A DNA stretch of 64,000 nt from a virus. Shown here one piece after another: positions 1-64,000 of this stretch; positions within the stretch are counted from its first letter, which is position 1, and every line of letters begins with the position of its first letter. The translations under genes were made by a program, and so were the position numbers. The stretch lies in the IMG/VR virus record IMGVR_UViG_3300037553_000311, positions 28,685-92,684 of that record; one strand, written 5' to 3'. The notes below the pieces were generated by a model. The model was not told the origin of the DNA. It did no database searches and worked only from the letters and a program-made list of their open reading frames with translations.

Positions 1-372
1 GAGGAATTAGGTCTATCTAAATTACCATTAAAAGATGGTGGTTCTCATGCAGTCAATCAGCGACGTCACTTCATGGATTATACTGTATATAATGCATTCG
101 ATAGTATATCATTATATCTACTAGAGATGAAGAATAATGATCTATTAGCGATGTCTATTCTTGCTGGTATGACTCCAATATCTAAGTTTGCAGCAGCTGG
201 TATCAAAAGTACCAATAGTACTTATCGTCATCATTTAGCTAAAGGTAAGATCTTAGCTAGTGTTAGTAATCTTGATAACTATGTGAAGTTAGATAAGTTA
301 TTTAGTAATTGTGGTGGTCTAGTATTACCTCCGCATAATGTTGAAAATGTAGGGATATGCTTAGATATCTAG
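1..372 (+). CDS. DNA polymerase (family B, phiKZ gp82-like exonuclease-bearing subunit), 3' part; runs in from the window edge
   Basis: Frame 1 is open from base 1 (EELGLSKLPLKDGG...). ExoIII-like YNAFD motif. Colinear with the next ORF, which carries motif A. Confidence 0.75.
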   Translation, partial: EELGLSKLPLKDGGSHAVNQRRHFMDYTVYNAFDSISLYLLEMKNNDLLAMSILAGMTPISKFAAAGIKSTNSTYRHHLAKGKILASVSNLDNYVKLDKLFSNCGGLVLPPHNVENVGICLDI

Positions 373-376
373 TACT

Positions 377-458
377 GTATACTCCTACGTGAAGGTCATA
401 TTTAGCCTATTTTAGATTCACCACTCCCGATATAATAGGTACTGAGAATGGAGTATAT
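377..458 (+). repeat. Degenerate copy of the dispersed CCTACGTGAAGGTCATATTT element, between the two polymerase ORFs
   Basis: cctacgtgaaggtcatattt is identical to copies at about 10060 and 51597, with weaker similarity continuing downstream. Confidence 0.8.
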
Positions 459-479
459 AGATAATTGGAGAATGTCACC

Positions 480-779
480 ATGTCAAATGATACCACTAGT
501 AGTGATAATAAAGTACCGACTACACTTTCTTTATACGTGAGTCAGTGTGATTTTAAATCAGCATACCCATGTATCATGCGTACAGCTAATATATCTAGAG
601 ATACGTTCACAGGAGTAGTATATAGTATCGAAGGTAGAGATAGATCATCAATCATAGATTACTATTCTAACCTGATACATCTAAGAGAAAATGCAGTATA
701 CTTATGTAGTGAGTATCATAATTTCCCAGATTACCTAGAGATGGATGATGTGGTAAGTCAGTACTTATCTACTCAGTGA
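480..779 (+). CDS. DNA polymerase fragment carrying family-B motif A
   Basis: QCDFKSAYP matches DxxSxYP. GGAG RBS at 467-470 precedes the ATG at 480 (ORF track start 465). Confidence 0.75.
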   Translation: MSNDTTSSDNKVPTTLSLYVSQCDFKSAYPCIMRTANISRDTFTGVVYSIEGRDRSSIIDYYSNLIHLRENAVYLCSEYHNFPDYLEMDDVVSQYLSTQ

Positions 780-854
780 TTATGCACATATCTTTTTATT
801 CACCAGCATCATACCTATAGGTGATAAATGAAAAATTAATTATAAGGTGACATT

Positions 855-1514
855 ATGCAGTATGTATTCTTTACAGGACGGAATAGAGTAGGTAAGACAA
901 CATTATCTCTAGCATTACATCAGTATCTAATTAGTAATGGTAGTGATGTTGAAATAGTATCATTTGCAGAGGCTATGAGGTATGAGATAGTTGAATATTA
1001 TGGTATCCCATATGATGTAATATTTGATAAGAGTATAGATAAGAATACATATATGATCACATTAGGTGATTACCCATATCTAAATGAAGCTGTAGAGTTA
1101 CATATATCTAGTGGACTTACTGATAATGAGGATACATTTAAGTCAACCACATATACATTACGAGAACTACTTATAACACATGGTACTCATATCAGACGTA
1201 AAGATGATAATGATTATTGGGTGAAGTTATTTTCACATCATGCCATGGTGCTAGCTGAACGTGGAGTAGATATGATGATCGTAGATGATGCTAGATATCA
1301 GAATGAATTTGATACTATAGCTACATGTGATCTCATATTCTGGTTAGATAATGGATTCACAGGTACGTCAGATCTACCACAAGATAATGTTGTCGCTTGG
1401 TATCGTGCAAATAGAGATAGATGTATCAGCATGGATATACCTATCCCACTGTCACCGAGTAAATGTGATATCATACTACAAGATGTAATTAAACACATAG
1501 GAGATCGTACATGA
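855..1514 (+). CDS. Deoxynucleoside monophosphate kinase
   Basis: P-loop GRNRVGKT; SFAEAMR, LRELL..GT and DDARYQNE motifs typical of phage dNMP kinases. Confidence 0.8.
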   Translation: MQYVFFTGRNRVGKTTLSLALHQYLISNGSDVEIVSFAEAMRYEIVEYYGIPYDVIFDKSIDKNTYMITLGDYPYLNEAVELHISSGLTDNEDTFKSTTYTLRELLITHGTHIRRKDDNDYWVKLFSHHAMVLAERGVDMMIVDDARYQNEFDTIATCDLIFWLDNGFTGTSDLPQDNVVAWYRANRDRCISMDIPIPLSPSKCDIILQDVIKHIGDRT

Positions 1515-2074
1515 TACATAGTAAGACTACGTTAAACTGTCTCTCAATCGATCTTGGATCTAATCTCGGTTGGGTGAAAAGTCGAATCACATTACAACCT
1601 AAGCTCAAGTTAGACGTGACTGAGCATAATACAATAAATCTAAATAAGCTCACTGATATAGAGATGCGGAATGATTTTAATAATGTGTATCATCGGAACC
1701 GTGTCAAGTTGACTATCTTAGAAGACATACTAACAAAACTGACTAGTCGTCTTAAATATGATCTATATATAGTGGAAGATGTATTTGCTAATCCATATAG
1801 AGTAGCAGCTTTTAAATCTCTACTACTGATGATGGATACATTAGAGCGTATAGTTAATATTAAACATGGTAAGAGACTACACACGATAGCACCAATGGCT
1901 ATCAAAAAGATAGTAGCTGATATGGGTAATGCTGATAAGATGGCTGTACAAGAAGCATTACTAGCTAATGAAGATATCACTATCAGGAAGCCAGATCTAT
2001 TAACTGAACATACAAGTGATGCAATCGGTGTAGCGTACGCCTTCAGTAAAAAGTACCTACTCAATAGTATTTGA
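1511..2074 (+). CDS. ruvC: RuvC-like Holliday junction resolvase
   Basis: SIDLGSNLGW, VED, KKIV..MGNADK..V and EHTSDAIGVAY motifs. Confidence 0.85.
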   Translation: MIHSKTTLNCLSIDLGSNLGWVKSRITLQPKLKLDVTEHNTINLNKLTDIEMRNDFNNVYHRNRVKLTILEDILTKLTSRLKYDLYIVEDVFANPYRVAAFKSLLLMMDTLERIVNIKHGKRLHTIAPMAIKKIVADMGNADKMAVQEALLANEDITIRKPDLLTEHTSDAIGVAYAFSKKYLLNSI

Positions 2075-2164
2075 CATATATCACTACTCACTACCGCATA
2101 CGTGGTAGTGAGTAGTGTCTTTGTTTATTCACTCTGAAGTAGTAGTAAAAGATATCTACTCATC

Positions 2165-2187
2165 TCAAGTATATATTACTACAGTAG
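2165..2187 (+). promoter_or_regulatory. Putative early (virion RNAP) promoter
   Basis: tcaagtaTATATTAC-type conserved motif upstream of thyX. Confidence 0.7.
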
Positions 2188-2243
2188 ATCATATTAAACG
2201 ATAGCGTGAAATAGTTCACTCATATACATCATCAGGAGATACC

Positions 2244-3551
2244 ATGATTAACATATCTAAATTAGACACCAGCGAGATCTCATCAGCTAAACTATTAGCA
2301 AGTATATGCTACCAGCCATCATTATCAGTAGCTAAACAAAAGTGTCAAAGTGTCCCACTCAAGAGAGGATTATATAACACTGGACATCATACTACGTTTG
2401 AGAGTACCCATCATACATTTATGATAGAATCTATACCGGTGTCACTAGTCACATTTGGACTACATATGAATCACCCATTTTATAACTCACTACAACGGAG
2501 TGGTAGATATTGTACAGACATGTTCAATTCAGATACACTACTACCTCACGTCAGTGAATTTATAGATAAGTATCTCATAGGGAATGACTTTAATGTAGCT
2601 GATAGATTGAGACTGATAACATATGTATTCTCAGGAGTAAAGTTATATCAAGACTATATCGATATCATCACAGAAGATGCAATCTTAGCTATAGTTAAAG
2701 AACGTCCTAACTTACCTAGTAAAGTTATCAATATGCAAGCTACTAGATTTGCTCAAGAGCAATTACGCTGTGTCATATCTACAATTACCCCAACAGGATT
2801 AGCTCATACATTATCTACTATCGCATTAGCTAGTATGTATAATGTATCTTGGAATCAACCATTGAGAGATATCCTATTTGATATGGTAAAGTTATCTACT
2901 ACAGGTACAGAGTTAGAATTTATACTAGATGGAGTTCGACCTATAAATCATTGGGTACCTACTATGTCCACTCATGATGTATCTTTAGCTATATCACCTA
3001 TCGTATCTAACGTGTCTGGTAAGCATCCAAATATACTTAACACTATACCAGATAAGCTCAATCTATCACCATATGATCCACATACTTCAGATACATTAGA
3101 TGATAACATCACTACAGAGATATCTACATCTATCATGAGTTATGGACAAGATCAACGTCATCGTACCATAGAGAGATCTAATCCTCATATCACATGTAGT
3201 TTATATATACCACCATTACTAAGGAGACATAGTGAATTAGTAGCTAGATATAGTGACATCAAACAGAACTGGATAAGTATGACTAGACACTATGGTCTTG
3301 ATAAACTCATCCACTTCATTCCATATGGATCAATGGTGAAATATACTGAACGAGCTACTACTAAAGCATTTCATCATAAGACAGCTAAACGATTATGTCT
3401 TAAATCTCAAGAAGAGATATATGAAGTAGCTAGGTTAAGTAATATAGCTAATGGAACTAATCTATCACCACCATGCATCTCTCGCAGATGTCGTGAGACG
3501 GTAACATGTGGTCGTGTACGTGATTCTGATGTCAGTAGAGATTTGATATAA
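2244..3551 (+). CDS. thyX: FAD-dependent thymidylate synthase, long two-domain form
   Basis: GHHTTFE, QDQRHRT and RLCLKSQEEI motifs. Confidence 0.8.
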   Translation: MINISKLDTSEISSAKLLASICYQPSLSVAKQKCQSVPLKRGLYNTGHHTTFESTHHTFMIESIPVSLVTFGLHMNHPFYNSLQRSGRYCTDMFNSDTLLPHVSEFIDKYLIGNDFNVADRLRLITYVFSGVKLYQDYIDIITEDAILAIVKERPNLPSKVINMQATRFAQEQLRCVISTITPTGLAHTLSTIALASMYNVSWNQPLRDILFDMVKLSTTGTELEFILDGVRPINHWVPTMSTHDVSLAISPIVSNVSGKHPNILNTIPDKLNLSPYDPHTSDTLDDNITTEISTSIMSYGQDQRHRTIERSNPHITCSLYIPPLLRRHSELVARYSDIKQNWISMTRHYGLDKLIHFIPYGSMVKYTERATTKAFHHKTAKRLCLKSQEEIYEVARLSNIANGTNLSPPCISRRCRETVTCGRVRDSDVSRDLI

Positions 3552-3604
3552 ACAAAGATTACCTTCACTCACGCAGTAACATGCGTGAGTGAAGGTATCA
3601 TTTT

Positions 3605-4603
3605 TTATCCCCGATATGCTAATAGTAATACAAATACATCGTCATATAATTCAATCGTATATATGTCATCATGTTTCAATGCCATACGTAATGTGTCAAG
3701 ATCATCAGTATCAAATAGTAGCTTAGTGTTATATGCATCTAACATATCAGCTAGATCTATAGTGAAGTTACCCATTACACTAGCATCTCTAATAGTCCCA
3801 ATGATATTACTCAATCGTACATCATTTAATGTCTTGATACCCATCTTACCAGTATTAAAATCTAACCACATGAGAGCTGAAGATAGATTATTATTACCGA
3901 TACTGATGATATTATCCTCTATCTTATCTAAGAAATCATCACCTCTATTCACATCGATAGCTTTAGTATCATCACTCAATATATCAATATAAGCACCATT
4001 CAAGATATCTACATTAGATAGTTTCTTTATCTCAGAGAATGACCACCCATTTACATAATAAGGACGCATTACTTGCTTAGTAAATAACTTAGTTACTAAT
4101 CTAGATGCAGGAGTACAATCAACAGTATCACTCACTGATGTATATACTTTATCTATAACAAACTTACCATATATACCAGTAGTTACTGGATCATCAGATA
4201 ATTCATCATCTATACCTAAGTATACTAATCTAAAGATCTTGATCTTAGGCGATAGAGTATTATGTCTCACGCTAATCTTACCAGCGTATATATGGTATCC
4301 TGGTCTAAGTGCTATCAATGCATGTTTACCATTCACTTGCTTATTTAACTTATTAAACAAGATAGCATCTAGTAGCTCATCATTACTACCAGAAATGATA
4401 GTACCTAATGATGATACATATTTATCATTACGACCACCTGTCTCCCAGAAGGTGACTTCATTCTTTCTTATATTCACAGGGATATATACTTCCTCACCTA
4501 CTGTGATATACATGCGCATCAGCTCTACTATATCTGGTACAGCGAATGTACTCTTAGCATGAGATGTATCTGTTATGATCTTACTGACTATTATTTTATT
4601 CAT
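3605..4603 (-). CDS. Hypothetical protein
   Basis: 332-aa ORF with a GGAGAG RBS upstream on the minus strand. Confidence 0.75.
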   Translation of the reverse strand: MNKIIVSKIITDTSHAKSTFAVPDIVELMRMYITVGEEVYIPVNIRKNEVTFWETGGRNDKYVSSLGTIISGSNDELLDAILFNKLNKQVNGKHALIALRPGYHIYAGKISVRHNTLSPKIKIFRLVYLGIDDELSDDPVTTGIYGKFVIDKVYTSVSDTVDCTPASRLVTKLFTKQVMRPYYVNGWSFSEIKKLSNVDILNGAYIDILSDDTKAIDVNRGDDFLDKIEDNIISIGNNNLSSALMWLDFNTGKMGIKTLNDVRLSNIIGTIRDASVMGNFTIDLADMLDAYNTKLLFDTDDLDTLRMALKHDDIYTIELYDDVFVLLLAYRG

Positions 4604-4776
4604 TACACTCTCTCCATATGTTACATTTAAAGAAAGTGAGCAACTTAGTTAATCTCACGATACCACATGCGATCCATTTAAGTGGGTGATTCTTATTATG
4701 CGGCATATCGAATCTATCTATTATTATACAGTGTATCATGATATAAATTCCTATAGTATTTATGATGTGTCTATCA

Positions 4777-6330
4777 TTATTTGATACCTAATATTGACTC
4801 AATGTCAATGTGCTCTATCTTAGATGTAGTAGGATTAGAGTGTATATTTCTAACAAATGCTGGGTTACTATGGACGTCATCTGGTATACCTATAATAGGA
4901 TCTTCAAATAGGTAAGCACAGAACTTGTCTACTTCTGGAGTATCATCAACATATCTATGTTTACCCCATTGCATAGTTAGCCAAGATCTACCAGCATCAT
5001 CGAGTTCAATGTTCATATAAGCTACGAAATCAAATTCTCTCCCTATACCAATACTACCAGCAGTATGTCGTTCACCGAATTGCTTTACTGGATGTGGGAC
5101 ACCTGATCCTACGATATCACTAGCACCTCTATTTAATTGTGCGGCAGTAAAGAACGTAGTACCGACTGCTTTAAAGAAGTTACATGTTCGATTACATAGC
5201 TGATTTATCAATACATCATTACCAGAGCGACTAAATTTACCATCACCTTTCTTCATTAGCAGTAAGTAATCTATGATGCAAGCTACTATATTGTATCCTG
5301 AGTTAGTATACTTTTCATGTAACCTAACTAAGTCATCATAACCAAATTCATCAGGTAAATATCTCTCAATCACTATAGTGAATTCGCCACGATTAAAGTA
5401 ATCATAGATGGCATTTACTACATCTTCATCTGTCATATCACCTGATGGATTATTACCAGTGATAGACTTATACATCTGATTGAACATTTTCATCATACTC
5501 ATGTATCCGATATCTTCAAATGATATAATCAGGATCACTGGCTGTTTCCCAGGTATCTTAGGTGGAGTACTATAATCATTTATCCACTTAGCTAAAGACC
5601 TCAGCATACTACTCTTGTAATTATGTTGCCTAGCACAGAATAATACACTCTCACCTAAATAGAAACCACCTTTACTACCACACATCTTATTGAGACCTTG
5701 TAGTCCAGTCTTCAATATGTAATCTACATGTCTATCTTTATACATAGAGACAGCATCTTTGATACTAGACTTCTTACTAAAGTCAATCTTCTCTACAGGA
5801 CCACCTTTACCTATGAAACTATCGATATCCATGATAGTATTCTTAAAGTCACCTATGAGGTCTTTTATCTCTGTAATCTTATCAGTCTGATCTTCTACGT
5901 TATAAGCTAGTTTACATTCTCTAATGCTCCCATATAACTTACTGATATATGAGTTACTCTTATGCCATATAACTATGTTGTTGAGCTTCTCAGATAGGTT
6001 AGCTAATGTAGTAGCATTTGTCTTAGTCTTCAGTAATCCACGGATAGTTTCCTTTATCACCTTATCTCGTCTGAATACCTTATTACTTAAGTATCGAGTC
6101 ATCAGGTTACTGATATCTGACTTGTTTTCTTCTAGTAGTAATCCCTGGGAGATAACATCTTTGCATAACGATATATATAGATTACAGTAATTGATATTAT
6201 TAGTACTCAATGATGATGCGCTATCGACGTATAATTCAAATAGCTCATCAGCTAGATGCTTAGTTTTTACAGTATTGATATGCATTAGTAGTCTTAGTAA
6301 GTCATAAAATAAAGTAGCATCGATGTGCAT
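4777..6330 (-). CDS. dnaB: DnaB-like replicative helicase (phiKZ gp118-like)
   Basis: TGLQGLNKM, Walker A ARQHNYKS, IIDYL, FTAAQL and GKHR. Divergent from the capsid operon, as in phiKZ-like phages. Confidence 0.85.
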   Translation of the reverse strand: MHIDATLFYDLLRLLMHINTVKTKHLADELFELYVDSASSLSTNNINYCNLYISLCKDVISQGLLLEENKSDISNLMTRYLSNKVFRRDKVIKETIRGLLKTKTNATTLANLSEKLNNIVIWHKSNSYISKLYGSIRECKLAYNVEDQTDKITEIKDLIGDFKNTIMDIDSFIGKGGPVEKIDFSKKSSIKDAVSMYKDRHVDYILKTGLQGLNKMCGSKGGFYLGESVLFCARQHNYKSSMLRSLAKWINDYSTPPKIPGKQPVILIISFEDIGYMSMMKMFNQMYKSITGNNPSGDMTDEDVVNAIYDYFNRGEFTIVIERYLPDEFGYDDLVRLHEKYTNSGYNIVACIIDYLLLMKKGDGKFSRSGNDVLINQLCNRTCNFFKAVGTTFFTAAQLNRGASDIVGSGVPHPVKQFGERHTAGSIGIGREFDFVAYMNIELDDAGRSWLTMQWGKHRYVDDTPEVDKFCAYLFEDPIIGIPDDVHSNPAFVRNIHSNPTTSKIEHIDIESILGIK

Positions 6331-6434
6331 AATAATTCTCCAAAAATAATAGATTAATGTGTATGTGAATATACCTAGATTATTGTCTAAATGTATTCAC
6401 TTTAACTACCAGCTCTAATGAGAGGAAACTACCC

Positions 6435-7643
6435 GTGGTGACTGATAATAGAATAAATATAATGCGTCTGATAGCTAAATATGTAGATGCTATTTATCTA
6501 CGTAAAGCTACTAGAGATGATACATCACATATATCTAATGCAGCTCATAATCTAGTGAAGACTACTAGAATCACATTGAGGTCATCTAATTTAACTAAGT
6601 TAGAGAAGCACGTATTCGATAACTTAGATAGAGTATATCAGAATGTTACTACTAATACATTAAGTAGATATACAGATCTAGCTAACTTAGAATCATTAGT
6701 ACATATGTCAGAACCAACACTATCGATAATTGTCAATCCTATCATCAAATACCTGAAGAGTACATTAGCTATAGTAGGAGTACTAGATTACTCAGATACT
6801 AATATAGTTTTACCAAGGATACATATCACACCTAAAGATGAATTAGGTATCAATCACTGTAATCGCACATTATTTACTACTGAATATTCTATGACTACTA
6901 ACTCATCATATAATTCAATATATGCTAAGATCATCATCCCTGGTGAAATAGTAACACATACTCATCTGATAGATCTATGTAGTCTAGTAGCGATATCATC
7001 TCCACCATGTATAGGTAGTGTATCTCTATCAGAATATTTAAGTAGTCAAGTTGTAAGACGATATGTATATCTTACCAGATATGCAGTAGTAGATACTGAA
7101 CAAATATTAGAATACCTCAGTATCAATAATAATAACGTAATCACATTAGAGGAGATATTACATAATGTCAAATCAGATAGTTTTGTAAAGACGATAGGTA
7201 CTTTCGAAGAACTAGATGATGATACTACTGATAATCCAGATGAAGATCAAGTAGATCCCGACGATGATAGTGGAGATAATCCCGATGAAGATACTACTGA
7301 TAATCCACAAGACGATCAAGCAGATCCCGACGATGATAGTGGGGATGATCCAGCAAATACGCCTCCTCCTAGTGCTTCCAAAACTGATGAAGAGGGCGAT
7401 AACGATAATACACACGATAGTAAGAAAAGTCTCTTAGGTTTAGATTTAGAACTAGCTAAAGATGAGACACTCGATGATCTAATGTACAAGATGTACGTAG
7501 TAAATATACTTGATAAAGTAATAGCTGGTACTGATTATACCGCTGAAGTAGTTTCGGCAGCAACCATATGGAAGAGTCAGTATATATTCCTAGTGAGCGT
7601 TAAAGAGACGGAACGATTCTTAACTAATTTGAAAATAAAATAA
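6435..7643 (+). CDS. Putative virion structural protein (phiKZ gp119-like position) with an acidic repeat
   Basis: Lies between the helicase and the major capsid gene; duplicated D/E-rich segment. Confidence 0.6.
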   Translation: MVTDNRINIMRLIAKYVDAIYLRKATRDDTSHISNAAHNLVKTTRITLRSSNLTKLEKHVFDNLDRVYQNVTTNTLSRYTDLANLESLVHMSEPTLSIIVNPIIKYLKSTLAIVGVLDYSDTNIVLPRIHITPKDELGINHCNRTLFTTEYSMTTNSSYNSIYAKIIIPGEIVTHTHLIDLCSLVAISSPPCIGSVSLSEYLSSQVVRRYVYLTRYAVVDTEQILEYLSINNNNVITLEEILHNVKSDSFVKTIGTFEELDDDTTDNPDEDQVDPDDDSGDNPDEDTTDNPQDDQADPDDDSGDDPANTPPPSASKTDEEGDNDNTHDSKKSLLGLDLELAKDETLDDLMYKMYVVNILDKVIAGTDYTAEVVSAATIWKSQYIFLVSVKETERFLTNLKIK

Positions 7644-7655
7644 AGGAAATTACCC

Positions 7656-9845
7656 ATGAGCAATATTAACTTTGAAGAATTTATTGGTAGCTGCGAATCT
7701 CTTGATCTCCAAGCTACTCCAGATAATATGAATCATAATGAAGTACATGTGATCGGTGGCGTATATGGTCATGTGAAAGAGTTCCTCGTTCAGACTAATC
7801 TTGCTGGCGATCAGATGGCTTCACTTGAGTCATTCAATACTGCTATCAGCAACTTTAATCCTCAGGTAGCTCTTACTGATATCGGTCCTGAAGATATCCA
7901 GACACTTTGCGCATCTTGTGGTATCAGTGAAGTAGATATGCGTGCTGCTGTTGAATCAGTAGGACTGTGTATTCATAACTACACTAATAACTATGACCTT
8001 CAGACTCACTTCGCATCTTCTTCACCTTCCGCTTCTCATGGTGAATTTGAGATGAGGGATCTCGATACAATCTATGATCCTAAAGTAGTTGACAATATGT
8101 ACATGGACCCAAAAGCAGCCATTGAAGCATTTGGTGCCACTACTAATAATACTATCACTGATGCTAAAGTAGCTATCACTGTAAGTATCCTTAGGTTTCA
8201 CCGTTCAGTTATTCAACGTCTGCTTCCAACAGTCCCCACTACTTCGAACATCATGACTTTCAAAGTAGATCATCTTGAGACATATGACCTCACCAAGTCT
8301 CGTGATAATAATAGTTCAGTACGTGAAGGTGATCATCAGACTCCATTCGTTGACCTGTACAGAGATCCATCACCAGCGAATATCGATCCTAAGCCTATCG
8401 TTTTGCGTACAGCTAATGATACTACTCCTAATAAACTGATCGATGAGAATATTGTTAAAATTGGTACTGAACTCAACATGTTCGATTACTCTCTCGATGC
8501 TGGTACCTATGGGTACAATCATGTCGATTACACAGATCTTGTAGGTGATGATGTACGTATCAAATCTCTCTACATTACAGTGGGTGATGGTAGCGTTACT
8601 GAGATGGTTCCAGTTAACACTATGACAGAATCAGGAGCTCGTTTGGTAATGAGCCTCAATAATAATGATTCAGCTGATCGTTCAGCTAATCTCACTGGTG
8701 TAACTGGTCTCAAAGATGTTACTACTATCATGGATGGTACAGTATCTACAATCCTTGATGGCTTCAGTGCAGATGCAGTAATCAAAGTATCATACAACGT
8801 ATCTGGTAGCATCAACCTTAGGACTTCTAACTTGATCGTTCACGGTATCATCTCTGTTGAACTTTCTACTGTATCTGGTAATGCTGTAATCAGTGCTGAT
8901 CAGACCCTGTTCGACACTCTCACTATCGAGCTTGCAGCTTATGAAGTAGCAGCTAATTTCTCAGAAGAGAATGTACGTAAGACAACTAAAGCTCTCCGTA
9001 TCCTCTCTAAACAATATGGTTACGAGATCAAAGGATCAGCTAATACAGTAGTACAGTATTCTCTGAATCAGACTCGTCCAGAAGTAGTAATCGATGGTCT
9101 TGCTAAACTCCAGGGTATCGGAATCGATGATCGTGGTATCAATATCATCATGAATGGTATCAGTGAGATCAAAGACAAAATCACAGCAGAAGCTGCTCTC
9201 GATATCCATTACTCTAAATCTATTGCTAACTCTTATGTTAGTGGACAACGTATTCGCCCTTATGTATATCAGGGTAATATCGATGTGACAAATAGTGTAA
9301 CTATCAAAGAGTCAGATCGTCTTGGTGATGTCCGTTCTTATACTGAGAAAATCATGCTGGAAGTAGTAACACGTTTGATGAATGAGTCTTTTTATCAACA
9401 AGAGCTTGGTACTGGTGAGAAAGTAGTATTCAATGTACTCACCTCAGGATTTATCAAAGATGCACTCTTGACAGTTCCTCATTATCATGATCACTTGAGA
9501 GATACTTCAGCAGATGCAGTCAATGATGGTCAGGTAGAATTCCGTAGAACTCTTCCTAATGGTGTAGTGTTGAATATCTTTACCACTACATTTGAGTACA
9601 TGACTGATCGTATCATCATGGTACCAGTACGTCCTAATAATCCTCGTAGTACTCTGAACTTTGCTTGCAATGCAGTACGTGGTTCATTTGTAGCTCAAGC
9701 TACTCCTAGTGTAGATGGAGCTATTTACAATCAGCTCATCGCTAGTACTCGTGAGATGCCTATCGTACTCACACCTATGGCAGCTATGTTGACTGTCACT
9801 GGACTGTCTGCTGTATTTGAAGGTAATGGCGGACTCGGTGCATAA
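7656..9845 (+). CDS. Major capsid protein (phiKZ gp120-like)
   Basis: 729 aa; codon usage suggestive of high expression; N-terminal S/A-x-E protease-type sites (ASLES, AAVES, AAIEA); synteny with the helicase. Confidence 0.75.
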   Translation: MSNINFEEFIGSCESLDLQATPDNMNHNEVHVIGGVYGHVKEFLVQTNLAGDQMASLESFNTAISNFNPQVALTDIGPEDIQTLCASCGISEVDMRAAVESVGLCIHNYTNNYDLQTHFASSSPSASHGEFEMRDLDTIYDPKVVDNMYMDPKAAIEAFGATTNNTITDAKVAITVSILRFHRSVIQRLLPTVPTTSNIMTFKVDHLETYDLTKSRDNNSSVREGDHQTPFVDLYRDPSPANIDPKPIVLRTANDTTPNKLIDENIVKIGTELNMFDYSLDAGTYGYNHVDYTDLVGDDVRIKSLYITVGDGSVTEMVPVNTMTESGARLVMSLNNNDSADRSANLTGVTGLKDVTTIMDGTVSTILDGFSADAVIKVSYNVSGSINLRTSNLIVHGIISVELSTVSGNAVISADQTLFDTLTIELAAYEVAANFSEENVRKTTKALRILSKQYGYEIKGSANTVVQYSLNQTRPEVVIDGLAKLQGIGIDDRGINIIMNGISEIKDKITAEAALDIHYSKSIANSYVSGQRIRPYVYQGNIDVTNSVTIKESDRLGDVRSYTEKIMLEVVTRLMNESFYQQELGTGEKVVFNVLTSGFIKDALLTVPHYHDHLRDTSADAVNDGQVEFRRTLPNGVVLNIFTTTFEYMTDRIIMVPVRPNNPRSTLNFACNAVRGSFVAQATPSVDGAIYNQLIASTREMPIVLTPMAAMLTVTGLSAVFEGNGGLGA

Positions 9846-9869
9846 GTAGTACATGTAGTAGATACTAAA

Positions 9870-9904
9870 CTCCATAGCATACCTATCATGGGTATGCTAT
9901 GGAG
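9870..9904. terminator. CATAGCATACC palindromic terminator-family hairpin
   Basis: ctccatagcatacc-loop-ggtatgctatggag after the capsid gene. Confidence 0.8.
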
Positions 9905-9979
9905 GTCTTAGTGTACTTGATTGATAGATACAGCTTACGCCTTATACTAGTGATGGTAGTGATACTCGAATATAGCAAA

Positions 9980-10135
9980 TATGCACTTTGAAACTCAAAT
10001 CGTTATAGAACCGCATGTAGTGATTTGAAAATAGGCTAAAAAGAGCTTCCACGTATATCCCTACGTGAAGGTCATATTTGGGCATATTTGGATTTACTAC
10101 GTACGGTTCTATAGTGGGTGAAAATGGTGTATTTG
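9980..10135. repeat. Imperfect long inverted repeat made of two TACGTG-element arms
   Basis: Left arm tatagaaccgcatgtagt...cttccacgta is an imperfect reverse complement of right arm tacgtgaagg...tacggttctata. The right arm is nearly identical to 51588-51672. Confidence 0.75.
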
Positions 10136-10282
10136 AGTTACTTATTATCTTATCTGAAATATCCTGGGATTTTGAGATAGATGATCTATTAGTAGCTTAT
10201 TATTTCAGATACTATCTACTATTGAAACTGTGTAATAATATTATGCTAGTATATATAGTAGTAATCTAAATCAGTCACTATT

Positions 10283-10305
10283 TCAGGTATATATCACTAT
10301 AGTAG
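10283..10305 (+). promoter_or_regulatory. Putative early promoter
   Basis: tcaggtatatatcactatagtag. Confidence 0.7.
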
Positions 10306-10440
10306 AAGGTATCAGATAATACTTGATACCTCCCACTGATCTTTGATTAGTAGAAGATATCAGATAATACTTGATACCTCCCACTGATCTAGCGATTAGT
10401 AGAAGGTATCAGATATAACCAGATGTACTTACTGATCTTA
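10301..10440 (+). repeat. Three tandem copies of the about 47-bp hairpin leader unit
   Basis: agtagaaggtatcagataatacttgatacctcccactgatct..gatt repeated; the third copy is degenerate. Confidence 0.85.
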
Positions 10441-10518
10441 GATGAGATAACGTATAGATTAATCTATACGTACACTAAAAGTCAGATATCTGACATGATA
10501 GCCTTAGGAGGGTAAGTT

Positions 10519-11655
10519 ATGAAAGTGAGTAATGAAGTAATGAATATCGATGGTAATGATGGATGTGATTTTGATGAGTTCTACGCAGTAGCTACTGACT
10601 CTAGTGGTAATACCATATGTGTTGGCGTTATCAAAACAGAAGGAGCTGGTGGTGATGATGCATTAGTAGTCAAGTATGATACTAATCTTAATGTACTAGC
10701 TAGGAAAATATATGGTGGTATTAATTTGGATGAGTTCAGTGGGGTAGTTATAGATTCCAATAACAACATCATATGTGTTGGGAATACTTATAGTGAAGAT
10801 AGTGGTATTGATGAAGCACTAGTAGTCAAGTTCGATCCTAACCTTGACATAATTGCTAAGAAAGTATACGGTGGTAGTGGTATTGATAGGTTCTATGAAG
10901 TAGTTACTGATGATAATGATAATATCATATGTGTTGGACGTACTGTTTCAGAAGGATCTGGTGATTATGATGCACTAGTAGTAAAGTTTGATAATGACCT
11001 TAACATACTAGCTAAGAGGATATATGATGGAGCTGGTAATTACCGATTCTATGAAGTAGCTACTGACTCTAATGGTAATATCATATGTGCTGGACGTACT
11101 CAAACAGAAGGAGCTGATTCTGATGTTGCTCTAGTAGTCAAGTACGATCCTAACCTTGACATAATTGCTAAGAAAATATATGATGGTAGTGGTGCTGATG
11201 CATTTTATACAGTAGCTACTGACTCTAATGATAATATCATATGTATTGGATGGACTGTCTCAGAAGAAACTGATTCTGATGAAGCACTAGTAGTCAAGTT
11301 CGATACTAACCTTAACATATTGACTAAGAAGATATATGATGGTATTGATTGGTTCAATGGAGTAGCTATAGACTCTAATGATAATATCATATGTGTTGGA
11401 CGTACTGCTTCAGGTAGTACGTCAGGAACTGGTAACCATGACACATTAGTAGTCAAGTTCGATCCTAACCTTGACATAATTACTAAGAAATTACATAATG
11501 ATGCAATTATTGATAGGTTCTATGAAGTAGTTACTGATGATAATGATAATATTATCTGTGTTGGACGTACTGTTTCAGAAGGATCTGGTAGTTTCGATGC
11601 ATCAGTAGTCAAATTTGATCCTAATCTTAATATGCTAGTTAATAAGATACAGTAG
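10519..11655 (+). CDS. Beta-propeller repeat protein (paralog family)
   Basis: Seven about 55-aa repeats YGGxGxDxFxxVATDSNxNIICVGxTxSEGxxxxDALVVKFD. Confidence 0.85.
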   Translation: MKVSNEVMNIDGNDGCDFDEFYAVATDSSGNTICVGVIKTEGAGGDDALVVKYDTNLNVLARKIYGGINLDEFSGVVIDSNNNIICVGNTYSEDSGIDEALVVKFDPNLDIIAKKVYGGSGIDRFYEVVTDDNDNIICVGRTVSEGSGDYDALVVKFDNDLNILAKRIYDGAGNYRFYEVATDSNGNIICAGRTQTEGADSDVALVVKYDPNLDIIAKKIYDGSGADAFYTVATDSNDNIICIGWTVSEETDSDEALVVKFDTNLNILTKKIYDGIDWFNGVAIDSNDNIICVGRTASGSTSGTGNHDTLVVKFDPNLDIITKKLHNDAIIDRFYEVVTDDNDNIICVGRTVSEGSGSFDASVVKFDPNLNMLVNKIQ

Positions 11656-11672
11656 TTGGATGTGATCTAAAT

Positions 11673-11720
11673 ATACATCATAGCATACCTATTACGGGTA
11701 TGCTATGATGTATTATTTTT
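11673..11720 (+). terminator. CATAGCATACC hairpin plus T tract
   Basis: Perfect stem followed by a T run. Confidence 0.8.
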
Positions 11721-11790
11721 TATGCACTCTCAGCATGAGCAATAAGTATCTACTACTCATAATAGTGTGATCTATTAGTAGCTTACTATT

Positions 11791-11813
11791 TGAGGTATAT
11801 ATCATCATAGTAG
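11791..11813 (+). promoter_or_regulatory. Putative early promoter
   Basis: tgaggtatatatcatcatagtag. Confidence 0.6.
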
Positions 11814-11949
11814 AAGGTATCATATAATACTTGATGCATCTCTACTGATCTTCGATTAGTAAGTATATCAGATACTACTTTGATATACTACCTGATCTTC
11901 GATGAGATAAGCATATCAGATAAACGTCAAATACACGGAGGATATCATA

Positions 11950-12543
11950 ATGATGACAGATGACACTACGATTGATAATGTAGGTAAGGTCGGAGCGATT
12001 GTTTGGGATGATGAATTATTATCATCTAGTGAAGTAGCTAGTAAATTATCAATCACTAAGAAGTATCTACAAAAGCTATATAGTTCAGGATGTAACACTG
12101 AAGCTAAATTACGACAGTGGAAGAGATCTCAGGGTAATAAAGAAGATATCATCATATATAATACTACCAATGGTGAACTATCTCTATCTGAGATAATAGA
12201 TAAGCATCATTATGTAATCGACCGTGTGATACTACTAAAACGTATCGATGATTATGGTGAAGATAGTGAAGCTATCTGGTTACCAGTAAATCATGTTCAA
12301 TTCAAACGATGCTTATCTGAGTTCGGAATCGAATACGTATCTCATACGTCGAATTACCAGGTGATACGAGATGTAAAATTCGATCGAACTAATCACTGTG
12401 CTAGAGTCTATGGGTTCAGATATACATGTGAACATTATAATGATTGTCAAGAATACCGACTAGTGAATAAAACACATCATCCACGTTACGTTAAGGATAA
12501 ATGTTTCGTGAATAGTGAGTTAGAAGTTAATATGACATCTTGA
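11950..12543 (+). CDS. Hypothetical protein with Cys/His-rich C-terminus
   Basis: GGAGG RBS; lies downstream of a promoter/leader module. Confidence 0.75.
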   Translation: MMTDDTTIDNVGKVGAIVWDDELLSSSEVASKLSITKKYLQKLYSSGCNTEAKLRQWKRSQGNKEDIIIYNTTNGELSLSEIIDKHHYVIDRVILLKRIDDYGEDSEAIWLPVNHVQFKRCLSEFGIEYVSHTSNYQVIRDVKFDRTNHCARVYGFRYTCEHYNDCQEYRLVNKTHHPRYVKDKCFVNSELEVNMTS

Positions 12544-12635
12544 TAAATGTCAATCACCCACCTACGCATATGACATGCGTAGGTGGGTATAAATCATTTG
12601 TAGTATAAATTACAACTATATTAGAGGATAGTATA

Positions 12636-12968
12636 ATGCAGGTAATCAACATGACACCATATGTAATCAGTATATTGAATTCAGATAGCATGGTAATAAC
12701 TAAGCTCAAACCATCAGGTAATACAGTAAGATTAGTCAGTACCACTAGTCGTATGGATGTTGTATATTCTGGTAATATTCCTATACCACTGACAGCTACA
12801 GTATTTGGTGAACCTGAAGGCTTACCAAATACTGTAGCTGGTATAGTGTATATAGTCGATGCTTCTGTGAAAGATAAGTATCCAGAAAGAGATGATCTAG
12901 TAACACCAAATGAACCAGTGCGTAATAGACTAGGTAATATCATCGGGTACTGTAGTCTACGTATCTAA
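12636..12968 (+). CDS. Hypothetical protein, homolog of 39793-40119
   Basis: INMTPY/VNLTSH...PSG...LP....G..YIV...DLV.P..R...G.I.G pattern shared with 39793-40119; GAGG RBS. Confidence 0.75.
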   Translation: MQVINMTPYVISILNSDSMVITKLKPSGNTVRLVSTTSRMDVVYSGNIPIPLTATVFGEPEGLPNTVAGIVYIVDASVKDKYPERDDLVTPNEPVRNRLGNIIGYCSLRI

Positions 12969-12988
12969 TCACCTGTCCTCATATGATA

Positions 12989-13894
12989 CTACTTTTTAAT
13001 CAATGCTGCTGATTTCACTGATCCCAGTACGCCAACTAACCAATGTTCAGTATGATGTAACTCTTTAATGCTCATCCCATAAGTATTAATCAAATCACCA
13101 GTATCTCTTACTACAGTAGCTACCTTCTTTAATTTAGAGATATCTACCTTACTAATATCCACATTAGATAGTATCTTATATGTATTATCTAGTACCTTAT
13201 ATAGTTTACGTAATACCTTCTCAGATGATATTGCATCGTTAAATTCACCACTACTCTTCAAGCATGTATCTACTGATGTCTTTAACGCTACATTACTGTT
13301 AAACATCGTACCAAATCTAGTAAGTTTATTAGGTAATTTCACTATCACTATATCCTGTATCTTATGGGATACTTCAGATACTATATCCACCATATTGTTA
13401 TTATCCAATGTATCAAGTATAGTGACAGCATGTTCCATATCATCTGATTTGATGCATTTATTAAATGAAGTATAGTTAGTTAACATCTCTTTAGAGCGTG
13501 ATAACATGTTGAAATCTACCATTACCTTATTCATGTATCTGGTAAGATCTTCAGGTGCTAACGTGAATGGTATCGTAGGACACATGACAGTGCGGATCTT
13601 AGAGTAATCTACACGATATGTCAATTTAGTAGCTGTCTTATTACTAGAGATGTATCCTTCTAATTCACTACGTCGTACGTTTTTTAGGAATGATGTTAAG
13701 TTAGTACCTATATTAGATAATACTTTCCTCAAGTAGTCTGATAGTGCGATTAAGATTCTACTAGCTACATTGACTAAACCCTCTAATGATACAGACTCTT
13801 TACACCTATCATAGTTAATGAATAATGCATCTAATTCAGTGAGTAATTCAGCTTCAGTTCGTTCATAATTGGTAGACAATTCAGGTAACAGCAT
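12989..13894 (-). CDS. Putative internal head protein
   Basis: N-terminal VSLEG, an S-x-E prohead protease-type site; helical composition. Confidence 0.55.
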   Translation of the reverse strand: MLLPELSTNYERTEAELLTELDALFINYDRCKESVSLEGLVNVASRILIALSDYLRKVLSNIGTNLTSFLKNVRRSELEGYISSNKTATKLTYRVDYSKIRTVMCPTIPFTLAPEDLTRYMNKVMVDFNMLSRSKEMLTNYTSFNKCIKSDDMEHAVTILDTLDNNNMVDIVSEVSHKIQDIVIVKLPNKLTRFGTMFNSNVALKTSVDTCLKSSGEFNDAISSEKVLRKLYKVLDNTYKILSNVDISKVDISKLKKVATVVRDTGDLINTYGMSIKELHHTEHWLVGVLGSVKSAALIKK

Positions 13895-14052
13895 TGTGGA
13901 TTCTCTCCTAGTTGTAATAAAGTATTAATTGTTATAGCCTTATAGCTATATAATAAAGTATATGAGTATTATACGCAACCTATATGATTAACTAACTTAG
14001 CTAGGTAGGTACTTATTTTTAAGTATCAGTAGAAGTGCCATCTCAACAACTT

Positions 14053-14075
14053 TCAGGTATATATTAAGATAGTAG
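14053..14075 (+). promoter_or_regulatory. Putative early promoter (variant)
   Basis: tcaggtatatattaagatagtag. Confidence 0.6.
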
Positions 14076-14085
14076 TATAGGATAT

Positions 14086-14227
14086 TAAGAGTGGTTCTTA
14101 GTATCTAAGTAGTACCTAGTCTTTAGTTCCTAGGTTGAAAAGAACGATGAGTTAGTGCGTAAACTTACCAGTACAACTACTGGGCTGATAACGCATACAA
14201 GTACCTTAGGAGGGTATGAATATGAAA
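14086..14227 (+). repeat. Conserved about 140-bp structured leader B, copy 1
   Basis: Near-identical to 39661-39804 and 43964-44101. Confidence 0.9.
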
Positions 14228-14443
14228 TATCAAATCAAGATAGAAACTGGCAATGACGTGATCGACATCAATATTGAGATGAGTTTAAAAGAAGCAATCG
14301 CCCTATCACGGGAATCTGAAGCGGTTATATACCGCTTCTGCAAAGAGTCTGATATCAAGATTACCGACATCGGTGAGCTCTTCAGTACTGCCATGTCGAA
14401 ACTGAAGGAACGCATGAAGCGTTCCTCCTCCTCCAAAGAGTAG
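14216..14443 (+). CDS. Small hypothetical cassette protein (true start probably 14222)
   Basis: Follows CCTTAGGAGGG; followed by a strong hairpin at 14449-14486. Confidence 0.75.
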   Translation: MNMKYQIKIETGNDVIDINIEMSLKEAIALSRESEAVIYRFCKESDIKITDIGELFSTAMSKLKERMKRSSSSKE

Positions 14444-14676
14444 TACCTCCCCCCAACTTATCTAGTAGTATTAGATAAGTTGGGGGTTACTACTTTATTA
14501 TTTTTTTATAATAACTATTCATAGCTACTAGACTAGGTTATATAGTGAAATTATTTATCATAGAACCTCATAATCTTATAGATCAGGTAGTATATCGAGT
14601 AGTGTCTGATATGCTATCTAATCACTAGATCAGGTGTCTGTTTTTTGTAATCTAATAATACACGGAGAATGTAATC

Positions 14677-16026
14677 ATGTCGCTACTAACTAGTCTAAAT
14701 AATAAAGATCTATCTCTAGGTAGATTTAGCCTTAACACTGGAACTCATTTTGATATAGCTACTGGTAAGTTCATCCCAGGTAAGGTGAAAAATAAATCCA
14801 CTATGATACTCAATGGTGGATTAGCTATGACTAACGCTATCACTGGTAGAGAACAAACATTTAAGTCATCTGTAGCTATAGGGTATTTTGTTAGAGCTAT
14901 CAAGAACTACGAGAAATCTATTGGTGTAGTATATGATTCAGAGATATCCATAGCTGGAGTCGAACGAGTTATCCAATTAGGTGGAGCTGATCCGTTACCT
15001 AACGATCCGTTGTATGATCGCATTGAACTTTTCGATAAGACTCATGCTGACTTAGGTCAAGTATTTAAAGTAGTGCAAGATATAGCACGTAATAAAGAAA
15101 AGCATCGTAAAGATCTCATAGAAGAGACACCATTTATAGATCGTCACGGTAAGTTCTTAAAGGCATGGCGACCTACTTTAGTATTGATTGATAGCTTCTC
15201 AGCAGGTGAATTCACTAAGCAAGCTGAAGTATTTGAACAATATACAGTAGGTGATGCTAAAACTAATACAGTATATATGGGTGACGGTAATGCTAAAACT
15301 CAGTTCATGAGTCAGCTACCAGCATTAGCAGCTAAAGGTATCTACTTTATATTGACAGCCCATATAGGTGATAAGATCAAGATGGACCCATATGCTGCTA
15401 GTAATAAAGACTTACCACATATGAGAGGATCAGATCATATCAAGCGAGTAGGTACACAATTCACATTCCAGTCTAATAATCTACTAGAGACTAGAAAGGT
15501 AGGTATACTCCAAGATACTAATAAGAAATGTCAATACCCTCACGATTCAGGTTCACCTGTTGAGCTACAAGAGATAATTTCTATAATATGTCGTTGTAAG
15601 AATAATGTATCTGGCTCTATCGTACATCATATCAGTTCTCAGTATTATGGGATACAGGAGTACTTGGAATACTTTAATCTCATCAAGAATAGTAAGACGT
15701 CATTAATGTCAGGTACTCTCACGTACAAGTTAGGATTTGGTGATTGGGAATTTAACCGTAAGAATATTAGACAGCTCATTAAAGATGATTATGAGTTTCG
15801 TAGGACATTAGAGATACTAGGACAGTTTTTATATATACGTAATAACTGGAACTTACCTGAAGTATCATCGATTGGATATGTTGAGTTCTGTAAGAAGCTT
15901 ACAGAGGCTAATAGTAAATCATCTGATATAATTAACAGTACTGGAATCTGGTCATTTAATGCAGATAAACAAGACCGTAGTTATATGTCTATATTAGACA
16001 TAGTAGCTCTGATCAATCAAAAATAA
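14677..16026 (+). CDS. uvsX: RecA/UvsX-like recombinase (phiKZ-type)
   Basis: Walker A GREQTFKS, YDSEIS, Walker B LIDSFS, FILTAH and KNN. Confidence 0.8.
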   Translation: MSLLTSLNNKDLSLGRFSLNTGTHFDIATGKFIPGKVKNKSTMILNGGLAMTNAITGREQTFKSSVAIGYFVRAIKNYEKSIGVVYDSEISIAGVERVIQLGGADPLPNDPLYDRIELFDKTHADLGQVFKVVQDIARNKEKHRKDLIEETPFIDRHGKFLKAWRPTLVLIDSFSAGEFTKQAEVFEQYTVGDAKTNTVYMGDGNAKTQFMSQLPALAAKGIYFILTAHIGDKIKMDPYAASNKDLPHMRGSDHIKRVGTQFTFQSNNLLETRKVGILQDTNKKCQYPHDSGSPVELQEIISIICRCKNNVSGSIVHHISSQYYGIQEYLEYFNLIKNSKTSLMSGTLTYKLGFGDWEFNRKNIRQLIKDDYEFRRTLEILGQFLYIRNNWNLPEVSSIGYVEFCKKLTEANSKSSDIINSTGIWSFNADKQDRSYMSILDIVALINQK

Positions 16027-16038
16027 GATGGAGTAGTT

Positions 16039-17898
16039 ATGTTCATATTGCAGAATAATATCCCACTGACTAAAGTTGGGTCAGTATATAAGTATAATTT
16101 AGGATTTGAGACATTAGTAGTAACTGATCCATCATTAGTGATTGATAGATTGAACTACAGAATAGATCGGACTATCGGTCTGAGTCGTAGTTATGATCAC
16201 ATGATGAACCTTAATATATCAGCTAAGGTATCTATCACATCCGATCCATTTGAATATACATGTACTAGTGATACTACCAGATTATTAGCTATCGAACAGA
16301 TAGTCTCTCATGATGGTGAGATCATAGATATCGCATCTAACGTAGGTACTGTAGAGTATCACACATATAGTATCAAGTCGAATGATATATATGGTAGTGA
16401 AATAGCTGGAGCACTTATCAATGTCACTGTACCAGAAGACGCTACAGATATCATATTGACAGTGACATCTACTCTGACTAATGATACAGGTACTACTGAA
16501 CATGTCACATATCTATCTACAGGTGAGGTAGCTACTGGTACTGGAGGTACTGGGGCTACTGGAGCTACTGGAGCTACTGGAGCCGATGGGAGAGATGGAA
16601 TAGATGGAATAGATGGAATAGATGGAATAGATGGAGTCGATGGGAGAGATGGAGTCGATGGTGCTGATGGTGCTGATGGAATAGATGGAATAGGTGGAGT
16701 GGGAGCATTACCACCGACTGCACCATTACTAGATATCCCATTCAAGATTAATATGGATACTTCCCAAGGTAATATAGTAACTAATTATATCAGAAATTCA
16801 CCAGCTACTCACATTGACCGGTATGGTATGATGATAAGTAGTGATGTAAATACACCAAGATTTACTAAAAATGGGATGATGCGTGAAGGTGTCGGTACTA
16901 ACTATTTTCTTAATAGTAACTCACTTAACGCATATACACTAACTAACGCTACTCAGTCAATCGGCTATGATAGTGTATTAGCTATAGATGTAACTAACGT
17001 AGATAAAGACGGACAATCACCTTGGACATTAGATGCTGATACTACATTACCTATCAGTGATCATACTGATGTGACATATAGTGTCAGATTACGTACAAGT
17101 GATCCATTATCTGTAGAGATGCAGATATTAGATGATGCCGGTGTAGTACTAGCTTCATCTATAATCACTACTAGTGATACGACCGAATTATATACAGTAT
17201 CAGCAGATATATCTAATATATCATCAGGTACTGTATCAGTGAAGCTCATTCCAGATAGTAATTCATCAGTATCTCGATTAGTAGTAGCTACATCTCAAGT
17301 GGAACCATTACCATTTGTATCTAGTTTCATACTTACTACTGATACACACATGACTCGTGAAATGGAATCGATCGTTATCAGTTATGATGATAATTTCCCT
17401 AGTAATGATCATGGTGTCACTGTACTCCTCGATGTATATATTAGAGGTACGTTACCATCACTAGATTCATGCTTCACATCAGGTAGTCTATCTATGTATA
17501 TATCAGATCATGGTAGTAGTGTTCCTGTAGCTAAAGCTGCCATATCGGAAACTGATAGTACAGGTACATATCCTATTAATAATAAACTTAGAATGGGAGT
17601 AGTATATGATCCAGATAATAATCTACTACAGTTATATGTAGATGGTGTAATTGTCGATACTACAAACATCACAGGTGATACTGATGTACCATTAGGTTCT
17701 GGGATGTCTCTTAGTGATTTCTTTACTCAGGTCTATGATGGTAGTTATACTGATGATACATCTCCAGTACTATTACAGGGTAATGTTGACTTTCAATCAG
17801 CATTACTTATGATAGGTTCAGAGTTTACATTTATGGAATTTAGTAACTTAAGAGTAATATCTGAAGTATGTAGTGAAGTACAGATGATGAATTTATAA
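16039..17898 (+). CDS. Collagen-repeat tail fibre or head fibre-like protein with carbohydrate-binding/LamG-like C-terminus
   Basis: G-X-Y repeats at about 16535-16705; PRF....G...EG..TN and QVE....SSFI.T...TR fibre motifs; LQLYVDG. Confidence 0.7.
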   Translation: MFILQNNIPLTKVGSVYKYNLGFETLVVTDPSLVIDRLNYRIDRTIGLSRSYDHMMNLNISAKVSITSDPFEYTCTSDTTRLLAIEQIVSHDGEIIDIASNVGTVEYHTYSIKSNDIYGSEIAGALINVTVPEDATDIILTVTSTLTNDTGTTEHVTYLSTGEVATGTGGTGATGATGATGADGRDGIDGIDGIDGIDGVDGRDGVDGADGADGIDGIGGVGALPPTAPLLDIPFKINMDTSQGNIVTNYIRNSPATHIDRYGMMISSDVNTPRFTKNGMMREGVGTNYFLNSNSLNAYTLTNATQSIGYDSVLAIDVTNVDKDGQSPWTLDADTTLPISDHTDVTYSVRLRTSDPLSVEMQILDDAGVVLASSIITTSDTTELYTVSADISNISSGTVSVKLIPDSNSSVSRLVVATSQVEPLPFVSSFILTTDTHMTREMESIVISYDDNFPSNDHGVTVLLDVYIRGTLPSLDSCFTSGSLSMYISDHGSSVPVAKAAISETDSTGTYPINNKLRMGVVYDPDNNLLQLYVDGVIVDTTNITGDTDVPLGSGMSLSDFFTQVYDGSYTDDTSPVLLQGNVDFQSALLMIGSEFTFMEFSNLRVISEVCSEVQMMNL

Positions 17899-17961
17899 CA
17901 CACTATCCTACTTGATCACACTAATGTTAGTGTGATCAAGTAGTCTCTCTTTTTTTTAGAT

Positions 17962-19578
17962 TTAGAGTAGTGCTTCTAAGTAACTAGCTTTAGTTATTAC
18001 ATGATATGCGTTTTTATTAGTCATTACGCTAATAAAATTTCTACCACCTTCAGTCAACTCACCATATATGGTATTATTAGTTTCACCAGCAGCTATAGCA
18101 AATGCTTGGTTTAGATGTATAGACCAACCACGATCAATAGTATTCATCTCATTAAACCCTGGATCAGTGGTGCTAAAATCTCGATATGTTGAATGAGCTT
18201 CTCGTAATGATGTACCGTCGTTATGAGCTAACCCGACTACACCGATTATATATTTATCATAAGCTACTGTCATCATCTCTAAAGTAGAGTTGAGAACTAA
18301 TTCAGATGTTACTATATCTACTTTAGTTTTTAAATTGATATAATCTGTAATAGATGGGTGGATATCGGTATTGGTCAATTGTGTGATATCATCATATAGC
18401 GGTATCAGGTAGTACTGATTCACAACGAACAATTCAGGAAAACGTGATTTCCATACTGGTAGACTACCTAATCCACTATCTATGAGTAAATTTATTATAA
18501 CTTGTCTAGCTTCTATAAAGTTTAGCTCTCTACCACGGTACATTATGTTAAATGTAAGGTACCTTGATTGGTTATCAAATACATGTAATGTAGTGAATGT
18601 TTGCATACCAGATTGATCATCGGTAGTAAGGCCAGGTACTAGAATATTATTAGCTGTAGATCTAGATAAGATAGCTGAATCAAATGGATCGGATAGATGA
18701 GATGGATCTAATAATGTCTCTAATGGTAATGGTGGTACGACTGAGAGTACAGTGAAAAGAGGATAATCGTTCCTAAATGGAGCTCTACCAAACCATGCAG
18801 TCAACTCTAGTATTTCACCACCTTTATCGAATGAGAAAGTACCCCAGCTAGGAACATGTCTATGTAAGTTTACATCGTCATGTACATGTAAGATATCACA
18901 TGTATTAGATATATCTATTGAGCTTGCAACATACCCAGTAAATGATACATCTGATGTAAGTACATTATCGATATCGACTAAGGTATCATCTGGAATAGTA
19001 CCATAGTTCAGGTACTCGATGATATTGAATAGGTACTCTTTATCTTGTTCAGTGAGACTCTCAATGAGAGTTATCTCAGATGCTTCCAGTTTAGTATGAT
19101 CAAATGTGAGATTGTATTTACGATTAGATGTTATGACTACAGGTGTAGATAGTAATGTCTCATTAGCCATTCCAACTAATGTAGTATTATCATATACCAT
19201 CTTAGGATGTACATCATTTACATCATCATATAACGTAGCATATGACCAAGCTGTGACAGCGTCAGTTAGTGAATCATATTGCATCATCGTTACTGTAAAT
19301 GGATCAGCGATATTACCGTAGCTATCGATGATATCAGGTATCATCAGATTACCTATTGTGGTATCATCATTATTGTGAAAAGATTGTCTATATACGATAG
19401 GTAATCTTTGAGTTCTAGTATCTGTAAACTCAATAGGTTGAACCATATGTTCAATCATTTCACGATCAAGGTAGCCACATGGGATAGTTGTAGTTTCTAG
19501 ATTTAATAAGGTGATGTTGGGATCAAATACTGATCCATCAGATACGAAGCTATGAATTGCCATAAGAGTTATCTCCAT
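17962..19578 (-). CDS. Putative virion structural protein
   Basis: 538-aa ORF in the structural cluster; W...FPELF motif. Confidence 0.55.
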   Translation of the reverse strand: MEITLMAIHSFVSDGSVFDPNITLLNLETTTIPCGYLDREMIEHMVQPIEFTDTRTQRLPIVYRQSFHNNDDTTIGNLMIPDIIDSYGNIADPFTVTMMQYDSLTDAVTAWSYATLYDDVNDVHPKMVYDNTTLVGMANETLLSTPVVITSNRKYNLTFDHTKLEASEITLIESLTEQDKEYLFNIIEYLNYGTIPDDTLVDIDNVLTSDVSFTGYVASSIDISNTCDILHVHDDVNLHRHVPSWGTFSFDKGGEILELTAWFGRAPFRNDYPLFTVLSVVPPLPLETLLDPSHLSDPFDSAILSRSTANNILVPGLTTDDQSGMQTFTTLHVFDNQSRYLTFNIMYRGRELNFIEARQVIINLLIDSGLGSLPVWKSRFPELFVVNQYYLIPLYDDITQLTNTDIHPSITDYINLKTKVDIVTSELVLNSTLEMMTVAYDKYIIGVVGLAHNDGTSLREAHSTYRDFSTTDPGFNEMNTIDRGWSIHLNQAFAIAAGETNNTIYGELTEGGRNFISVMTNKNAYHVITKASYLEALL

Positions 19579-19833
19579 TATTGTGATATATTAAATGAAC
19601 AAGGTATCATTATAAATGATATAGTGGTAGTGATGCTTGAAATCATATTACCACTATACTATTATGAGTATGTCACTGTAAGTATATGTACTCATAATTA
19701 TAAGAAGTACTAAGCATGAATGATCTGTCACTGGTCTTTGACTATCTTCCATATGGGAGTGAAATTGAGTTACAGGCTAATATCTGTAGTGAATCTTGAA
19801 AATAATCTTAATATCATCACTAGGAGTACATAT

Positions 19834-21438
19834 ATGCCTACATTAGATACGTTAATACCAGAAAGTGCTAAACAGATAGTTAATCCTATCTCAGAATTGA
19901 TAAGTAGACGAATCATACGTTCATTAGGTTTGACAGAATTATTTAAGGGTAACCTATTTATCTATACTACCGGAAACGATTCATCTAAATTTAAAGATAG
20001 CTCTGGTAATGTTAGAGTCTCTAAGAATAGATGTGATGTCACAGTAGAGCCTAATTATAATCCTAACGATACAATCTTTGATACGTTTACTACTAAAGAT
20101 AAAGATATCCACATGGGTTCTAATAGAGGTCTATTTGGAGAAACTCCAATATTGCGAGATAAGCGACCTAATGTATATCTCTATGAAGTATCTGTACCAT
20201 GCTCAGTTGAGCTCAAATTCAAGATGAAACTCAAATCAGTAGAACTAGCTGACCTAGTATCTACATCGATATATGCTAAAGCGATGTCATCATCTACTAT
20301 ATATAATTACAACGATGTGGAGTATAATTACCCACTAGCTGATAGACTCATCATGATGCTATATAAGGTATATAAGTTACAGGATGATTTAACTATGACA
20401 TTCCAAGAGTATCTCAAGATAGCTAGTGGTGATGCTATTAGAATATTAGTAAATAGACATCAGCTAGACTCTGGTAATAAGGAGCTAGTGATATATCGAG
20501 AGATGACTAATGTATTAGGAGTACTAGATTACTCAGCAGATCCACCAGATGAAGATGAGCGTAATAATAAAGTAGTAGATAGGTACTCAGTGGAGTTTAA
20601 CTATAAGTTCCAATTTAGTAAACCATCACTACTACGTTTGAAGTTCCCAATTATGATAAATAATCAGTTATTCGGTAGCTCATTGATAAAGAAAGCATAT
20701 ACACATAATGATCCAGATAAGGTAAGGACACATCCTAATTCGGTCATCAATGAATTCTTTATGAGTAAGAATCAAGTAGTGAGTTTAAAGAAAGCATATC
20801 CTCTCACTAGGTATCCAGATTACGATGATTGGAATCATACTCCAGCTATGCATCATCGTTACGCTAATCAATATCAGTCAGTATTTAAAGGTATCCTAGC
20901 TGTAGAGGTAGATCCTAATGATGCAACATTATCATTAGGTGTAGATATACCTAATGACATCTACCCACTATTACCTACTGAATTAGCTAATGCTATAGAT
21001 GAATTAACTACATTAGAAGATAAGATCAATGTCTTAAAGCGTGAGAGTATATTCAACATAGCTATCTTTAGTAATGATAATCTCATGACTTATGATAATA
21101 TCAATATCACTGATGATCTAGTCTTATCTGTAATAGACAGAATATCAATTACTAAGGTATATCGGATAGTGATATCACTCGTAGTAGATATTACTATACT
21201 AGATGCTAAGTATATATATTACATGTTAAACAACCCAGACTACTATGTCAGTTATCTTGAATATTTCGCTCAGTATCTGGAACGTCATGGGTACATTACC
21301 ATCACTAATAATAGTATCACTGGGGACGAACAGCTATATCTACCAGCTACATATCAACAAGGTCCTACATTAGGAGCTCGTCATGGATATGGTAGATCGA
21401 TAGTACTAAATAATATTACAATAAACACCAGTAGATAG
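19834..21438 (+). CDS. Virion structural protein (phiKZ gp98-like, tentative)
   Basis: AGGAG RBS before the ATG at 19834; first gene of a conserved four-gene block. Confidence 0.6.
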   Translation: MPTLDTLIPESAKQIVNPISELISRRIIRSLGLTELFKGNLFIYTTGNDSSKFKDSSGNVRVSKNRCDVTVEPNYNPNDTIFDTFTTKDKDIHMGSNRGLFGETPILRDKRPNVYLYEVSVPCSVELKFKMKLKSVELADLVSTSIYAKAMSSSTIYNYNDVEYNYPLADRLIMMLYKVYKLQDDLTMTFQEYLKIASGDAIRILVNRHQLDSGNKELVIYREMTNVLGVLDYSADPPDEDERNNKVVDRYSVEFNYKFQFSKPSLLRLKFPIMINNQLFGSSLIKKAYTHNDPDKVRTHPNSVINEFFMSKNQVVSLKKAYPLTRYPDYDDWNHTPAMHHRYANQYQSVFKGILAVEVDPNDATLSLGVDIPNDIYPLLPTELANAIDELTTLEDKINVLKRESIFNIAIFSNDNLMTYDNINITDDLVLSVIDRISITKVYRIVISLVVDITILDAKYIYYMLNNPDYYVSYLEYFAQYLERHGYITITNNSITGDEQLYLPATYQQGPTLGARHGYGRSIVLNNITINTSR

Positions 21439-21446
21439 GAGAGCAT

Positions 21447-22910
21447 ATGCCATTAGTAAAATTGACAGATAGAGATGATCCATCTACCAGATTAGGATCT
21501 AGTCAGCAAGTGATAGAATCTAAACACATAGATACCGCAGTAAAGAATACATTCATTAATCGAACAGCTATATCTCCTGATACATATGGAGATATATTTG
21601 GCGCAATATTGACATACCCAGAAGGAGTAGAAGTCACTGTAGAGTATTATAAGCGTAGAATACCATATATCAATAAGCAAACTGGAGATCACAGTTTCTC
21701 ATTAGAACGAGCTGCTGTACATTCTAGCTATGACTTAATTAAACAGCTACAATTCAGGATAAAGGATGAGTTAAATATAGAGATAGATCCTAATAGTACT
21801 GAGACTAAAATAGATGGTGAATGTATCATGTATCCTGGTCTCTCACCTAACGTAGGAGATATATTTTACCTCAATCTACCAGATGATAATATCGGCGTAT
21901 TCATAGTAGATCTAGTAACACCATTATCTATTAGGAAAGGTACTAATTACCTTATCAACTTTCACCTATATGCATTCTTAGATGACACTATTCATGATAA
22001 GCTTGAATCATCTGTAGTAGATGTATTATACTTTGATAAGCAGAAGTACTTTGATGAGAATGTTACCTTACTCAGTGATGACTCATATCATCAGCTAGTA
22101 AAACTCAAGAATACTAGATCTAAGCTAATCAATCTCATGATGTCTCAGTTTCATGATACATATGAGAAGACATTGATACGATCAGATACGTTATATGATC
22201 CATACCTGGTAAAGTTCATGACTGATAAAGTATCAGTACATGATACTAAGAGGGATATATGTCAAATAGCTCCTACTTACTTAGATATATTCCCTAATAC
22301 TATCTGGTCAGCTCTCATTGATAATAGTCTTACTCACCTAGATATCACATCACATCGATATGTGAAGTATAACTTTTACCTATGGGATGTAACTATATCT
22401 AATCTAGATGAACAACCAATAGTATTCTTACATGGTGAAGACTTTAAAGAGAAAGAAGATAGGATACAGGATATCGGATTTGCAGATAGACCAGTGACAG
22501 ATAAGTACTTAAGTTATCATTTCTCATCTAACCTGTACTATGCACTGATTCATGCATTTGAGACATCTCCTATAACTAATATATCAGATCATTTAGGTGA
22601 TATAGATAGTGATACACGATATACTAATCACCTCTATGATACTGCATATTCATTAGTAACTAAACAGTATGAGCCATTAGAGTACTTTTATACATGTGGT
22701 ATCACATTAGGATCTAATAACGATATAGGCTTATCTGAGTTTGAATACCTCATATATGATAAGCTGATTAATGATAATGTAGATATTCCATTCTTAGTAG
22801 ATGATGTACTCAGTACTTTCCCGTTTACTCATCTCACTGATAATGATAAATTCTACTATATCCCAGTACTGATACATCTATCTGATGTAGCTATACGTAG
22901 ACTAACATAA
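21447..22910 (+). CDS. Virion structural protein (phiKZ gp99-like, tentative)
   Basis: EG...TVEYY and YPG..PNVGDIF.......G.F.V motifs recalled from phiKZ-like virion proteins. Confidence 0.6.
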   Translation: MPLVKLTDRDDPSTRLGSSQQVIESKHIDTAVKNTFINRTAISPDTYGDIFGAILTYPEGVEVTVEYYKRRIPYINKQTGDHSFSLERAAVHSSYDLIKQLQFRIKDELNIEIDPNSTETKIDGECIMYPGLSPNVGDIFYLNLPDDNIGVFIVDLVTPLSIRKGTNYLINFHLYAFLDDTIHDKLESSVVDVLYFDKQKYFDENVTLLSDDSYHQLVKLKNTRSKLINLMMSQFHDTYEKTLIRSDTLYDPYLVKFMTDKVSVHDTKRDICQIAPTYLDIFPNTIWSALIDNSLTHLDITSHRYVKYNFYLWDVTISNLDEQPIVFLHGEDFKEKEDRIQDIGFADRPVTDKYLSYHFSSNLYYALIHAFETSPITNISDHLGDIDSDTRYTNHLYDTAYSLVTKQYEPLEYFYTCGITLGSNNDIGLSEFEYLIYDKLINDNVDIPFLVDDVLSTFPFTHLTDNDKFYYIPVLIHLSDVAIRRLT

Positions 22911-22920
22911 GGAGGAGATC

Positions 22921-23364
22921 ATGGGTTATTATGGTCACGATATTCATACCACATTGAGTGGTTTTATTAATGGAGTACCTTATCCATGCGAACTACCTCT
23001 ATATTACTTTGATGATCTAGAAAGTATGACTAATGGTAAGATAAAGAATGTATCTAAGGTAGATGTAGATGCTAGAGTCAGATCTAGAGTCACTATATCA
23101 GCTATGATAGATATGGTCGATAGGACTATACCATTTAGGATACTCAAAGATGATGATATCATCACTATATATGAGTACCTCAATGAGTATGTACATGAGA
23201 TGGATAAGTATCTTGATGTACCTGATGTAGCTGACTACTCTAGGAAGTCTAAGGTATTTGTAACTATGCTTAAGCGATCTATCCGTATCATATCTAAGTA
23301 TAATAAGAGAGCTAAAGCTATCTACCTGGATGAAACCTTTATGCAAAAGATGCTAGGTAAATGA
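22921..23364 (+). CDS. Hypothetical protein in the virion block
   Basis: AGGAGG RBS; tightly coupled to its neighbours. Confidence 0.7.
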   Translation: MGYYGHDIHTTLSGFINGVPYPCELPLYYFDDLESMTNGKIKNVSKVDVDARVRSRVTISAMIDMVDRTIPFRILKDDDIITIYEYLNEYVHEMDKYLDVPDVADYSRKSKVFVTMLKRSIRIISKYNKRAKAIYLDETFMQKMLGK

Positions 23365-23371
23365 GGTCATT

Positions 23372-24718
23372 ATGTTATTAGCAACTAGTATGTTAGTAGA
23401 GCAGTTAAATCGTATCATCGGTATTGATAGATCTAACATATACTCTATGAACTTGACACTAAAGAACTATGATGATCCAGAGTTCATAATAGATAAGATA
23501 GTAGTAGACAAACTAAGACATAAGCAATTGTTCAATGTCAACGTAACTGATGATATACAAGTCACTGCTAACCTATTCCCAGATGATTTATTAAAGATAG
23601 TGAATCTACAATCTAACCTCTATGCTGAGATAGTAATCGAATATGTAGATAGAGATACATTCGATATCATACTGGAAGAAGAACCTAAGATATATAGATA
23701 TGGTGTATTTATCCATGAGCTAGAAGATATATCAAAACGCATCGGTATCCAAGGATTGACTCAAGTTAATAAAGGTGCTGAAAAAGATCTCACTAAGGGC
23801 TCTCATGTATCTAGGACATACCCTATCAATTTCCAACTCATATCGGAGACGAACTACGCAGTAAATAAACAAATGTTTAATGGACTCATCACTGATATCA
23901 CAATGAGTAAAGCTATAATGTATATAGCGTCAGTACTAGGTATCAAAAAGATCAACATGATCCCACCACATAACACTACTCAATATAAGCATATCCATAT
24001 ACCACCAAATATGAGTTCATATAAAGTCATATTTGATTACTTGCAAACTAAGTTCGGTATCTATGATAAAGGATTATCATACTACTACACTGACGAAGTA
24101 CTCTACCTCTATCCAGCATATGATACTGAAATAGAGAGACCTGATAAGCTAAAGATAGTCAAAGTGAGTCCTAGTACATATAGTGGACTCAATAACTATC
24201 ATGACCTACAAGGTAAAGTACTCACTATCGTATCTAATACTGACATAGAACATACTACCATGTCTAATGTAGCTATGGAGAATGAAGGATCTAATAAAGT
24301 ATATGCATCATCAGATAGGATGCTAGATGGTCAAGTAGATCCAAAGACCATGACTATAAGTGATACTTGTCTAACTATATCTAATAATAAATCTCACTCC
24401 ATAGTGAAGAACTCAGCTATACCTTCATATGAAGAACCCACTAATAACATCTTCACTAAGTTATCTAGTCTAGCTATGGGTAATGCTGAAATGATTACGC
24501 TAGGGTGGAACATGGCTAGGTTATATATGTTAAAACCTGGTACACCGATCGAGTATATCTATGATGGTGAAGATCAAGTCATGATGAAATCTGGTATATT
24601 AGAAGCTATCACATATACTACAATGCTACAGTTACGTAAGAATGATCAATTTGTATATACTACTCTAGCTACACTGATGGTGCGATTAAGTACCGATAGT
24701 GAAGTATACATTGCATAA
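23372..24718 (+). CDS. Putative baseplate hub-like virion protein (phiKZ gp101-like, tentative)
   Basis: Y.HIHIPP...YLQ..FGIY..G..YY....LYLYP pattern and C-terminal LKPG.P. Confidence 0.55.
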   Translation: MLLATSMLVEQLNRIIGIDRSNIYSMNLTLKNYDDPEFIIDKIVVDKLRHKQLFNVNVTDDIQVTANLFPDDLLKIVNLQSNLYAEIVIEYVDRDTFDIILEEEPKIYRYGVFIHELEDISKRIGIQGLTQVNKGAEKDLTKGSHVSRTYPINFQLISETNYAVNKQMFNGLITDITMSKAIMYIASVLGIKKINMIPPHNTTQYKHIHIPPNMSSYKVIFDYLQTKFGIYDKGLSYYYTDEVLYLYPAYDTEIERPDKLKIVKVSPSTYSGLNNYHDLQGKVLTIVSNTDIEHTTMSNVAMENEGSNKVYASSDRMLDGQVDPKTMTISDTCLTISNNKSHSIVKNSAIPSYEEPTNNIFTKLSSLAMGNAEMITLGWNMARLYMLKPGTPIEYIYDGEDQVMMKSGILEAITYTTMLQLRKNDQFVYTTLATLMVRLSTDSEVYIA

Positions 24719-24723
24719 GCACT

Positions 24724-24758
24724 CATCCATAGCATACCTATCTGGTATGCTATGGATG
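24724..24758. terminator. CATAGCATACC hairpin between convergent genes
   Basis: catccatagcatacc-tatct-ggtatgctatggatg. Confidence 0.8.
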
Positions 24759-24765
24759 ATGTATA

Positions 24766-25929
24766 TTACATAATTAGTGAATCTAACTTCTCTTTTATCC
24801 TATCTCTAATGAATGGGTTACTTGTAGATTGCCAAAACTTAGTATTGAGTAACCTACCTATCTCTATCTCTAATATCTTCTTTAACTGTTCAGATCTAGT
24901 AGCACCTGGTTGTAACTTATATATATTCACTAGTAATGATAGTATCGGATACTGTTGGATGAAATTGAGATAATAATACTGACGATTAGTATTGAGTACG
25001 TAATGATCATCTCTCATATTTTGTATCTCAGCTAATAGACTAGTACCATGTCCTACCAGTAATGAGTTCACTAACTGATCTGGTTTCATAGTACCCGATA
25101 TGACATTATCTATGAGTAGAGTGACTTCGTCTATAGCTTTATCTATATTAGCTCTAGCAAAGAAAGTCCTATCGCCATAGATGAGTTTACACTTATCAAA
25201 TATGTAATCCTTATCTATAAGCTTACCGAGTACTATATCTTCTATTATATTAATAAACCACCTCTTAGATACATCATATAAGATAGGTAATATGCAATAT
25301 GAATATATGAATGGGTAGTTATTAGATGTGATATCCTTATTATTCTTATTCAGTATCTTATACTTAGTATAGAGCATGAGTAGATCAGTCAAGTTGATTC
25401 CGAACATAGCTTCTATCGGTGGACTGATTTCATAACGTAATCTAGTAGCAGTATTATCTAACCGCATCTCAGACGTATCCATCATCAAATTACTCAATGG
25501 TCTAATCTTACCCCATGTAATCATAGAGTCACTACCTAGTGGTAATGGATCTAATATATCATACCTACTAGTGATGAGTACGTATTCAGTAGTGGACATA
25601 AACTCATTATAACAGAAAGCATTCTCTCTTATGATATCTTTCTTGATGTACTCTGAATACGCTGGTCCAGATAGTTCCTTCTGGATACGTACAAATCGCT
25701 CCATGTCATTATTAAACTTAGTCAAGTGACGTATATCAGCTCTCACTATTAAGCTATTGATAATATCTATACCTTTAGATGGTATCGGATCAGTAATCGT
25801 CCTAGCATTACGTCTTATTATATTAGTAACGCCTTTGTGTAAATGACTTAGATACTTTTCAGTCCTTGGTAGCTTAATGACACCGACACCTGATATCTTA
25901 CTTAAAAAGCGTTTTAATGTAATGAGCAT
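24766..25929 (-). CDS. Conserved hypothetical protein divergent from the chimallin operon
   Basis: Long ORF with an AAGGA RBS before the ATG at 25929. Confidence 0.7.
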   Translation of the reverse strand: MLITLKRFLSKISGVGVIKLPRTEKYLSHLHKGVTNIIRRNARTITDPIPSKGIDIINSLIVRADIRHLTKFNNDMERFVRIQKELSGPAYSEYIKKDIIRENAFCYNEFMSTTEYVLITSRYDILDPLPLGSDSMITWGKIRPLSNLMMDTSEMRLDNTATRLRYEISPPIEAMFGINLTDLLMLYTKYKILNKNNKDITSNNYPFIYSYCILPILYDVSKRWFINIIEDIVLGKLIDKDYIFDKCKLIYGDRTFFARANIDKAIDEVTLLIDNVISGTMKPDQLVNSLLVGHGTSLLAEIQNMRDDHYVLNTNRQYYYLNFIQQYPILSLLVNIYKLQPGATRSEQLKKILEIEIGRLLNTKFWQSTSNPFIRDRIKEKLDSLIM

Positions 25930-26086
25930 GATGTTATATCCTTTAGTTATGTAGTAATAGGTCATCCTAATACTATAGTATCGCATCTAGTATAATAGTC
26001 TACATATGAGTAGTAACTTATTTACCCTACTGATGTATTCATGTAAATCTGGTAATATTATAGCTGACATAAGATCAGTCACTATT

Positions 26087-26109
26087 TCAGGTATATATCA
26101 CTATAGTAG
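26087..26109 (+). promoter_or_regulatory. Putative early promoter of the chimallin operon
   Basis: tcaggtatatatcactatagtag followed by leader hairpin units. Confidence 0.7.
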
Positions 26110-26249
26110 ATATACATCAGATACTACTTTGATGTACCTCCACTGATCTAGCGATTAGTAGATATACATCAGATACTACTTTGATGCACATTTATCTTAA
26201 CCAAGTACATGGTATGACATCATGTACACATATTAAATAGGAGATCATA

Positions 26250-26447
26250 ATGATTGAAACATTCAGGTACGAAAAGAATAATCATCAACCAATTAGAGTA
26301 CTCGGTAATATAAATGACCAAGTCGAGTATATGGATGAAAGCGCTATAGATTCTCATACACGTATATATCACTTTGGTGACAATATGTCTATCATTGATG
26401 CTATGGGTGAATCACGAGAGTATTTCGGTAGCACTTTTGTAGTTTAG
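26250..26447 (+). CDS. Small hypothetical early protein
   Basis: AGGAG RBS; first ORF after the promoter. Confidence 0.6.
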   Translation: MIETFRYEKNNHQPIRVLGNINDQVEYMDESAIDSHTRIYHFGDNMSIIDAMGESREYFGSTFVV

Positions 26448-26574
26448 TAATGTAACATAATAAGTGTATACTATATTATGAAACCCTTGGTATACTACAT
26501 TAGTAGTTACCAAATGGTATAAATACCGTATGTCACATAATCGTGACTAATATATTATCCTAAGGAGGATATCC

Positions 26575-28146
26575 ATGCCAGTAATCGAAAGTGTAAAAGA
26601 TCAAGAAGTAGGTAATCCAGTATCTGGTACTATCAATGAGCGCCCAGCAGCTCCAACGATTGGTGACATCATGAGTATTCATGGTATCAGAGGAGGTCAG
26701 TCTCAAGAAGCCTCTGAATATATCGATCGTATCAAGAAAGCTGTACAAGCTTTCACCACTACTGAGAAAGTACAAGTACGACGTCTCGGTAATGATGAAA
26801 ACATTACCGTGTTTACAGTAGGTAAAGATTCAGTGATCCTCAGGACAGATTCTGAAGTAGTATCTAATCTCAATGAACTATTAGTAGAAGCTGATCTTCA
26901 GCGTGTCTATAAAGAGTTCAAAGCGATTTACCCTGAGAATCAGTTAATCAACATCATCGCATGTAATAAGTACATGTACGGGAAAGCTTCCCAGATGACT
27001 ACTTACATTAAAGAATTATTACATACTCGTAACTCTGAGTTCATTAAGAACTTCACAGTGAAATCATTCACTCGTAAGTATAAGCTCGAAATCGATACTG
27101 ATGTAACTGCCGTGAAACAGTATCTTGAGATGAATAGCCCTAATGCTACACGTACTGTAGACTTCGGGTTCACAGCATCAGTAGTAGATAATGAGCAAGA
27201 TAGTAGTGGTGGATATCAGAAGCGTGAACCTATCTTCGCTGTCAGTGGATATGTAGACTTTGTTGAGATCGCTCAAAGTAGCGGATATATCGCTGGTTTC
27301 AGCACAGGACCAAGTCGATTCCAACCGATAATTCACGTGACTGAAATCTGTAGTACTATCGTATCATCTAAGATACTTGCACTCGCTATCCCATTAGCAG
27401 CAGAGATCTTTGTCAATCGGGAATTGTGGAAGACACCATTCCTCACGCTTGGACGTACTGATATCAATATCGGTAATCTTCTTCTTGATCCAGAGAAGAA
27501 TACTCCATATAAAGCAAAGACAGCTACTGATATCGCTCGTACATTTACTAATATCGAACCACCATTATTCACAGTAGATGTAATCAGTGGAGCTGCTGGT
27601 CTTCCTGGTCTGAATCGTTTCACTAACCCAGATCGTCATCACCTTATCTCTCAAGATATTGCTGACTTCTTGGATACAGATGAAAGAGGAATTCTCCCAT
27701 CAGATGGAAAAGCAGTATCCTATAATGTCGATCGTGAGATTGTAGGTATCGTGGAATCAGCTAAAGGTCTCAAAGGTGCTTCGTTATTAGACACTAGAGA
27801 TATCAGTTACCTATTCGCTACATCTCTCTTGGGATATAGTGATAAGATACGCCACCTCATGCGTGGTAGTAGTGATCCAATTGCCAAATATGAACTCATC
27901 AAAGAGATCATCGGTGAAGTAATCCCTACAGGTCTCAATACGATCGCATTGATCAATGGTGATTTTATCACTAAGATAGCTGTCATCATCTCATCTAAGA
28001 TCGACATCGTATTACCGACTAACAATACTGCTCAGCAGATAGATATCTCCAAATACACTGATCTCACTTACAATGGTGTAAGTACGTTCAGTACATCTAA
28101 CAATAGTAATATGAACTTTCAGCAAGGTAGTTATACCAGCTACTAA
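26575..28146 (+). CDS. chmA: Chimallin (phage nuclear shell protein) candidate
   Basis: Strong AAGGAGG RBS and early promoter. It is the core gene preceding the nvRNAP beta-prime N-terminal gene. F.P.I.VT.I...LAL...W..PF....INIGNL resembles recalled chimallin motifs. Confidence 0.65.
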   Translation: MPVIESVKDQEVGNPVSGTINERPAAPTIGDIMSIHGIRGGQSQEASEYIDRIKKAVQAFTTTEKVQVRRLGNDENITVFTVGKDSVILRTDSEVVSNLNELLVEADLQRVYKEFKAIYPENQLINIIACNKYMYGKASQMTTYIKELLHTRNSEFIKNFTVKSFTRKYKLEIDTDVTAVKQYLEMNSPNATRTVDFGFTASVVDNEQDSSGGYQKREPIFAVSGYVDFVEIAQSSGYIAGFSTGPSRFQPIIHVTEICSTIVSSKILALAIPLAAEIFVNRELWKTPFLTLGRTDINIGNLLLDPEKNTPYKAKTATDIARTFTNIEPPLFTVDVISGAAGLPGLNRFTNPDRHHLISQDIADFLDTDERGILPSDGKAVSYNVDREIVGIVESAKGLKGASLLDTRDISYLFATSLLGYSDKIRHLMRGSSDPIAKYELIKEIIGEVIPTGLNTIALINGDFITKIAVIISSKIDIVLPTNNTAQQIDISKYTDLTYNGVSTFSTSNNSNMNFQQGSYTSY

Positions 28147-28165
28147 TCATCCTAAGTCTATCATC

Positions 28166-28199
28166 CTCCATAGCATACCTATCTAGGTATGCTATGGAG
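28166..28199. terminator. CATAGCATACC hairpin
   Basis: Perfect stem after the chimallin candidate. Confidence 0.8.
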
Positions 28200-28325
28200 C
28201 ATTTAGTGTGTCATGTAGCTTCTCTTTTTATGCACTCTTAGGAGTAGCAATAAGTATCTACTACTCCTAAGAGTGTAGTTCATCAGTAGCTTACTATTTC
28301 AGGAGGAATGTGTCCTCACTACATC

Positions 28326-28348
28326 TCAGGTATATATTACCATAGTAG
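28326..28348 (+). promoter_or_regulatory. Putative early promoter
   Basis: tcaggtaTATATTACcatagtag-type motif. Confidence 0.7.
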
Positions 28349-28462
28349 ATGTACATCAGATACTACTTGATGTACATCTACTGATCTAGTAATGAGATAA
28401 CGTATAGAATAATCTATACACATGCTAAAAGTCAGATATCTGACATGATACCTTAGGAGGGT

Positions 28463-29578
28463 ATGAATATGAAAGTAAGTAATGAAGTAATTATTACCGA
28501 TGGATGTGATTTCGATAAAGCAGCTATAGACACCGCTGGTAATATCATCTGCATTGGCACTGTCAGATCGGAAGAATCTGATACTAACTTTCCACTAATA
28601 GTTAAGTATGATGTCAATGGTGATATCATACTTAAGAAGATGTATTATGATATTAATTTAGATAAGATCCGTGGAGTAACCACTGATTCTAATGGAGACA
28701 TCATCTGCATTGGCACTGTCAGATCGGAAGAATCTGATACTAAATATCCATTAATAGTTAAGTTTGATACTAATCTTAATGTACTAGCTAAGATGATATG
28801 TGATACTGGTGATGATTGGTTCAATAAAGTTACCACAGATGCTAATGACAATATCATCTTAGCTGGATGTGCTCTCTCAGAAGAAATTAGTGGTATTGAT
28901 GCATTAGTGGTTAAGTATGACCCTAATCTCAATATACTAGCTAGAAAAACATATGGCGATGGTGGTGAGGAATTTAACCAAGTAACCACTGATTCTAGTG
29001 GTAATGTCATATGTGTTGGATGGACAAATTCAGAAAGAATTGGTACTAATGCCGATGCATTAGTGGTCAAATTTGACAATGACCTTAACATAATTACTAG
29101 TAATACATATGATGATACCGATATTGATTGGTTCTATGGTGTAGCTATAGATTCCAATAACAACATCATATGTGTTGGACATACTAGCTCAGGTAGTACG
29201 TCAGGAGCTGATTGTTATGATGCATTAGTGGTTAAGTATGACACTAATCTTAACATGCTAGCTGATACGATATATAGTGGTATTGGTAATGATTGGTTCG
29301 ATGCAGTAATCACTGATTCTAGTGGTAATGTCATATGTATTGGATGTACTGATTCAGGTAGTACGTCAGCAGCTGGTAATTATGACATGCTAGTGTCGAA
29401 GTATGACGCTGATCTCAATGTATTAGATAGTAATACATATGGTGATACTAGTAGTGATGAATTATATGCAGTAGCTACTAATCATAACGGTGATATAGTA
29501 TGTGTTGGAGATACATTATCAGATAGTACGTCAGGACCTAGTAATTATGTTATACGAGTAGTAAAGTTCACTAGCTGA
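28463..29578 (+). CDS. Beta-propeller repeat protein (paralog family)
   Basis: Seven about 53-aa repeats. Confidence 0.85.
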   Translation: MNMKVSNEVIITDGCDFDKAAIDTAGNIICIGTVRSEESDTNFPLIVKYDVNGDIILKKMYYDINLDKIRGVTTDSNGDIICIGTVRSEESDTKYPLIVKFDTNLNVLAKMICDTGDDWFNKVTTDANDNIILAGCALSEEISGIDALVVKYDPNLNILARKTYGDGGEEFNQVTTDSSGNVICVGWTNSERIGTNADALVVKFDNDLNIITSNTYDDTDIDWFYGVAIDSNNNIICVGHTSSGSTSGADCYDALVVKYDTNLNMLADTIYSGIGNDWFDAVITDSSGNVICIGCTDSGSTSAAGNYDMLVSKYDADLNVLDSNTYGDTSSDELYAVATNHNGDIVCVGDTLSDSTSGPSNYVIRVVKFTS

Positions 29579-29600
29579 GATCATACATGATCTAAACATT

Positions 29601-29646
29601 CCCATAGCATACCGATATCAGGTATGCTATGGGTTTATTATTTTTT
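29601..29646 (+). terminator. CATAGCATACC hairpin plus T tract
   Basis: Loop gatatca. Confidence 0.8.
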
Positions 29647-29715
29647 ATGCACTCTGAACATGAGTAGATATCTTTACTTACTCTCAAGAGTGAATCCATC
29701 TAATATACTACTATT

Positions 29716-29738
29716 TCAAGTATATATCATTATAGTAG
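29716..29738 (+). promoter_or_regulatory. Putative early promoter
   Basis: tcaagtatatatcattatagtag. Confidence 0.65.
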
Positions 29739-29900
29739 AAGGTATCAGCTACTACTTGATACCTACCACTGATCTTCGATTAGTAGTAAGTATCAGATAC
29801 TACTTTGATGTACATCTACTAATCTAGCGAATATATAGCGTATAGAATAATCTATACGTACACTAAACGTCAGATATATGACACGATACCTTAGGAGGGT

Positions 29901-30605
29901 ATGAATATGGAAGTAAGTAATGAAGTAATGAATATATATGGTAATGATGGAGATCAATTCGATAAAGCAGCTATAGACACCGCTGGTAATATCATCTGCA
30001 TTGGACATGTTAAATCAGAAGGATCTGATACTAAATATCCATTAGTAGTTAAGTATGATACTAATCTTAATGTACTATTTAAGAAGATGTATTATGATAT
30101 TAATTTGGATGAGTTCCGTGGAGTAACTACGGATTCTAGTGGTAATATCATCTGCATTGGATGGACTGTCTCAGAAGAAACTGATTCTGATGTTGCAGTG
30201 GTAGTCAAGTTCGATACTAATCTTAACATAATCGCTAAGAGAATATATGGTGATAGTGGTGGTGATTGGTTCAATGGAGTAGCTACTGACTCTAGTGGTA
30301 ATGTCATCTGTGTTGGACATACTACCCCAGGTAGTACGTCAGGAGCTGGTAGTTATGATGCATTAGTAGTCAAGTTCGATACTAATCTTAACATAATCGC
30401 TAAGAGAATATATAGTGATAGTGGAGATAGTGGTGATGAATTTGACCAAGTAACTACTGACTCTAATGATAATGTCATCTGTGTTGGATGGACTGATTCA
30501 GAAGGAGCTGGTAGTTCTGAATATCCTAATCGTGTAGATGCATTAATAGTGAAGTATGATAGTGATCTTGATATACATTGGACGTACTCATTCAGAAGTA
30601 TCTAG
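29901..30605 (+). CDS. Beta-propeller repeat protein, four repeats
   Basis: Same repeat family. Confidence 0.8.
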   Translation: MNMEVSNEVMNIYGNDGDQFDKAAIDTAGNIICIGHVKSEGSDTKYPLVVKYDTNLNVLFKKMYYDINLDEFRGVTTDSSGNIICIGWTVSEETDSDVAVVVKFDTNLNIIAKRIYGDSGGDWFNGVATDSSGNVICVGHTTPGSTSGAGSYDALVVKFDTNLNIIAKRIYSDSGDSGDEFDQVTTDSNDNVICVGWTDSEGAGSSEYPNRVDALIVKYDSDLDIHWTYSFRSI

Positions 30606-30631
30606 TAGTGATGATACATGATCTAAACATA

Positions 30632-30676
30632 CCCATAGCATACCTGATATCGGTATGCTATGGGAATATTATTTTT
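30632..30676 (+). terminator. CATAGCATACC hairpin plus T tract
   Basis: Loop tgatatc, the reverse complement of the 29601 loop. Confidence 0.8.
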
Positions 30677-30745
30677 ATGCACTCTGAACATGAGCAAACA
30701 TCTTTACCTACTCTCAAGAGTGAATCCATCTAATATACTACTATC

Positions 30746-30768
30746 TCAAGTATATATTACTATAGTAG
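30746..30768 (+). promoter_or_regulatory. Putative early promoter of the nvRNAP beta-prime gene
   Basis: tcaagtatatattactatagtag. Confidence 0.75.
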
Positions 30769-30900
30769 AGATGCATCAGATAATACTTGATACATCTCTA
30801 CTGATCTTCGATTAGTAGAAGGTATCAGATAATACTTGATACCTCCTACTAGATCAGATAGCGCATCATATTAATAATCACACATAGGAGATACCACATC

Positions 30901-32406
30901 ATGAAAGTACTACCAAAGATACTCAACCTAGACGAGCTCTATCATAAGACCCCTAACAAAATCATCTTCAATGAACTACTCATCAGTAAGACACCAGAAG
31001 AAATCATAGATATCATCTGTGATGTAGGTAGTGATAAATCAGACACATTAGCTAGATGCTCATGTGATGCACTCGTAGGTAATTATTACGAAGGTCTCAT
31101 CTGCGCTAAGTGTAATTCTAAATGCATCAGTTCACTCTACTCTAATATCACAATAGATACATGGCTAGAGATACCTAACTCTATAACTAAAGTACTCAAT
31201 CCACAAGTATATATCATCCTATCTAAATGGATGGGTAATAATGCTAAGAAGGTACCTTACCTAGATACTATCGTCAATATCAAAGCTGAACTAGATGAAG
31301 AACTCAAGCCTCATATATTAGGTCAAGGCTTCAATTACTTCTATAGTAACTTCAGTTCTATAATCAATCACTTTGCTAATATCAGAGCTAAGAAACCTTC
31401 TACTAAAGCATTACTCAAGTTCCTAGATAATAATAAGCATAATATGTGGTGCACTAAGCTACCAACTGTCAGTAGTATATTACAACCAGTGACTAAAGCT
31501 AATGGATTTGTAAGATATGTATATCCTAATATCGGATACCTCATCAAGTCTATTATCAATCTCAATGGTATACTCTTATCAGAGAAGATGATGAACTTTA
31601 GTGTGAATCATATAGAGAGACATTTCTTCGCTGTATATTCAGCATTCATTGATTATGTCACAACTATAGCTAAAGAACGTCTCCCAGCAAAGAAGCATCT
31701 ACTACGTAAACATATATTTGGTAGTAGACTCCATTGTACAGCTAGGTCAGTAGCTATACCACTCATAGTAAATCATGAAGCAGATGATGTACATATCCCA
31801 TGGAAGATAGGAGTATCTTGCTGGAAGTATCACATCATCTCTATGTTGATCAATAGACATAGTCACACGATAGCTGATGCATTTAACAGAGTATCTAAAG
31901 CTATCAATGTATATGATCACACGATAGATAAGATAATGCAAACACTCATCAAAGAGTGCCCGTATAAAGGTCTACCAGTACTAATCAATCGGAACCCTTC
32001 ACTACAGATCGGTTCTATACAGTTACTCTTTGTAACTAAAATCAAACCAGGTTTCACTAAACCACCAACACTGATTGAAGAAGACTCAGTGGATAATATG
32101 ATACTAACAGGTGGAAAGGTCACGAATAAGGTAAAGTATAAGTTTCCAAAAGAAGTGACATTAGCTGTAGACGATGGTACCATAGCATCATCTCCACTAA
32201 TCATCGCTGGTTTCAATTTAGATTATGATGGGGATGAGTTACATGTATTCCCAATATTCGAGATGAACATGGTACCTAAGTTAAAGGTACTACATCCAGT
32301 ATCAAAGATATTCAGCAGTAAGTACATCGGAGTTTCTAATGATGTATCACTTAGTAACCAGCAGTTTATTCTCCTAGACGGGTTTGTAAACGATCCTGAT
32401 ATCTGA
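30901..32406 (+). CDS. Non-virion RNA polymerase beta-prime subunit, N-terminal/catalytic part (phiKZ gp55-56.1-like)
   Basis: Zn ribbon CSC...C..C, RKHIFGSR, NRNPSL and catalytic FNLDYDGDE. Confidence 0.92.
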   Translation: MKVLPKILNLDELYHKTPNKIIFNELLISKTPEEIIDIICDVGSDKSDTLARCSCDALVGNYYEGLICAKCNSKCISSLYSNITIDTWLEIPNSITKVLNPQVYIILSKWMGNNAKKVPYLDTIVNIKAELDEELKPHILGQGFNYFYSNFSSIINHFANIRAKKPSTKALLKFLDNNKHNMWCTKLPTVSSILQPVTKANGFVRYVYPNIGYLIKSIINLNGILLSEKMMNFSVNHIERHFFAVYSAFIDYVTTIAKERLPAKKHLLRKHIFGSRLHCTARSVAIPLIVNHEADDVHIPWKIGVSCWKYHIISMLINRHSHTIADAFNRVSKAINVYDHTIDKIMQTLIKECPYKGLPVLINRNPSLQIGSIQLLFVTKIKPGFTKPPTLIEEDSVDNMILTGGKVTNKVKYKFPKEVTLAVDDGTIASSPLIIAGFNLDYDGDELHVFPIFEMNMVPKLKVLHPVSKIFSSKYIGVSNDVSLSNQQFILLDGFVNDPDI

Positions 32407-32580
32407 CCATATTACACTCTAATCTCTATAGCACACTATTACAGTGTGCTATAGAGATTATGTAATAACTTTTAATAGCATCTTACCTATATTATGAGAG
32501 ATACGTCGTCCCACATGGAGTTCGTATCAAATACGATAATCAACACGATAAGTTAGTCGTGACATTTAAGGAGAAGTATA

Positions 32581-34386
32581 ATGAATTCATTAACAGCACC
32601 TGGTAAGATGCACTGTTTCAACTGTGGAAAATACAAGCTAGAGAAACACTTCATGGGTAAACCATCTGGACGATTTGCAATCTGTATGAATTGTATTAAT
32701 GAGTATCTACCTAACGACAAAGCTCAAATCACTGACATGAAACCAGTTCATTCTGGAATGTGTACTAGTGATAAATGTAATCGTACTACTGACCTATATA
32801 CATTCAATGACAAGATCATATGCTTACCATGTTTATATAAGTTATTAGTTAGTTGTATGACTGGTGATAATAGTAATTATATTACATGCTCTCGATGTGG
32901 AGACAATCAACCGATATCTTCTTTTGCTAATAGTGGTAGAACAGTTAACTGGGGTAAGAAGTCAATATGTCGAGGATGTATCAGTGGGAGCGATCACGTT
33001 AAGCATAAACTTATATCAGATATGACTGATAAAGAAATTACAATCACTGAGAAGAAGTGTGGTCATTGTGGAGTAGTGAAAACTATCAATCACTTCAATC
33101 GCCGGAATACTTCAGACGATGGTCTTGCCACACATTGTCAGGTATGTACTAAGTATATAAGAGATTGTCGAACAGCTAATTTAGCTAAGCTTCCAGATAA
33201 GAATCTACCTATCGATGAATATACTGATCTATTAAAACATGTTCACTTCATATGCATCAAATGTAATTCACCCAAACAACTTTCTAATTTCCCTAGCTTT
33301 AAAGATACATATAAACATGTATGCAATAGTTGTACAACATCCAGATTATCAACAACAGCTACTAGTACGTATGCTGATTTTCAAATCAAGTACAAAGCGG
33401 CTAATACTAATCTAGAACACGAAGATGTCCAAAGGTGCTCTAATTGTAAATCGATCAAACCACTATCTCATTTTCATCAGCACCTCAATGGTGTAGGGGG
33501 TGGAATTTCAAAGACCACGTCATGGTGTAAAGCTTGTAGGGTAATTCAGGCAAAGGATCGATGGGGAGATATAAAAGATCATCATGCGGGTGTATGTAAG
33601 AAATATAAAGCTAAATTCCCTGAGAGACGTCTAGCTACTAATTTAGTTAGAACCTCTTTGTTAGATGTCGATGGTATCGTATCTAGATTACCAAATAATT
33701 ATGTCTATCATCATTGGAACTATTCTACTGAACATCACTTAGATGTTATCCAATTGAGTAAAGCTATTCATATCAACTTACATTTAAGATTAGAATATCA
33801 TAGAGATCTTGAAACAGGTACATTCATATTTAGAGATAAGAAAACAGGTGAGCTTTTAGATACTAAAAAGAAGCACGTGTTGGTTATTGATGAGATCAAA
33901 AGTTCAAATCCTAAACTAATTGAACCTATAATAAGTGATCGTCAAGGATTGAAGACTAAATATATAACTAGTAATAAACCTTATGCTAATTTGATAGTAC
34001 CTGTCACAGATGAGACTGAAAAGGTATTCTGTAGGTCTTGTAAAAACTATCTACTGCCTGCATATTTTAATGAGGTACAGACTAATGGTAATGTTAAATT
34101 CATTTATGATGTTTGTACTAGATGTAATACTGTATTAGGAGCTAGACACGATGTGAATAATGATCCAGAAATCAGTAGTATAGATGAGTTGAATACTAAG
34201 GATACTCGTGATTACAGTATCGTTTCGAAACATTGCTATGGGTGTTTAGAATTGAAACCGTTAGCATCATTTCCTCGATCAGCTGCTAATATTTTAACTG
34301 GTAGGCATCGGTATTGCGCCGATTGTGCTAAGTATATACGTGGTACTGACAGTAAACAGGATCACATCAATCATGATGAGTTGTAG
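32581..34386 (+). CDS. Multi zinc-finger protein with an HNH-like core
   Basis: Numerous CxxC pairs with K....F spacing; YHHWNYS...VIQLSKAIHINLH. Confidence 0.65.
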   Translation: MNSLTAPGKMHCFNCGKYKLEKHFMGKPSGRFAICMNCINEYLPNDKAQITDMKPVHSGMCTSDKCNRTTDLYTFNDKIICLPCLYKLLVSCMTGDNSNYITCSRCGDNQPISSFANSGRTVNWGKKSICRGCISGSDHVKHKLISDMTDKEITITEKKCGHCGVVKTINHFNRRNTSDDGLATHCQVCTKYIRDCRTANLAKLPDKNLPIDEYTDLLKHVHFICIKCNSPKQLSNFPSFKDTYKHVCNSCTTSRLSTTATSTYADFQIKYKAANTNLEHEDVQRCSNCKSIKPLSHFHQHLNGVGGGISKTTSWCKACRVIQAKDRWGDIKDHHAGVCKKYKAKFPERRLATNLVRTSLLDVDGIVSRLPNNYVYHHWNYSTEHHLDVIQLSKAIHINLHLRLEYHRDLETGTFIFRDKKTGELLDTKKKHVLVIDEIKSSNPKLIEPIISDRQGLKTKYITSNKPYANLIVPVTDETEKVFCRSCKNYLLPAYFNEVQTNGNVKFIYDVCTRCNTVLGARHDVNNDPEISSIDELNTKDTRDYSIVSKHCYGCLELKPLASFPRSAANILTGRHRYCADCAKYIRGTDSKQDHINHDEL

Positions 34387-34634
34387 ATCAGAATGTCTAA
34401 GTAAGTCAAGCATATATCTTATATAGATGAACTCTATACTAAACTCTCATAACGCTCTCTACATCGGGAGCGTTATGAGAGAGCGTGTGATGATGTTTTT
34501 ATTAGCTGATGATCCACTCTAATAATAGAGCTTCTCTTTTTTTACGGATGCACTTTCAGCATGAGATAATATCTTTTACTACTACTCAAAGTGCATATAT
34601 TTTTAGTATAGAATCAGATGGTAAATGTAGATAT
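34367..34634 (+). repeat. About 270-bp direct repeat, copy 1
   Basis: Near-identical to 36105-36373; includes the NHDEL-stop codons. Confidence 0.9.
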
Positions 34635-34683
34635 TCATATCGGATCTTTGATATATCCCTAGTTACTATATAAGCTCTATATT

Positions 34684-34706
34684 TCAGGTATATATTACTA
34701 TAGTAG
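34684..34706 (+). promoter_or_regulatory. Putative early promoter
   Basis: tcaggtatatattactatagtag. Confidence 0.75.
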
Positions 34707-34870
34707 AGATGCATCAGATGATACTTGATGCATCTCTACTGATCTCTGATTAGTAGATGTGCATAAGATACAACCTGATGTACATCTACTGATCTAGTAA
34801 TGAGATAGCGTATAGAATAATCTATACACACGCTAAAAGTCAGATATCTGACATGATACCTTAGGAGGGT

Positions 34871-36124
34871 ATGAATATGAAAGTGAGTAATGAAGTAATG
34901 AATATCTATGGTAACGATGGAGATCAATTCGATAAAGTAGCGATAGATTCTAGTGGTAATGTCATCTGTGCTGGTACTATCGGATCAGAAGGGACTGGTA
35001 GTCATGTGGGTATATTAATAATCAAGTATGATATTAACCTTAATGTACTAGTTAGAAAGGTATATGGTGGTAGTGGTGGTGATAGGTTCGGACAAGTAAC
35101 TACGGACTCTAATAATAACGTCATCTGTGTTGGATATACACTATCAGGAAGAGCTGGTGATTATGATACACTAGTAGTGAAGTTTGATAGTGATCTTAAT
35201 CTACTAGCTAGGAAGACATATGGTGGTATTATTTTGGATGAGTTCAGTGCAGTAGCTACTGACTCTAATGATAATGTCATCTGTGCTGGGTATACTACTA
35301 GTGAAGATAATTGTTATCATGATGCATTAGTAGTTAAGTTCAGCGGTACTGATCTTAGTATACTAGCTAGGAAAGTATATGGTGGAACTGTCATTGATAT
35401 GTTCCGTGGAGTAACTACTGATACTAATGGTAATATTATCTGTACTGGATATACTCGTAGTGAAGGTAGTGGTTATGATGATACATTAGTAGTTAAGTAT
35501 GATAGTAATCTTAATGTACTAGCTAGGAAATCATACGGTGGTTATGTTTTTGACTACTTCTATGGAGTAGCTACTGATACTAATAATGATATCATATGTG
35601 TTGGGTATACTACTGGTGAAGGTAGTGGTAATGATGATGCATTAGTAGTTAAGTTCAGTGGTAGTGATCTTAGTATACTAGCTAAGAAAGTATACGGTGG
35701 TACAATTAATGACCGCTTCCGTGGAGTAGCTACTGATAGTGATGATAATATCATATGTACTGGACATACTACTTCGGAAGGAGATGATAATGGTAATGTC
35801 ATATTAGTAGTCAAGTTTGATAGTGACCTTAATGTATTAGCTAGGAAGACATATGGTGGGATTGACGATGATGATCACTACCTTGGAGTAACTATAGATC
35901 CTAATGGTAATATCATATATGTTGGACGTACTATTTCAGAAGAAACTAATGATTATACTCCCCTAGTAGTGAAGTATTATACTCCCCTAGTAGTGAAGTT
36001 CCAACGCAGATTATATCAAGTAGCTACTGATACTAATGGTAATGTCATCTGTACTGATGTTAACGATACCGATGAATCTGATAGTCATGAGGATGCGGTA
36101 GTAGTCAATCATGATGAGTTGTAG
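34871..36124 (+). CDS. Beta-propeller repeat protein (paralog family)
   Basis: Seven repeats plus a degenerate eighth. Confidence 0.85.
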   Translation: MNMKVSNEVMNIYGNDGDQFDKVAIDSSGNVICAGTIGSEGTGSHVGILIIKYDINLNVLVRKVYGGSGGDRFGQVTTDSNNNVICVGYTLSGRAGDYDTLVVKFDSDLNLLARKTYGGIILDEFSAVATDSNDNVICAGYTTSEDNCYHDALVVKFSGTDLSILARKVYGGTVIDMFRGVTTDTNGNIICTGYTRSEGSGYDDTLVVKYDSNLNVLARKSYGGYVFDYFYGVATDTNNDIICVGYTTGEGSGNDDALVVKFSGSDLSILAKKVYGGTINDRFRGVATDSDDNIICTGHTTSEGDDNGNVILVVKFDSDLNVLARKTYGGIDDDDHYLGVTIDPNGNIIYVGRTISEETNDYTPLVVKYYTPLVVKFQRRLYQVATDTNGNVICTDVNDTDESDSHEDAVVVNHDEL

Positions 36125-36373
36125 ATCAGAAGGTCTAAGTAAGTCAAGCATATATCTTATATAGATGAACTCTATACTAAACTCTCATAACGCTCCCTAC
36201 ATCGGGAGCGTTATGAGGGAGTGTGTGATGATGTTTTTTATTAGCTGATGATCTATAATCATAAGAGAGCTTCTCTTTTTTATGGATGCACTTTCAGCAT
36301 GAGTAGATATCTTTTACTACTACTCAAAGTGCATATATTTTTAGTAGTGGAATCAGATGGTAAATGTAGATAT
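36105..36373 (+). repeat. About 270-bp direct repeat, copy 2
   Basis: Near-identical to 34367-34634. Confidence 0.9.
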
Positions 36374-36469
36374 ATCTGATCAGATTAGTTAGATATCAGC
36401 TAAAAATAAAGTGCTAAAATAGCACCTCTCCTACCCCTTATAAAACCACGGGTGACAGACCCCCTATTT

Positions 36470-36560
36470 CTACCTGTATATCCCTACGTGACCCCCCATA
36501 TTTGCTATATTTCGTGTTTCCTACGTGCAGTAATATAGGCGTTCAGAAATGGGTATTTCA
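36470..36560 (+). repeat. Diverged TACGTG element
   Basis: gtatatccctacgtga....catatttg..atattt...ctacgt pattern shared with 10051 and 51588. Confidence 0.65.
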
Positions 36561-36684
36561 GTAAGTATGAAACATATCTGAAATTAGTGATAATGTGCTA
36601 CATTCGATACATGATTCTTACACACTCTGAGCATGAGCGAACATCTTTACCTACTATCAAGAGTGCTATCGGTAGCTTACTATT

Positions 36685-36707
36685 TCAGGTATATATCACT
36701 ATAGTAG
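36685..36707 (+). promoter_or_regulatory. Putative early promoter
   Basis: tcaggtatatatcactatagtag. Confidence 0.7.
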
Positions 36708-36868
36708 AGATGCATCAGATAATACTTGATGTACCTCTACTGATCTAGCGATCAGTAGTATACGTAGCTAAGTATGACTCTTAGATATCTAATCACTAGA
36801 TCAGGTAGCATATCAATTAGTATCTGATGTGCTACCTGATTATCAATTCAATATAGGAGGGTAGTAAG

Positions 36869-37351
36869 ATGAGTAAATTAGATAGTAGTAATAAGGTTGA
36901 AACAGTGTACGGTGGTAGTGGTCATGATTTCTTCAATGGAATAACCACTAATATTAACAATGATATAATCTGCGTTGGAACTACTAATAGTGAAGGTACT
37001 GGTGGTCGCGATATATTAGTAGTCAAGTTTGATCCTAACCTTAATGTACTAGTTAGGAATGTATATGGTAGTACTAAATCTGATATATTATATGAAGTAG
37101 CTACTGACTCTAACGATGATATCATATGTGTTGGAACTACTAATAGTGAAGGTACTGGTATCAATACACTACTAGTTAAGTTCAGTGGTAGTGATCTTAG
37201 TATCATATCTAAGAAGGTATATGATGGTACTAGTGCTGATTATTTCTATGGAGTAGCTACTGATGCTAATAATGATATCATCTGTGTTGGGATTACTGCT
37301 AGTGAAGAAGCTGGTAATAATGATGTATTAGTAGTTAAGAGTGTTTCTTAG
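36869..37351 (+). CDS. Beta-propeller repeat protein, three repeats
   Basis: Same repeat family; AGGAGGG RBS. Confidence 0.8.
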   Translation: MSKLDSSNKVETVYGGSGHDFFNGITTNINNDIICVGTTNSEGTGGRDILVVKFDPNLNVLVRNVYGSTKSDILYEVATDSNDDIICVGTTNSEGTGINTLLVKFSGSDLSIISKKVYDGTSADYFYGVATDANNDIICVGITASEEAGNNDVLVVKSVS

Positions 37352-37385
37352 CTACATAATTAATCCAATATAGGAGGGTAGTAAG

Positions 37386-38522
37386 ATGAGTAAAGTAGAT
37401 AGTAGTAAAATAAGTAGTAGTCGTATGATTGAAACGATATATGGTGGCACTGGTTATGTTTTCTATGGAATAACTACTGACTCTAACGATGATATCGTAT
37501 GTATTGCGAATACTAATAGTGGAGAAGGTGACGACATTAACACAGTAACAGTAGTTAAGTTTAGTGGTAGTGATCTTAGTGTCCTAGCTGAGTATGTATA
37601 CGGTAGTTCTGATCGCAATTTCCTCTATGGAGTAGCTACTGACTCTAATGATGATATCATATGTGCTGGGTTTACTGTTAGAGATGGAATTGATAGTAAT
37701 GATGCATTAGTAGTTAAGTTCAGTGGTAGCGATCTTAGTATATTAGCTGAGCAGGTACACAGTGTTACTAGTCGTGATTACTTTTATGACATAGTTACTG
37801 ATCCTGATGGTAATATCATCTGCGTTGGGAATACTTATAGTGAAAGTAGTGTTACCACTGATGCATTAGTAGTTAAGTTCAGCGGTAGTGATCTTAGTGT
37901 CCTAGCTGAGCAGGTATACAGTAATACTGATCATGATAGCTTCCATGGAGTAGCTACTAATCATGATGGCGATATCGTGTGTGTAGGATATACTGCTAGT
38001 GAAGGAGGTATTGGTATGTCTGCGTTAGTAGTTAAGTTCAGTGGTACCGATCTCAGTATACTAGCTAGGAAAGTATACGGTGATACTTGTTACGATTGTT
38101 TCCGAGGAGTAGTTACTGATCTTAATAATGATATCGTGTGTATTGGTCATACTCGTAATGAAGTATCTGACAGTTATGATGGATTAGTAGTTAAGTTCAG
38201 TGGTAGTGATCTTAGTATACTAGCTGAGCAGGTATATAGTGGTACTGATAATGATAATTTTAACGGAGTAGTACTTGACTCTAAAGGTGATATAATGTGC
38301 GTCGGATGGATTATTAGTGAAGAATCTAATAGTCCCGATGCATTACTAGTTACGTTCGATGGTAGTGATCTTAGCATACTATCTGATCAAGTGCTAATCG
38401 GAGAATTCTTCTATGCAGTAGCTACTAATCATAACGGTGATATAGTATGTGTTGGATCGACTTCTAGTGAAGAATCTAGTAGTGCTAATGCATTAGTAGT
38501 GAAGTATGTTAACGTGACTTAG
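37386..38522 (+). CDS. Beta-propeller repeat protein, seven repeats
   Basis: Same repeat family; RBS/start block duplicated from 36869. Confidence 0.85.
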   Translation: MSKVDSSKISSSRMIETIYGGTGYVFYGITTDSNDDIVCIANTNSGEGDDINTVTVVKFSGSDLSVLAEYVYGSSDRNFLYGVATDSNDDIICAGFTVRDGIDSNDALVVKFSGSDLSILAEQVHSVTSRDYFYDIVTDPDGNIICVGNTYSESSVTTDALVVKFSGSDLSVLAEQVYSNTDHDSFHGVATNHDGDIVCVGYTASEGGIGMSALVVKFSGTDLSILARKVYGDTCYDCFRGVVTDLNNDIVCIGHTRNEVSDSYDGLVVKFSGSDLSILAEQVYSGTDNDNFNGVVLDSKGDIMCVGWIISEESNSPDALLVTFDGSDLSILSDQVLIGEFFYAVATNHNGDIVCVGSTSSEESSSANALVVKYVNVT

Positions 38523-38528
38523 TAAAAA

Positions 38529-38580
38529 ACTACCTACCTACCTAGCTACTTAGCTAAGTAGGTAGGTACTTATATTTTTT
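38529..38580 (+). terminator. CCTACCTACCTAGCTA-family hairpin plus T tract
   Basis: Related copies at 40125, 43808 and 44505. Confidence 0.75.
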
Positions 38581-38631
38581 ACTAATTACTAAGGTTATTA
38601 TCTATAGGTAGAAGTGTCATAGTAACTACTT

Positions 38632-38654
38632 TCAGGTATATATTACCTATGTAG
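38632..38654 (+). promoter_or_regulatory. Putative early promoter
   Basis: tcaggtatatattacctatgtag. Confidence 0.65.
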
Positions 38655-38726
38655 TATTATGCATGAATTATAAAAGATCAGTACTCTACATGAGACTGGC
38701 ATAAATATCATAGGAGATAACTTAGT

Positions 38727-39464
38727 ATGAATAAAGCTAAAAGTATACGTGGAATATATAAGACGATGACATGTATCGTCGAATACAAAGATTGCATCAT
38801 TGCAATCGATCGAGCTAACCGTGATGAAGTCATGGTGGTAAAGTTTGATCATGATTTGAATATAGTAGCAATCAGATCTATAAACTGTACAGGGAATATA
38901 TCTAAGGTAAGAGCTGATAATGATCAGATATATGTAGTAGGTTATACCGTTGATCCACGTAATGGTGATGATAGATCACTCATGGTCATCCTGGATAAAT
39001 CTGATCTCAGTATCACTCATACATGTATGGGTGATCACGGTAGTAGATATCGCGGTATTATACTATCACAAGGTAATGTCATATGTGTCGGTAGTAAGCG
39101 TGCTGACATTATCACTAATGTAGATACTGAAGGTATCCTTCAGAAATACTCATGTGAGACTGGTGAATTATTAATCACTAGGACATATTGGCAGAATCGA
39201 TGTAATATCGATCTGAATGGAATCACTAGTGGTGGTGACTATTTATATGTGATAGGTACAATTATCAATATCAGAGATGTACAGGGTGCGATATTATTGA
39301 GATACGATCATAATTTGAACCGGATGGTAGTGAATGTCAATCATTATAGTGATAATATCACACAGTTCGGTAATGTGATATATCAGAATGGTAAACTGAG
39401 GTGCTCCTACATACTTGATGGTAAGATATCTTACCAGACATATGATGCAGCTACGTTAGTGTAA
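38727..39464 (+). CDS. Divergent beta-propeller-like protein
   Basis: VVKFDHDLN, GNVICVG and DLS remnants of the family repeat. Confidence 0.65.
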   Translation: MNKAKSIRGIYKTMTCIVEYKDCIIAIDRANRDEVMVVKFDHDLNIVAIRSINCTGNISKVRADNDQIYVVGYTVDPRNGDDRSLMVILDKSDLSITHTCMGDHGSRYRGIILSQGNVICVGSKRADIITNVDTEGILQKYSCETGELLITRTYWQNRCNIDLNGITSGGDYLYVIGTIINIRDVQGAILLRYDHNLNRMVVNVNHYSDNITQFGNVIYQNGKLRCSYILDGKISYQTYDAATLV

Positions 39465-39629
39465 TAGATTAGATTATACACTCATCTACACATGCGATAT
39501 GTGTAGATGAGTGATGTCTGGTAAGCTTTATATTTTATACACTCTCAGCATGAGTAATATGCATCTACTACTCTTGAGAGTGAGTTCATCAGTAGCTTAC
39601 TATTTTAGAGTATGTAATCTCACGATATC

Positions 39630-39652
39630 TCAGGTATATATTAGTATAGTAG
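39630..39652 (+). promoter_or_regulatory. Putative early promoter (variant)
   Basis: tcaggtatatattagtatagtag. Confidence 0.6.
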
Positions 39653-39660
39653 TAAAATAC

Positions 39661-39804
39661 TAAGAGTGGTTCTTAGTATCTAAGTAGTACCTAGTCTTTA
39701 AGTTCCTAGGTTATCAAAGAACAACGAGTTAGTGCGTAAACTTACCAGTACAACTACTGGGTTGATAACGCACACAAGTACCTTAGGAGGGTATGAATAT
39801 GAAA
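39661..39804 (+). repeat. Structured leader B, copy 2
   Basis: Near-identical to 14086-14227. Confidence 0.9.
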
Positions 39805-40119
39805 ATAGTAAACTTGACTTCCCATCCCATAAATGTTATTAACCCCGACGGAGAGGAATTTATATACCCTCCGTCGGGAATTGAATCACGGGTAGAGGAT
39901 GAACATACTCCTCTACCCGCAATGCCTCTATCACCACCGATGTGTAAATCGGTAATGGGGGAGGTCACGAACCTACCTCCCATCGTACCGGACACTATGT
40001 ATATTGTATCCGGTATCGTCAAGACGCAATGTATTGATCGAACAGACCTGGTCCGTCCAGGTCCCCTGATCAGAGATGAAGATGGTATCATCAGAGGGTG
40101 TGAATACCTCCTGATGTGA
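39793..40119 (+). CDS. Hypothetical cassette protein, homolog of 12636-12968
   Basis: VNLTSHPI...PSG...LP...YIVS...DLV.P; visibly more GC-rich than its flanks. Confidence 0.8.
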   Translation: MNMKIVNLTSHPINVINPDGEEFIYPPSGIESRVEDEHTPLPAMPLSPPMCKSVMGEVTNLPPIVPDTMYIVSGIVKTQCIDRTDLVRPGPLIRDEDGIIRGCEYLLM

Positions 40120-40241
40120 AAACGCCTACCTACCTAGCTAGCTAACTAGGTAGGTATATGACTGTATGCGGTTATATTTTTTTAGTAGATTACTAATGTC
40201 ACTATCTATTTATATTTACCTAGAAAATACCACTACATATC

Positions 40242-40264
40242 TTAGGTATATATTATTATAGTAG
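40242..40264 (+). promoter_or_regulatory. Putative early promoter (variant)
   Basis: ttaggtatatattattatagtag. Confidence 0.55.
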
Positions 40265-40324
40265 TATAAGTAGCTAAGTATGACTCTTAGCTTAAGTATG
40301 TAATCTAATATAGGAGGATTTACA

Positions 40325-41680
40325 ATGGATGTGAATGAGAATAATGAACGTGGAAGTATGAGTGCACTTACTAGTGTATACGGTGGTACTAGTCATGACG
40401 TCTTCGAAGGAGTAGCTATCGATACTAATAATGATATCATCTGCGTCGGGTATACTGCTAGTGAGGGTAGTGGAGATGATGATGCATTAGTAGTTAAGTT
40501 CAGTGGTAGCGATCTCAGTATACTAGCTAGGAAAGTATACGGTGGTATTGGTACTGACTACTTCTGGGGAGTAGCTATCGATACTAATAATGATATCATC
40601 TGCGCAGGGTATACTTATAGTGAAGGTAGTGGTAGTCCATCATACAGCAGTGCTTTAGTAGTTAAGTTCAGCGGTAGTGATCTTAGTATACTAGCTAGGA
40701 AAGTATACGGTGGAGCTGACACTGACTACTTCAATGGAGTAGTTACTGATGATAATAATGATATCATATGTGCTGGGAATACTTATAGTGAAGGTAGTGG
40801 CGGTGCCGATGCATTAGTAGTTAAGTTCAGTGGTAGCGATCTTAGTATACTAGCTAAGAAGATATACGGCGACATTAGTACTGACTACTTCTATGGAGTA
40901 GCTATCGATACTAATAATAACATCATATGTACTGGGTATACCACTAGTGAGGGTAGTGGAAATGTTGATACATTAGTAGTTAAGTTCAGTGGTAGCGATC
41001 TTAGTATACTAGCTAGGAAAGTATATGGTGGAGATGACACTGACTACTTCTATGGAGTAGCTACTGATGCTAATAATGATATCGTCTGTGTCGGATATAC
41101 CACTAGTGAGGGTAGTGGGGATGTTGATGCTTTAGTAGTTAAGTTCAGTGGTATTGATCTTAGTATACTATCTAGTAAGGTATACGGTGGTACTGAGGAT
41201 GACTACTTCTTCGGAGTAGTAGTCGATACTAATAATAACATCATCTGTGCAGGGTATACTAAAAGTGAAGGTAGTGGTGGTACCGATATTTTAGTAGTTA
41301 AGTTCAGTGGTAGCGATCTTAGTATACTAGCTAAGAAAGTATACGGTGGTACTGGTGATGATATCTTATATGGAGTAGCTACCGATACTAATAATAACAT
41401 CATATGTACTGGGAATACATATAGTGAAGGTAGTGGTAGTCCGATATACAGCAGTGCATTAGTAGTTAAGTTACCTAGCGACATACCTGCTGGTACTTTC
41501 GTAGGTCCAGTATTCACTAACTTAACTCTTCAAGATAGTAACCTAACCTTAGCTGATAGTATTTTAACATTAGCTGATAGTAACCTAACCTTAGCAGATA
41601 GTAACCTAACCTTAGCTGATAGTACATTAACCTTAACTGATAGTGATCTTACTCAAGAAGTCGACACTATGGAACTGTAG
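40325..41680 (+). CDS. Beta-propeller repeat protein with C-terminal LADSNLT heptapeptide repeats
   Basis: Seven blade repeats plus a 21-bp tandem repeat tail. Confidence 0.85.
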   Translation: MDVNENNERGSMSALTSVYGGTSHDVFEGVAIDTNNDIICVGYTASEGSGDDDALVVKFSGSDLSILARKVYGGIGTDYFWGVAIDTNNDIICAGYTYSEGSGSPSYSSALVVKFSGSDLSILARKVYGGADTDYFNGVVTDDNNDIICAGNTYSEGSGGADALVVKFSGSDLSILAKKIYGDISTDYFYGVAIDTNNNIICTGYTTSEGSGNVDTLVVKFSGSDLSILARKVYGGDDTDYFYGVATDANNDIVCVGYTTSEGSGDVDALVVKFSGIDLSILSSKVYGGTEDDYFFGVVVDTNNNIICAGYTKSEGSGGTDILVVKFSGSDLSILAKKVYGGTGDDILYGVATDTNNNIICTGNTYSEGSGSPIYSSALVVKLPSDIPAGTFVGPVFTNLTLQDSNLTLADSILTLADSNLTLADSNLTLADSTLTLTDSDLTQEVDTMEL

Positions 41681-41730
41681 TAATACATACATCCAACTAG
41701 TGTATGTAATCTAATATAGGAGGATTTACA

Positions 41731-43095
41731 ATGGATGTGAATGAGAATAATGAACGTGGAAGTATGAGTGTACTTACTAGTGTATACGGTGGTACTAATC
41801 ATGACGTCTTCGAAGGAGTAGTTACTGACTCTAAAGGTGATATCATCTGTGTCGGGTATACTAGTAGTGAAGGTAGTGGAGATGTTGATGCATTAGTAGT
41901 TAAGTTCAGTGGTAGCGATCTTAGTATACTAGCTAGGAAAGTATACGGTGGCACTGGCACTGACTACTTCAATGGAGTAGCTACTGACTCTAATAATGAT
42001 ATCATCTGTATTGGGATTACTGGTAGTGGTAGTGGTAGTCCGATATACAGCAGTGCATTAGTAGTTAAGTTCAGTGGTAGCGATCTCAGTATACTAACTA
42101 AGAAAGTATACGATGATGATGTACATGACCGCTTCTATGGAGTAGCTACTGACTCTAATAATAATAATATCATCTGTACTGGGATTACTGGTAGTGAAGA
42201 TAGTAGTGGTAATAATACATTAGTAGTTAAGTTCAGTGGTAATGATCTTAGTATACTAGCTAGGAAAGTATATGGTGGTACTAGTACCGACTACTTCTAT
42301 GGAGTAGCTACCGATACTAATAATAACATCATATGTGCTGGGAATACTTATAGTGAAGGCGGTGGCAATAATGATGCATTAGTAGTTAAGTTCAGTGGTA
42401 GCGATCTTAGCATACTAGCTAGGAAAGTATACGGTGGCACTGGCACTGACCGCTTCTATGGAGTAGCTACCGATACTAGTGATGATATCGTCTGTGTTGG
42501 GATTACTAATAGTGAAGGTAGTGGTAGTCCATCATATAACAGTGCATTAGTAGTTAAGTTCAGTGGTAATGATCTTAGTATACTAGCTAGAAAAGTATAC
42601 GGTGGAGCTAGTGATGACTACTTCCGTGGAGTAACTACTGATGCTAATAATGATATCATCTGTGTCGGGTATACTAAAAGAGAAGGTAGTGATAGTCCTA
42701 CATACAGAAGTACATTAGTAGTTAAGTTCAGTGGTAGTGATCTTATTATACTAGCTAGTAAAGTATATGGTGGAGCTGGTACTGATATATTCCATGGAGT
42801 AGTTACTAATACTAACGGTGATATCGTGTGTGTTGGGAATACTTATAGTGAAGGCGGTGGTGGTACTGATGCGTTGGTAGTTAAGTTACCTAGTGATATA
42901 CCTACTGGTACATTCACCAGTACCATACGCACTAACTCAACTCTCCAAGATAGTAACCTAACCTTAGCAGATAGCACTTTAACATTAGCTGATAGTAACC
43001 TAACCTTAGCAGATAATGATCTTACATTAACTGATAGTACATTAACCTTAGCAGATAGTGATCTTACTCAAGAATCTGATACTATGGAACTGTAG
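41731..43095 (+). CDS. Beta-propeller repeat protein with C-terminal LADSNLT repeats (tandem duplicate)
   Basis: Same N- and C-termini as 40325-41680. Confidence 0.85.
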   Translation: MDVNENNERGSMSVLTSVYGGTNHDVFEGVVTDSKGDIICVGYTSSEGSGDVDALVVKFSGSDLSILARKVYGGTGTDYFNGVATDSNNDIICIGITGSGSGSPIYSSALVVKFSGSDLSILTKKVYDDDVHDRFYGVATDSNNNNIICTGITGSEDSSGNNTLVVKFSGNDLSILARKVYGGTSTDYFYGVATDTNNNIICAGNTYSEGGGNNDALVVKFSGSDLSILARKVYGGTGTDRFYGVATDTSDDIVCVGITNSEGSGSPSYNSALVVKFSGNDLSILARKVYGGASDDYFRGVTTDANNDIICVGYTKREGSDSPTYRSTLVVKFSGSDLIILASKVYGGAGTDIFHGVVTNTNGDIVCVGNTYSEGGGGTDALVVKLPSDIPTGTFTSTIRTNSTLQDSNLTLADSTLTLADSNLTLADNDLTLTDSTLTLADSDLTQESDTMEL

Positions 43096-43143
43096 TAATG
43101 TACACCTAACTAGTGTATGTAATCTAATATAGGAGGCTTTACA

Positions 43144-43788
43144 ATGGATGTGAACGAGACTAATGAACGTGGAAACATAGCTGAGAAAGTATATGGTGGT
43201 ACTGGTATTGATAGGTTCTATGAGGTAGTTACCGACACTAATAATGACATCATCTGTGTCGGGTATACTGCTAGTGAAGATAGTAATTGTTGGTATGCAT
43301 TAGTAGTTAAGTTTAGTGGTAGTGATTTGAGTATACTAGCTAGGAAGGTATACGGTGGTACTGGTACCGAATACTTCCATGGAGTTACTACTGATACTAA
43401 TAATGATATCATCTGCGCTGGGATTACTGGTAGTGATGATGCATTAGTAGTTAAGTTCAGCGGTACTGATCTTAGTATATTATCTAGTAAGGTATACGGT
43501 GGTAGTGGTGATGACTGCTTCAATGGAGTAACTACTGACTCTAATAATGATATCATATGCACTGGGATTACTGATAGTGAAGGTAGTGGTGGTGCTGATG
43601 CATTAGTAGTTAAGTTCAGCGGTACTGATCTTAGTATACTATCTAGTAAGGTATACGGTGGTAGTGGTGATGACTGCTTCAATGGAGTAACTACTGACTC
43701 TAATAATGATACCGTCTGTGTCGGGTACACTAGTAGTGATGGTGATGATGCATTAGTAGTTAAGTTTAGTGGTAATGATCCTACCTGA
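43144..43788 (+). CDS. Beta-propeller repeat protein, four repeats
   Basis: Third MDVNE-start copy, truncated. Confidence 0.8.
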   Translation: MDVNETNERGNIAEKVYGGTGIDRFYEVVTDTNNDIICVGYTASEDSNCWYALVVKFSGSDLSILARKVYGGTGTEYFHGVTTDTNNDIICAGITGSDDALVVKFSGTDLSILSSKVYGGSGDDCFNGVTTDSNNDIICTGITDSEGSGGADALVVKFSGTDLSILSSKVYGGSGDDCFNGVTTDSNNDTVCVGYTSSDGDDALVVKFSGNDPT

Positions 43789-43930
43789 GTAGTACTAGTA
43801 GTCAAGTACCTACCTACCTGCCTAGCTAAGTTAGCTAGGCAGGTAGGTATATTAGGTAGGTAACTACTTATATTTTTTTACTAATTACTAAGGTTACTAT
43901 CTATAGGTAGAAGTGCCATTTCAACAACTT

Positions 43931-43953
43931 TCAGGTATATATTAAGATAGTAG
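43931..43953 (+). promoter_or_regulatory. Putative early promoter (variant identical to 14053)
   Basis: tcaggtatatattaagatagtag. Confidence 0.6.
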
Positions 43954-43963
43954 TATAGGATAT

Positions 43964-44101
43964 TAAGAGTAGTACCTAGTCTTTAGTTCCTAGGTTGAAA
44001 GGTAGGGAAATCAAAGAACGATGAGTTAGTGCGTAAACTTACCAGTACAACTACTGGGTTGATAACGCATATAAGTACCTTAGGAGGGTATGAATATGAA
44101 A
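43964..44101 (+). repeat. Structured leader B, copy 3
   Basis: Same as 14086 with one deletion and one insertion. Confidence 0.9.
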
Positions 44102-44494
44102 TTTAAACAAGACGGATACGGTATAGTAATTAAAATGATCCAAGAAACATGTGGTATCGAAATCGATATCACATACGAAGATAGGAATCAAGTGATTCCT
44201 ATCGAGCAGTTCTCTCCAGGATTAAGACGTGCCGACGTATTGTTAGAGGATGGTAAACTCTACTTAGTCGATAATAAGTTAGATTCAGATATAAGCACTG
44301 TTGTAAAGGTAGATATAGATTGTGTTGATTCACATCGTGTGGATCGACAGGATGTGAGTACAAAAGGGCGGCTGGAAATCGCAGCCGTTGGAGGTAACAA
44401 ATGTTGCCTCAAGGAGGTTCAGTTTCAAAGATGCGTTAGTATGATACTAATTGAGTTCAGTGAAAATGAACTAGGTAGTAACCCGCTAATCTGA
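44090..44494 (+). CDS. Hypothetical cassette protein
   Basis: Follows leader B; ends before a CCTACCTACC hairpin. Confidence 0.75.
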   Translation: MNMKFKQDGYGIVIKMIQETCGIEIDITYEDRNQVIPIEQFSPGLRRADVLLEDGKLYLVDNKLDSDISTVVKVDIDCVDSHRVDRQDVSTKGRLEIAAVGGNKCCLKEVQFQRCVSMILIEFSENELGSNPLI

Positions 44495-44712
44495 ACTAAT
44501 ATATACCTACCTACCTAGCTAATGTAGCTAGGTAGGTAGATGACTGTATGTGGTTATATTTTTTAGTAGATTGCTAATGTTACTATCCATGATGACTCTC
44601 AAAGTACCCTACCTGTATAGAGATATACGTGAAGCTGTTTTCAGAGCTAAAATGGCGACACCAGCTCTTGTAAACGTGGGATGCTTGAAGCGTTCTAACG
44701 TAACTATGTATT

Positions 44713-44735
44713 TCAGGTATATATTACTATAGTAG
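44713..44735 (+). promoter_or_regulatory. Putative early promoter
   Basis: tcaggtatatattactatagtag. Confidence 0.75.
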
Positions 44736-44838
44736 AGATACATCAGATACAACCAGATGTACCTCTACTGATCTCTGATTAGTAAGCATATCAGATACTA
44801 TATATTAAATACACTACATTCCTTTAGGAGGGAAACTT

Positions 44839-45429
44839 ATGATCAAATTAAATGCAACAGTAGGGTTAGGTCAATTGGTTGGCTTATCTGGTACTGATGA
44901 GTTACTGGGTCAGATTAACAATTCACTGAGTAATAGTAACTTCTTCAACTCAATCGATGATATCTTAACTAAGGGGCGTCAGTTATATGTAACTAATATA
45001 ATCAACCCTATTAAAGCTATTGGTAATACTATCAAGAATCAGATAGCTGGATTCATTGTCACTAATGAGATAATGGTAATAGATACTGAAGACACATTAG
45101 CTAATGTTCCATCAGTGATGCATCTACCCATATTACAATATAAACCTATACGTGATCTATATGACGAAGGTAGGATCTTTGGATTTGGAGCTGACTTCAT
45201 ACCAGATGGTGACCCATATGGTAGACTCATATCTAATGGAGCTGTAGAAGATGTAGCTGAAGCTATGGATAAGGAAGGTTACATTGAACATAAATATAGA
45301 TTTGAATCTACTGACCCTATATTAACATTCGGTGAGTTAGATAAGATCTGCGCTACTAGAGAATTTGTAGATAAGATATTAAGCGAGACTAATTTCGATC
45401 CTACAGATATGCCTAACGATAAGGGCTAA
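44839..45429 (+). CDS. Conserved jumbo-phage hypothetical protein (phiKZ gp59-like, tentative)
   Basis: C-terminal DPT motif; position in the nvRNAP block. Confidence 0.55.
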   Translation: MIKLNATVGLGQLVGLSGTDELLGQINNSLSNSNFFNSIDDILTKGRQLYVTNIINPIKAIGNTIKNQIAGFIVTNEIMVIDTEDTLANVPSVMHLPILQYKPIRDLYDEGRIFGFGADFIPDGDPYGRLISNGAVEDVAEAMDKEGYIEHKYRFESTDPILTFGELDKICATREFVDKILSETNFDPTDMPNDKG

Positions 45430-45488
45430 ACTTATATTCATATCACCAGTACTGATTTCATAGTACTGGTGATATATGGAGAATAGAT

Positions 45489-45890
45489 ATGAATACAGTA
45501 ATACCTACATTAAAGACAGAAGTCAGTTATCTGACTAGTCCGATTGATATCGTGAAGCATGTATTACAACATTACTTTCATGCTCCTAAGAGTATCAATG
45601 ATACATTCGCTGATAGTGCAATATCTTTTCGTCATGATGATGCTACATCTGGTGCTGATCCAGCTGCACTGACACTGAAAGTCACTAATGTACTCACTGA
45701 TACGTTCTCTAAGTATTTTCCATCAGCTACTACTATCGATGTAGATGTGAATTATATTCGAATAGATGATGTCAGATATGATATCGTATTAGATATCATA
45801 GTAGTGATAGATGGAGTACCATATACATTTGAAGAAAGCTACACTACTGATGATGAAGGACATCTGACATATAAGTATAAAGGTGAGTGA
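45489..45890 (+). CDS. Hypothetical protein
   Basis: GGAG RBS; overlaps the ligase start. Confidence 0.7.
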   Translation: MNTVIPTLKTEVSYLTSPIDIVKHVLQHYFHAPKSINDTFADSAISFRHDDATSGADPAALTLKVTNVLTDTFSKYFPSATTIDVDVNYIRIDDVRYDIVLDIIVVIDGVPYTFEESYTTDDEGHLTYKYKGE

Positions 45891-47853
45891 TATGGATAAA
45901 GCTAAGCTAGATATATTAGTACATGATCTCAAGTTACATAATCATAGATATTATAATCTCAATGCTCCCATCATCAGTGATGTCGAATATGACAGACTAT
46001 ACTCTATATTTTTAGAGTATAAAGCTAAGTATCCAGATATAGAAGATCCGATAGGATCACCTAGTGGTGATATCATACATAAGAATAAGATGTTATCTAT
46101 CTTATCTACTACTGATAAGAGTGAGTTATCTGATAGATTATTGAAGATGATAGGTAACTCACAGTTTGATATCATAGCTGATTACAAAGCTGATGGTCTA
46201 GCACTAGAGTTAGTATATGGTAAGGATAATCTCTTATCAGGTGCATCTACTAGAGGTGATGGTATCGTAGGTGATGATGTATTATCTAATGCAAGATATA
46301 TACTCAATGTAGTACCAAAGATGAGTACATGTTGCATATATGGTGAAGTAGTATTATCAAAGAAGAACTTTAAGATAGTCAATGATTACAAACGTAAAAT
46401 AGGTGATGCTGCATTTACTAATGCAAGGAATGCTGCATCTGGTATATTGAGGTCATCTAGATATCCTAATAATGTAGTGGAGTTATTGACATTCATCCCA
46501 TATGGTACAGATCTAGATAAACCCACTCATACTGATAAGTTAGTAGCATTGGCAGATGCTGGTTTCATAACACAACCACATATCACCTGTACTAGCACAG
46601 ATGATATCATTAGAGCATGTGATGATATATCACGTATTCGTAACGACATAGGTTACGATATAGATGGTATCGTATTTAAAGTAAATGACGTAGCACTACA
46701 ACAAGAATTATGTAGTGGTAATAAGCACCCTAATCATATGGTGGCATATAAGTTTCCAGCTAGTAACACTATCACTACACTGAATGAGGTAGTATTCCAA
46801 GTAGGTAGGACTGGTAGGATCTCACCAGTAGGTATAGTGACTCCAGTCACTATCAGTGGTATATTGATCAAGCGAGTATCATTACACAATATCAATGATA
46901 TCAATGATAAAGATCTCAAGATAGGTGATAAAGTAATATTAGAACGTGCAGGTGATGTCATACCTGCTATAATAGAATCATTAGTAGAAGAACGCACTGG
47001 GGATGAGATTGATATCGTATTCCCTACAACCTGTCCTACATGTCACAGTGAAGTAGCATTTGATAATACTCATTACACATGCACTAATGACGACTGCTTA
47101 GCTAAGTTATCTGGTAATCTCATGTATGCAATTGGTAGGAAAGCATTCAATATGAAAGGTATAGGTCCAAAGGTATGTGATAAGTTAGTAGCATGTGGTC
47201 TCATATCAGATGTCAGTGATCTATTCACTTTAGATACCGATATAGCTAAACGTGATACTTTCATGAATGCATTGGGTATATCTATCGGTAGGGTAAATAA
47301 GTTACTCATCACAATAGATAACTCTAGGGTGATCACTTTTGCTAAATTCATTAAAGCATTGAGTATCCCTATGATTAGTGACGGATTAGCTAATTCGATT
47401 GCTAACAAATTCACTAGTATAGATAATCTACTATCATTAGATCCGATCACGATAGCTAATGAGCTTTCATATGTCCCAAATATAGGTAGGAATACTGTAG
47501 ATGCTGTAGCTGATTATTTTGATCCCAGTAATACGGGTAGATATAGTCGCATCCTAGTTGAGAAACTAATAGCTAATGGTGTGATTGTACAAGATCATCT
47601 AGATGTATCAGTATCTAATAAGAATGTAGTATTTGTGATCACTGGTAAATTTGATAATACCTCTAGAGTAGAGTTAGCTAAGCGTATTGATGAAAGTCAA
47701 ATCGGTATAGTGGAACGACGTTTAACTGGTAAGACTAAGTACTTAGTTGTAGGAGATAGTGCTGGAAAAAGTAAGGTGGATAAGGCAGTAAAAATGAATA
47801 TACCTATGATAACCTTAGATGAACTTAATAAAATGATACAAGGAGCGATATGA
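45883..47853 (+). CDS. ligA: NAD-dependent DNA ligase
   Basis: YY...P.ISD.EYD, KADG, TRGDG.VG, RNAASG, DGIVFK, AYKF, VGRTG, RAGDVIP, zinc finger, HhH and BRCT. Confidence 0.97.
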   Translation: MSDMDKAKLDILVHDLKLHNHRYYNLNAPIISDVEYDRLYSIFLEYKAKYPDIEDPIGSPSGDIIHKNKMLSILSTTDKSELSDRLLKMIGNSQFDIIADYKADGLALELVYGKDNLLSGASTRGDGIVGDDVLSNARYILNVVPKMSTCCIYGEVVLSKKNFKIVNDYKRKIGDAAFTNARNAASGILRSSRYPNNVVELLTFIPYGTDLDKPTHTDKLVALADAGFITQPHITCTSTDDIIRACDDISRIRNDIGYDIDGIVFKVNDVALQQELCSGNKHPNHMVAYKFPASNTITTLNEVVFQVGRTGRISPVGIVTPVTISGILIKRVSLHNINDINDKDLKIGDKVILERAGDVIPAIIESLVEERTGDEIDIVFPTTCPTCHSEVAFDNTHYTCTNDDCLAKLSGNLMYAIGRKAFNMKGIGPKVCDKLVACGLISDVSDLFTLDTDIAKRDTFMNALGISIGRVNKLLITIDNSRVITFAKFIKALSIPMISDGLANSIANKFTSIDNLLSLDPITIANELSYVPNIGRNTVDAVADYFDPSNTGRYSRILVEKLIANGVIVQDHLDVSVSNKNVVFVITGKFDNTSRVELAKRIDESQIGIVERRLTGKTKYLVVGDSAGKSKVDKAVKMNIPMITLDELNKMIQGAI

Positions 47854-48056
47854 ATAAGCGTAGATTTGAAGTACTAGATGACCTAGAGAATGATATTAAG
47901 AAAGATATAGATCAATTAGCTAATGAATTTAGCGAAAGTGATAAATCAGATGATATCATTAAGACTAAGATCAGTAAGATCGAATACAAGTATAAATTAG
48001 CTAAACGTAAGCGTCGTAAGATGTCAAATTTATCAAGGAAGGTCAATCGTAAATAA
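47850..48056 (+). CDS. Small basic hypothetical protein
   Basis: AGGAG RBS; ATGA overlap with the ligase stop. Confidence 0.65.
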   Translation: MNKRRFEVLDDLENDIKKDIDQLANEFSESDKSDDIIKTKISKIEYKYKLAKRKRRKMSNLSRKVNRK

Positions 48057-48166
48057 GCATGTATACCACTATAGCTTACGTTATAGTGGTATATTTTTTA
48101 ATTAATCAGCTACATATCTATAGGTGATAGTGATTGATTTACCTTCAAATATTAAAGGAGAAAGTA

Positions 48167-48748
48167 ATGAGTGATAATGATGTATTACAATCAAATGAGA
48201 CTAAGTTAATAGATAGGTTAGATGCAGCACTTACTGAGTTAGAGGATGCTAATAACGTCATTACATTATCTCAGTTTCGTAAGTATGAGCCTCTATTTAA
48301 AAGGAAGACAGATATATCTTTTGATCAGATACAAGAGCTATCAAAAGATCTACTAGGACGTTTCTCTCTATATTCACCTATCAAAATCACTGATCATACT
48401 GGTAAATTGTTATTTAAAGTACCACGATTATTCATACCTGTGAATGATATCAACGAAGAGTATAAGCATCTATTGACTAAGTTTTATAATGATAGTGGAT
48501 CTGATATACCTAAGTATGCATCTGAAGCTACTAATAGTGTATTGTTAGCTATACTCAAGTCACAGGAAGATATCACAGATACTTCATATCAGGAGTATAT
48601 CAAGGAACTTAGAGATGAGTATGATGCTGATATCGTAGAGTTTCAAGATCTGATGGACAGTGGTACTGCTAAGGATACTAAAACCACTGATGATATTAAG
48701 GAAGTATCTGTAGATATAAATAAATTAGAAGGACTCAGTTGGACATAG
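48167..48748 (+). CDS. Hypothetical protein
   Basis: AAGGAG RBS before the ATG at 48167. Confidence 0.7.
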   Translation: MSDNDVLQSNETKLIDRLDAALTELEDANNVITLSQFRKYEPLFKRKTDISFDQIQELSKDLLGRFSLYSPIKITDHTGKLLFKVPRLFIPVNDINEEYKHLLTKFYNDSGSDIPKYASEATNSVLLAILKSQEDITDTSYQEYIKELRDEYDADIVEFQDLMDSGTAKDTKTTDDIKEVSVDINKLEGLSWT

Positions 48749-48769
48749 CGAGATAAGAGGGGATTTATC

Positions 48770-49873
48770 ATGAGTGGCTTGAAGATCATACATACTTCAG
48801 ATTGGCATTTTGGACATGGGAGAGTAGATACAGATGATACTATCTCAGATATTAGAAAGTACTTATTCCCTAAGTTAGTAGATGCTGATATATTAGTTAT
48901 AGCTGGGGATATATTTGATAACAGTATCAGTATAAACTCTAAAGATGCAGCTAGTGTATTAGCATTCTTTGTAGATGTGTTTTATAAATGCTATGAGCAT
49001 AATGTCATACTTCGCATATTGTTAGGTACATTCAGTCATGATAGGAATCAGATCAAATCTATTGAACGCTTATACAGTAGGTTTAATATACCATTAGATT
49101 TTAGATACATTGATACTATCGATGTAGAGTATATAGCTAAGGTAGATACTTCATTTCTATACTTACCTGATAACTTACCATATAAGACTAAGCATGAAGT
49201 ATTTGAACAAGTAGATAAGTTACTCATAGGAGCTGATATATCTAAAGTAGATTATGTAATCAACCATGGTGAGTTTAACCATGCTACATATGGATATATC
49301 AATGACAATGCGTATGATGTATCTGACTTTAAAGATATATGTAAGTATCTGGTACTTTCTGGACATATACACAATAAGAGTAAACGAGGTAATGTCCTCT
49401 ACGCTGGTAGTATCAATAGACTAGCGCATAATGAAGAATCAGCTAAAGGCTTCTGGTACATAGAAGGTACTGATACTAAATTCATTACTAATACGTCAGC
49501 TACACAGTTTATAACTGAGACATATGAAGGTACTGATTTAGATACCTTACTCAAGTATCATGATGAATTGATAGCGTCTAAGTTTGATCCTAATCGTAGA
49601 GGATATCTGAGACTCATCATAGATGACGTACATATCAGACAAGCTGTACGAAAGTATCATGATAAGCAAGAGTTTAACGTAGTACTGACATTTAAGATCA
49701 ATAAGAAGCAGAGTGATCAATTCGATCTCAATATCAAAGCTGAGCGTACAGAGATCCTAGTAGCACCTTCTGAAGCTACTATATCCACTATCGTATCTGA
49801 ACACCTAATTAAGACTAAAGCTACTAATCTACCACTCGATACTATCAAATCAATCATCTTCGATCATACATGA
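48770..49873 (+). CDS. sbcD: SbcD/Mre11-like metallophosphoesterase nuclease
   Basis: SDWH, AGDIFD, GT.SHD, HG, GHIH and YAGS. Confidence 0.9.
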   Translation: MSGLKIIHTSDWHFGHGRVDTDDTISDIRKYLFPKLVDADILVIAGDIFDNSISINSKDAASVLAFFVDVFYKCYEHNVILRILLGTFSHDRNQIKSIERLYSRFNIPLDFRYIDTIDVEYIAKVDTSFLYLPDNLPYKTKHEVFEQVDKLLIGADISKVDYVINHGEFNHATYGYINDNAYDVSDFKDICKYLVLSGHIHNKSKRGNVLYAGSINRLAHNEESAKGFWYIEGTDTKFITNTSATQFITETYEGTDLDTLLKYHDELIASKFDPNRRGYLRLIIDDVHIRQAVRKYHDKQEFNVVLTFKINKKQSDQFDLNIKAERTEILVAPSEATISTIVSEHLIKTKATNLPLDTIKSIIFDHT

Positions 49874-49875
49874 TC

Positions 49876-49898
49876 TCAAGTATATATTACCATAGTAG
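49876..49898 (+). promoter_or_regulatory. Putative early promoter
   Basis: tcaagtatatattaccatagtag. Confidence 0.7.
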
Positions 49899-49928
49899 AA
49901 GGTATCAGATACTACTCAATCATAGGAG

Positions 49929-50789
49929 ATGATCATGGATAAACATAGTAATCAAGAGATAGATAAGTTCCAAATCCAGTTCCCAGGTATCAGTTATGGT
50001 ACATTATATGTATTATTGACTCTACTGAAACATGCGAATGATCCAGCTAATGTCAAGCATAATGTATTCGTAATCAATTTAGGAACTATAGTGCGTAATT
50101 GCTTAGATGCATCATTATCTGATGAATCTATCATCACTAATGTAATGCTTGATGCAGAAACATTAGTGAGATCTATTGGTCAGTATAATACTAATAAGGT
50201 CAAAGTAGTCTGGTACGCACATCCAGAATTGAGACAGATGATATATGCTCCAGTTCGGAGACCAGATACTAAACCTAGGGTAGCAGTAGAACGTATTACT
50301 ACTAAATTACTAGCTAGACTCAAGGTCAGTAATAACAAGTTAGTAATGTTACCTGAAGCTAATGCTAATGTAGATGAATACATATTACGTATATATAAAC
50401 AGTATGCATATAAGGTACTAGCTAGATATATTAAAGGTAGGATAGCTAATGATGAACCAAGATTATGCATGATAACTCATGTATCATTGGATCTATTACT
50501 AGCTGAAGTAGTCAAGAATATCACACTACTGGAATGTCATACTGGTAAATATATCACTAGGGAAGGTTTTGGGTATAAAGTATTTAAGACAGAACGTAGA
50601 TCGTTTAACAGGACAGCGTTAAAAGCATTTGGTGATAAGGATTTAATAAAGCCTCAGATACGTCTAACTAAGAAGAATAAAGACAAACTAGCTGTAGCTG
50701 ACTTATCTACAATCACGGAGAAAGAATTATATGCAATACTGACAGTAGATCTCAAGATCGACCCATTCGATCTAGCTTACGAGATCTAA
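49929..50789 (+). CDS. Conserved hypothetical protein (possibly PIN/5-prime nuclease-like)
   Basis: INL.T.VRN, ITH...DLL, LLECHTG and FGD motifs of a phiKZ core gene following SbcD. Confidence 0.55.
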   Translation: MIMDKHSNQEIDKFQIQFPGISYGTLYVLLTLLKHANDPANVKHNVFVINLGTIVRNCLDASLSDESIITNVMLDAETLVRSIGQYNTNKVKVVWYAHPELRQMIYAPVRRPDTKPRVAVERITTKLLARLKVSNNKLVMLPEANANVDEYILRIYKQYAYKVLARYIKGRIANDEPRLCMITHVSLDLLLAEVVKNITLLECHTGKYITREGFGYKVFKTERRSFNRTALKAFGDKDLIKPQIRLTKKNKDKLAVADLSTITEKELYAILTVDLKIDPFDLAYEI

Positions 50790-50931
50790 AAACCCGACCT
50801 AGCTAAGTAGTTAGGTAGATATAAGTTTTAACTAGAAAAGTATATGATGTAGTAGTAATAGTAATAGTACCAGAATAACTTAACCGGTAAGTTATCCTAT
50901 ATAACCTAAGTAATGATAAAGGAGTTATCTA

Positions 50932-51510
50932 ATGAATGAGCTTAATCTTAATGGTCTAGTACGATTGAAAACATCCCAGTTTACCCACGGTATGACACTT
51001 GGTGTATTTGGTGGTAGAGCTAGTCTTAGTGTATTTGATAATAATGGTGGAGGTGGCGGTCCTATTATCAAATTCTTGTTCTCAGAGACTAGCTTGGTGA
51101 TCTTCAAAGAGCTACTTGAGAAATTGCTATCAGATGAGAATATCAAACCTATCGAGATGGGTAATTATCCATATGATAAGGAAACTAAAGCTCGTGTATT
51201 TAGAGCAGCTATCACACTAGGTAGGGATGAGACTGATAAACATGCATACATTACGATCTACGGTGAGAAACATAAAGATCCTATCATGTTTCCATTCTTG
51301 ACAGATGATAGCATTAAGATTGGAAATGGTAATGGTCACAGTGATATCCCAAAGAAAGCGTTGTCTGAATATGGTATCAAGACATTTCTCAGATGCATCA
51401 ATAACTTAATCTCAGTTGGATGTGTTGTGACTAATGAGAAACGAGATACTAGTGGTGGTGGTGGTGGATTTACTGGTGGAACAAGTACTGGAGATGATGT
51501 TCCTTTCTAA
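50932..51510 (+). CDS. Nucleic-acid-binding protein, ChmC/SSB-like candidate
   Basis: Gly-rich tail ending DDVPF; core gene upstream of the gp68-like subunit. Confidence 0.5.
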   Translation: MNELNLNGLVRLKTSQFTHGMTLGVFGGRASLSVFDNNGGGGGPIIKFLFSETSLVIFKELLEKLLSDENIKPIEMGNYPYDKETKARVFRAAITLGRDETDKHAYITIYGEKHKDPIMFPFLTDDSIKIGNGNGHSDIPKKALSEYGIKTFLRCINNLISVGCVVTNEKRDTSGGGGGFTGGTSTGDDVPF

Positions 51511-51542
51511 AAAGTACTATCTTTAATATCCAAATGACTCAT

Positions 51543-51585
51543 TCCATAACGTACCTGTCTGGGTACGTTATGGAGTATTTTTATT
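51543..51585 (+). terminator. Covariant member of the CATAGCATACC hairpin family
   Basis: tccataacgtacc-loop-ggtacgttatgga plus T tract. Confidence 0.75.
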
Positions 51586-51587
51586 TG

Positions 51588-51672
51588 ACGTATATCCCTA
51601 CGTGAAGGTCATATTTGAGCATATTTGGATTTACTACGTACGGTTCTATAGTGGGTGAAAATGGTGTATTTG
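51588..51672 (+). repeat. TACGTG element
   Basis: About 85 bp, near-identical to 10051-10135. Confidence 0.9.
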
Positions 51673-51747
51673 CATTATCTGATATGTTATCTAATCTTAT
51701 AGTTCAGATGACATATCACCTGAACTAGTCGATCAACTCTCACTATC

Positions 51748-51770
51748 TCAAGTATATATTACTACATTAA
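51748..51770 (+). promoter_or_regulatory. Putative early promoter
   Basis: tcaagtatatattactaca. Confidence 0.65.
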
Positions 51771-51902
51771 GTTATACATTAAATCGAAGATCAGTAGCAT
51801 GTCAAGTAGTATCTGATATGCTACCTAATCACTAGATCAGTAGGAGGTATCAAGTAGTATCTGATACCTTCTATTAATCACTAAATCAGTAGGAGATGTA
51901 AT

Positions 51903-52175
51903 ATGATCAGTCATATTTGTGAAAGACGTGCAACAGTACCCAATGATAAAGTATTAATCAGGCATCGGTATATGATACTATCTAAAATAGTAGATATCGA
52001 ACGTAAGTATCTATCTGATCGGACAGTCGTTGAGGATTACCTAAATAAGAAATTATTTATCATCCATCTTATCAGCGAGATTCATGCTGCAAAAACTATC
52101 TCAGATATAGATACTTTATTTGAGGACGCACTTTATAGCGATATGTATTATTCGATAGTATTAGAAACTAAGTAG
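51903..52175 (+). CDS. Small hypothetical protein
   Basis: AGGAG RBS after inverted leader units. Confidence 0.6.
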   Translation: MISHICERRATVPNDKVLIRHRYMILSKIVDIERKYLSDRTVVEDYLNKKLFIIHLISEIHAAKTISDIDTLFEDALYSDMYYSIVLETK

Positions 52176-52225
52176 CATCATAATCTTGGAGATTATGATG
52201 CTACATTCCTTTAGGAGGGAAGTAA

Positions 52226-53782
52226 ATGAGTGACAATTTCATTACACCAACAACTATACAACAAGATACTAAGTATCTATACGCTAAAGTCGGTAACAAT
52301 GTCTTCAACATTAGGACTTTCAGTAATCTACGTGATGTAGGTAATCTCACCCAACCTGAAATATGGGATCAACTAGAGCCAGTTAACTTTTTCATAGATA
52401 CTAATTTCAATGTAGATGAGCGTAAGAAACTCATAGGTATATTCGATGTAGCTAAATCAGCTCTTAGTTATATCAACACTACAGATGCTATGATTAAAGC
52501 TATAGAGTTAATTAATACTACGATATATGATACCTTCACTGAGATCGATTTCATAGAGAGAGTATCTAATTATGTCATCACTGATGATAAGATCACTATA
52601 CCTAACTTAGCTAATAAAGGTGAACGTCCTAGAGATACTGAAGCTATGACGTTTTATAGGGAACATTACGATAGCATTAATAAGATCGTAGTTATGAATA
52701 AGGTACTCTTTCCTATATTTGGTGAGATCATATATAAAGTATCTGTCATAGATGAACTCAGTAATAAGCTAAAAGAGATGTTCGCTGCTGGCATACTGAA
52801 TAAGGTACTAGCTGTGCATTTTAGTGAGATCATATCTAAGCTACAGAACTATATCGCTGTCATTGTAAGTAAGACATTACCTAATGATGAGCTACTATCC
52901 TTTCAAGGGTTCACTAAGGATAATATGGCAGATGATAAGCTAGTGAAGATGTTAGTAAAGAACTTCATTAACATTAGATTATATCGTGAGAAAGGTAACA
53001 TCATGACTAGCATATCAGTAGCTGTTCGTAAATCTACTACATCAGATACTAATGCTAATCGTTCTGTCGTATACATGCCAAGAAATGCTCCAGATCAGAT
53101 GAGTGATGAAGATAGTAATACTAGTACTATGGAACATGAAGGCCATATGTTTAGTGAGACTATTGATATCTCTACACTAGTACAATTCGGTGTGACTAGA
53201 TATATCGATGATATCGTATCGAGTACTCCACGTATCAAGGAAGTATTTGATCCAACATATACATTCTACACACGATCACCATTTCCACCGAGTCCAGTCA
53301 ATGAACTCATATTAGCTATATTCATCAATAGTATCATCGGTAATGCATATGGAGTAAAGCATATCAATGATCAGTCATTCATTAAGTTAGTTACACTTAT
53401 ACAAATCTACATGGTAGATCATGATTTTCATCAACTAGTACCACTGATGTCAATGAAGTATCTAGGTGAAGCTAAAATAGTACCAGATACGATAGATAAT
53501 AGTATCAAGATAAAGGAAGGTATAGGTGTATATTACAGGAATGTAGTAGAGAATCTAGCTCATCTGGATAAGTTCATAGATCGTGAGAAAGTGTTCTCTG
53601 ACTTATCGATATACATAGTAGATCAGTATCATCATTACAATGTACCAGATACATTAGCTATCAATAAGGATTTGTATTGTACTGAGGATAATACTGTAGC
53701 ATATGGACCAGATGTAATATCTGATATATACAGGTTCATCTACCATGTCAAACAGAACCCCACTATACATTGGGGTAAATAA
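52226..53782 (+). CDS. Non-virion RNAP promoter-specificity subunit (phiKZ gp68-like)
   Basis: Size and position; I.IP......R....TFYR.HY....K...PIFGE pattern. Confidence 0.65.
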   Translation: MSDNFITPTTIQQDTKYLYAKVGNNVFNIRTFSNLRDVGNLTQPEIWDQLEPVNFFIDTNFNVDERKKLIGIFDVAKSALSYINTTDAMIKAIELINTTIYDTFTEIDFIERVSNYVITDDKITIPNLANKGERPRDTEAMTFYREHYDSINKIVVMNKVLFPIFGEIIYKVSVIDELSNKLKEMFAAGILNKVLAVHFSEIISKLQNYIAVIVSKTLPNDELLSFQGFTKDNMADDKLVKMLVKNFINIRLYREKGNIMTSISVAVRKSTTSDTNANRSVVYMPRNAPDQMSDEDSNTSTMEHEGHMFSETIDISTLVQFGVTRYIDDIVSSTPRIKEVFDPTYTFYTRSPFPPSPVNELILAIFINSIIGNAYGVKHINDQSFIKLVTLIQIYMVDHDFHQLVPLMSMKYLGEAKIVPDTIDNSIKIKEGIGVYYRNVVENLAHLDKFIDREKVFSDLSIYIVDQYHHYNVPDTLAINKDLYCTEDNTVAYGPDVISDIYRFIYHVKQNPTIHWGK

Positions 53783-53838
53783 TGTAAGTAATTGAGAATA
53801 ATTCTCAACTTAATCTAATATCTTAGGAGGATAGTAAT

Positions 53839-54972
53839 ATGATTAATAATAAACTAGACGATAGTGTATTGATAAGTATCTATAATGATGACATTGATAA
53901 TCGGTTCAATATGGCAACTGTAGATTCTAATAATAACATTATCTGCATTGGACGTACTGGTACTGGGAAACGTAGAGATAGTGTCACATTGATAGTAAAG
54001 TTCGATAGTGACCTTAATGTAGTATCTAAGACTACATGTGGTGATCATAAGGACTTTTTCATAGGAGTAGTTACAGACTCTAATGATAATATTATCTGCG
54101 TTGGTCGCACTACCTCAGATGTAACTTGTGGTGGTGATATACTAATGATGAAGTTCGATAGTGATCTGATGATACTCAATATCAACATATATGATGATAA
54201 TGATATTGATTGGTTCAATGCAGTGACTATAGATGCTAATGATAATATCATCTGCGTTGGACGTACTATCATCTCAGAAGTTTATACTGCATTAGTAGTC
54301 AAGTATGATAGTGACTTTAATGTAGTAGCTAGAAAGACATATAGTGGAGATGATAGTTGGGGTTACTTCAATCAAGCAGTTATGGACTCTACTGGTAATA
54401 TTATCTGTATCGGTAGTACTGATGAAGGTAGTGCGTCAGGGATTAGATGTAGTGATACTCTGATGGTCAAGTATGATAGTGACCTTAATGTAGTAGTTAA
54501 TGTAGTATACGGTGGGACTGATGACGGTAGTTGCGATAGGTTCAGTGAAGTAGCGATTGATTCAAATGATGATATCATCTGCATTGGATATATTAGCTCA
54601 GAAGATTCTGATAGTAGTGATGCACTAATGGTGAAGTTTAGTGGTACGGATCTTAGCTTGATCGTTAAGAAAACATATGGTGACGATTATGGCTATTTCC
54701 ATGGAGTAGCTACATGTACTAATAACGATATCATCTGCATTGGTAGTACTTTCTCAGATAATGATTGGTATACATTAGTAGTGAAGTTAGATAATAGTCT
54801 TAATGTACTAGATAGGAAGATATATGATGGCGATGATGAATTCAGTGAAGTAGCTACTGATACTAATGATGATATCATATGCATTGGACGTACTACCTCA
54901 GAACTACCTGGTAGTTCTGAATATCCTAATCGTGTAGATGCATTAATAGTGAAGTATGATAAATGGGGATGA
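53839..54972 (+). CDS. Beta-propeller repeat protein (paralog family)
   Basis: Seven repeats; C-terminal segment identical to that of 29901-30605. Confidence 0.85.
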   Translation: MINNKLDDSVLISIYNDDIDNRFNMATVDSNNNIICIGRTGTGKRRDSVTLIVKFDSDLNVVSKTTCGDHKDFFIGVVTDSNDNIICVGRTTSDVTCGGDILMMKFDSDLMILNINIYDDNDIDWFNAVTIDANDNIICVGRTIISEVYTALVVKYDSDFNVVARKTYSGDDSWGYFNQAVMDSTGNIICIGSTDEGSASGIRCSDTLMVKYDSDLNVVVNVVYGGTDDGSCDRFSEVAIDSNDDIICIGYISSEDSDSSDALMVKFSGTDLSLIVKKTYGDDYGYFHGVATCTNNDIICIGSTFSDNDWYTLVVKLDNSLNVLDRKIYDGDDEFSEVATDTNDDIICIGRTTSELPGSSEYPNRVDALIVKYDKWG

Positions 54973-54975
54973 AGT

Positions 54976-56058
54976 ATGATAGATATTGTGAGTAGTTATG
55001 ACATCAGTAGGGATATCGGGAGTCATGTCAAATTAGAGACTGACTTATGGATATATCCAGATATGGATGACATGACATGGGGTATGGATAATCCAGGAAT
55101 AAGGCTACTGTCTAATTGTGCTAATCGTATATCGCAAGGATCATATGTCATGCGCAGTGATGTGCAAATTATGAAGCTACATGGATTCATGTCAACTGGT
55201 AGATATTGTGAGATCATACAGTTTAAATTAGGATCAGTACCGATCCCTGTAATCATTAGGATAGAATCTGATACCTCATCAGTCATGAAGGAGTACCTGA
55301 TCTATGATAATATCTTAAAGGTGAGATCTACCATATTCAACATGTCAATTGATGGATCGTCCATATTCCATGACATATCGTCAATTGCATTATTACGTCA
55401 AGAGCCATATATATCTGGTAATCTTACACACTTATTACTAGGTAGTGAATCGAGTACTATATCGCTCATACCTAATGATCTGATGATGGCTAATCTCACT
55501 GACGCTATAATAAATGCAATATATGATACACTCATAAACTTTGAATTAGTGCGTAATTTCATCTCTACTGTATTTGATAACTTATCATCTAAAGTGATAT
55601 TTCAACTATATAGTGATCTGACTTACAGTAACTATAGGAGGATGGATAATATAAGTCCACATGTAGTACCGTGTAGTGACATATGTGATGGTAATGTCGG
55701 TAGTATAAAACTATTATCTGATATGAGTAGATTAGCTAATATTACATTAGATACATTTGAACTAGAAGTACTCATCAAATCACATGGTGAGGTACTAGTA
55801 AATATACTCGATACATCCAGTCTAATCACTAGGTATAAGATACCAGATGACTCTGTAAATGATACATTATATTGGACATCGCTGAGTATACTCAATGAGC
55901 TATATCGTAATGATCTTACAGGTATCGCTACAGTCAATTTTAAGAAGCATTCTAATGATACATTAGTAATACATGCAATACATGATAATGGTACTGAGAT
56001 GCGATGGTCATATGATTTAATTATGCTATCGGTATTATCACCCATGATTCACATCTAA
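54976..56058 (+). CDS. Hypothetical protein
   Basis: 360-aa ORF with no recognisable motif. Confidence 0.65.
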   Translation: MIDIVSSYDISRDIGSHVKLETDLWIYPDMDDMTWGMDNPGIRLLSNCANRISQGSYVMRSDVQIMKLHGFMSTGRYCEIIQFKLGSVPIPVIIRIESDTSSVMKEYLIYDNILKVRSTIFNMSIDGSSIFHDISSIALLRQEPYISGNLTHLLLGSESSTISLIPNDLMMANLTDAIINAIYDTLINFELVRNFISTVFDNLSSKVIFQLYSDLTYSNYRRMDNISPHVVPCSDICDGNVGSIKLLSDMSRLANITLDTFELEVLIKSHGEVLVNILDTSSLITRYKIPDDSVNDTLYWTSLSILNELYRNDLTGIATVNFKKHSNDTLVIHAIHDNGTEMRWSYDLIMLSVLSPMIHI

Positions 56059-56132
56059 TCATAGGGTGAATCATAGGTGATGATGCTATTATTATCACTC
56101 ATGATTCACATCTAATCAGGAGAATAATCGAT

Positions 56133-56762
56133 ATGAGTAAATATGCACAGTATCAAATGGTATACAATCTATTCGATTCACATATCATCCTATCGCAACT
56201 CAATGGTGATTCTATCATCGAGCGATACAATAGTAGTAACCGCATCGTAAATAGTAATCTAGTACGTGATGCTAAACTGTATGATATGACGGTAACGTCA
56301 GATATTATATTATGTATCGGTAGTCATGGGAGTACTGGGGTGATCATGACGTACGATTTCAATCTAGAACAGGATGATTGGTATAAATCATTAGATACTA
56401 TATATACTAGAATAGATTCATTATCATCTGGTTATTTCGTGTCTAATGATAGTAAGATAGCTATATTAGATAAAGACCTATGTGAGGTCAGAAATAATCA
56501 ACGAGATACTCACATACATGATGCTATGTCATTACAGGATGGGTCAATTATCACTATAGAATCTAAATCAGATGATAAGCTCATCTATGTCAATAAGTAC
56601 TCAGATGAGCTAGTTCGTATTAAGACTATAAGTTTTGGATCTAGTAAGTCGTATGCATTACATGATATCTATGCTGATGATGATAATGTATACATCAATG
56701 GAACAGATGCAGGTATCGAGTTTACACTCAAGTTATCACATGATTTAATAGTGAAATCGTGA
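56133..56762 (+). CDS. Hypothetical protein, possibly a highly divergent propeller
   Basis: ILCIG, YDFNL and YINGT remnants; AGGAG RBS. Confidence 0.6.
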   Translation: MSKYAQYQMVYNLFDSHIILSQLNGDSIIERYNSSNRIVNSNLVRDAKLYDMTVTSDIILCIGSHGSTGVIMTYDFNLEQDDWYKSLDTIYTRIDSLSSGYFVSNDSKIAILDKDLCEVRNNQRDTHIHDAMSLQDGSIITIESKSDDKLIYVNKYSDELVRIKTISFGSSKSYALHDIYADDDNVYINGTDAGIEFTLKLSHDLIVKS

Positions 56763-56771
56763 CATATATCA

Positions 56772-56827
56772 CCTCATAGCATACCAGATAGGTATGCTAT
56801 GAGGAATGTGTTCATATCTTTTTATTA
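56772..56827 (+). terminator. CATAGCATACC hairpin
   Basis: Loop agata, the reverse complement of the tatct loop at 24724. Confidence 0.75.
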
Positions 56828-56874
56828 TGTAAAAAGATACCATAGGGTGTACTGTAGGTAGTGAGTCACTAATC

Positions 56875-56897
56875 TCAGGTATATATTACTATAGTAG
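56875..56897 (+). promoter_or_regulatory. Putative early promoter
   Basis: tcaggtatatattactatagtag. Confidence 0.75.
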
Positions 56898-57001
56898 AGT
56901 ATCAAGTATTATCCGATACTCTACATGATCTAGTGATTAGTAAGTAAGTACAATCAGATACTACATATCAAACACACTAAATTCCTTTAGGAGGGAAGCA
57001 A

Positions 57002-58486
57002 ATGATACAACAAGCACCGACAGATCAACTCATTAGTAATATAGGAAATATCGAAGCTGGGAATAGTTTCTTATTCTTATTCACATCACGGGAGATGAAA
57101 GATCATTATAAGCGACCACTGACTTATAACTTCAACCCATCCATGTTAAATACTATCTCAGATAAGATAATGAATCGTCCAACGATGGCACCGATAGATC
57201 ATATCATCAATGATCCATGTATGTCTACTGCGATATTACCATCGTCACTAGGTGAGCATGTTGGTACATCTGCATATAGCTCTAACTGGACATTTGTAAT
57301 CATCATAGATGAGAATGTACTAGCTGGTGGATTTACTAGCAATACCGTAACGAACAGGCATATCTTGATTGGAATATGTATGGATGAGCCTATTTCACCA
57401 CAAGGAATACATTCAGCTACCCCTGAGGCTTACTTGAATCCTACATGTAGTCTAGTCATTACACGTAAGATGGTAATCAATCGATATGTGACTGCTGGAG
57501 TATCTGGACATACATCTAATATGAAAGTAGTAGATGATACCAATATAGCAAACTACCATGATGGTATATGGGGAACTAATGAATTCCATAGCCTCAGTCC
57601 AAGTAAGACGATAGGATCTATTATCACGGATACAGATGGTATGACTAGTATCATAGATTCTGGTGAGAGTCTTAATTGTAGACGATCTATAGATATCACA
57701 TCATCAATGGAATCACCAAAGAAACATCTAAAGAATATATTAGTTGGATTAGATAGTGCTAATCAGCAATATATGTTTATGAATGAGCTAGGTGATTATG
57801 GAAATGACTCAGTCACATTAAATGATCCTTCTGAATCATTCAGAGATGAAGCTATCACTCAGATAGCTAATCTTGATAGTAGATCTAATAGTCCTAGTAC
57901 TTCTGGAGTATCATCTTTAGTAGATAGTGGATATGTCACTATCGGTATGATTCGGACCAATTATCATCCAAAGCTCTTAGTAATAGAAACACCAGTACAG
58001 ACACAAGCAGATGTTATCCCTCAGCATGAGACAAGTATCAATAATATCTACTCATCATTAGTATGTGCATGTCTTCCTTCATATATCAACTCAGTTGGAT
58101 TGTCATCAGTATCATTTATGTATAATTCATCAGCAGAAGCTATTCAACTTATTCATATAGAATCAGTGATAGCTACTACACAAGATGATCTCAATAGGAG
58201 ATGGAATGCTCTGAAGTTCATATTGAATAATGAGCTATTCGGTATGCTACTTCAGAATGGTCATTTCGATATGCAAGCTACATGTAATATTAATAGTACT
58301 ACCAATGTGGTACTAAACTTTCTAGATTTCACGCTATTACCAGATGGTGCAATCTATGAGGAGAATACTATATTAGGAGGTATCGTATCACCACTGATCG
58401 GTACTAAAGATAACGTAATCAATAATAGTCATCAGCTATCACATCTAATACAGAATGTGGCTGATATGACAGAATATTCTTATTAA
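57002..58486 (+). CDS. phiKZ gp69-like core protein (PicA/Imp1 nuclear import factor candidate)
   Basis: Core gene after the gp68-like gene, of similar size. Based mainly on synteny. Confidence 0.5.
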   Translation: MIQQAPTDQLISNIGNIEAGNSFLFLFTSREMKDHYKRPLTYNFNPSMLNTISDKIMNRPTMAPIDHIINDPCMSTAILPSSLGEHVGTSAYSSNWTFVIIIDENVLAGGFTSNTVTNRHILIGICMDEPISPQGIHSATPEAYLNPTCSLVITRKMVINRYVTAGVSGHTSNMKVVDDTNIANYHDGIWGTNEFHSLSPSKTIGSIITDTDGMTSIIDSGESLNCRRSIDITSSMESPKKHLKNILVGLDSANQQYMFMNELGDYGNDSVTLNDPSESFRDEAITQIANLDSRSNSPSTSGVSSLVDSGYVTIGMIRTNYHPKLLVIETPVQTQADVIPQHETSINNIYSSLVCACLPSYINSVGLSSVSFMYNSSAEAIQLIHIESVIATTQDDLNRRWNALKFILNNELFGMLLQNGHFDMQATCNINSTTNVVLNFLDFTLLPDGAIYEENTILGGIVSPLIGTKDNVINNSHQLSHLIQNVADMTEYSY

Positions 58487-58504
58487 GCACACTGGAGATA
58501 TATC

Positions 58505-59608
58505 ATGGGAGTTAAATTTCAACAAGTAGTAGATTTCTATAGATACCTGATAGAGTTAGGTGGTATTTATGAAGTAGATGGTGATAATTATATCACTAGG
58601 AGAGATGATGATTCTACTCCAGTCACAATGAAAGTGAAAGGTAAGATCAGACCACTTCTCATATTGCAAGAGAAGATCACTGATGATAATGCTATCATCA
58701 TTAATGTACTGAATGAGAATCTCAGAGAATCTATAGATTCTAAATGGATGTATGCTATGCTAGCTGGTGGGTTATATCGCAGATTATATAACATCATTGA
58801 GACTATGCAGATCATTATCAGTGCTCCAGATGAATCATGGGATGCTGATACATTAGATTTCGTATCTAAGTACTCAGCTCGTGTAGATGCTAGACTCTTA
58901 TCTCATTTCAAGATAGTGACAGATAAGAAGTTAGAGTTCACTAACGTATTTTATAATAGGAAACTCAAGCAAGCTATATTTCGCTGTAAGTTATTTGAGA
59001 CTATAGAGTCAGATGAGTTTAGTAATATCACTAAGAAGAGTATGAAGACTATGATCGATATCTTTAGTGAGTTATTTGATGTACCTAAAGTAAATCCTAG
59101 TAGTAGTATCATGGAGAAGTTCTCATCTAAGTCTGATCTGATTACTAGTCCTAAGATTGATGCTATCCTTCGTACATACCTTAAAGTATATACGCAACTG
59201 AATCCATTTCTGAATAAGATCGATCCTGATCTAGTAGTAGATCTCACTACCATGGGGAACTATATTGAAATGTTACCAGATCTATATGATAAGGTAAAAT
59301 GGTTTTCAGGTGTAGCATCTGATGTAGGTGCACCTGGTACTAAAGATATCAAGGTAGCTACTTCAGCTATTCCATTAGGTAATGAACCAGTACAGATGAC
59401 ATTACCTGTACCTGAAAGTTCCACTTCTGAGATACCATTAGGTACTTCAGCACCAATGATGCATCAGCATCAATTAGGTAGTCCACCAATGATGCATCAG
59501 CAACAATTAAATCATCCATTACAGATGATGAATAATGCTCCACCGCAGTATGGTGGATTTAATCAACAAGCTCTACCGCAACAACAGTATAATATCCCGA
59601 TCAGATGA
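58505..59608 (+). CDS. phiKZ gp70-like core protein with Q/P/N-rich tail
   Basis: Synteny; L.E.....S pattern; low-complexity C-terminus. Confidence 0.5.
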   Translation: MGVKFQQVVDFYRYLIELGGIYEVDGDNYITRRDDDSTPVTMKVKGKIRPLLILQEKITDDNAIIINVLNENLRESIDSKWMYAMLAGGLYRRLYNIIETMQIIISAPDESWDADTLDFVSKYSARVDARLLSHFKIVTDKKLEFTNVFYNRKLKQAIFRCKLFETIESDEFSNITKKSMKTMIDIFSELFDVPKVNPSSSIMEKFSSKSDLITSPKIDAILRTYLKVYTQLNPFLNKIDPDLVVDLTTMGNYIEMLPDLYDKVKWFSGVASDVGAPGTKDIKVATSAIPLGNEPVQMTLPVPESSTSEIPLGTSAPMMHQHQLGSPPMMHQQQLNHPLQMMNNAPPQYGGFNQQALPQQQYNIPIR

Positions 59609-59702
59609 TATATAATCATAGCACACCTACACATGGTAGGTATGCTATGATTATTTCACACAGATGGTTAGTTTTCTACTTATTCTTTTTTATGGAGTAG
59701 CT

Positions 59703-60527
59703 ATGAGTAAAGATAATAATTTCAATGTATATATTGGTATCGTGGTGGAAGATCGTACAGATACGTCTAGAGTGCTAAAAGTATACTGTCCAGAGTTGCT
59801 ACCATATTACTCAGGTGAGATCAAAGATACTACTACTACTGAGACATTTAACATACGTGATGAGCTAAATGAGATAGATGCGTCTAGTGATGTCAAAACT
59901 ACGAATGCATTCACAGCAGAATGGTTTGGTGATACTAATCGAGTATTCCCACCTAATATGGTAAAAGGTGAACAAGTACTATTACTGAGGTATCAGGATA
60001 ATGATATCTACTATTGGTTACCTATAGGGAGAGATGATATATTACGTAGGTTTGAAACTCATCGGGTAGCTATTGCTAATATAGCTACTGAAGGAGTAAA
60101 GTTACTAGATGATGGTAATACATACTTCATAGAATTAGATACTAGGAATAAGAAACGTGTACGTATATGTACTAGTAAATCAGATGGTGAATCATTTAGA
60201 TATCAGATCATGATAGATGCTGATAATGACTTAATCACTATAGAGGATGATGCTGGGAATGATATCGTACTCAGATCTAATATACCTCAGATAGTAATGA
60301 CTAATAATAAAGGTACTACAGTAGATCTCAATGCAGTAGATATATTACTAAGTGCACCTAATAATGTCACTATCAATGCTGGGAATAAGATAAATGTCAC
60401 ATCTAAATCTACCACGACTATCTCACCGAGTAATCTCATCATCAATAGTGATACTACTGTAAATGGTAATACAACTGTAAATGGTGTCATTAATAGTGAC
60501 GGTATGGTATCACCTTACTATAATTGA
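59703..60527 (+). CDS. Baseplate central spike/OB-fold tail protein
   Basis: IGIVVED, AEW..NR..PP...GEQV and YYW, followed by beta-helix-like repeats; GGAG RBS. Confidence 0.7.
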   Translation: MSKDNNFNVYIGIVVEDRTDTSRVLKVYCPELLPYYSGEIKDTTTTETFNIRDELNEIDASSDVKTTNAFTAEWFGDTNRVFPPNMVKGEQVLLLRYQDNDIYYWLPIGRDDILRRFETHRVAIANIATEGVKLLDDGNTYFIELDTRNKKRVRICTSKSDGESFRYQIMIDADNDLITIEDDAGNDIVLRSNIPQIVMTNNKGTTVDLNAVDILLSAPNNVTINAGNKINVTSKSTTTISPSNLIINSDTTVNGNTTVNGVINSDGMVSPYYN

Positions 60528-60618
60528 TTATAATTCATATCGCACTATTAGCATGAGTAGATGTCTTTTACTCATGCTAATAGTGAGGTGTGATCTCATA
60601 ATACACGGAGAATATATC

Positions 60619-61059
60619 ATGTTTACAAAAGCTAACAAGAATACATTATCACCTAGTATGATCTTAGAGAGTAATAGTATCATAGATGATATCATATCTA
60701 TCTGGATAAGTAAAGAGATGAAGAGTATCAAGACAGCTTCTAAATTAAGTGAACTCATAGTCATCAATCTTAAGATACTAGTACAGAATGTAGTAGATGG
60801 TGAGTTGATGAGAGATTACATGATGACGCAATCTACCGATACTGATTTCATCATGAGTAGGATACAAGATCTATACATCTATATTAACTTACATGTCCCT
60901 ACTGAGATACTCGAATATAAGAAAGCATCTATGTCAGCAGCACTCACTGATATAACTATCAAATCAATGTCTGATACTAATGGAATATCTAATATAGCTT
61001 GGTTACTATTCGAGATCCAACATGCATTGAGATATCATACTCAACCTAAAATCACATAG
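60619..61059 (+). CDS. Hypothetical protein
   Basis: GGAG RBS before the ATG at 60619. Confidence 0.6.
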   Translation: MFTKANKNTLSPSMILESNSIIDDIISIWISKEMKSIKTASKLSELIVINLKILVQNVVDGELMRDYMMTQSTDTDFIMSRIQDLYIYINLHVPTEILEYKKASMSAALTDITIKSMSDTNGISNIAWLLFEIQHALRYHTQPKIT

Positions 61060-61402
61060 GTGTCAGTCTAGATGTCTGATACTTTCTATATAGATTAGTG
61101 ACATCGTTCCTATTGGGTACTAATATGTATGATAACTTAGTGAAGTCCTCAAATAGATTCAGATCATTCATCAAACGTACTATCCAGTATACTGACATAT
61201 CGACATTATTATCTAGTAAGAAATGTTCTAATTTATGTAAATATACACTACGCACTGCATCATCTATACTTAGTACATTGGCATTCTTCCTCAGGTGATG
61301 TACTTGATCTGTAATGAAAATCACCCAAGCATAATCTAAGTTATCTACTAACTTTAACTTCTTATCTAACTTACCTTTTAGTGTCATGTTCGATACTCCC
61401 AT
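61052..61402 (-). CDS. Small conserved protein, baseplate wedge/LysM-like
   Basis: YWIV..MN.L.....L..ILVP motif. Confidence 0.55.
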   Translation of the reverse strand: MGVSNMTLKGKLDKKLKLVDNLDYAWVIFITDQVHHLRKNANVLSIDDAVRSVYLHKLEHFLLDNNVDMSVYWIVRLMNDLNLFEDFTKLSYILVPNRNDVTNLYRKYQTSRLTPM

Positions 61403-61467
61403 CTTTTATATGATATACTATCTCATCAGTCTCATAAGATATCTATTATATTCACATGTTGTCTATT

Positions 61468-61490
61468 TCAGGTATATATCACTATAGTAG
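61468..61490 (+). promoter_or_regulatory. Putative early promoter of the nvRNAP beta gene
   Basis: tcaggtatatatcactatagtag. Confidence 0.7.
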
Positions 61491-61649
61491 AGATGCATCA
61501 GATAATACTTGATGTATCTCTACATGATCTAGCGATTAGTAGAAGGTATCAGATAATACTTGATACCTACCACTGATCTAGTGATTAGTAAGTAAGTACA
61601 ATCAGATACTACATATCAAACACACTAAATTCCTTTAGGAGGGAAACTT

Positions 61650-63776
61650 ATGAGTAACGCCACTAACATATGTTCAAATATGAACATACCACCAGAATTA
61701 GTAGGAATGACATCATTATTATCACCAGGGATGGCTTCAAATTCAGGTGGTAGATTAGACATGTACTCTAGTCATCTGAGTGCATGGCGTGTACCTAAAG
61801 ATGGAGATACTCCCATCATATTCTCACCATTTGAGTCACTCTTTATAGATTACACATTCGACACTACTACTAGAGATAATGCTATCAAAGTAGTACAAGT
61901 CATACCTAAGTACGATATCAAATATGGTGTAATCACACTAGGGAATAATCCTACTAGCACTGTAATATATCGAGATCTTGAAACAGGTGAGATGTCATAT
62001 TTTAACCTACATAAGTATACATGCCTTACTAATGGGTTCGGGTATAAGAATAATATCAAATGTAATCTGATGCCAGGGACAGTACTAGATCCAGATGATG
62101 CAGTATATGATTCAGATGCTATATCTGATAGTGAATATCGTATGGGAGTGAATGCTAATGTAGCATTCATGTCTACACTAGATGGGACTGAGGATGCTAT
62201 CTGTATATCAGAAGAGATCAGTGAGAAACTTACCCCTACTGCTATAGATACGATCACTATCAAGGTCAATCTAGATCAATATCCACTAAACTTATATGGT
62301 AATGATTCTGATTATAAGATCCTACCAGATATAGGAGATGTAGTAAATGAAGATGGTATCATCTTTGGATCAAGGATAGTGAATGATATATCAGCTATCA
62401 CTGATCTAGATAGTGAAAAGCTATCCACTGTCAACTACTTATTTGATCAGTTGAAATATACTCACCCAGGAGCTACAGTAATTGACATCGAGGTATATCT
62501 AGATAGTAAAGTGAAACTACCACCGAGTATATATGATCAATTGATAAAGTATCGTAATGCTAAGTTAGAGTATTATTCTGCTATTGATCATATATATGAA
62601 GATAATAAGAATATCCCTATCTCAAATAAGCTAAACACTCTAATCAAAAGAGCTAAAGGAAGGTTATTAGCAGCAAAGAAGAATGTCAAAGATATAGGTA
62701 AACGTAACAAGGTGAGACTGGTAGATAGAATTGAACCTGTTGCACTTAAAGTGGAGATCACAGTAAAGTATGATGTATTAGTAAATAAAGGACATAAGAG
62801 TACAGGTAGAGATGGAGCTAAAGGAGTCATTGTAGTTACTAAACCTAGATCTGAGATGCCTACTGATGAGTATGGTGTAGTAGCTGATATATGTATCGAT
62901 CCTCTATCAGTACATAAGCGTACTAATCTATCTCAAATCTATGAGCAATATATCGGGAGATTGTTATTATTCATTACACGGAGTCTATCAGAGTTACCAG
63001 ATACAGCTTCACGTTTTAATAAGATAGTAGAGGTACTCTATGATATCAATCCCATATACTCTAACATAGTCAATAGTAATCATAAGAGTGAACGATTACG
63101 TGAAGAGTTTGTACAAGCATGTATGGAAGATGGTATCCGTGTATGTATTCCACCATCTATGAAAGGATTAGATTCAGATCTGATTACTAGGTTAGATGAT
63201 AAGTATAAGATTCCAGTATCACGAGTATCATTCATTCATACATTAGCAGATGGAACAAAGAAGAAGATCACTACTAAAGAACCAATACTCATTGGTCCTA
63301 AGTATATCTACCTACTAAATAAGTTTCCAAGACCGATAGCTAATGGATATAGCTATGTAAATAAGTATCACTTTCCTGTCAGTGCTAGATCAGGACCAGT
63401 GAATCGTAACAAGGATGTATTAGGTACGACTAGTATCAGATTAGGTGAAGCTGAATTTAAGATACTCACTACTGCTGTAGGATCTGATGTGGTGTTGAGA
63501 TTAAAGGCATTATTTGGTAACTCAGTGATAGGTCCTAAAGCTATGATCAATGCATTATTATCTACTAAGTATCCAAGTAGATTAAAGTGTGTAAATCTTA
63601 CAGATGAGGAACTTAAGGATGATCTCAGATCTACTCATATATTGAAGTCATATACTAACGCTATGGGTATAGATCTCCAGAATGTATTGATATCGGATAA
63701 GCATGCTGATGAGATATATGAGGATCTAGATACATATTTCACCGGTAATGATATCCCTATCGATCTAGACGTATAA
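61650..63776 (+). CDS. Non-virion RNA polymerase beta subunit, C-terminal part (phiKZ gp71-73-like)
   Basis: GVNANVAFMS, EDAICISE, G.K.TGR.G.KGVI, R.N..Q.YE and RLGEAE. Confidence 0.92.
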   Translation: MSNATNICSNMNIPPELVGMTSLLSPGMASNSGGRLDMYSSHLSAWRVPKDGDTPIIFSPFESLFIDYTFDTTTRDNAIKVVQVIPKYDIKYGVITLGNNPTSTVIYRDLETGEMSYFNLHKYTCLTNGFGYKNNIKCNLMPGTVLDPDDAVYDSDAISDSEYRMGVNANVAFMSTLDGTEDAICISEEISEKLTPTAIDTITIKVNLDQYPLNLYGNDSDYKILPDIGDVVNEDGIIFGSRIVNDISAITDLDSEKLSTVNYLFDQLKYTHPGATVIDIEVYLDSKVKLPPSIYDQLIKYRNAKLEYYSAIDHIYEDNKNIPISNKLNTLIKRAKGRLLAAKKNVKDIGKRNKVRLVDRIEPVALKVEITVKYDVLVNKGHKSTGRDGAKGVIVVTKPRSEMPTDEYGVVADICIDPLSVHKRTNLSQIYEQYIGRLLLFITRSLSELPDTASRFNKIVEVLYDINPIYSNIVNSNHKSERLREEFVQACMEDGIRVCIPPSMKGLDSDLITRLDDKYKIPVSRVSFIHTLADGTKKKITTKEPILIGPKYIYLLNKFPRPIANGYSYVNKYHFPVSARSGPVNRNKDVLGTTSIRLGEAEFKILTTAVGSDVVLRLKALFGNSVIGPKAMINALLSTKYPSRLKCVNLTDEELKDDLRSTHILKSYTNAMGIDLQNVLISDKHADEIYEDLDTYFTGNDIPIDLDV

Positions 63777-63785
63777 CATAAACTC

Positions 63786-63848
63786 ATCCATAGCATACCT
63801 ATCTGGTATGCTATGGATCTATATGTAGGGTACGGTTTCACTTTTTTA
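63786..63848 (+). terminator. CATAGCATACC hairpin plus T tract
   Basis: Nearly the same as the 24724 copy. Confidence 0.8.
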
Positions 63849-63915
63849 TGCACTCTCAGCATGAGTAATAAGTATCTACTACTCCCAAGAGTGAATCCAT
63901 CAGTAGCTTACTATT

Positions 63916-63938
63916 TCAGGTATATATCACTATAGTAG
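63916..63938 (+). promoter_or_regulatory. Putative early promoter followed by leader units to the window end
   Basis: tcaggtatatatcactatagtag. Confidence 0.7.
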
Positions 63939-64000
63939 AAGGTATCAGATACTACTTGATACCTCCCACTGATCTTCGATTAGTAGAAGGTATCAGATAC

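Follow-up and report, generated by a model that had tools for sequence, protein, structure and literature searches.

An apparently ancestral second split in the phiKZ gp82-type DNA polymerase subunit of uncultured jumbo phages, with a dispersed repeat at the junction in one lineage

Results and Discussion

The gp82-type subunit (DNAP-N) of the family-B DNA polymerase of an uncultured phiKZ-like phage is encoded in two separate open reading frames, and we consider it probable (roughly 0.8) that this is a true gene in pieces, split in an ancestor, with pieces that assemble with the second polymerase subunit (DNAP-C) and a dispersed repeat that reached the junction later. The window, meaning the whole stretch of DNA that we analysed, is the last 64 kb of the 92,684-bp IMG/VR contig IMGVR_UViG_3300037553_000311. 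The completeness of this contig is estimated at ~32% (CheckV), and the phage genome is therefore jumbo-sized. An original prediction made from the window alone had attributed the split to insertion of the repeat, or had supposed that the halves are rejoined at the RNA level.

Gene order at the junction

The gene anatomy could be read directly from the DNA (Table 1). The upstream frame, ORF A, lies in frame 1 and is open from upstream of the window; as had been seen for the exonuclease-bearing ORF, it stops at position 372, ending in ..VENVGICLDI with a TAG at 370-372. The whole of ORF A is 470 aa long from MSIKK (L005:4960-6372), and its start lies 1,040 nt 5' of the window (G000:C1:27644). 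Motif A had been noticed in a separate ORF in another frame with its own ribosome-binding site, and it is found in exactly this setting in ORF B. The noted resemblance of the ORF B start to that of a RecA gene was also recovered: the 18-mer GGAGAATGTCACCATGTC, which includes the GGAG, recurs with 2 mismatches (16/18) at 14664, where a UvsX/RecA-like ORF starts; the number of matches expected by chance is 0.02. The similarity between these two gene starts is confined to the 18 nt, with nothing found beyond them. One transcript, which would end at the hairpin at 2082-2117, probably carries ORF A and ORF B together with the dNMP kinase and RuvC-like genes. In a scan of positions 1-2300 there was no terminator-like site in the gap, and a sigma-70 promoter scan of the same region gave fewer sites than shuffled sequences and was uninformative.

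Table 1. Coordinates of the features discussed in the text. Positions are those of the window unless a locus is named.
Feature	Position	Strand	Basis or remark
3' end of ORF A, NTD and 3'-5' exonuclease piece of gp82-like DNAP-N	1..372	+	ORF call, phrog_3011, homologs
Untranslated intercistronic gap, 107 nt	373..479	+	stops in all three frames, 9 stops
TACGTG copy, diverged (the repeat is ~83 nt, dispersed and intergenic)	377..459	+	BLAST, nhmmer
Shine-Dalgarno-like GGAG, 9 nt 5' of the ORF B ATG	467..470	+	inside 18-mer GGAGAATGTCACCATGTC
ORF B, 99-aa palm fragment with motif A, frame 3, MSNDTT..	480..779	+	phrog_3011, gp82 and RB69 alignments
dNMP kinase-like gene	855..1514	+	also 3' of the motif-A gene in relative L012
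RuvC-like resolvase gene, last in the apparent operon	1511..2074	+	profile match
Terminator-like hairpin and T-run	2082..2117	+	sole such site in 1-2300
TACGTG copy, well kept	10053..10135	+	long intergenic region, 5' of an early-promoter-like site
TACGTG copy, second sub-type	36476..36558	+	nhmmer
TACGTG copy, well kept	51590..51672	+	between a terminator hairpin and an early-promoter-like site
TCAGGTATATATTACTATAGTAG sites	2147-2187, 13079, 14035, 26069, 28308, 30728, 34666, 39612, 40224, 43913, 44695, 49858, 51730, 56857, 61450
Coding repeats of ~156-159 nt	10560-11660, 28490-30620, 34900-38520, 40330-43750, 53880-54840
RF00028 introns, one per locus	L099:1722-1948; L040:3971-4264; L136:4877-5188; L033:3805-4175; L082:3854-4201
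RF00028 introns, two per locus	L079:3758-3991, 4103-4388; L054:3860-4211, 4418-4789
Junction in L012 (= L096)			motif-A gene 3 nt after stop, TGA gtt ATG
Junction in L094			motif-A gene 11 nt after stop
Junction in L093			motif-A gene 14 nt after stop
Junction in L095			motif-A gene 14 nt after stop; ORF A ends ..GIFLDI*
Junction in L097			motif-A gene overlaps ORF A by 4 nt
Junction in L013			motif-A gene 1,941 nt after stop; endonuclease-like gene between

Two reading frames colinear with one gp82-like subunit

The colinearity of the two ORFs with a single protein was seen directly in alignments. On the 576 positions of phrog_3011 ("DNA polymerase"), the part of ORF A within the window matches 370-445 (E = 1.3e-8) and ORF B matches 482-563 (E = 1.1e-9); on the 638 aa of phiKZ gp82, ORF A matches residues 13-484 (E = 2e-34) and ORF B residues 552-634 (E = 9e-6). 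ORF B D24 aligns with gp82 D562, which is the catalytic residue of motif A (PMC13648687). A weak alignment of ORF B with RB69 gp43 (residues 405-471) also spans motif A. Searching with ORF A (tblastn) returned 299 phage records, mostly from phiKZ-like phages of Pseudomonas, Erwinia, Salmonella and Vibrio. Annotated homologs consist of one single CDS of 575-595 aa, and three contiguous ones were used for alignment. Both ORFs were thus found to be colinear on single proteins of 575-638 aa. According to BLASTP and MAFFT alignments with the three contiguous homologs and gp82, the break lies ~17-21 residues N-terminal of the motif A aspartate, and pairwise and multiple alignments agree that about four homolog residues are replaced there by CLDI-stop ... 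MSNDTTSSDN.

In a preprint by Basu et al. [quoted passage not shown] The premise of the original prediction, that phiKZ divides its PolB between two genes while keeping the gp82-like subunit contiguous, is supported by the cultured relatives and by that preprint.

The phage collection held no near-identical DNA, an IMG/VR scan with a single protein returned three distant loci only, and a word-based protein search with ORF B at near lengths returned ORF B itself only. The exact proteins are on record, the 99-aa one from 6 contigs and the 470/481-aa one from 3 + 3 (NCBI, JGI, ENA, Logan).

Conservation of the break in relatives

A protein search with ORF A found 32 clusters of 447-471 aa (38-59% identity) and 15 fused clusters of 539-598 aa (at most 38% identity). 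In the alignment, the long forms continue into motif A, and the ends of all short forms lie no more than a few residues from ..GVGIxLxI; 31 relatives stop at the identical residue. In a maximum-likelihood tree, 31 short forms (39-59% identity) make up one clade (SH-aLRT 99), within which ORF A of the window and a 59%-identical relative (P0005) form one branch.

We read the junction DNA of six split-clade relatives, namely L012 (the same sequence as L096), L094, L093, L095, L097 and L013 (Table 1). Their motif-A genes encode 87-108 aa, usually start M.LETGLS and are preceded by SD-like motifs, and the frames of ORF A and ORF B differ in four of the six. The TACGTG element is absent from all six junctions. 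Because these junctions lack the element and 31 relatives share the same stop residue, the break is older than the element, and by these comparisons the split is old and inherited.

This conservation bears on whether the split might be an artefact or a sign of decay, that is, an assembly or sequencing error or a dying polymerase gene. The contig is metagenomic, and ORF B has a Q in a nearly invariant Asp column, but several assemblies and sources contain the identical proteins, and a 107-nt gap with 9 stops could not result from a single-base error. Assembly error is unlikely, given that the break is conserved and that both exact proteins have been recorded more than once, while decay is hard to reconcile with a break kept across the clade, with catalytic residues that are invariant in both pieces, or with the polymerase being a core replication gene. 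We therefore hold an artefact or a dying gene to be very improbable.

We give just as little credence to the idea that the halves are rejoined, whether by a small self-splicing intron, by a bypass of the T4 gene 60 type or by split-intein trans-splicing. It draws on the group I introns that interrupt the same gene near motif A in other phiKZ-like contigs, and on a gap that begins directly after the stop codon, as in gene 60. However, the search that finds nine introns elsewhere in this gene gives no Rfam/RF00028 match in the 64-kb window, and neither a tRNA nor any Rfam match was found in the gap (373-479), which at 107 nt is much too short for a group I intron and whose predicted fold is no more stable than those of shuffled sequences (z = -0.35). 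In relatives, the same site is occupied by a 1.9-kb gene cassette or by as little as 3-14 nt of spacer, and with a spacer of 3 nt in L012 (TGA gtt ATG) there is nothing left to splice. Bypass is also contradicted by the last sense codon, ATC, for which there are no landing codons in 373-540, and by the ordinary stop, SD and start that relatives use; ORF B has its own SD and ATG. For an intein, the 4 and ~10 non-homologous residues flanking the break leave no room for N- and C-intein halves. To the extent that these sequences can tell, they exclude splicing, bypass and inteins; RNA processing, one of the two explanations first offered for the gap, is not borne out.

The TACGTG element in the gap

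Seven copies of the TACGTG element were found by nhmmer on the 92,684-bp contig (E = 5e-23 to 2e-6), and the degenerate copy that had been noticed in the gap is among them. Aligned without gaps to the copies at 10053-10135 and 51590-51672, this copy (377-459) has 58/83 and 57/83 identities, with 26/28 in the 5' part; its BLAST E-values against these two copies are 1e-5 and 9e-7. Two copies of the family are identical to each other at 82/83 positions, and the gap copy is the most diverged, with 70% identity to the nearest. None of the six other copies interrupts a gene; all are located in long intergenic stretches. Two well-kept ones, c2 and c3, are situated between a gene end and an early-promoter-like GTATATATTAC, with a terminator hairpin 5' of c3. 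A partial inverted copy (10002-10055, nhmmer E = 6e-4) lies on the minus strand and is oriented towards the full copy at 10053-10135. No signal of RNA structure was detected in the element (fold z from -0.4 to +2.3), nor any Rfam or tRNA match, and a search for its 16-mer in IMG/VR gave one match without further similarity, which we took as chance.

The original prediction held that insertion of this repeat into a contiguous gp82-like gene made the split in this phage, an explanation that we now regard as quite unlikely. The element does occupy most of the gap (377-459 of 373-479), and the N-terminal residues of ORF B that are specific to this lineage, together with a start context common to another gene, are as expected of incoming sequence. 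Against this, the stop of ORF A is at its ancestral position (..GICLDI* here, ..GIFLDI* in L095), the other copies of the element are all intergenic, and 31 relatives have the same break, with no element in the six sequenced junctions. The claim that the repeat caused the split was not borne out: homologs are split at this site without the element, an observation that had been named beforehand as speaking against it. As every relative examined has the break but lacks the element, insertion into an already existing junction is most likely, and we infer that the element is a passenger there.

It may alternatively be the scar of a former junction cassette like that of L013, or it may provide ORF B and the replication genes that follow with a signal, for example an internal promoter or a binding site. 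We view such a non-neutral role, which is compatible with an ancestral split, as possible but doubtful. The 3' half of the element contains TTCACCA-N12-TAGGT, which has two sites on the whole contig, at 417-440 and 799-822; these lie before ORF B and the dNMP kinase gene, 39 nt and 32 nt upstream, respectively, and may represent a promoter or operator of replication genes. The position of c2 and c3 between gene ends and early-promoter-like sites is in keeping with a signal, but two occurrences cannot define a promoter class, the early-promoter motif is absent from the gap, and the gap copy is the most diverged of its family. In favor of a scar, the L013 junction holds a 1.9-kb insertion with a T5orf172/GIY-YIG-like ORF, and the same two states are known from phages 44RR and 25, which are related to T4 (PMC2988022). 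Separately, we observed that the site at 799-822 resembles a half copy of the TACGTG element.

Catalytic residues, fold and standalone motif-A proteins

For the exonuclease, we used the acidic residues of gp82 Exo I-III (D151, E153, D251 and D452) as the reference. The corresponding residues of ORF A, D141 and E143 in Exo I, D261 in Exo II and D381 in Exo III, are invariant (31 and 25 sequences), and so are N257 of Exo II and Y377 of Exo III among its homologs. ORF B carries the motif A signature DxxSxYP in ..QCDFKSAYP.., with D24 as the catalytic Asp (equivalent to gp82 D562 and RB69 D411), and D24, Y29 and P30 are invariant in 20 sequences, both split and fused. Both pieces therefore look functional from their sequences. 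At the first Asp of a DxD pair, which is kept in at least 90% of homologs, ORF B has Q instead, and its N terminus carries ~10 residues more than those of relatives; the polymerase of this particular lineage may be impaired, given the Q at the DxD column and the unusual N-terminal extension.

The AlphaFold model of a fused relative (P0037; the ORF B row of L094 was left out of the structure prediction) has a mean pLDDT of 87.6, and its best structural matches are RB69 gp43 chains (E ~1e-16). The model is confident to about residue 430 and falls below a pLDDT of 50 at 451-472, while the site equivalent to the split comes after residue 457 and motif A is at 472-474. Since the confident fold ends before the split-equivalent site, the break is predicted to sit in the linker between the end of the NTD/exonuclease fold and the palm. 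In RB69, we take the palm to begin near residue 383, with D411 within motif A.

Among 1.84 billion cluster representatives, 629 proteins matched a profile built from the ORF B region at E <= 1e-3. The best 150 of these 629 include 74 fused proteins (at least 480 aa), 27 standalone ones (at most 116 aa), 16 of 117-180 aa, many of which start just before a conserved GGAVL strand, 16 that begin within motif A (MYPS..), as expected of exon 2 in intron-containing genes, and 17 fragments or other forms; these classes were set by length and start position and may contain gene-calling artefacts and contig-end fragments. Judged by such counts, standalone mini-subunits are common.

The third gene and the proposed model

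The third polymerase gene was not found on this contig, which is ~32% of the genome: PF00136 and phiKZ gp50, gp54 and gp75 gave no match. The contig of L013 (G001), a member of the split clade, encodes both pieces and, >100 kb away, a gp50-like ORF of 753 aa that contains a DTDS motif, so there are three polymerase genes in that phage. The earlier proposal of a three-piece polymerase with a 99-aa motif-A subunit is thus upheld as to the two cistrons of the gp82-like subunit and the three genes of L013, while in the phage studied here DNAP-C would lie outside the contig.

In the model that we favor, the linker joining the NTD/exonuclease to the first palm strand would have gained a stop followed by a restart in an ancestor of many uncultured jumbo phages, which make up a large clade. 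From then on, the subunit would have been made as two polypeptides: ORF A of ~450-470 aa, with the NTD and the proofreading exonuclease, and ORF B of ~87-108 aa, with the motif A aspartate and the first helices of the palm insertion. We infer that these two and a gp50-type DNAP-C form a non-covalent family-B polymerase core of three polypeptides. Non-covalent assembly of this enzyme has precedent, as gp82 and gp50 are stable and active at 1:1 (PMC13648687). Most clade members would have kept abutting cistrons, with spacers of -4 to 14 nt and an SD that lies within the end of ORF A or directly after it, an arrangement that makes coupled translation probable. In this lineage, a copy of the dispersed repeat would later have widened the junction to 107 nt, and ORF B, now longer by 10 residues at its N terminus, would be initiated from a GGAG-N9-ATG of its own.

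We only tentatively entertain the broader idea that the clade has an obligate three-polypeptide PolB core with a ~90-residue motif A mini-subunit, a separable exonuclease and a recurrent breakpoint in the linker. If this were true, recurrent breaks in the linker would suggest that the exonuclease and polymerase modules are exchangeable or independently regulated.

Other breaks in the same linker

The main site is not the only place where this region is interrupted. L098, which is sister to the split clade, has a split too, but ~30 residues earlier: at L098:4749-4775 (Ga0114934_10001026), ..KFIA is followed by TAATAA, AGGAAAGGAG, 8 nt and ATG, and the second piece begins MKKKKNESENSGGAVL. Standalone proteins of 117-147 aa in the search of representatives share the start place of this second piece. 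Nine RF00028 matches to group I introns (51-99 bits) lie in or adjoin motif A of the gp82-like gene in other phiKZ-like metagenomic contigs (Table 1). The 1.9-kb insertion of L013 (L013:3847-5655) contains a 180-aa Cys-rich ORF and a 415-aa ORF, the latter matching phrog_681 ("endonuclease", E = 4e-7) and, weakly, GIY-YIG/T5orf172 (16.7 bits, against a Pfam cut-off of 20). With two split sites, introns, an endonuclease-like cassette and a dispersed repeat, the linker is by all appearances a recurrent breakpoint, interrupted independently in several ways.

Other features of the window

Apart from the polymerase genes, the window holds 15 listed copies of TCAGGTATATATTACTATAGTAG (family D17), often followed by repeated hairpins. 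TCAGGTATATATTACTATAGTAG contains TATATTAC, which we take to be the core of phiKZ early promoters. Coding repeats of ~156-159 nt constitute a very large family, with up to 58 copies of a 73-nt core in many separate genes. At 16551-16721 there are tandem 9-nt units, TGGAGCTAC / TGGAATAGA, in 14 overlapping registers; they are coding and read Gly-X-Y-like. A 435-aa ORF at 2244-3551 matches ThyX (PF02511) at residues 16-200 only (E = 4e-8) and has no PHROG match; 435 aa is about twice the usual size of ThyX.

Implications

An enzyme that is already divided between genes appears to have been recut at the border between its proofreading module and its catalytic palm, and to have been kept so in more than 30 divergent lineages. 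This would provide a natural test of how small an active-site piece of PolB can work in trans, and the split could be used to recognize jumbo phages of this large, uncultured clade. The junction is also a clear case of a repeat or mobile element residing in a junction of other origin, which bears on how "insertion-split" genes in metagenomes are read. For annotation, ORFs of 87-108 aa are currently unnamed in these phages, and the 450-aa ORFs resemble truncated polymerases.

Comparison with known systems

The enzyme belongs to the same family as phiKZ gp82 and gp50, is colinear with gp82 and has kept its exonuclease residues and motif A Asp, but phiKZ has a single gp82 chain where this phage has pieces of 470 and 99 aa. 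The preprint on phiKZ describes only a two-gene split within the palm insertion, and its text does not mention a further one (PMC13648687). Group I introns interrupt phage polymerase genes (RF00028) in the same gene region, whereas the window has none. Family-B polymerases in separate genes, in two pieces, also occur in archaea, as PolB1/PolB2 of Methanothermobacter and the split-intein PolB of Nanoarchaeum; their break positions differ from the one described here, and the Nanoarchaeum enzyme is rejoined by an intein, for which there is no room in our junction.

The nrdA gene of Aeh1 is split by mobE, and its pieces reassemble non-covalently, helped by interaction domains derived from the endonuclease (PMC3045599, PMC2988022). 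It resembles our case as the gene of an essential enzyme fragmented at the site of a mobile element, but it encodes a ribonucleotide reductase, its spacer is the endonuclease gene itself, and we saw no such interaction domains here.

By analogy, gene 43A/43B of the Aeromonas phages 44RR and 25, which are related to T4, comes closest as a functional precedent. In these phages, PolB is encoded by adjacent cistrons whose products co-purify and are active; one phage has untranslated intercistronic sequence where a relative has a seg homing-endonuclease gene, and invasion of a pre-split gene by an endonuclease was already considered (PMC2988022). The likeness to our phages lies in adjacent, colinear cistrons, the second with its own RBS, and in the 107-nt gap and, tentatively, the endonuclease-like cassette of L013, which would parallel the two states in the Aeromonas phages. 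The break in 43A/43B, the subject of work by Petrov, Ratnayaka and Karam in 2010, is reportedly at a different position from the one here. The two cases also differ in that the Aeromonas genes belong to another PolB lineage and show a first split, whereas here a second one is set atop the N/C split of chimalliviruses, and in that the spacer here carries a dispersed repeat found genome-wide. The literature that we searched contained no description of a three-piece chimallivirus polymerase or of introns in phiKZ-like polymerases. What is new, judging from the genes compared, is a second cut in a chimallivirus-type polymerase that leaves a ~90-aa polypeptide with the catalytic aspartate and appears to be fixed in a large uncultured clade.

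Follow-up and report, generated by a model that had tools for sequence, protein, structure and literature searches.

The 64,000-nt stretch of DNA analysed here (the window) belongs to the 92.7-kb metagenome contig IMGVR_UViG_3300037553_000311 (negative positions refer to the contig upstream of the window) and comes from an uncultured giant phage of the phiKZ type. That this phage forms a nucleus is plausible from its split genes for a multisubunit RNA polymerase, a weak tubulin-like match and a gene in the position of the shell gene (26575-28146; a sequence-based search for shell protein identity gave no confirmation). Further genes encode a UvsX-like recombinase (14677-16026, + strand; PHROG 97, E 2e-26), an SbcD-like protein (48770-49873; PHROG 100, E 2e-48), and an NAD ligase (45883-47853; PHROG 3869). 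An earlier sequence-only reading had listed UvsX, RuvC, and SbcD as encoded; homologues of the first and last were recovered, but RuvC comes down to a weak Pfam match below the cut-off (1511-2074, E 0.003). No integrase, tyrosine/serine recombinase or transposase appeared in 60 protein scans of 54 ORFs of this partial genome. The nearest relative compared is G001, a 149-kb IMG/VR contig with proteins 30-50% identical; its RNA polymerase beta' gene, at 45% identity, is the closest among the relatives compared, and no relative found in the searches exceeded 61% beta' identity. Synteny was compared with G001 and 13 other relatives (14 in all).

The intergenic regions of the window repeat a kit of regulatory parts in a constant order, i.e. 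terminator, bulged palindrome (H2), early-type promoter, zero to three hairpin units of ~48 nt, leader, and strong ribosome site, which recurs about ten times in modules of 250-450 nt, with terminator and promoter spaced 60-250 nt apart in about ten of them. This repetition is real, as the sequence-only reading had observed, with motif counts far above chance and strand-specific: TATATATTACTATAGTAG with ≤2 mismatches has 18 copies in the window, exclusively on the + strand (0.20 in shuffled sequences, with 0 of 100 shuffles reaching 18), and 22 on + versus 0 on - in the whole 92.7-kb contig; CATAGCATACC-loop-GGTATGCTATG occurs eight times against 0 expected; and CCTTAGGAGGG has seven exact copies, or 11 when one mismatch is allowed, all of them on the + strand. 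The claimed order of parts was found at 11673-11945, 28166-28465, 29601-29903, 30632-30900, 34444-34873, and 63786-64000, although every part in its quoted form is present only at 28.2k and 29.6k. The modules at 11.7k and 30.6k have a different ribosome site, that at 34.4k has a different terminator stem, and the one at 63.8k resembles those at 28.2k and 29.6k, but is truncated ahead of the ribosome site by the end of both window and contig. G001 has none of the kit's long repeats, and they were absent from 403 kb of relatives.

The terminators are strong intrinsic ones of at least four stem families, dominated by T1 with its invariant stem CATAGCATACC/GGTATGCTATG (9873-9901, + strand; further copies at 11679-11707, 24728-24754, 28169-28196, 29603-29631, 30634-30662, 56775-56801, and 63789-63815, and one with a single mismatch at 59617-59649). 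When folded, the 11.7k copy has a stem of 18 bp and -26.5 kcal/mol (z -8.7), and a U run comes after it. The T tract described after this hairpin exists but does not always adjoin it directly (9873, 28169, 56775), and the loops vary, some being inverted (GATATCA/TGATATC; TATCT/AGATA). Between terminator and promoter lies H2, an imperfect palindrome of ~48 nt (ATGCACTCT..CATGAG..CTACTAC..AGAGTG; 28230-28277, + strand) with about 22 copies in the contig by nhmmer (11722-11768, 29647-29694, 30677-30725, 34548-34595, 36286-36333, 36623-36665, 39537-39584, and 63848-63896; inverted or variant at 2128-2164 and 60542-60586). The 28.2k copy forms a perfect 17-bp stem; across copies, consistent pairing is limited to the basal ACTCT/AGAGT stem, so H2 is conserved mainly at the sequence level.

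The promoter (consensus (c)tatTTCAGG-TATATATTAC-TATAGTAG; 28321-28348, + strand) matches the published early motifs of phiKZ (TATATTAC) and 201phi2-1 (TTTRARR_BTATATTACDWHDGTG; PMC7058600). Its 18-mer starts at 2170, 10288, 11796, 14058, 26092, 28331, 29721, 30751, 34689, 36690, 38637, 39635, 40247, 43936, 44718, 49881, 51753, 56880, 61473, and 63921, always 5' of ORFs and on the + strand. With phiKZ-like early promoters (PMC7598289, PMC8244752, PMC7058600) it shares the AT-rich TATATTAC-class core of ~10 nt, upstream TTTCAGG, downstream ..GT. positions, and a strand-specific location before presumed early operons; according to a review, early operons are marked by motifs of this sort in every jumbo phage that encodes an RNA polymerase. 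This likeness identifies it as the early promoter type known from phiKZ-like phages, which the virion RNA polymerase reads; from this we infer early timing and a transcription start at the kit promoter. In G001, short promoters occupy most of the same core-gene junctions, and where junctions match they have the variant aaATATATAT(C/T)AT; the promoters of core-gene junctions are probably ancestral. The 5' UTRs of phiKZ are mostly 31-40 nt long, whereas here they would span ~30 to 220 nt with up to three stem-loops, and ~100-220 nt where hairpin units or leader A or B are present.

The hairpin arrays typically start within the promoter itself, 18 of 22 beginning exactly at its TAGTAG, as does the first of three ~48-nt units at 10299-10446 (+ strand, nhmmer). 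Other arrays lie at 11807-11906, 26103-26189, 28342-28396, 29732-29832, 30762-30850, 34700-34804, 36701-36755, 44729-44800, 56896-56940 (with a flipped loop), 61484-61588, and 63932-64000, and inverted ones at 14577-14636, 36789-36833, and 51782-51877; units and arrays thus occur in both orientations, with a few away from promoters (14577, 36789, 51782, contig -16742 and -6656). Hairpin units had been put at 47 bp; they do exist, but measure 48-52 nt and are missing at seven promoters. They have a fixed 11-nt loop and a covarying stem (86.7% of cells paired versus ≤43% when the alignment was slid, with both sides changed in 7 of 15 pairs), and the array fold has a z of -6.6; these 5' hairpins may have a stabilising role. 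Four or five of the 35 units are chimeric, with arms of two different stem types. No transposase that might accompany such dispersed palindromes was seen among the scanned ORFs. Most arrays keep a fixed position relative to the promoter.

Three leaders are shared. Leader A (..GTCAGATATCTGACATGATACCTTAGGAGGGTATGAATATG; 28397-28462, + strand; also 10447-10518, 29833-29900, 34805-34870, and more upstream in the contig) stands solely before beta-propeller paralogs and is 90-98% identical across five cassettes, compared to 72-80% for their coding parts. Alignment revealed leader B (14076-14215, + strand; 39653-39792 and 43954-44089), structured and ~140 nt long, before three small ORFs that all start with MNMK (14216-14443, 39793-40119, and 44090-44494) and show no significant similarity to each other in BLASTP (best pair E 0.065); the cassettes at 39.8k and 44.1k also have their 3' flank in common (40125-40206 and 44506-44587, 89%). 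Leader C (..CAATCAGATACTACATATCAAACACACTAAATTCCTTTAGGAGGGAA; 44783-44838, + strand; 56941-57001 and 61589-61649) precedes three core genes, with 56892-56997 being 90% identical to 61537-61645.

Core genes are collinear with G001 across ~80 kb (42 genes in the same order), and accessory ORFs occupy 12 of 41 core junctions, with islands at seven junctions within the window. Synteny with G001 and the other relatives thus bears out that accessory genes were inserted between collinear core genes, and the blocks behave as the modular expression units they had been taken for. Not every block precedes an accessory ORF, though: 13 of the 20 window promoters stand before genes non-syntenic with the nearest relative, but seven before core genes. 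The variable genes are indeed accessory, yet many belong to one beta-propeller paralog family with its own leader, concentrated at promoter junctions. Accessory ORFs were associated with promoter junctions in Fisher tests (p 0.0016 with the contig's own promoters, an association that arises in part automatically, as every unit comes with a promoter; p 0.052 with those of G001), and the large islands sit at junctions that have a promoter in G001 too; transcription-unit borders are also simply places that tolerate insertions. One island (28147-30900, + strand) holds two propeller cassettes (28463-29578, 29901-30605) and has the shell-position gene on one side and the gene for the non-virion RNA polymerase beta' subunit (30901-32406) on the other. 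These two genes adjoin in 12 of the 14 relatives and have 260 bp between them in G001 versus 2.7 kb here. An 88% identical direct repeat of 234 bp (29579-29809 and 30610-30840) brackets the island's second cassette. The other, a 12-kb island (32581-44732, + strand) whose genes gave PHROG and SBBP repeat matches, contains an HNH/EndoVII-like gene (32581-34386) plus an uninterrupted row of eight units, each with promoter, gene(s) and terminator and most of them holding propeller paralogs; the core genes on either side (30901, 44839) are separated by 2.7 kb in G001 and adjoin in another relative, L021.

Recombination, recent ectopic exchange included, has left marks both in and outside the regulatory DNA, as seen in mosaics within this one genome alongside synteny with distant relatives. 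Direct repeats R1 (34367-34634, + strand) and R2 (36105-36373), 94% identical, bracket exactly one promoter-leader-propeller cassette and start 20 nt inside both coding sequences, so that both proteins end in NHDEL. At the joint between propeller and R2, the overlap with the usual blade sequence is TCAA alone, suggesting a 4-nt microhomology; such a joint within coding sequence implies that exchange is not confined to regulatory repeats. Blocks of 94-98% identity precede unrelated genes. The block at 10202-10424 (223 bp, + strand) is 98% identical to -2606..-2384 and contains the promoter, a unique 75-nt non-consensus spacer upstream of it, 2.5 hairpin units, and the longest exact repeat of the contig (136 bp); both its ends lie in TATCAGATA. 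At 36591-36758 (+ strand), the nearest neighbour switches at the promoter, with 36591-36689 being 98% identical to -23701..-23603 and 36680-36758 being 96% identical to 61463-61542, and this locus lacks 27 nt that the -23.6k copy has between two TCAGG/TCAGA repeats. Leader-A cassettes likewise change their nearest neighbour segment by segment (PHI-type test, 0 of 2000 permutations), unrelated ORFs sit between common flanks (leader B, 3' flank), and some loops are flipped. Such mosaic, chimeric, and bracketing patterns are as expected if the repeats serve as recombination substrates, as had been proposed; however, exchange also took place at coding microhomology and among propeller genes. Functional RNA constraint could account for part of the leaders' high identity.

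Taken together, the kit probably delimits autonomous early transcription units, or morons, with zero to three stem-loops beginning approximately at the predicted 5' transcript end, followed by one of the three common leaders or a unique one. The long repeats would be lineage-specific and have spread with accessory units, above all propeller paralogs, by duplication and ectopic recombination, and the many repeats of 50-270 bp (88-98% identity) would allow the phage to add, delete, swap, and homogenise units, presumably with its own recombination machinery, as has been demonstrated for the stem-loop cassettes (PeSLs) of T4-type phages, and with contributions from microhomology joints and exchange within propeller genes. 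A rival account, which we consider unlikely yet the most serious competitor, is ordinary regulation plus paralog duplication, where repeats are alike only for being read by one polymerase and ribosome and have no role in how genes are gained or lost. The family-type promoter at the same junctions in G001, the constant position of leader A before propeller paralogs, and the tandem units at 28-31 kb that resemble simple duplication would all suit it, but against it stand the 10202-10424 block, with its non-consensus spacer and a following gene that is not related to the one behind the partner copy, and the unrelated ORFs framed by leader B and a common 3' flank, and the chimeric hairpins and segment-wise neighbour changes indicate exchange. 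Selfish dispersal, with hairpin units, H2, and a ~300-nt element (E1) as MITE- or REP-like intergenic colonisers and only an incidental link to cassettes, appears distinctly improbable: the dual orientation of units and arrays, a few of them away from promoters, E1 adjoining H2 in both orientations, and two identical copies of a TnpB-like element in G001 with a left end in a promoter-like motif are outweighed by the locking of arrays to TAGTAG, stem covariation as for a selected structure, E1 being unrelated to the TnpB-like element, and neither transposase nor recombinase among the scanned ORFs.

Assembly also deserves attention since the contig is a metagenome assembly with repeats at both ends and a longest exact repeat of 136 bp, and cassette placement could in principle be erroneous; that no exact repeat reaches 140 bp is what an assembler's k-mer limit would give. 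Chimeric joins and an unreal cassette order are nevertheless very improbable given the 42 core genes ordered as in G001, repeats that are diverged (88-98%) rather than identical, and motifs independent of the order of pieces. We see hardly any chance for a site-specific, integron-like system in which an unrecognised recombinase treats folded hairpins as attC-like sites. Conserved fixed-loop hairpins do flank cassettes, one of them beside the accessory HNH/EndoVII-like protein, but tyrosine/serine recombinases are absent among the scanned ORFs, each cassette has its own promoter, and exchange end points vary (loop, promoter, coding microhomology), which fits general rather than site-specific recombination. 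More speculative than our preferred reading of autonomous units shuffled by general recombination, and rather doubtful, is the idea of actively self-propagating cassettes in a nucleus-forming lineage, where excised circles would re-insert at hairpin or promoter repeats, perhaps helped by a phage nuclease such as the HNH/EndoVII-like protein, and stem-loops would bind a phage factor; if true, this factor on the covarying stem-loops would control stability, export or translation of early mRNA.

Among known systems, the promoter-early stem-loops (PeSLs) of T4-type phages (Arbiol et al. 2010, PMC2839356; Comeau et al. 2014, PMC4122927) fit as the sequence-only reading had suggested, being composite terminator and early-promoter repeats that border non-core genes in the plastic stretches separating core blocks and are thought to serve the phage's homologous recombination in insertion, deletion, and swapping. 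PeSLs, however, have a sigma-70-like early promoter instead of the phiKZ/201phi2-1 virion-RNA-polymerase type, and their core evidence comes from indels of close relatives that break within the repeats and from mini-circles excised by recombination between flanking repeats instead of within-genome mosaics. At 250-450 nt, the module described here is also far longer, and it adds a palindrome, arrays of 5' hairpins, and common leaders. Integrons are defined by an IntI-type tyrosine recombinase next to attI and a common promoter, with promoterless cassettes ending in attC, an imperfect palindrome. Like them, the phage has small accessory gene units in rows with imperfect palindromes in between, but the integron likeness drawn earlier does not hold: there is no integrase among the scanned ORFs, no attI/attC logic, and no common promoter; each cassette carries a promoter and a terminator of its own, hairpins are part of the 5' leader, and the joints are at varied positions. 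The right comparison is with PeSLs and with morons, stand-alone promoter-gene-terminator units between genes adjacent in relatives, reportedly described from lambdoid and other phages by Juhala et al. 2000 and Hendrix et al. 2000. The regions 28463-30605 and 32581-44494 are of this kind, with their own promoters and terminators between genes that adjoin in relatives, and differ from the lambdoid cases in forming tandem rows of up to eight units with near-identical regulatory DNA in a lytic giant phage.

The intergenic regions of this phage share a recurring set of regulatory parts, and the marks left in these repeats indicate recent copying and exchange within the regulatory DNA. The motifs quoted in the sequence-only reading, which had proposed a modular cassette kit framing accessory genes, are genuine, all being strongly over-represented and strand-specific. 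With up to two mismatches, the 18-mer TATATATTACTATAGTAG occurs 18 times on the plus strand of the window and never on the minus strand (0.2 expected), the dominant terminator hairpin, T1, has eight copies where none is expected, the ribosome site CCTTAGGAGGG is confined to the plus strand, and parts of the kit extend into the 28.7 kb upstream of the window (negative coordinates, in window numbering). When all intergenic regions of at least 90 nt were read for the order of parts, the proposed order recurred: a terminator, often a second T-rich box (AGCTTCTCTTTTT), a bulged palindrome of ~48 nt (H2), the promoter, zero to three hairpin units, a leader and the ribosome site. Every part in its quoted form was found in only two of the six examples, plus a third at 63.8 kb that is cut by the window end, and the terminator comprises at least four stem families instead of a single one. 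Three leaders are shared, A before propeller genes, B before three small ORFs and C before three core genes. CCTT ahead of AGGAGGG at 28451-28465, and at other CCTTAGGAGGG sites, can pair with the ribosome site (ACCUU/AGGGU), and the conserved context of CCTTAGGAGGG may partly mask this site.

The window promoter fits the published early motifs of phiKZ (TATATTAC) and 201phi2-1 (TTTRARR_BTATATTACDWHDGTG; PMC7058600). According to a review of jumbo-phage polymerases, a conserved AT-rich motif at about -10 precedes the early operons in every phage of this kind. A motif centred near -10 places the start inside TATAGTAG and hence the first stem-loop at the extreme 5' end of the RNA, and we infer both for this phage. 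The 5' UTRs of phiKZ are short, at 31-40 nt. The stem of each hairpin unit (TAGTAG-variable-loop-variable-CTACTG) reaches up to 15 bp and carries an 11-nt loop, AGATAATACTT or a variant. Over 35 unit copies, pairing holds in 86.7% of cells vs at most 43% in slid controls, both-sided changes occur at 7 of the 15 stem pairs, and the arrays fold far better than shuffles (z -6.6). In bacteria, stem-loops at the 5' terminus are known to stabilise mRNA, and a putative role of the units in mRNA stabilisation is our preferred reading. T1 is a classic intrinsic terminator. For H2, a conserved RNA helix was ruled out, only a 5-bp basal stem being consistent; its conservation is one of sequence, not structure.

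Marks of recombination are found in several forms. The block 10202-10424 matches -2606..-2384 at 98% identity, even across 75 nt of spacer outside any consensus, while the downstream genes are unrelated, and both of its ends lie within TATCAGATA, a sequence word of the hairpin loop. At 36.6 kb the promoter marks an exact change of nearest neighbour, which is -23.6 kb before it (98% identity) and 61.5 kb after it (96%). Between two TCAGG/TCAGA repeats, the 36.6-kb copy lacks a 27-nt piece that the -23.6-kb copy has. The repeats 34367-34634 and 36105-36373 (94% identical) flank one complete cassette and at their start overlap two unrelated coding sequences by 20 nt, which gives both proteins the ending NHDEL; where the propeller gene meets the repeat, only TCAA is common with normal blade sequence, which indicates a microhomology joint. 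Likewise, 29579-29809 and 30610-30840 (88% identical) flank the gene at 29901-30605. Three ORFs without significant similarity to one another have in common leader B, the ribosome site and their first four codons (MNMK); two of them also share ~80 nt of 3' flank (40125-40206/44506-44587). In four or five of the 35 hairpin units the 5' and 3' arms belong to different stem types, the pattern expected from a crossover within the conserved loop. Loops are inverted between copies of T1 and of two hairpin units, which template switching at palindromes is known to produce. The five leader-A cassettes have leaders of 90-98% and coding parts of 72-80% identity, their nearest neighbour varies segment by segment, and a PHI-type permutation test gave 0.454 vs 0.561, with none of 2000 permutations as low.

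The propeller genes form about a dozen paralogs with SBBP beta-propeller matches (10519-11655, 28463-30605, 34871-38522, 40325-43788 and 53839-54972) and a blade length of 52-53 aa (156-159 nt). Some paralogs finish with heptad repeats of the LTLADSN type, and blade DNA is shared among them in a patchwork. Host-interaction or counter-defence genes often expand fast, and the contig flags the beta-propellers as a presumably early-expressed, fast-expanding family. An accessory 601-aa zinc-finger protein (32581-34386; PHROG matches Lar-like, endonuclease VII and HNH) has its last seven codons and terminator in common with a neighbouring propeller gene; it has no counterpart in the nearest available relative, the 149-kb IMG/VR contig G001.

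We also noted a dispersed non-coding element, E1, of ~300 nt with two CCTACGTG boxes, present in both orientations and usually entered via the H2 palindrome. Copies lie at 36340-36616, -23981..-23770, -19100..-18774 (reverse) and -16325..-16014, and partial copies at 373-464, 10051-10155 and 51588-51692. Within E1, ~45 nt flanked by GTGCTA/TAGCAC arms are inverted in some copies relative to others. E1 had no Rfam match. A second, different hairpin unit (TCTGATGACATATTAGGCAT.ATTTGATATGTCATCTAAT) stands in two tandem copies at -23760..-23680 (L051, the same contig, about 4925-5005), inserted between E1 and H2; the copy at 36.6 kb, 98% identical elsewhere, lacks both.

A protein profile of the polymerase beta' gene gave 14 IMG/VR loci, 12 of which have the shell-position gene directly upstream of beta'; in one relative (L021) a homologue of 44839 directly follows beta'. 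Contigs P0002-P0004 are 58-61% identical, and a single-protein scan of IMG/VR yielded no useful close relative. The phage contig and G001, the latter taken whole, have the same order of 42 core genes over ~80 kb, and genes that lack a syntenic counterpart lie in islands at 10519-12943, 14216, 26250, 28463-30605, 32581-44494, 51903 and 53839-56762. That the cassette order reflects faulty assembly is very improbable. The contig ends do lie in repeats and no exact repeat reaches 140 bp, but the core collinearity argues against gross misassembly. G001 carries 15 short promoters, aaATATATAT(C/T)AT, on the same strand. Within the collinear part, 11 of its junctions bear promoters, and our phage has a promoter at 8 of these; promoter sites between core genes are therefore old. 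None of the hairpin units, H2, T1 or the CCTTAGGAGGG site occurs in 403 kb of relatives, which makes the long repeats lineage-specific. Searches of IMG/VR and metagenome contigs with the promoter 18-mer and 19-mer gave isolated matches only, none with hairpin units; a few precede genes in other giant-phage contigs. Promoter junctions are enriched in accessory ORFs (Fisher p 0.0016 with the phage's own promoters, 0.052 with those of G001 as an independent marker), an outcome expected both if the repeats mediate insertion and if unit borders are merely where insertions are tolerated. Propeller genes of G001 are located elsewhere in its genome, and none were found in three complete, more distant genomes.

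We read the units as autonomous, presumably early morons, i.e. stand-alone promoter-gene-terminator units. The comparison with integrons made earlier fails on their defining features, and no integron-type recombinase appeared in 60 protein scans of 54 different ORFs. Exchange would instead be general rather than site-specific, acting through homology among the repeats and among the propeller genes and through microhomology, and recombination between repeated terminator-promoter modules would keep each new gene insulated and expressed. Chimallivirus-type giant phages have been described as combining conserved core blocks with variable accessory regions; in the searchable literature we found no description of the route by which their accessory genes are gained or lost, nor of PeSL-like cassettes in phiKZ-like phages. 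For PeSLs, the promoter-early stem-loops of T4-type phages, copying and exchange of repeated regulatory DNA has been proposed and partly demonstrated (PMC2839356, PMC4122927), and the likeness holds on those features that could be tested here. This suggests that the T4-type solution also operates in the phiKZ-like lineage, using promoters of its own RNA polymerase. Moreover, the contig offers a compact candidate part set of early promoter, putative 5' stabilising hairpins, leaders and terminators, usable as expression-signal candidates.

The window is the final 64 kb of a single virus contig of 92,684 bp with 35% G+C. PHROG and Pfam scans identified a DnaB-like helicase, a UvsX-like recombinase, an SbcD-like nuclease, an NAD ligase, virion proteins and two RNA-polymerase beta/beta' pieces (30901-32406 and 61650-63776), the former resembling the non-virion beta' of phiKZ-like phages such as PCH45 and Noxifer (~25% identity, tblastn). 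Megablast and blastn found no DNA shared between the window and cultured phages, Rfam gave no match at gathering score or E 0.1, and no tRNA was found. The gene at 26575-28146 occupies the shell-gene position of the nucleus-forming phages invoked earlier. Neither phmmer nor a 9-sequence profile against PDB matched it to chimallin, tblastn against cultured phages and the ESM Atlas were negative, as was hhalign against the Noxifer gene in the equivalent position; its shell identity is positional only. A 384-aa ORF at -27942..-26788 (L051 742-1896), preceded by an early promoter and two hairpin units, may encode a PhuZ-like protein (weak tubulin/FtsZ Pfam match, E 0.0016). Two stretches without ORFs of at least 60 codons, -19331..-17638 (1.7 kb) and -17108..-15871 (1.2 kb), hold tandem repeats, E1 copies and a promoterless hairpin array, and may represent an origin, a packaging region or a region of RNA genes. 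The tail-fibre-like gene 16039-17898 contains, at 16551-16721, a run of collagen-like 9-nt repeats (GGAxxxGAT).

In G001, the beta' homologue matches in two pieces ~470 nt apart (L015 10001-11371 and 11844-12020; G001 77701-79720), which could reflect an intron, an insertion or a split gene. The same contig holds two 100% identical 1396-bp copies (27378-28773 and 45892-47287; L043/L044) of an element encoding a 422-aa protein whose N-terminus is, by eye, TnpB/OrfB-like of IS605 type. E1 proved unrelated to this element. The left end of the G001 element falls within the promoter-like motif ATATATCAT, and the junctions concerned bear promoter modules in our phage.

Follow-up and report, generated by a model that had tools for sequence, protein, structure and literature searches.

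Why do two unrelated proteins of a marine jumbo phage with phiKZ-type RNA polymerase genes share a C-terminus together with the DNA that follows it? Within the window (the whole 64,000-nt stretch that was analysed; the features at this locus all lie on the + strand), a Cys-rich "zinc-finger" protein of 601 aa (32581..34386, ending ...DHINHDEL*) and a β-propeller of 417 aa (34871..36124) both end in NHDEL*, and these five residues are all that they have in common. An earlier note on this DNA traced the coincidence to a near-identical repeat that starts inside coding sequence. Such a repeat is real: copy A (34367..34634) and copy B (36105..36373) align over 270 columns at 93.3% identity (blastn E = 1e-111), with 252 identical columns, 15 mismatches and 3 single-base gaps, a divergence of 18/270 columns or 6.7%. 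Exact matches extend for up to 63 nt, the next longest being 40 and 27 nt. Identity begins at TCAATCATGATGAGTTGTAG, 17 nt 5′ of the TAG stop, and to the left of this point the two loci have no similarity; to the right, similarity drops to ~60% over ~20 nt, the local alignment reaching 34654/36396. The copies (268 and 269 bp, at a constant spacing of 1738/1739) enclose 1470 bp (34635–36104) with one promoter-like motif (core P, 34680..34708, the sole copy there), leader hairpins, a ribosome-binding site and the propeller gene; the note had described one promoter, leader and propeller gene. We also considered HDEL as an ER-retention signal and rejected it as a coincidence in a phage.

Beyond the 17 coding nucleotides and the TAG, copy A comprises a spacer, a hairpin with a 16-bp stem (34444..34481; region z-score −4.5), a T run, a GCACTTT hairpin and 35 nt of a dispersed element of ~320 bp, termed E. 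We infer that the 16-bp hairpin is a terminator, a role that is presumed because the T run begins ~14 nt after the stem; the same detachment explains why a consensus terminator scan did not call it on the + strand. Its counterpart in copy B (36182..36219) carries two substitutions, both of which preserve pairing (U·G to C-G and A-U to G·U). The repeat 3′ of the stop is non-coding, since its three single-base gaps shift any frame, and a small ORF within it (34509–34673) was rejected as a gene for the same reason, its frame being broken by indels between the copies. An Rfam search of 30000–44000 and a tRNA scan returned nothing relevant.

These parts are not peculiar to this locus. Nearly all intergenic regions of the phage share one kit, consisting of a hairpin, a T run, a GCACTCT hairpin (M1), a promoter and a leader, and the order of stop, hairpin, T run, M1 and P recurs. 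M1, which in copy A lies at 34550..34594 (GCACTTTCAGCATGAG...CTCAAAGTGC), is found at 17 distinct sites in the record (19 motif hits), and P in 20 copies, 20/20 of them on the + strand and 17/20 with an ORF 29–224 nt downstream. Because nearly all intergenic regions are built from this kit, other cassettes are bracketed by direct repeats too, at 70–86% identity: the flanks of gene 29901 align over 267 columns at 86%, and those of genes 28463 and 10519 and of an ORF at genome position 21651 at 70–78%; for gene 34871 the figure is 294 columns at 91.5%. The final 85 nt of our repeat are kit sequence (87–91% alike to other copies of E), which leaves only the first 184 nt private to the pair. Copy B runs on into a full element E (36289..36609, its first 85 nt being the right end of copy B) and copy A into ~20 nt of a decayed E-like hairpin, and the repeat stops short of P by 46 nt in copy A and by 308 nt in copy B.

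The earlier note had read the arrangement as the footprint of recombination, either Campbell-type integration of a circle or unequal crossover. The evidence supports a recombinational origin but not the two named routes. A plain tandem duplication of the 1738-bp unit by unequal crossover, with the second unit since diverged, would account for the constant spacing across the repeat and for the tandem propeller genes downstream, but similarity should then be comparable throughout the unit, whereas the sequence after copy B is just ~67% like the first unit, against 93% over the 268 bp. The layout there also differs, with element E, a second M1 hairpin and P core (36622..36709) and, placed to be driven by it, two propeller genes (36869 and 37386) with a different N-terminus. 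We regard this duplication as very improbable, along with an artefact of assembly, for which the note had allowed and which is ruled out by the 18 differences between the copies, by independent contigs from four studies that cross both left junctions and by matching protein ends in NCBI/ENA assemblies.

The position of the left junction is clearest in the propeller itself. The protein matches PF06739 (SBBP; 26.9 bits, cutoff 20.5), and its repeated blades of ~52 aa and seven-bladed fold are those of an SBBP-type β-propeller. In an AlphaFold2 model, residues 1 to ~370 form a confident fold (mean pLDDT 83, pTM 0.83), for which the nearest PDB structure is the CylK propeller (E = 2e-23, TM 0.78), and pLDDT is below 50 at residues 375–382 and 396–417, in a disordered patchwork tail. 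There are 1025 homologs, and full-length relatives resemble tail-fibre proteins. The family is also a large paralog set within the phage (at least 11 copies in 92.7 kb), and across 11 paralogs the hydrophobic strand of a blade is followed by Lys and F/Y/S/L in 61/62 blades (52 by strict pattern and 9 by register offsets, read by hand from the output). The single exception is the final VVV/NHDEL of gene 34871, and the break coincides with the edge of the repeat, where gene 34871 reads GTAGTAGTCAATCAT in place of the GTAGTAGTCAAGTTT of blade DNA. The blade consensus GTAGTAGTCAAG would also give the TCAA with which copy B opens, and the joint therefore falls within a microhomology of 4 nt (TCAA) at the edge of the repeat, which lies 17 nt inside both reading frames. 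Just upstream are two further patches. First, 35954..36001 is a 24-nt tandem duplication (22/24 identical) encoding YTPLVVKY and YTPLVVKF. Second, 35997..36018 is an inverted 22-nt patch encoding an aberrant FQRRLYQ; it is a perfect reverse complement of 36961..36982, its source or twin, which encodes DIICVGT, a blade segment of the next paralog (gene 36869–37351).

On balance, we think that the repeat probably records an old and now fixed microhomology-mediated swap, in which the 3′ end of the propeller gene was copied from the zinc-finger locus. What came from the zinc-finger gene would then be its five final codons with the stop, followed by the hairpin/terminator region and the beginning of the standard intergenic kit. 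At the right end of the copied tract homologous exchange would have been possible, because the GCACTTT hairpin and the start of E were already common to both loci; the left end would be an illegitimate joint at the TCAA microhomology, in the last β-strand of the propeller. The 24-nt duplication and the 22-nt inverted patch fall within ~150 nt upstream, which favours template switching during replication or the repair of a break; either a single complex event or a tandem duplication with a subsequent homologous deletion could have been involved. Blade-level conversion between paralogs continues in this family: between strains, nine substitutions cluster at propeller residues 174–194, and the version in the window is identical to another paralog, P0008, over 77 aa. 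A 4-nt microhomology alone is weak evidence, and the small patches may be separate, unrelated events. The outcome would be a propeller with seven intact blades, a short disordered tail ending in NHDEL and a working-looking stop and hairpin, with the zinc-finger and propeller genes staying separate transcription units.

The zinc-finger gene is the probable donor of the common tail, and the one argument for this direction is that of the blades. An ortholog of gene 34871 ending ...VVKF or ...VVKY, followed by a CATAGCATACC-type hairpin, would favour the zinc-finger locus as donor. The reverse course, in which the tail, hairpin and kit start belonged to the propeller cassette from the outset and the zinc-finger gene acquired a copy of them at its end, is unlikely in our judgement, but it has several points in its favour. 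Copy B is joined to a complete element E and copy A to a truncated one, and the tails past the last strand are short, diverse and variable among the propeller paralogs, given which the NHDEL tail may be native to the propeller. The zinc-finger gene is moreover an orphan with zinc ribbons as in homing-type nucleases and may itself be an insertion; the setting could have been the insertion of this nuclease-like gene behind the RNA polymerase gene. Its protein has Stc1/endonuclease-VII-type zinc ribbons, to which its nuclease-family matches are confined (phrog_5558, 2340, 2633 and 2255; Stc1 PF12898); a Pfam search found no nuclease domain in it, and residues 284–441 form a domain that matches small, uncharacterised proteins. 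No full-length homolog besides itself, with which its C-terminus could be compared, was found among 5.8 billion proteins or 1.84 billion representatives, the matches being at the level of domains. Against the reverse course, the last strand of the propeller lacks the Lys-aromatic pair of the other blades exactly from the repeat edge, the region just upstream of the joint is visibly rearranged and of low pLDDT, and two non-homologous joints would be required at copy A.

Copying from the zinc-finger locus would be an old event. Logan contigs from four marine metagenome runs, one from each of four studies, cover 33000–34424 and 35674/35724–36162 with 0 mismatches, although they end at 34424 and 36162, inside the repeat, such that deletion or circle forms are invisible in them. 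Both junctions are present in 4/4 runs and in a strain variant (P0275) whose blade 4 differs and whose NHDEL end is retained, and matching protein ends recur in NCBI/ENA assemblies, on contigs as long as 61.6 kb. As the copies differ by 6.7%, whereas the populations sampled show no difference over kilobases (the contigs of four studies have 0 mismatches in 1.4 kb), the event appears old and fixed, and the joint predates the sampled diversity, which includes the variant. Contig joints and loose ends at the locus were considered as variants and rejected, as they trace to paralogous blades and other copies of E (the loose end after 36469 fits a flipped E copy at genome position 12359). A DNA search of a phage database with 32500–39500 gave no match, and no related locus was confirmed via the zinc-finger protein, the RNA polymerase fragment or the propeller paralog P0008 in viral contigs, or via P0008 in metagenome contigs. 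An exact 27-mer from the repeat start had 0 matches in viral and metagenome contigs, a set from which near-identical records were possibly left out.

How, then, does a mobile cassette fare, i.e., a ~1.74-kb circle, made up of the promoter, the propeller gene and a single repeat, that integrated behind the zinc-finger gene by homologous recombination at the repeat and is still excisable? Direct repeats with exact runs of up to 63 nt enclose exactly one promoter-gene unit, as the hybrid attachment sites of a Campbell-type insert would, in a genome of repeated terminator/promoter modules where other cassettes are bracketed as well, and excision would leave the zinc-finger gene whole, with a regular intergenic region behind it. 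PeSL (promoter-early stem-loop) cassettes, mobile regulatory modules of T4-type phages, are known together with mini-circles (Arbiol et al, 2010, PMC2839356; Comeau et al, 2014, PMC4122927), and in RB49 and phi1 modules of this kind yield circles detectable by inverse PCR, with one circle species at ~1 per 10^5 virions (PMC2839356). However, PeSL crossover points fall within the intergenic motif, between the stem-loop, −10, SD and ATG (PMC2839356), whereas the repeat here begins within two unrelated coding sequences and leaves out the promoter core. The circle model would also need the chimeric joint between blade and zinc-finger tail to exist beforehand, an extra illegitimate step; the propeller is the only product that the unit encodes, with no recombinase; the copies have diverged; and, besides both junctions being found in every run, the contigs cover the unit at about the depth of its flanks (a weak measure). 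Neither a circle junction nor an empty site or other indel variant was seen, in contigs of poor sensitivity for such forms. Excision by recombination between copies A and B is physically possible. A Campbell-type circle with present-day excision is nonetheless less parsimonious than an old replacement of the 3′ end, and we rate it as distinctly unlikely.

Bolder still is a scenario of live cassette traffic, in which small circles, each a promoter-propeller unit, are released and inserted again at kit modules; the patchwork 3′ end would then reflect error-prone, recombination-driven diversification of the propeller repertoire. We hold this to be highly unlikely. Taken by itself, the repeat looks like an ordinary scar of recombination in a genome prone to shuffling, rather than a mobile circle that is still active. 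It would provide a dated, base-resolved example of how a jumbo phage rebuilds an accessory gene: the exchange uses the common regulatory kit at one end and, at the other, a microhomology joint that gives the gene a foreign stop and hairpin. Footprints of a "mobile cassette" in modular genomes need to be checked against the genome-wide kit, because in this phage bracketing repeats are the norm and single out no particular element. Of more interest than the scar are the wider cassette kit and the mosaic family of propellers.

Among known systems, the bracketed unit resembles phage morons, which are independent promoter-gene-terminator units located between core genes. It is self-contained (promoter motif, ribosome-binding site, gene and hairpin) and lies among accessory propeller and small genes, adjoining an RNA polymerase gene. 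Unlike a moron, its cargo comes from an in-genome paralog family rather than being a foreign single gene, and its terminator would be borrowed from the neighbouring gene. The joint recalls FoSTeS/MMBIR-type complex rearrangements and quasi-palindrome template switches, which are scars of microhomology-mediated repair, in that joints at 4–5 nt microhomologies cluster with short templated patches within ~150 nt; the difference is that the mechanism here is read from a sequence scar, whose patches might be independent events. The PeSL cassettes are a further close counterpart, with differences in phage type, module and edge. Here the phage is of the jumbo type, its RNA polymerase genes being phiKZ-like, and the module, which runs from a hairpin and T run through a second hairpin and the promoter to leader hairpins, is longer. 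The repeat omits the promoter core and reaches into the two coding sequences, one joint being illegitimate. As with PeSLs, composite modules of terminator hairpin and promoter recur many times between genes in variable regions, bracket single accessory genes as direct repeats and supply homology for gene gain, loss and swapping, and the circle proposed in the earlier note is in essence the PeSL model.

An alignment of the two copies of the direct repeat, 34367-34634 (copy A) and 36105-36373 (copy B), spans 270 columns and contains 15 mismatches and 3 one-base gaps (93.3% identity, E 1e-111), in agreement with the near-identity over about 270 bp reported in the earlier note. The common C-terminus that it described was also confirmed: repeat identity starts 17 nt upstream of a TAG stop codon, so both the 601-aa Cys-rich protein of the zinc-finger gene (ORF 32581-34386) and the 417-aa propeller of gene 34871 (ORF 34871-36124) end in NHDEL. 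An HDEL ending has no meaning in a phage and was rejected as an ER-retention signal. Among direct repeats of at least 100 bp and at least 85% identity with copies no more than 3 kb apart, this pair was the only one in the whole record. An assembly artefact was ruled out, considering that 18 columns distinguish the copies, that independent contigs are available and that the same protein ends are found elsewhere. Logan contigs (4 runs, 4 studies) cover 33000-34424 and 35674-36162 with 0 mismatches (the second stretch being 35724-36162 in run X4), and NCBI/ENA assemblies hold proteins with the same ends.

Each copy begins with 17 nt of coding sequence and the stop codon, followed by a 57-nt spacer, a 16-bp hairpin (34444-34481 in copy A, 36182-36219 in copy B; 2 substitutions between copies, with pairing kept at both), a T run separated from that hairpin, the second hairpin (M1, GCACTTTCAGCATGAG...CTCAAAGTGC) and another 35 nt. 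The first 184 nt (tail, spacer, hairpin, T run) occur in these two copies alone, and the last 85 nt form the start of a dispersed intergenic element of ~320 bp, E (36289-36609). Further full copies of E lie at 9602-9910 (-) and 12359-12656 (+) and a partial copy at 4703-4876, all in genome C1 coordinates (those of the whole record). Judged by eye, a core of ~130 nt looks nearly identical in four aligned copies; E matched nothing in Rfam and carries no conserved ORF. In one copy, at genome 12484-12534, an internal segment of ~46 nt is inverted relative to the remainder of the element. Copy B continues into a complete E, whereas copy A has only the E start, followed by ~20 nt of decayed similarity. 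As the right repeat edge falls in sequence that such loci have in common, homologous exchange is possible there.

The M1 hairpin belongs to a kit present across the genome, with a usual order 3' of most genes of stop, hairpin (often CCATAGCATACC...GGTATGCTATGG), T run, M1, ~20 nt, a promoter-like core P (TATTTCAGGTATATAT.ACTATAGTAG), leader hairpins and RBS. The record holds 20 P cores, all on the + strand; 29-224 nt downstream of 17 of them, an ORF (minimum 70 aa) begins, and the RNA polymerase gene is among these ORFs. P, which we infer to function as a promoter, represents a class of promoter used by the phage in general and is not peculiar to propeller genes. Because every intergenic region uses this kit, other cassettes are likewise bracketed by direct repeats, and in three further cassettes the flanking repeats align at 70-78%. 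Another propeller gene (29901-30605) is flanked by direct repeats (29579-29836 vs 30610-30871; 267 columns, 86%) that begin directly after stop codons, the clean intergenic form of such bracketing.

The record itself (92,684 bp, with the window at 28685-92684) is ~32% complete according to CheckV, from which we estimate a full genome of ~290 kb. ORF 30901-32406 encodes an N-terminal beta-prime-like fragment of a multisubunit RNA polymerase (phrog_2987, E 2e-78), 24-28% identical to the RNAP subunits of phiKZ-type jumbo phages. At least part of the record's sequence occurs in 17 marine metagenome runs from 14 studies, and 7 of the 17 contain at least half of the sampled words. Given this occurrence and the phiKZ-type likeness, the source is a marine jumbo phage. 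Directly 3' of the polymerase fragment, and lacking its own P motif, lies the zinc-finger gene. Its product has Stc1/EndoVII-type zinc ribbons, a domain common to small unannotated proteins (residues 284-441), numerous CxxC pairs that match zinc ribbons in EndoVII/HNH nucleases of phages, and an HHWNY...H..LH stretch; it may have a nuclease role. A full-length homolog was found nowhere among 1.84 billion representatives. The propeller, in turn, belongs to a paralog family with at least 11 members in the record. Most relatives elsewhere are ~700 aa, with C-terminal LTLADS repeats and an additional N-terminal region of ~280 aa that weakly matches a tail fibre (phrog_6049, E 8e-4); no N-terminal region of that type is encoded in the record, and all its paralogs lack it. 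Two tandem propeller genes at 40325-43095 (451 and 454 aa) retain the LTLADS repeats. Elsewhere, the RBS and start are duplicated at 92% (36839-36891 vs 37356-37408) before consecutive propeller genes of 160 and 378 aa, both beginning MSK.DSS, which look like a split or internally re-initiated gene.

At the left edge, family blade DNA reads GTAGTAGTCAAGTTTGAT (VVVKFD) where gene 34871 reads GTAGTAGTCAATCATGATGAGTTGTAG, and the joint falls within a 4-nt TCAA that the blade sequence has in common with the zinc-finger gene (...ACATCAATCATG). Since the two genes are unrelated, this edge cannot be homologous exchange. We scored 62 blades from 11 paralogs for a strict pattern of Lys then F/Y/S/L after the hydrophobic strand. 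The pattern was found in 52/62, and 9 of the 10 exceptions read as register offsets with the Lys still visible, placing Lys in 61/62 blades. The sole true exception is the final strand of gene 34871, broken precisely at the repeat edge. As this strand alone departs from the Lys pattern, and does so at that edge, we favour the zinc-finger locus as the probable donor and the propeller as recipient. Rearrangements sit within ~150 nt upstream of the joint: a 24-nt tandem duplication (35954-35977/35978-36001, YTPLVVKY/YTPLVVKF), a partial blade and, overlapping the duplication by 5 nt and encoding an aberrant FQRRLYQ, a 22-nt perfect reverse-complement copy (35997-36018) of 36961-36982, where the next paralog has a DIICVGT blade segment. 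An AlphaFold2 model of the product (35 aligned sequences; mean pLDDT 83, pTM 0.83) has a confident seven-bladed propeller at residues 1 to ~370, with the CylK propeller as top PDB match (E 2e-23, TM 0.78), and pLDDT <50 at residues 375-382 and 396-417. On this model, the tail looks like a scar added to an intact domain.

The copies differ by 6.7% (~11 separate events), while contigs from four studies match the window sequence exactly over kilobases. P0275, a strain variant of the product from NCBI/ENA, keeps the NHDEL end and differs by only 9 substitutions, which are confined to a 21-residue stretch of blade 4 (residues 174-194; 35390-35452). In this region the window sequence and P0008, a 704-aa paralog on a 67-kb JGI contig, have 77 aa in common without a difference. 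The variable stretch is a gene-conversion patch of blade size, polymorphic in nature, and blade-level conversion is ongoing. Taken together, the divergence of the copies, the identical contigs and the NHDEL end of P0275 indicate that the joint predates the sampled diversity and is fixed.

The most economical history would be one microhomology joint (TCAA) plus one exchange in the common M1/E start. This could have occurred as a single repair or template-switch event in which a propeller gene with a break received a copy of the zinc-finger 3' end, or in two steps, with 34367-36104 duplicated in tandem and a deletion then arising between the two E starts; either route would yield the observed repeat-unit-repeat layout. 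Unequal crossover, as proposed earlier, read as a plain tandem duplication, fails to give this layout because the sequence 3' of copy B resembles the unit at only ~67% and has another layout. Excision by recombination between the copies, judging from identical runs of up to 63 nt, would be physically possible, and would leave a normal locus behind. Logan contigs end inside the repeat, and their depth over the bracketed unit, a weak measure, is about that of the flanks. We read the repeat as the scar of an old recombination event, now fixed, in a genome of strongly modular build; events of this kind are known. The Campbell-type circle suggested earlier is the same model as the PeSL mini-circles of T4-type phages (PMC2839356, PMC4122927). 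It agrees with the general design of this genome, but requires the chimeric joint to be already present; moreover, PeSL crossovers are expected within an intergenic motif, whereas the left edge here falls outside such a motif.

Follow-up and report, generated by a model that had tools for sequence, protein, structure and literature searches.

Unrelated small genes share a promoter, a structured leader and a start-codon joint in a putative phiKZ-like jumbo phage

The locus and its repeated leader

Three small ORFs in the 64-kb window (the whole stretch of DNA that was analyzed, 64,000 nucleotides, whose positions serve as coordinates throughout) lie behind copies of one promoter and one leader, here called leader B (Table 1). 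Several of the counts below were taken on the 92.7-kb contig, which represents about 32% of the genome. The contig codes for RNA polymerase beta/beta' pieces, a NAD ligase, a UvsX-like recombinase and an SbcD-like nuclease, and a giant marine, phiKZ-like jumbo phage is the best reading of its source. The 64-kb window contains no tRNA genes. Neither PDB nor PHROGs gave a sequence match for ORF 26575-28146, a candidate chimallin, and we therefore do not assert nucleus formation.

Table 1. Positions of the leader-B cassettes and of related regulatory modules
Feature	Position	Strand	Remark
Cassette 1, putative early promoter core CAGGTATATATTA	14054..14066	+	1 of 22 plus-strand contig copies
Cassette 1, leader B	14067..14221	+	AGGAGG 14208-14213, then 8-nt spacer
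Cargo 1, 73-aa orphan ORF	14222..14443	+	75 aa from ATG at 14216; GC3 0.57
Cassette 1, own terminator	14449..14508	+	C5/G5-capped 17-bp hairpin and U run
Start region TACCTTAGGAGGGTATGAATATGAAA, beta-propeller paralogue	34857..34882	+	also at 28449 and 29887
Terminator-family member	38531..38605	+	3' of propeller gene 37386-38522
Cassette 2, putative early promoter core	39631..39643	+	motif copies on contig
Cassette 2, leader B	39644..39798	+	SD 39785-39790
Cargo 2, 106-aa ORF, likely Crn4b-family ring nuclease	39799..40119	+	108 aa from ATG 39793; GC 0.46
Cassette 2, terminator module	40125..40209	+	88% identity to 44506-44590; fold
Terminator-family member	43809..43904	+	3' of truncated propeller gene 43144-43788
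Cassette 3, putative early promoter core	43932..43944	+	motif copies on contig
Cassette 3, leader B	43945..44095	+	SD 44082-44087
Cargo 3, 132-aa orphan ORF	44096..44494	+	134 aa from ATG at 44090; GC3 0.35
Cassette 3, terminator module	44506..44590	+	same four-copy family; fold
Promoter and leader C (control)	61469..61649	+	before RNA polymerase beta piece

Promoter and leader B together measure about 170 nt and occur in three copies (14054, 39631 and 43932) with pairwise identities of 82-90%. Cassettes 2 and 3 align with 82.5% identity over 177 columns (39630-39804 vs 43931-44101, E 7e-46), cassettes 2 and 1 with 90% over 190 columns (39617-39804 vs 14040-14227, E 4e-68), and cassettes 3 and 1 with 84% over 214 columns (43907-44102 vs 14029-14228). 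The leader core of 45 nt was observed three times, with an expectation of 0. Conservation is graded along the leader: the final 60 nt 5' of the start are 97% identical in every pair, the 5' part is less conserved (74-89%, with indels), and the opening 60 nt of coding sequence are unrelated among the three cassettes. The original prediction had called the 5' flank (promoter, leader and ribosome binding site) near-identical; the sharing holds, at the identities given here.

In cassette 2, the leader contains a 5' hairpin, a CCUAGG element, a two-tier hairpin (GUGCGU..CCAGUA-CAAC-UACUGG..ACGCAC) and the SD, in that order. Leader B of cassette 3 is without the 18-nt 5' hairpin segment and carries an additional segment of about 11-13 nt. 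No Rfam family matched leader B of cassette 2; a search of 39560-40260 gave a single chance-level match only, and one of the whole window gave zero families at gathering score.

The conserved promoter motif is a single AT-rich block, whose core is present in 22 plus-strand copies vs one minus-strand copy on the 92.7-kb contig. A sigma-70 scan of 38000-45500 found no site at 39631, 40243, 43932 or 44714. In jumbo phages that have a virion RNA polymerase, early operons typically follow AT-rich motifs of this kind (PMC7598289). CAGGTATATATTA is probably an early promoter for such a polymerase, a class and timing that we infer from the sequence.

All three copies of leader B end in TACCTTAGGAGGGTATGAATATGAAA and diverge right after it, so that the likeness ends at ATG-AAA. 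This 26-nt start region, which also heads four beta-propeller paralogues, holds two ATG codons, 2 nt and 8 nt behind the AGGAGG. Two gene callers place the start at the second, and homologues from the Crn4 family (see below) natively open with MK(I/V)xNLT, aligned to the second ATG. The functional start is most likely this second ATG (39799, 44096 and 14222), so that the proteins measure 106, 132 and 73 aa. The ORFs of 108 and 134 aa in the original prediction are real as ORFs, but most likely begin one ATG too early. Because spacing and homologues favor the second ATG, the leader most likely ends at the start codon, with no fused MNMK tag.

The cargo genes

BLASTP among the three cargo ORFs gave an E of 0.065 or no alignment, as expected from the earlier claim that non-homologous ORFs sit within shared flanks. 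The first residues, MNMK or MK, are all that the proteins have in common, and could be taken to mean that whole cassettes were duplicated and that the cargos are very divergent paralogues. However, the cargos differ in length (73, 106 and 132 aa) and in predicted secondary structure (cargo 3 was modeled poorly), and only cargo 2 has matches to the Crn4 family, PHROG 21731/30542 and PDB entries. Common descent of the cargos is thus scarcely credible and already close to refuted.

The cargos are unusual in composition. Their GC3 values are 0.566, 0.450 and 0.348, compared to a genome mean of 0.282 (sd 0.056), and they rank 1, 2 and 5 among 78 ORFs, cargo 1 having the top value (rank-sum p = 5e-5). 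This agrees with the original impression of cargo ORFs richer in GC than the genome. The association of leader B with high-GC3 cargo is real, and it is only partly explained.

Cargo 2 shows a significant match in both sequence and fold to the solved Crn4a/Crn4b structures. Its family profile matches Crn4b with an E of 4.7e-23 (single sequence, E 3.9e-6), and its AlphaFold2 model (pLDDT 96.8) matches Crn4b (PDB 9r7b) in Foldseek with an E of 2e-8 and a TM of 0.79. The catalytic-site residues of the family are T13/H15/R112 in Crn4a and H17/R103 in Crn4b (PMC12830947). In cargo 2, N5-L-T7-S-H9 and I-R92-D align with NLTPH and VRD of 9r7b, and the T/H/R residues of the N-terminal NLTxH loop and the C-terminal RD loop are kept. 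Cargo 2 thus has the fold, family and NLT-x-H and RD motifs of 9r7b, and its size matches the short form of Crn4b found in phages and plasmids (PMC12830947); it differs from 9r7b in sequence (identity about 29%) and in its place in a jumbo-phage early cassette. A phmmer search with cargo 2 returned 3289 representatives, and Pfam detected no fused domains in ten longer Crn4-like homologues. Among 21 phage records with a cargo 2 homologue, none was phiKZ-like. A minus-strand ORF at 39783-40091 was rejected as a gene, as the Crn4 homology lies on the plus strand.

Enzymes of the Crn4 family are dimers that cleave cA3/cA4/cA6. Cargo 2 is likely a Crn4b-family ring nuclease and, by extension, a predicted anti-type-III-CRISPR/CBASS gene, which is new here.

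The search for cargo homologues that might point to donors was productive for cargo 2; cargos 1 and 3 are orphans. Cargo 1 had one weak match in PHROGs, no Pfam match, and no homologue by word-indexed protein search or by tblastn of phage records. For cargo 3, neither a family nor a homologue was found in the searches, and its single-sequence AlphaFold model was unusable (pLDDT 36). Atlas look-ups for both gave nothing usable.

Terminators, module mosaic and the origin of the cassettes

Downstream of their ORFs, cassettes 2 and 3 share a terminator of 85 nt that begins 5 and 11 nt past the stop codons, with 88% identity over 86 columns (E 6e-25); a common 3' flank of about 80 bp had indeed been predicted for these two. 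In cassette 2 it combines two hairpins, one of them strong, with a U run and a conserved tail, and it belongs to a four-member family. The terminator of cassette 1 is unrelated to this family. Its predicted fold has a free energy of -31.5 kcal/mol (z -7.5), and its CCCCCAAC has a single occurrence on the contig.

Upstream of the promoters, the module of cassette 2 (39563-39616) is of the type found at 28256, 63874 and 11748, unlike that of the other leader-B copies, and the module of cassette 3 is common to 38633 (88%) and 14054 (71%). Relationships between cassettes depend on the part compared: by upstream module, 39631 groups with 28327, and 43932 with 38633 and 14054; by 5' hairpin, which also occurs at promoter 40243, 14054 groups with 39631; and by terminator, 39631 groups with 43932. 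Cassettes thus differ in how upstream module, leader parts, start region and terminator are combined. Such a mosaic is the expected product of recombination between repeated regulatory sequences.

Co-regulation without mobility would be another way to arrive at shared flanks. Old duplications would have stayed similar under purifying selection for some role in regulation, for example as an RNA structure or as the operator of a phage regulator, and the ORFs would have come in by separate illegitimate insertions whose foreign flanks were trimmed later. The graded conservation does resemble functional constraint, as the last 60 nt contain the two-tier hairpin and the ribosome site; the overall flank identity of just 82-90% and the recurrence of predicted leader folds in two of three copies also fit. 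However, the leader fold z-scores are modest (-1.4 to -2.4, from three copies and with no covariation test), the mosaic combinations need recombination between cassettes at some point, and three independent insertions all trimmed exactly to the ATG are unparsimonious. We regard this explanation as unlikely, if by no means far-fetched.

Leader C provides a control for the sharpness of the joints. It is common to three unrelated genes up to the ATG; one of them, a core gene, is the RNA polymerase beta piece (PHROG 3295, E 2.5e-128), and the leader C tail also precedes the unrelated genes 57002 and 44839. The composition of these genes is ordinary. ATG-sharp joints are therefore general for the regulatory modules of this genome.

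This bears on the strongest claim of the original prediction, that a dedicated mechanism captures foreign ORFs precisely at the start codon into a fixed leader-B socket. A third unrelated ORF (from 14216) had been said to join the same leader at the same nucleotide, and this is so: all three joints coincide, and the random scatter of junctions that had been named as counter-evidence is not seen. All three cargos are also compositional outliers, the change in composition falls on the ORF borders, with just 5-11 nt unshared past the stop codons, and cargo 1 seemingly brought its own terminator. On the other hand, leader C has equally sharp joints in front of resident genes, the modules are mosaic, and the joint is simply the start codon. 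The AAA second codon at the joint is native to many Crn4 homologues, the joints have no site-like repeats other than the ribosome site and the ATG, and the 92.7-kb contig, about 32% of the genome, contains no tyrosine recombinase or reverse transcriptase. What stands is a shared frame with joints at the ORF borders; the need for a precise capture mechanism is not supported, and we consider such a mechanism improbable.

Two specific forms of capture were rejected. Integrons work with the IntI tyrosine recombinase and with promoterless cassettes that end in attC. The leader-B units resemble integron cassettes in that unrelated ORFs stand in a common expression context with an imperfect palindrome after each. 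They differ from them in that a promoter and a leader come with every unit, in that the palindromes precede U runs and are terminator-like, and in that the contig carries no integrase (PF00589 had no match on its 92.7 kb, about 32% of the genome). Capture by reverse transcription was dismissed for lack of a reverse transcriptase on the same 92.7 kb.

T4-type phages carry mobile regulatory cassettes named PeSLs, for promoter-early stem-loop (Arbiol et al., 2010, PMC2839356; Comeau et al., 2014, PMC4122927). Each spans about 100 bp next to orphan genes, opening at a stop codon, continuing with promoter and stem-loop, and closing with ribosome site and start codon (PMC2839356). Gene shuffling by homologous recombination between the repeats has been proposed for T4-type phages (PMC2839356), and exchange between relatives and mini-circles have been demonstrated (PMC2839356, PMC4122927); in such exchange, genes are inserted, deleted or replaced at breakpoints within the cassettes. 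The modules described here likewise are repeated intergenic elements. Beginning at the upstream stop codon, a terminator stem-loop is followed by an early promoter, and the repeat ends at the ribosome site and start codon of the next gene; those with leader B adjoin a small orphan or accessory gene that has a promoter and a terminator to itself. The modules differ from PeSLs, which have a sigma-70-like promoter, in that there is no -35 box and the promoter is probably read by the virion RNA polymerase of the phage, in the long (about 155-nt) structured leader inside the repeat, in that terminator and promoter are separable modules, and in that the host genome is that of a phiKZ-like jumbo phage.

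We think it rather probable that the cassettes are PeSL-like modular cassettes of a phiKZ-like jumbo phage, and that their repeats have been exchanged by homologous recombination. The three leader-B units would be self-contained early transcription units (morons) in the order early promoter CAGGTATATATTA, structured leader of about 155 nt, strong ribosome site, 8-nt spacer, ATG-AAA, small accessory ORF and terminator. All five parts, from the upstream module and the promoter through leader parts and start region to the terminator, belong to genome-wide families of regulatory modules. Homologous recombination or gene conversion between such repeats, be it inside one genome or among co-infecting relatives, would swap ORFs between frames, or frames before ORFs. 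The phage encodes a UvsX-like recombinase and an SbcD-like nuclease. The likeness would end at the ATG and just past the stop codon because homology between cassettes ends there, and at the ATG also because the spacing between ribosome site and ATG would be under selection. As flanks of 82-90% identity fall short of near 100%, an exchange, if any, does not date from the very recent past, and purifying selection could account for part of their likeness. PeSL-type exchange alone leaves two points unexplained: how a foreign ORF first arrived exactly at the ATG, and why leader B in particular carries high-GC3 ORFs.

Morons and a possible counter-defense role of leader B

In lambdoid phages, a moron is one accessory gene that brings along a promoter and a terminator and whose base composition deviates from that of its neighbors. 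Each leader-B unit likewise holds a single accessory gene of atypical composition with its own predicted promoter and terminator. Unlike the leader-B cassettes, morons are not known to have a near-identical leader and terminator frame common to unrelated genes.

PeSLs are found preferentially in plastic regions, beside orphan or accessory genes. Here, the genes behind leader B are two orphans and one accessory gene; RNA polymerase pieces and members of the expanded propeller family stand behind leaders of other classes. The cargos would be horizontally acquired accessory genes, which the common leader would place under one shared early expression program, and one of them, a Crn4b-type ring nuclease, would break down cyclic oligoadenylate alarm signals at an early stage of infection. 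In archaeal viruses, one conserved strong early promoter or regulatory sequence precedes many unrelated anti-defense genes (Bhoobalan-Chitty et al., 2024, PMC11065993), and it can serve as bait for new ones (PMC11065993). These are other viruses with other transcription machinery, and an anti-defense-type fold is present here in one of three cargos. It is possible, and we put it forward tentatively, that leader B is a dedicated early frame with which a phiKZ-like jumbo phage recruits horizontally acquired counter-defense genes, the Crn4-type nuclease being its first identified member and the orphans new anti-defense proteins, which the leader, used as bait, would uncover. The target would then be the cyclic-oligoadenylate signaling of type III CRISPR or CBASS, which is among the few defenses known to reach nucleus-forming phages. 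In its extreme form, this idea would have ORFs enter by a new kind of mechanism that is precise to the start codon.

RNA-sensing type III CRISPR with cyclic-nucleotide signaling works against nucleus-forming phages (bioRxiv 10.1101/2022.06.20.496707), which makes an early ring nuclease a plausible counter-measure. The early cassettes of a phiKZ-like phage would include a Crn4-type ring nuclease, and the shared leader nominates the two orphans as further candidates, comparable to discovery guided by regulatory sequences (PMC11065993). If the exchange of PeSL-like cassettes is true, the principle of mobile regulatory cassettes known from T4 extends to a jumbo phage whose own polymerase transcribes its early genes, and jumbo phages would have a concrete route to try foreign genes while the core stays undisturbed.

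Relatives of the locus were sought in several ways. Exact scans of viral contigs, one with the leader-B core and one with the promoter and initial transcript, gave 0 matches each, as did a scan of metagenome contigs for the leader-B core; a DNA ligase query against viral contigs found no relative, and megablast of the cassette region against GenBank phages had no match. The promoter pattern was present at 29 loci in metagenome contigs, none with DNA likeness to the contig; one of the 29 had distant homologues of RNA polymerase beta' and SbcD (26-35% identity). An alignment search with the propeller family recovered 47 loci with a top identity of 54% (reached by L008/L016), and leader B, terminator, cargo and promoter motif were absent from all 47. 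Other contigs, one of them 27,958 bp long, also encode the 106-aa and 132-aa cargo proteins, 4 the former and 6 the latter.

Leader-B cassettes and their joints

Three cassettes place a promoter and leader B, a stretch of about 155 nt, in front of small ORFs (cargos 1 to 3). Cassettes 2 and 3 are 82.5% identical across 177 columns on the 5' side and 88% identical across 86 columns on the 3' side, where the common flank starts 5 and 11 nt past the stop codons. Cassette 1 adds another copy of the 5' frame, 90% identical to that of cassette 2, and a leader core of 45 nt is present three times, as against none in shuffles. In all three copies the likeness extends through TACCTTAGGAGGGTATGAATATGAAA and then ends: the final 60 nt upstream of the start are 97% identical, the following 60 nt unrelated. 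BLASTP among the three cargo proteins gave no significant alignment, and their GC3 values (0.57, 0.45 and 0.35, against a mean of 0.28) rank 1, 2 and 5 among 78 ORFs (rank-sum p = 5e-5). The flank identities, the sharp joints, the unrelated proteins and the GC3 ranks confirm what the original prediction had described, non-homologous and comparatively GC-rich ORFs between near-identical flanks, with one restriction: the 5' frame is common to three cassettes and the 3' flank to two, since the terminator of cassette 1 differs and is unique on the contig.

AGGAGG sits 2 nt upstream of the first ATG and 8 nt upstream of the second, which is the start in two of three recorded gene calls (yielding 106 and 132 aa). 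Homologues of cargo 2 open with M-K/N/R-I/V-x-N-L-T, aligned to the second ATG, and in a propeller paralogue with the variant spacer GGAGGGTAAGTTATGAAAGTG the second ATG is the only one. Taken together, ribosome-site spacing, gene calls, homologue starts and the propeller paralogue show that the shared part consists of ribosome site, spacer, ATG and a lysine codon; a lysine codon after the ATG is native to many homologues of the ring nuclease family Crn4. Leader B most likely ends at the start codon, and a fused MNMK tag was rejected on the same evidence, which places the start at the second ATG.

Positions of cassettes, modules and neighbouring genes in the window
Feature	Position	Strand	Remark
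Cassette 1 promoter	14054	plus	5' frame 14040-14227
Cargo 1	14222-14443	plus	
Cargo 1 terminator	14449-14508		C5/G5-capped stem
UvsX-like recombinase gene	14677-16026		directly 3' of cassette 1
Cassette 2 promoter	39631	plus	
Cargo 2	39799-40119	plus	
Antisense ORF	39783-40091	minus	102 aa; overlaps Crn4-like gene
Cassette 3 promoter	43932	plus	
Cargo 3	44096-44494	plus	
Terminator family, four copies	38531, 40125, 43809, 44504		strong hairpin, second hairpin, U run
Leader C, three copies	56876-57001, 61469-61649, 44714-44838		fronting three unrelated genes
Tandem propeller unit	40243-43788		one promoter, three beta-propeller paralogues
601-aa protein	32581-34386		
SbcD-like palindrome nuclease	48770-49873		

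Leader C and the mosaic of modules

The original prediction attributed these joints to an unknown mechanism that captures foreign ORFs at the start codon. Leader C, a second leader class, speaks against this. Its tail (...AGTGATTAGTAAGTAAGTACAATCAGATACTACATATCAAACACACTAAATTCCTTTAGGAGGGAAACTTATG) is 95% identical between the copies at 56876 and 61469 and 83-88% identical to that at 44714, and the likeness breaks off 4 nt or less from the ATG. The genes behind it encode proteins of 494, 708 and 196 aa, the 708-aa one being an RNA polymerase beta piece. Neither of the other two aligns significantly with the beta piece, and GC3 is ordinary in all three (ranks 49, 51 and 35). Sharp joints at the ATG, linking a shared leader to unrelated genes, are thus a general trait of this genome; as they also occur at a resident core gene, they cannot be the signature of a device for foreign-ORF capture.

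The cassettes themselves are related block by block. Upstream of the promoter, cassette 2 clusters with 28327, and cassette 3 with 38633 and cassette 1; in the first leader hairpin, which cassette 3 lacks, cassette 1 clusters with cassette 2; in the terminator, cassette 2 clusters with cassette 3. A site-by-site count gave 29 sites uniting cassettes 3 and 1, concentrated around the promoter, 12 uniting cassettes 2 and 3, and 34 uniting cassettes 2 and 1, nearly all within two indel blocks and therefore reflecting few events. A discordance of this block-wise kind suggests that the cassettes have recombined with one another.

The best reading is that moron-like early units would be assembled from recombining regulatory modules, in the design of promoter-early stem-loops (PeSLs), mobile cassettes of T4-type phages. 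A PeSL begins at the upstream stop codon, takes in promoter and stem-loop, and extends as far as the ribosome site and start codon; PeSLs adjoin orphan genes and are proposed to shuffle those by recombination (PMC2839356). Unlike in PeSLs, the promoter here is non-sigma-70, the leader long and structured, and the terminator modules separable. This cassette variant and its Crn4 cargo are new, while the kind itself is already known. Leader B is used by all three of the most GC3-rich small genes. There are three possible explanations for this link and for the abutment of ORF and ATG: ORFs may have been transferred among related phages that have these frames in common, the ribosome site, ATG and AAA may have supplied microhomology, or acquired counter-defence genes may form a special class in expression. 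That the long palindromic terminator stems serve as recombination entry points is speculation.

Promoters and leaders

The motif CAGGTATATATTA has 22 plus-strand copies and one on the minus strand; motif inspection and a sigma-70 scan of 38000-45500 found no -35 partner. AT-rich early-promoter motifs precede early operons in jumbo phages carrying a virion RNA polymerase (PMC7598289), and CAGGTATATATTA appears to fit these. Downstream of the promoter, most units have a hairpin termed leader A and three have leader B. By their final 60 nt ahead of the ATG, the leaders sort into three classes, namely propeller, B and C. Four propeller genes share the 26-nt start region of leader B, whose 5' hairpin reappears behind the promoter at 40243 with one compensatory pair. 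Leader B matches no Rfam family. In its consensus fold the ribosome site pairs with an upstream sequence containing CCUAGG; riboregulation is a conjecture, given modest fold z-scores and just three copies, too few for covariation.

Between the promoters at 10284 and at contig position 26160 (2524 nt upstream of the window), the segment upstream and the initial 47 nt of leader are 100% identical, as if a regulatory module had been duplicated or converted very recently. In the tandem propeller unit, a start region of about 40 nt, GTATGTAATCTAATATAGGAGGATTTACAATGGATGTGAATGAG, precedes each paralogue; the first two terminate in 21-nt LTLADS-type repeats, also present in the relative L008/L016, and the third is truncated (214 aa).

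Cargo and phage

The family of cargo 2 is large: a search at E <= 0.001 yields 3289 representatives, most of them about 105-110 aa long. The only significant PDB neighbours of its structure model (pLDDT 96.8, from a 26-sequence alignment) are Crn4 ring nucleases (9r7b, E 2e-8, TM 0.79), and its family profile matches Crn4b with E 4.7e-23. In the alignment with Crn4, cargo 2 keeps the T and H of NLTxH as well as the R of the RD loop; this H and R are essential for cyclic oligoadenylate cleavage, and Crn4b, with a proposed anti-CRISPR role, is present in 11 of 28,137 phage genomes (PMC12830947). By tblastn, cargo 2 has matches in 21 phage records at 36% identity or less, none of them phiKZ-like. 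Family, protein and phage-record searches detected no relatives of cargos 1 and 3, and all three cargos lack a fitting Pfam family. The G/C-capped terminator of cargo 1, unique on this AT-rich contig, suggests that cargo 1 arrived with its own 3' end, the terminator perhaps being imported with the ORF. The antisense ORF is most likely a by-product of locally high GC.

An uncultured virus contig of 92.7 kb (completeness about 32% by CheckV) contains the window as its bases 28685-92684. The contig has the gene complement of a phiKZ-like jumbo phage: multisubunit RNA polymerase pieces (PHROG 2987 and 3295) and genes for a DnaB-like helicase, an NAD-dependent ligase, a UvsX-like recombinase and an SbcD-like nuclease. 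Sequence comparison gave no confirmation of chimallin on the contig, and neither a tyrosine recombinase nor a reverse transcriptase was found on these 92.7 kb (about 32% of the genome). Searches of viral and metagenome contigs for close relatives were empty or yielded distant kin only. The sole kin from a promoter-pattern scan is L055 (Ga0209599_10001640), a metagenome contig (10 kb, 45% GC) that encodes distant homologues (4228-4995 and 7796-8980; 26-35% identity) of two proteins of this phage, the RNA polymerase beta' piece and the SbcD-like nuclease. The 601-aa protein, flanked by an RNA polymerase piece and a propeller cassette, matches Lar-like, HNH and endonuclease VII families.
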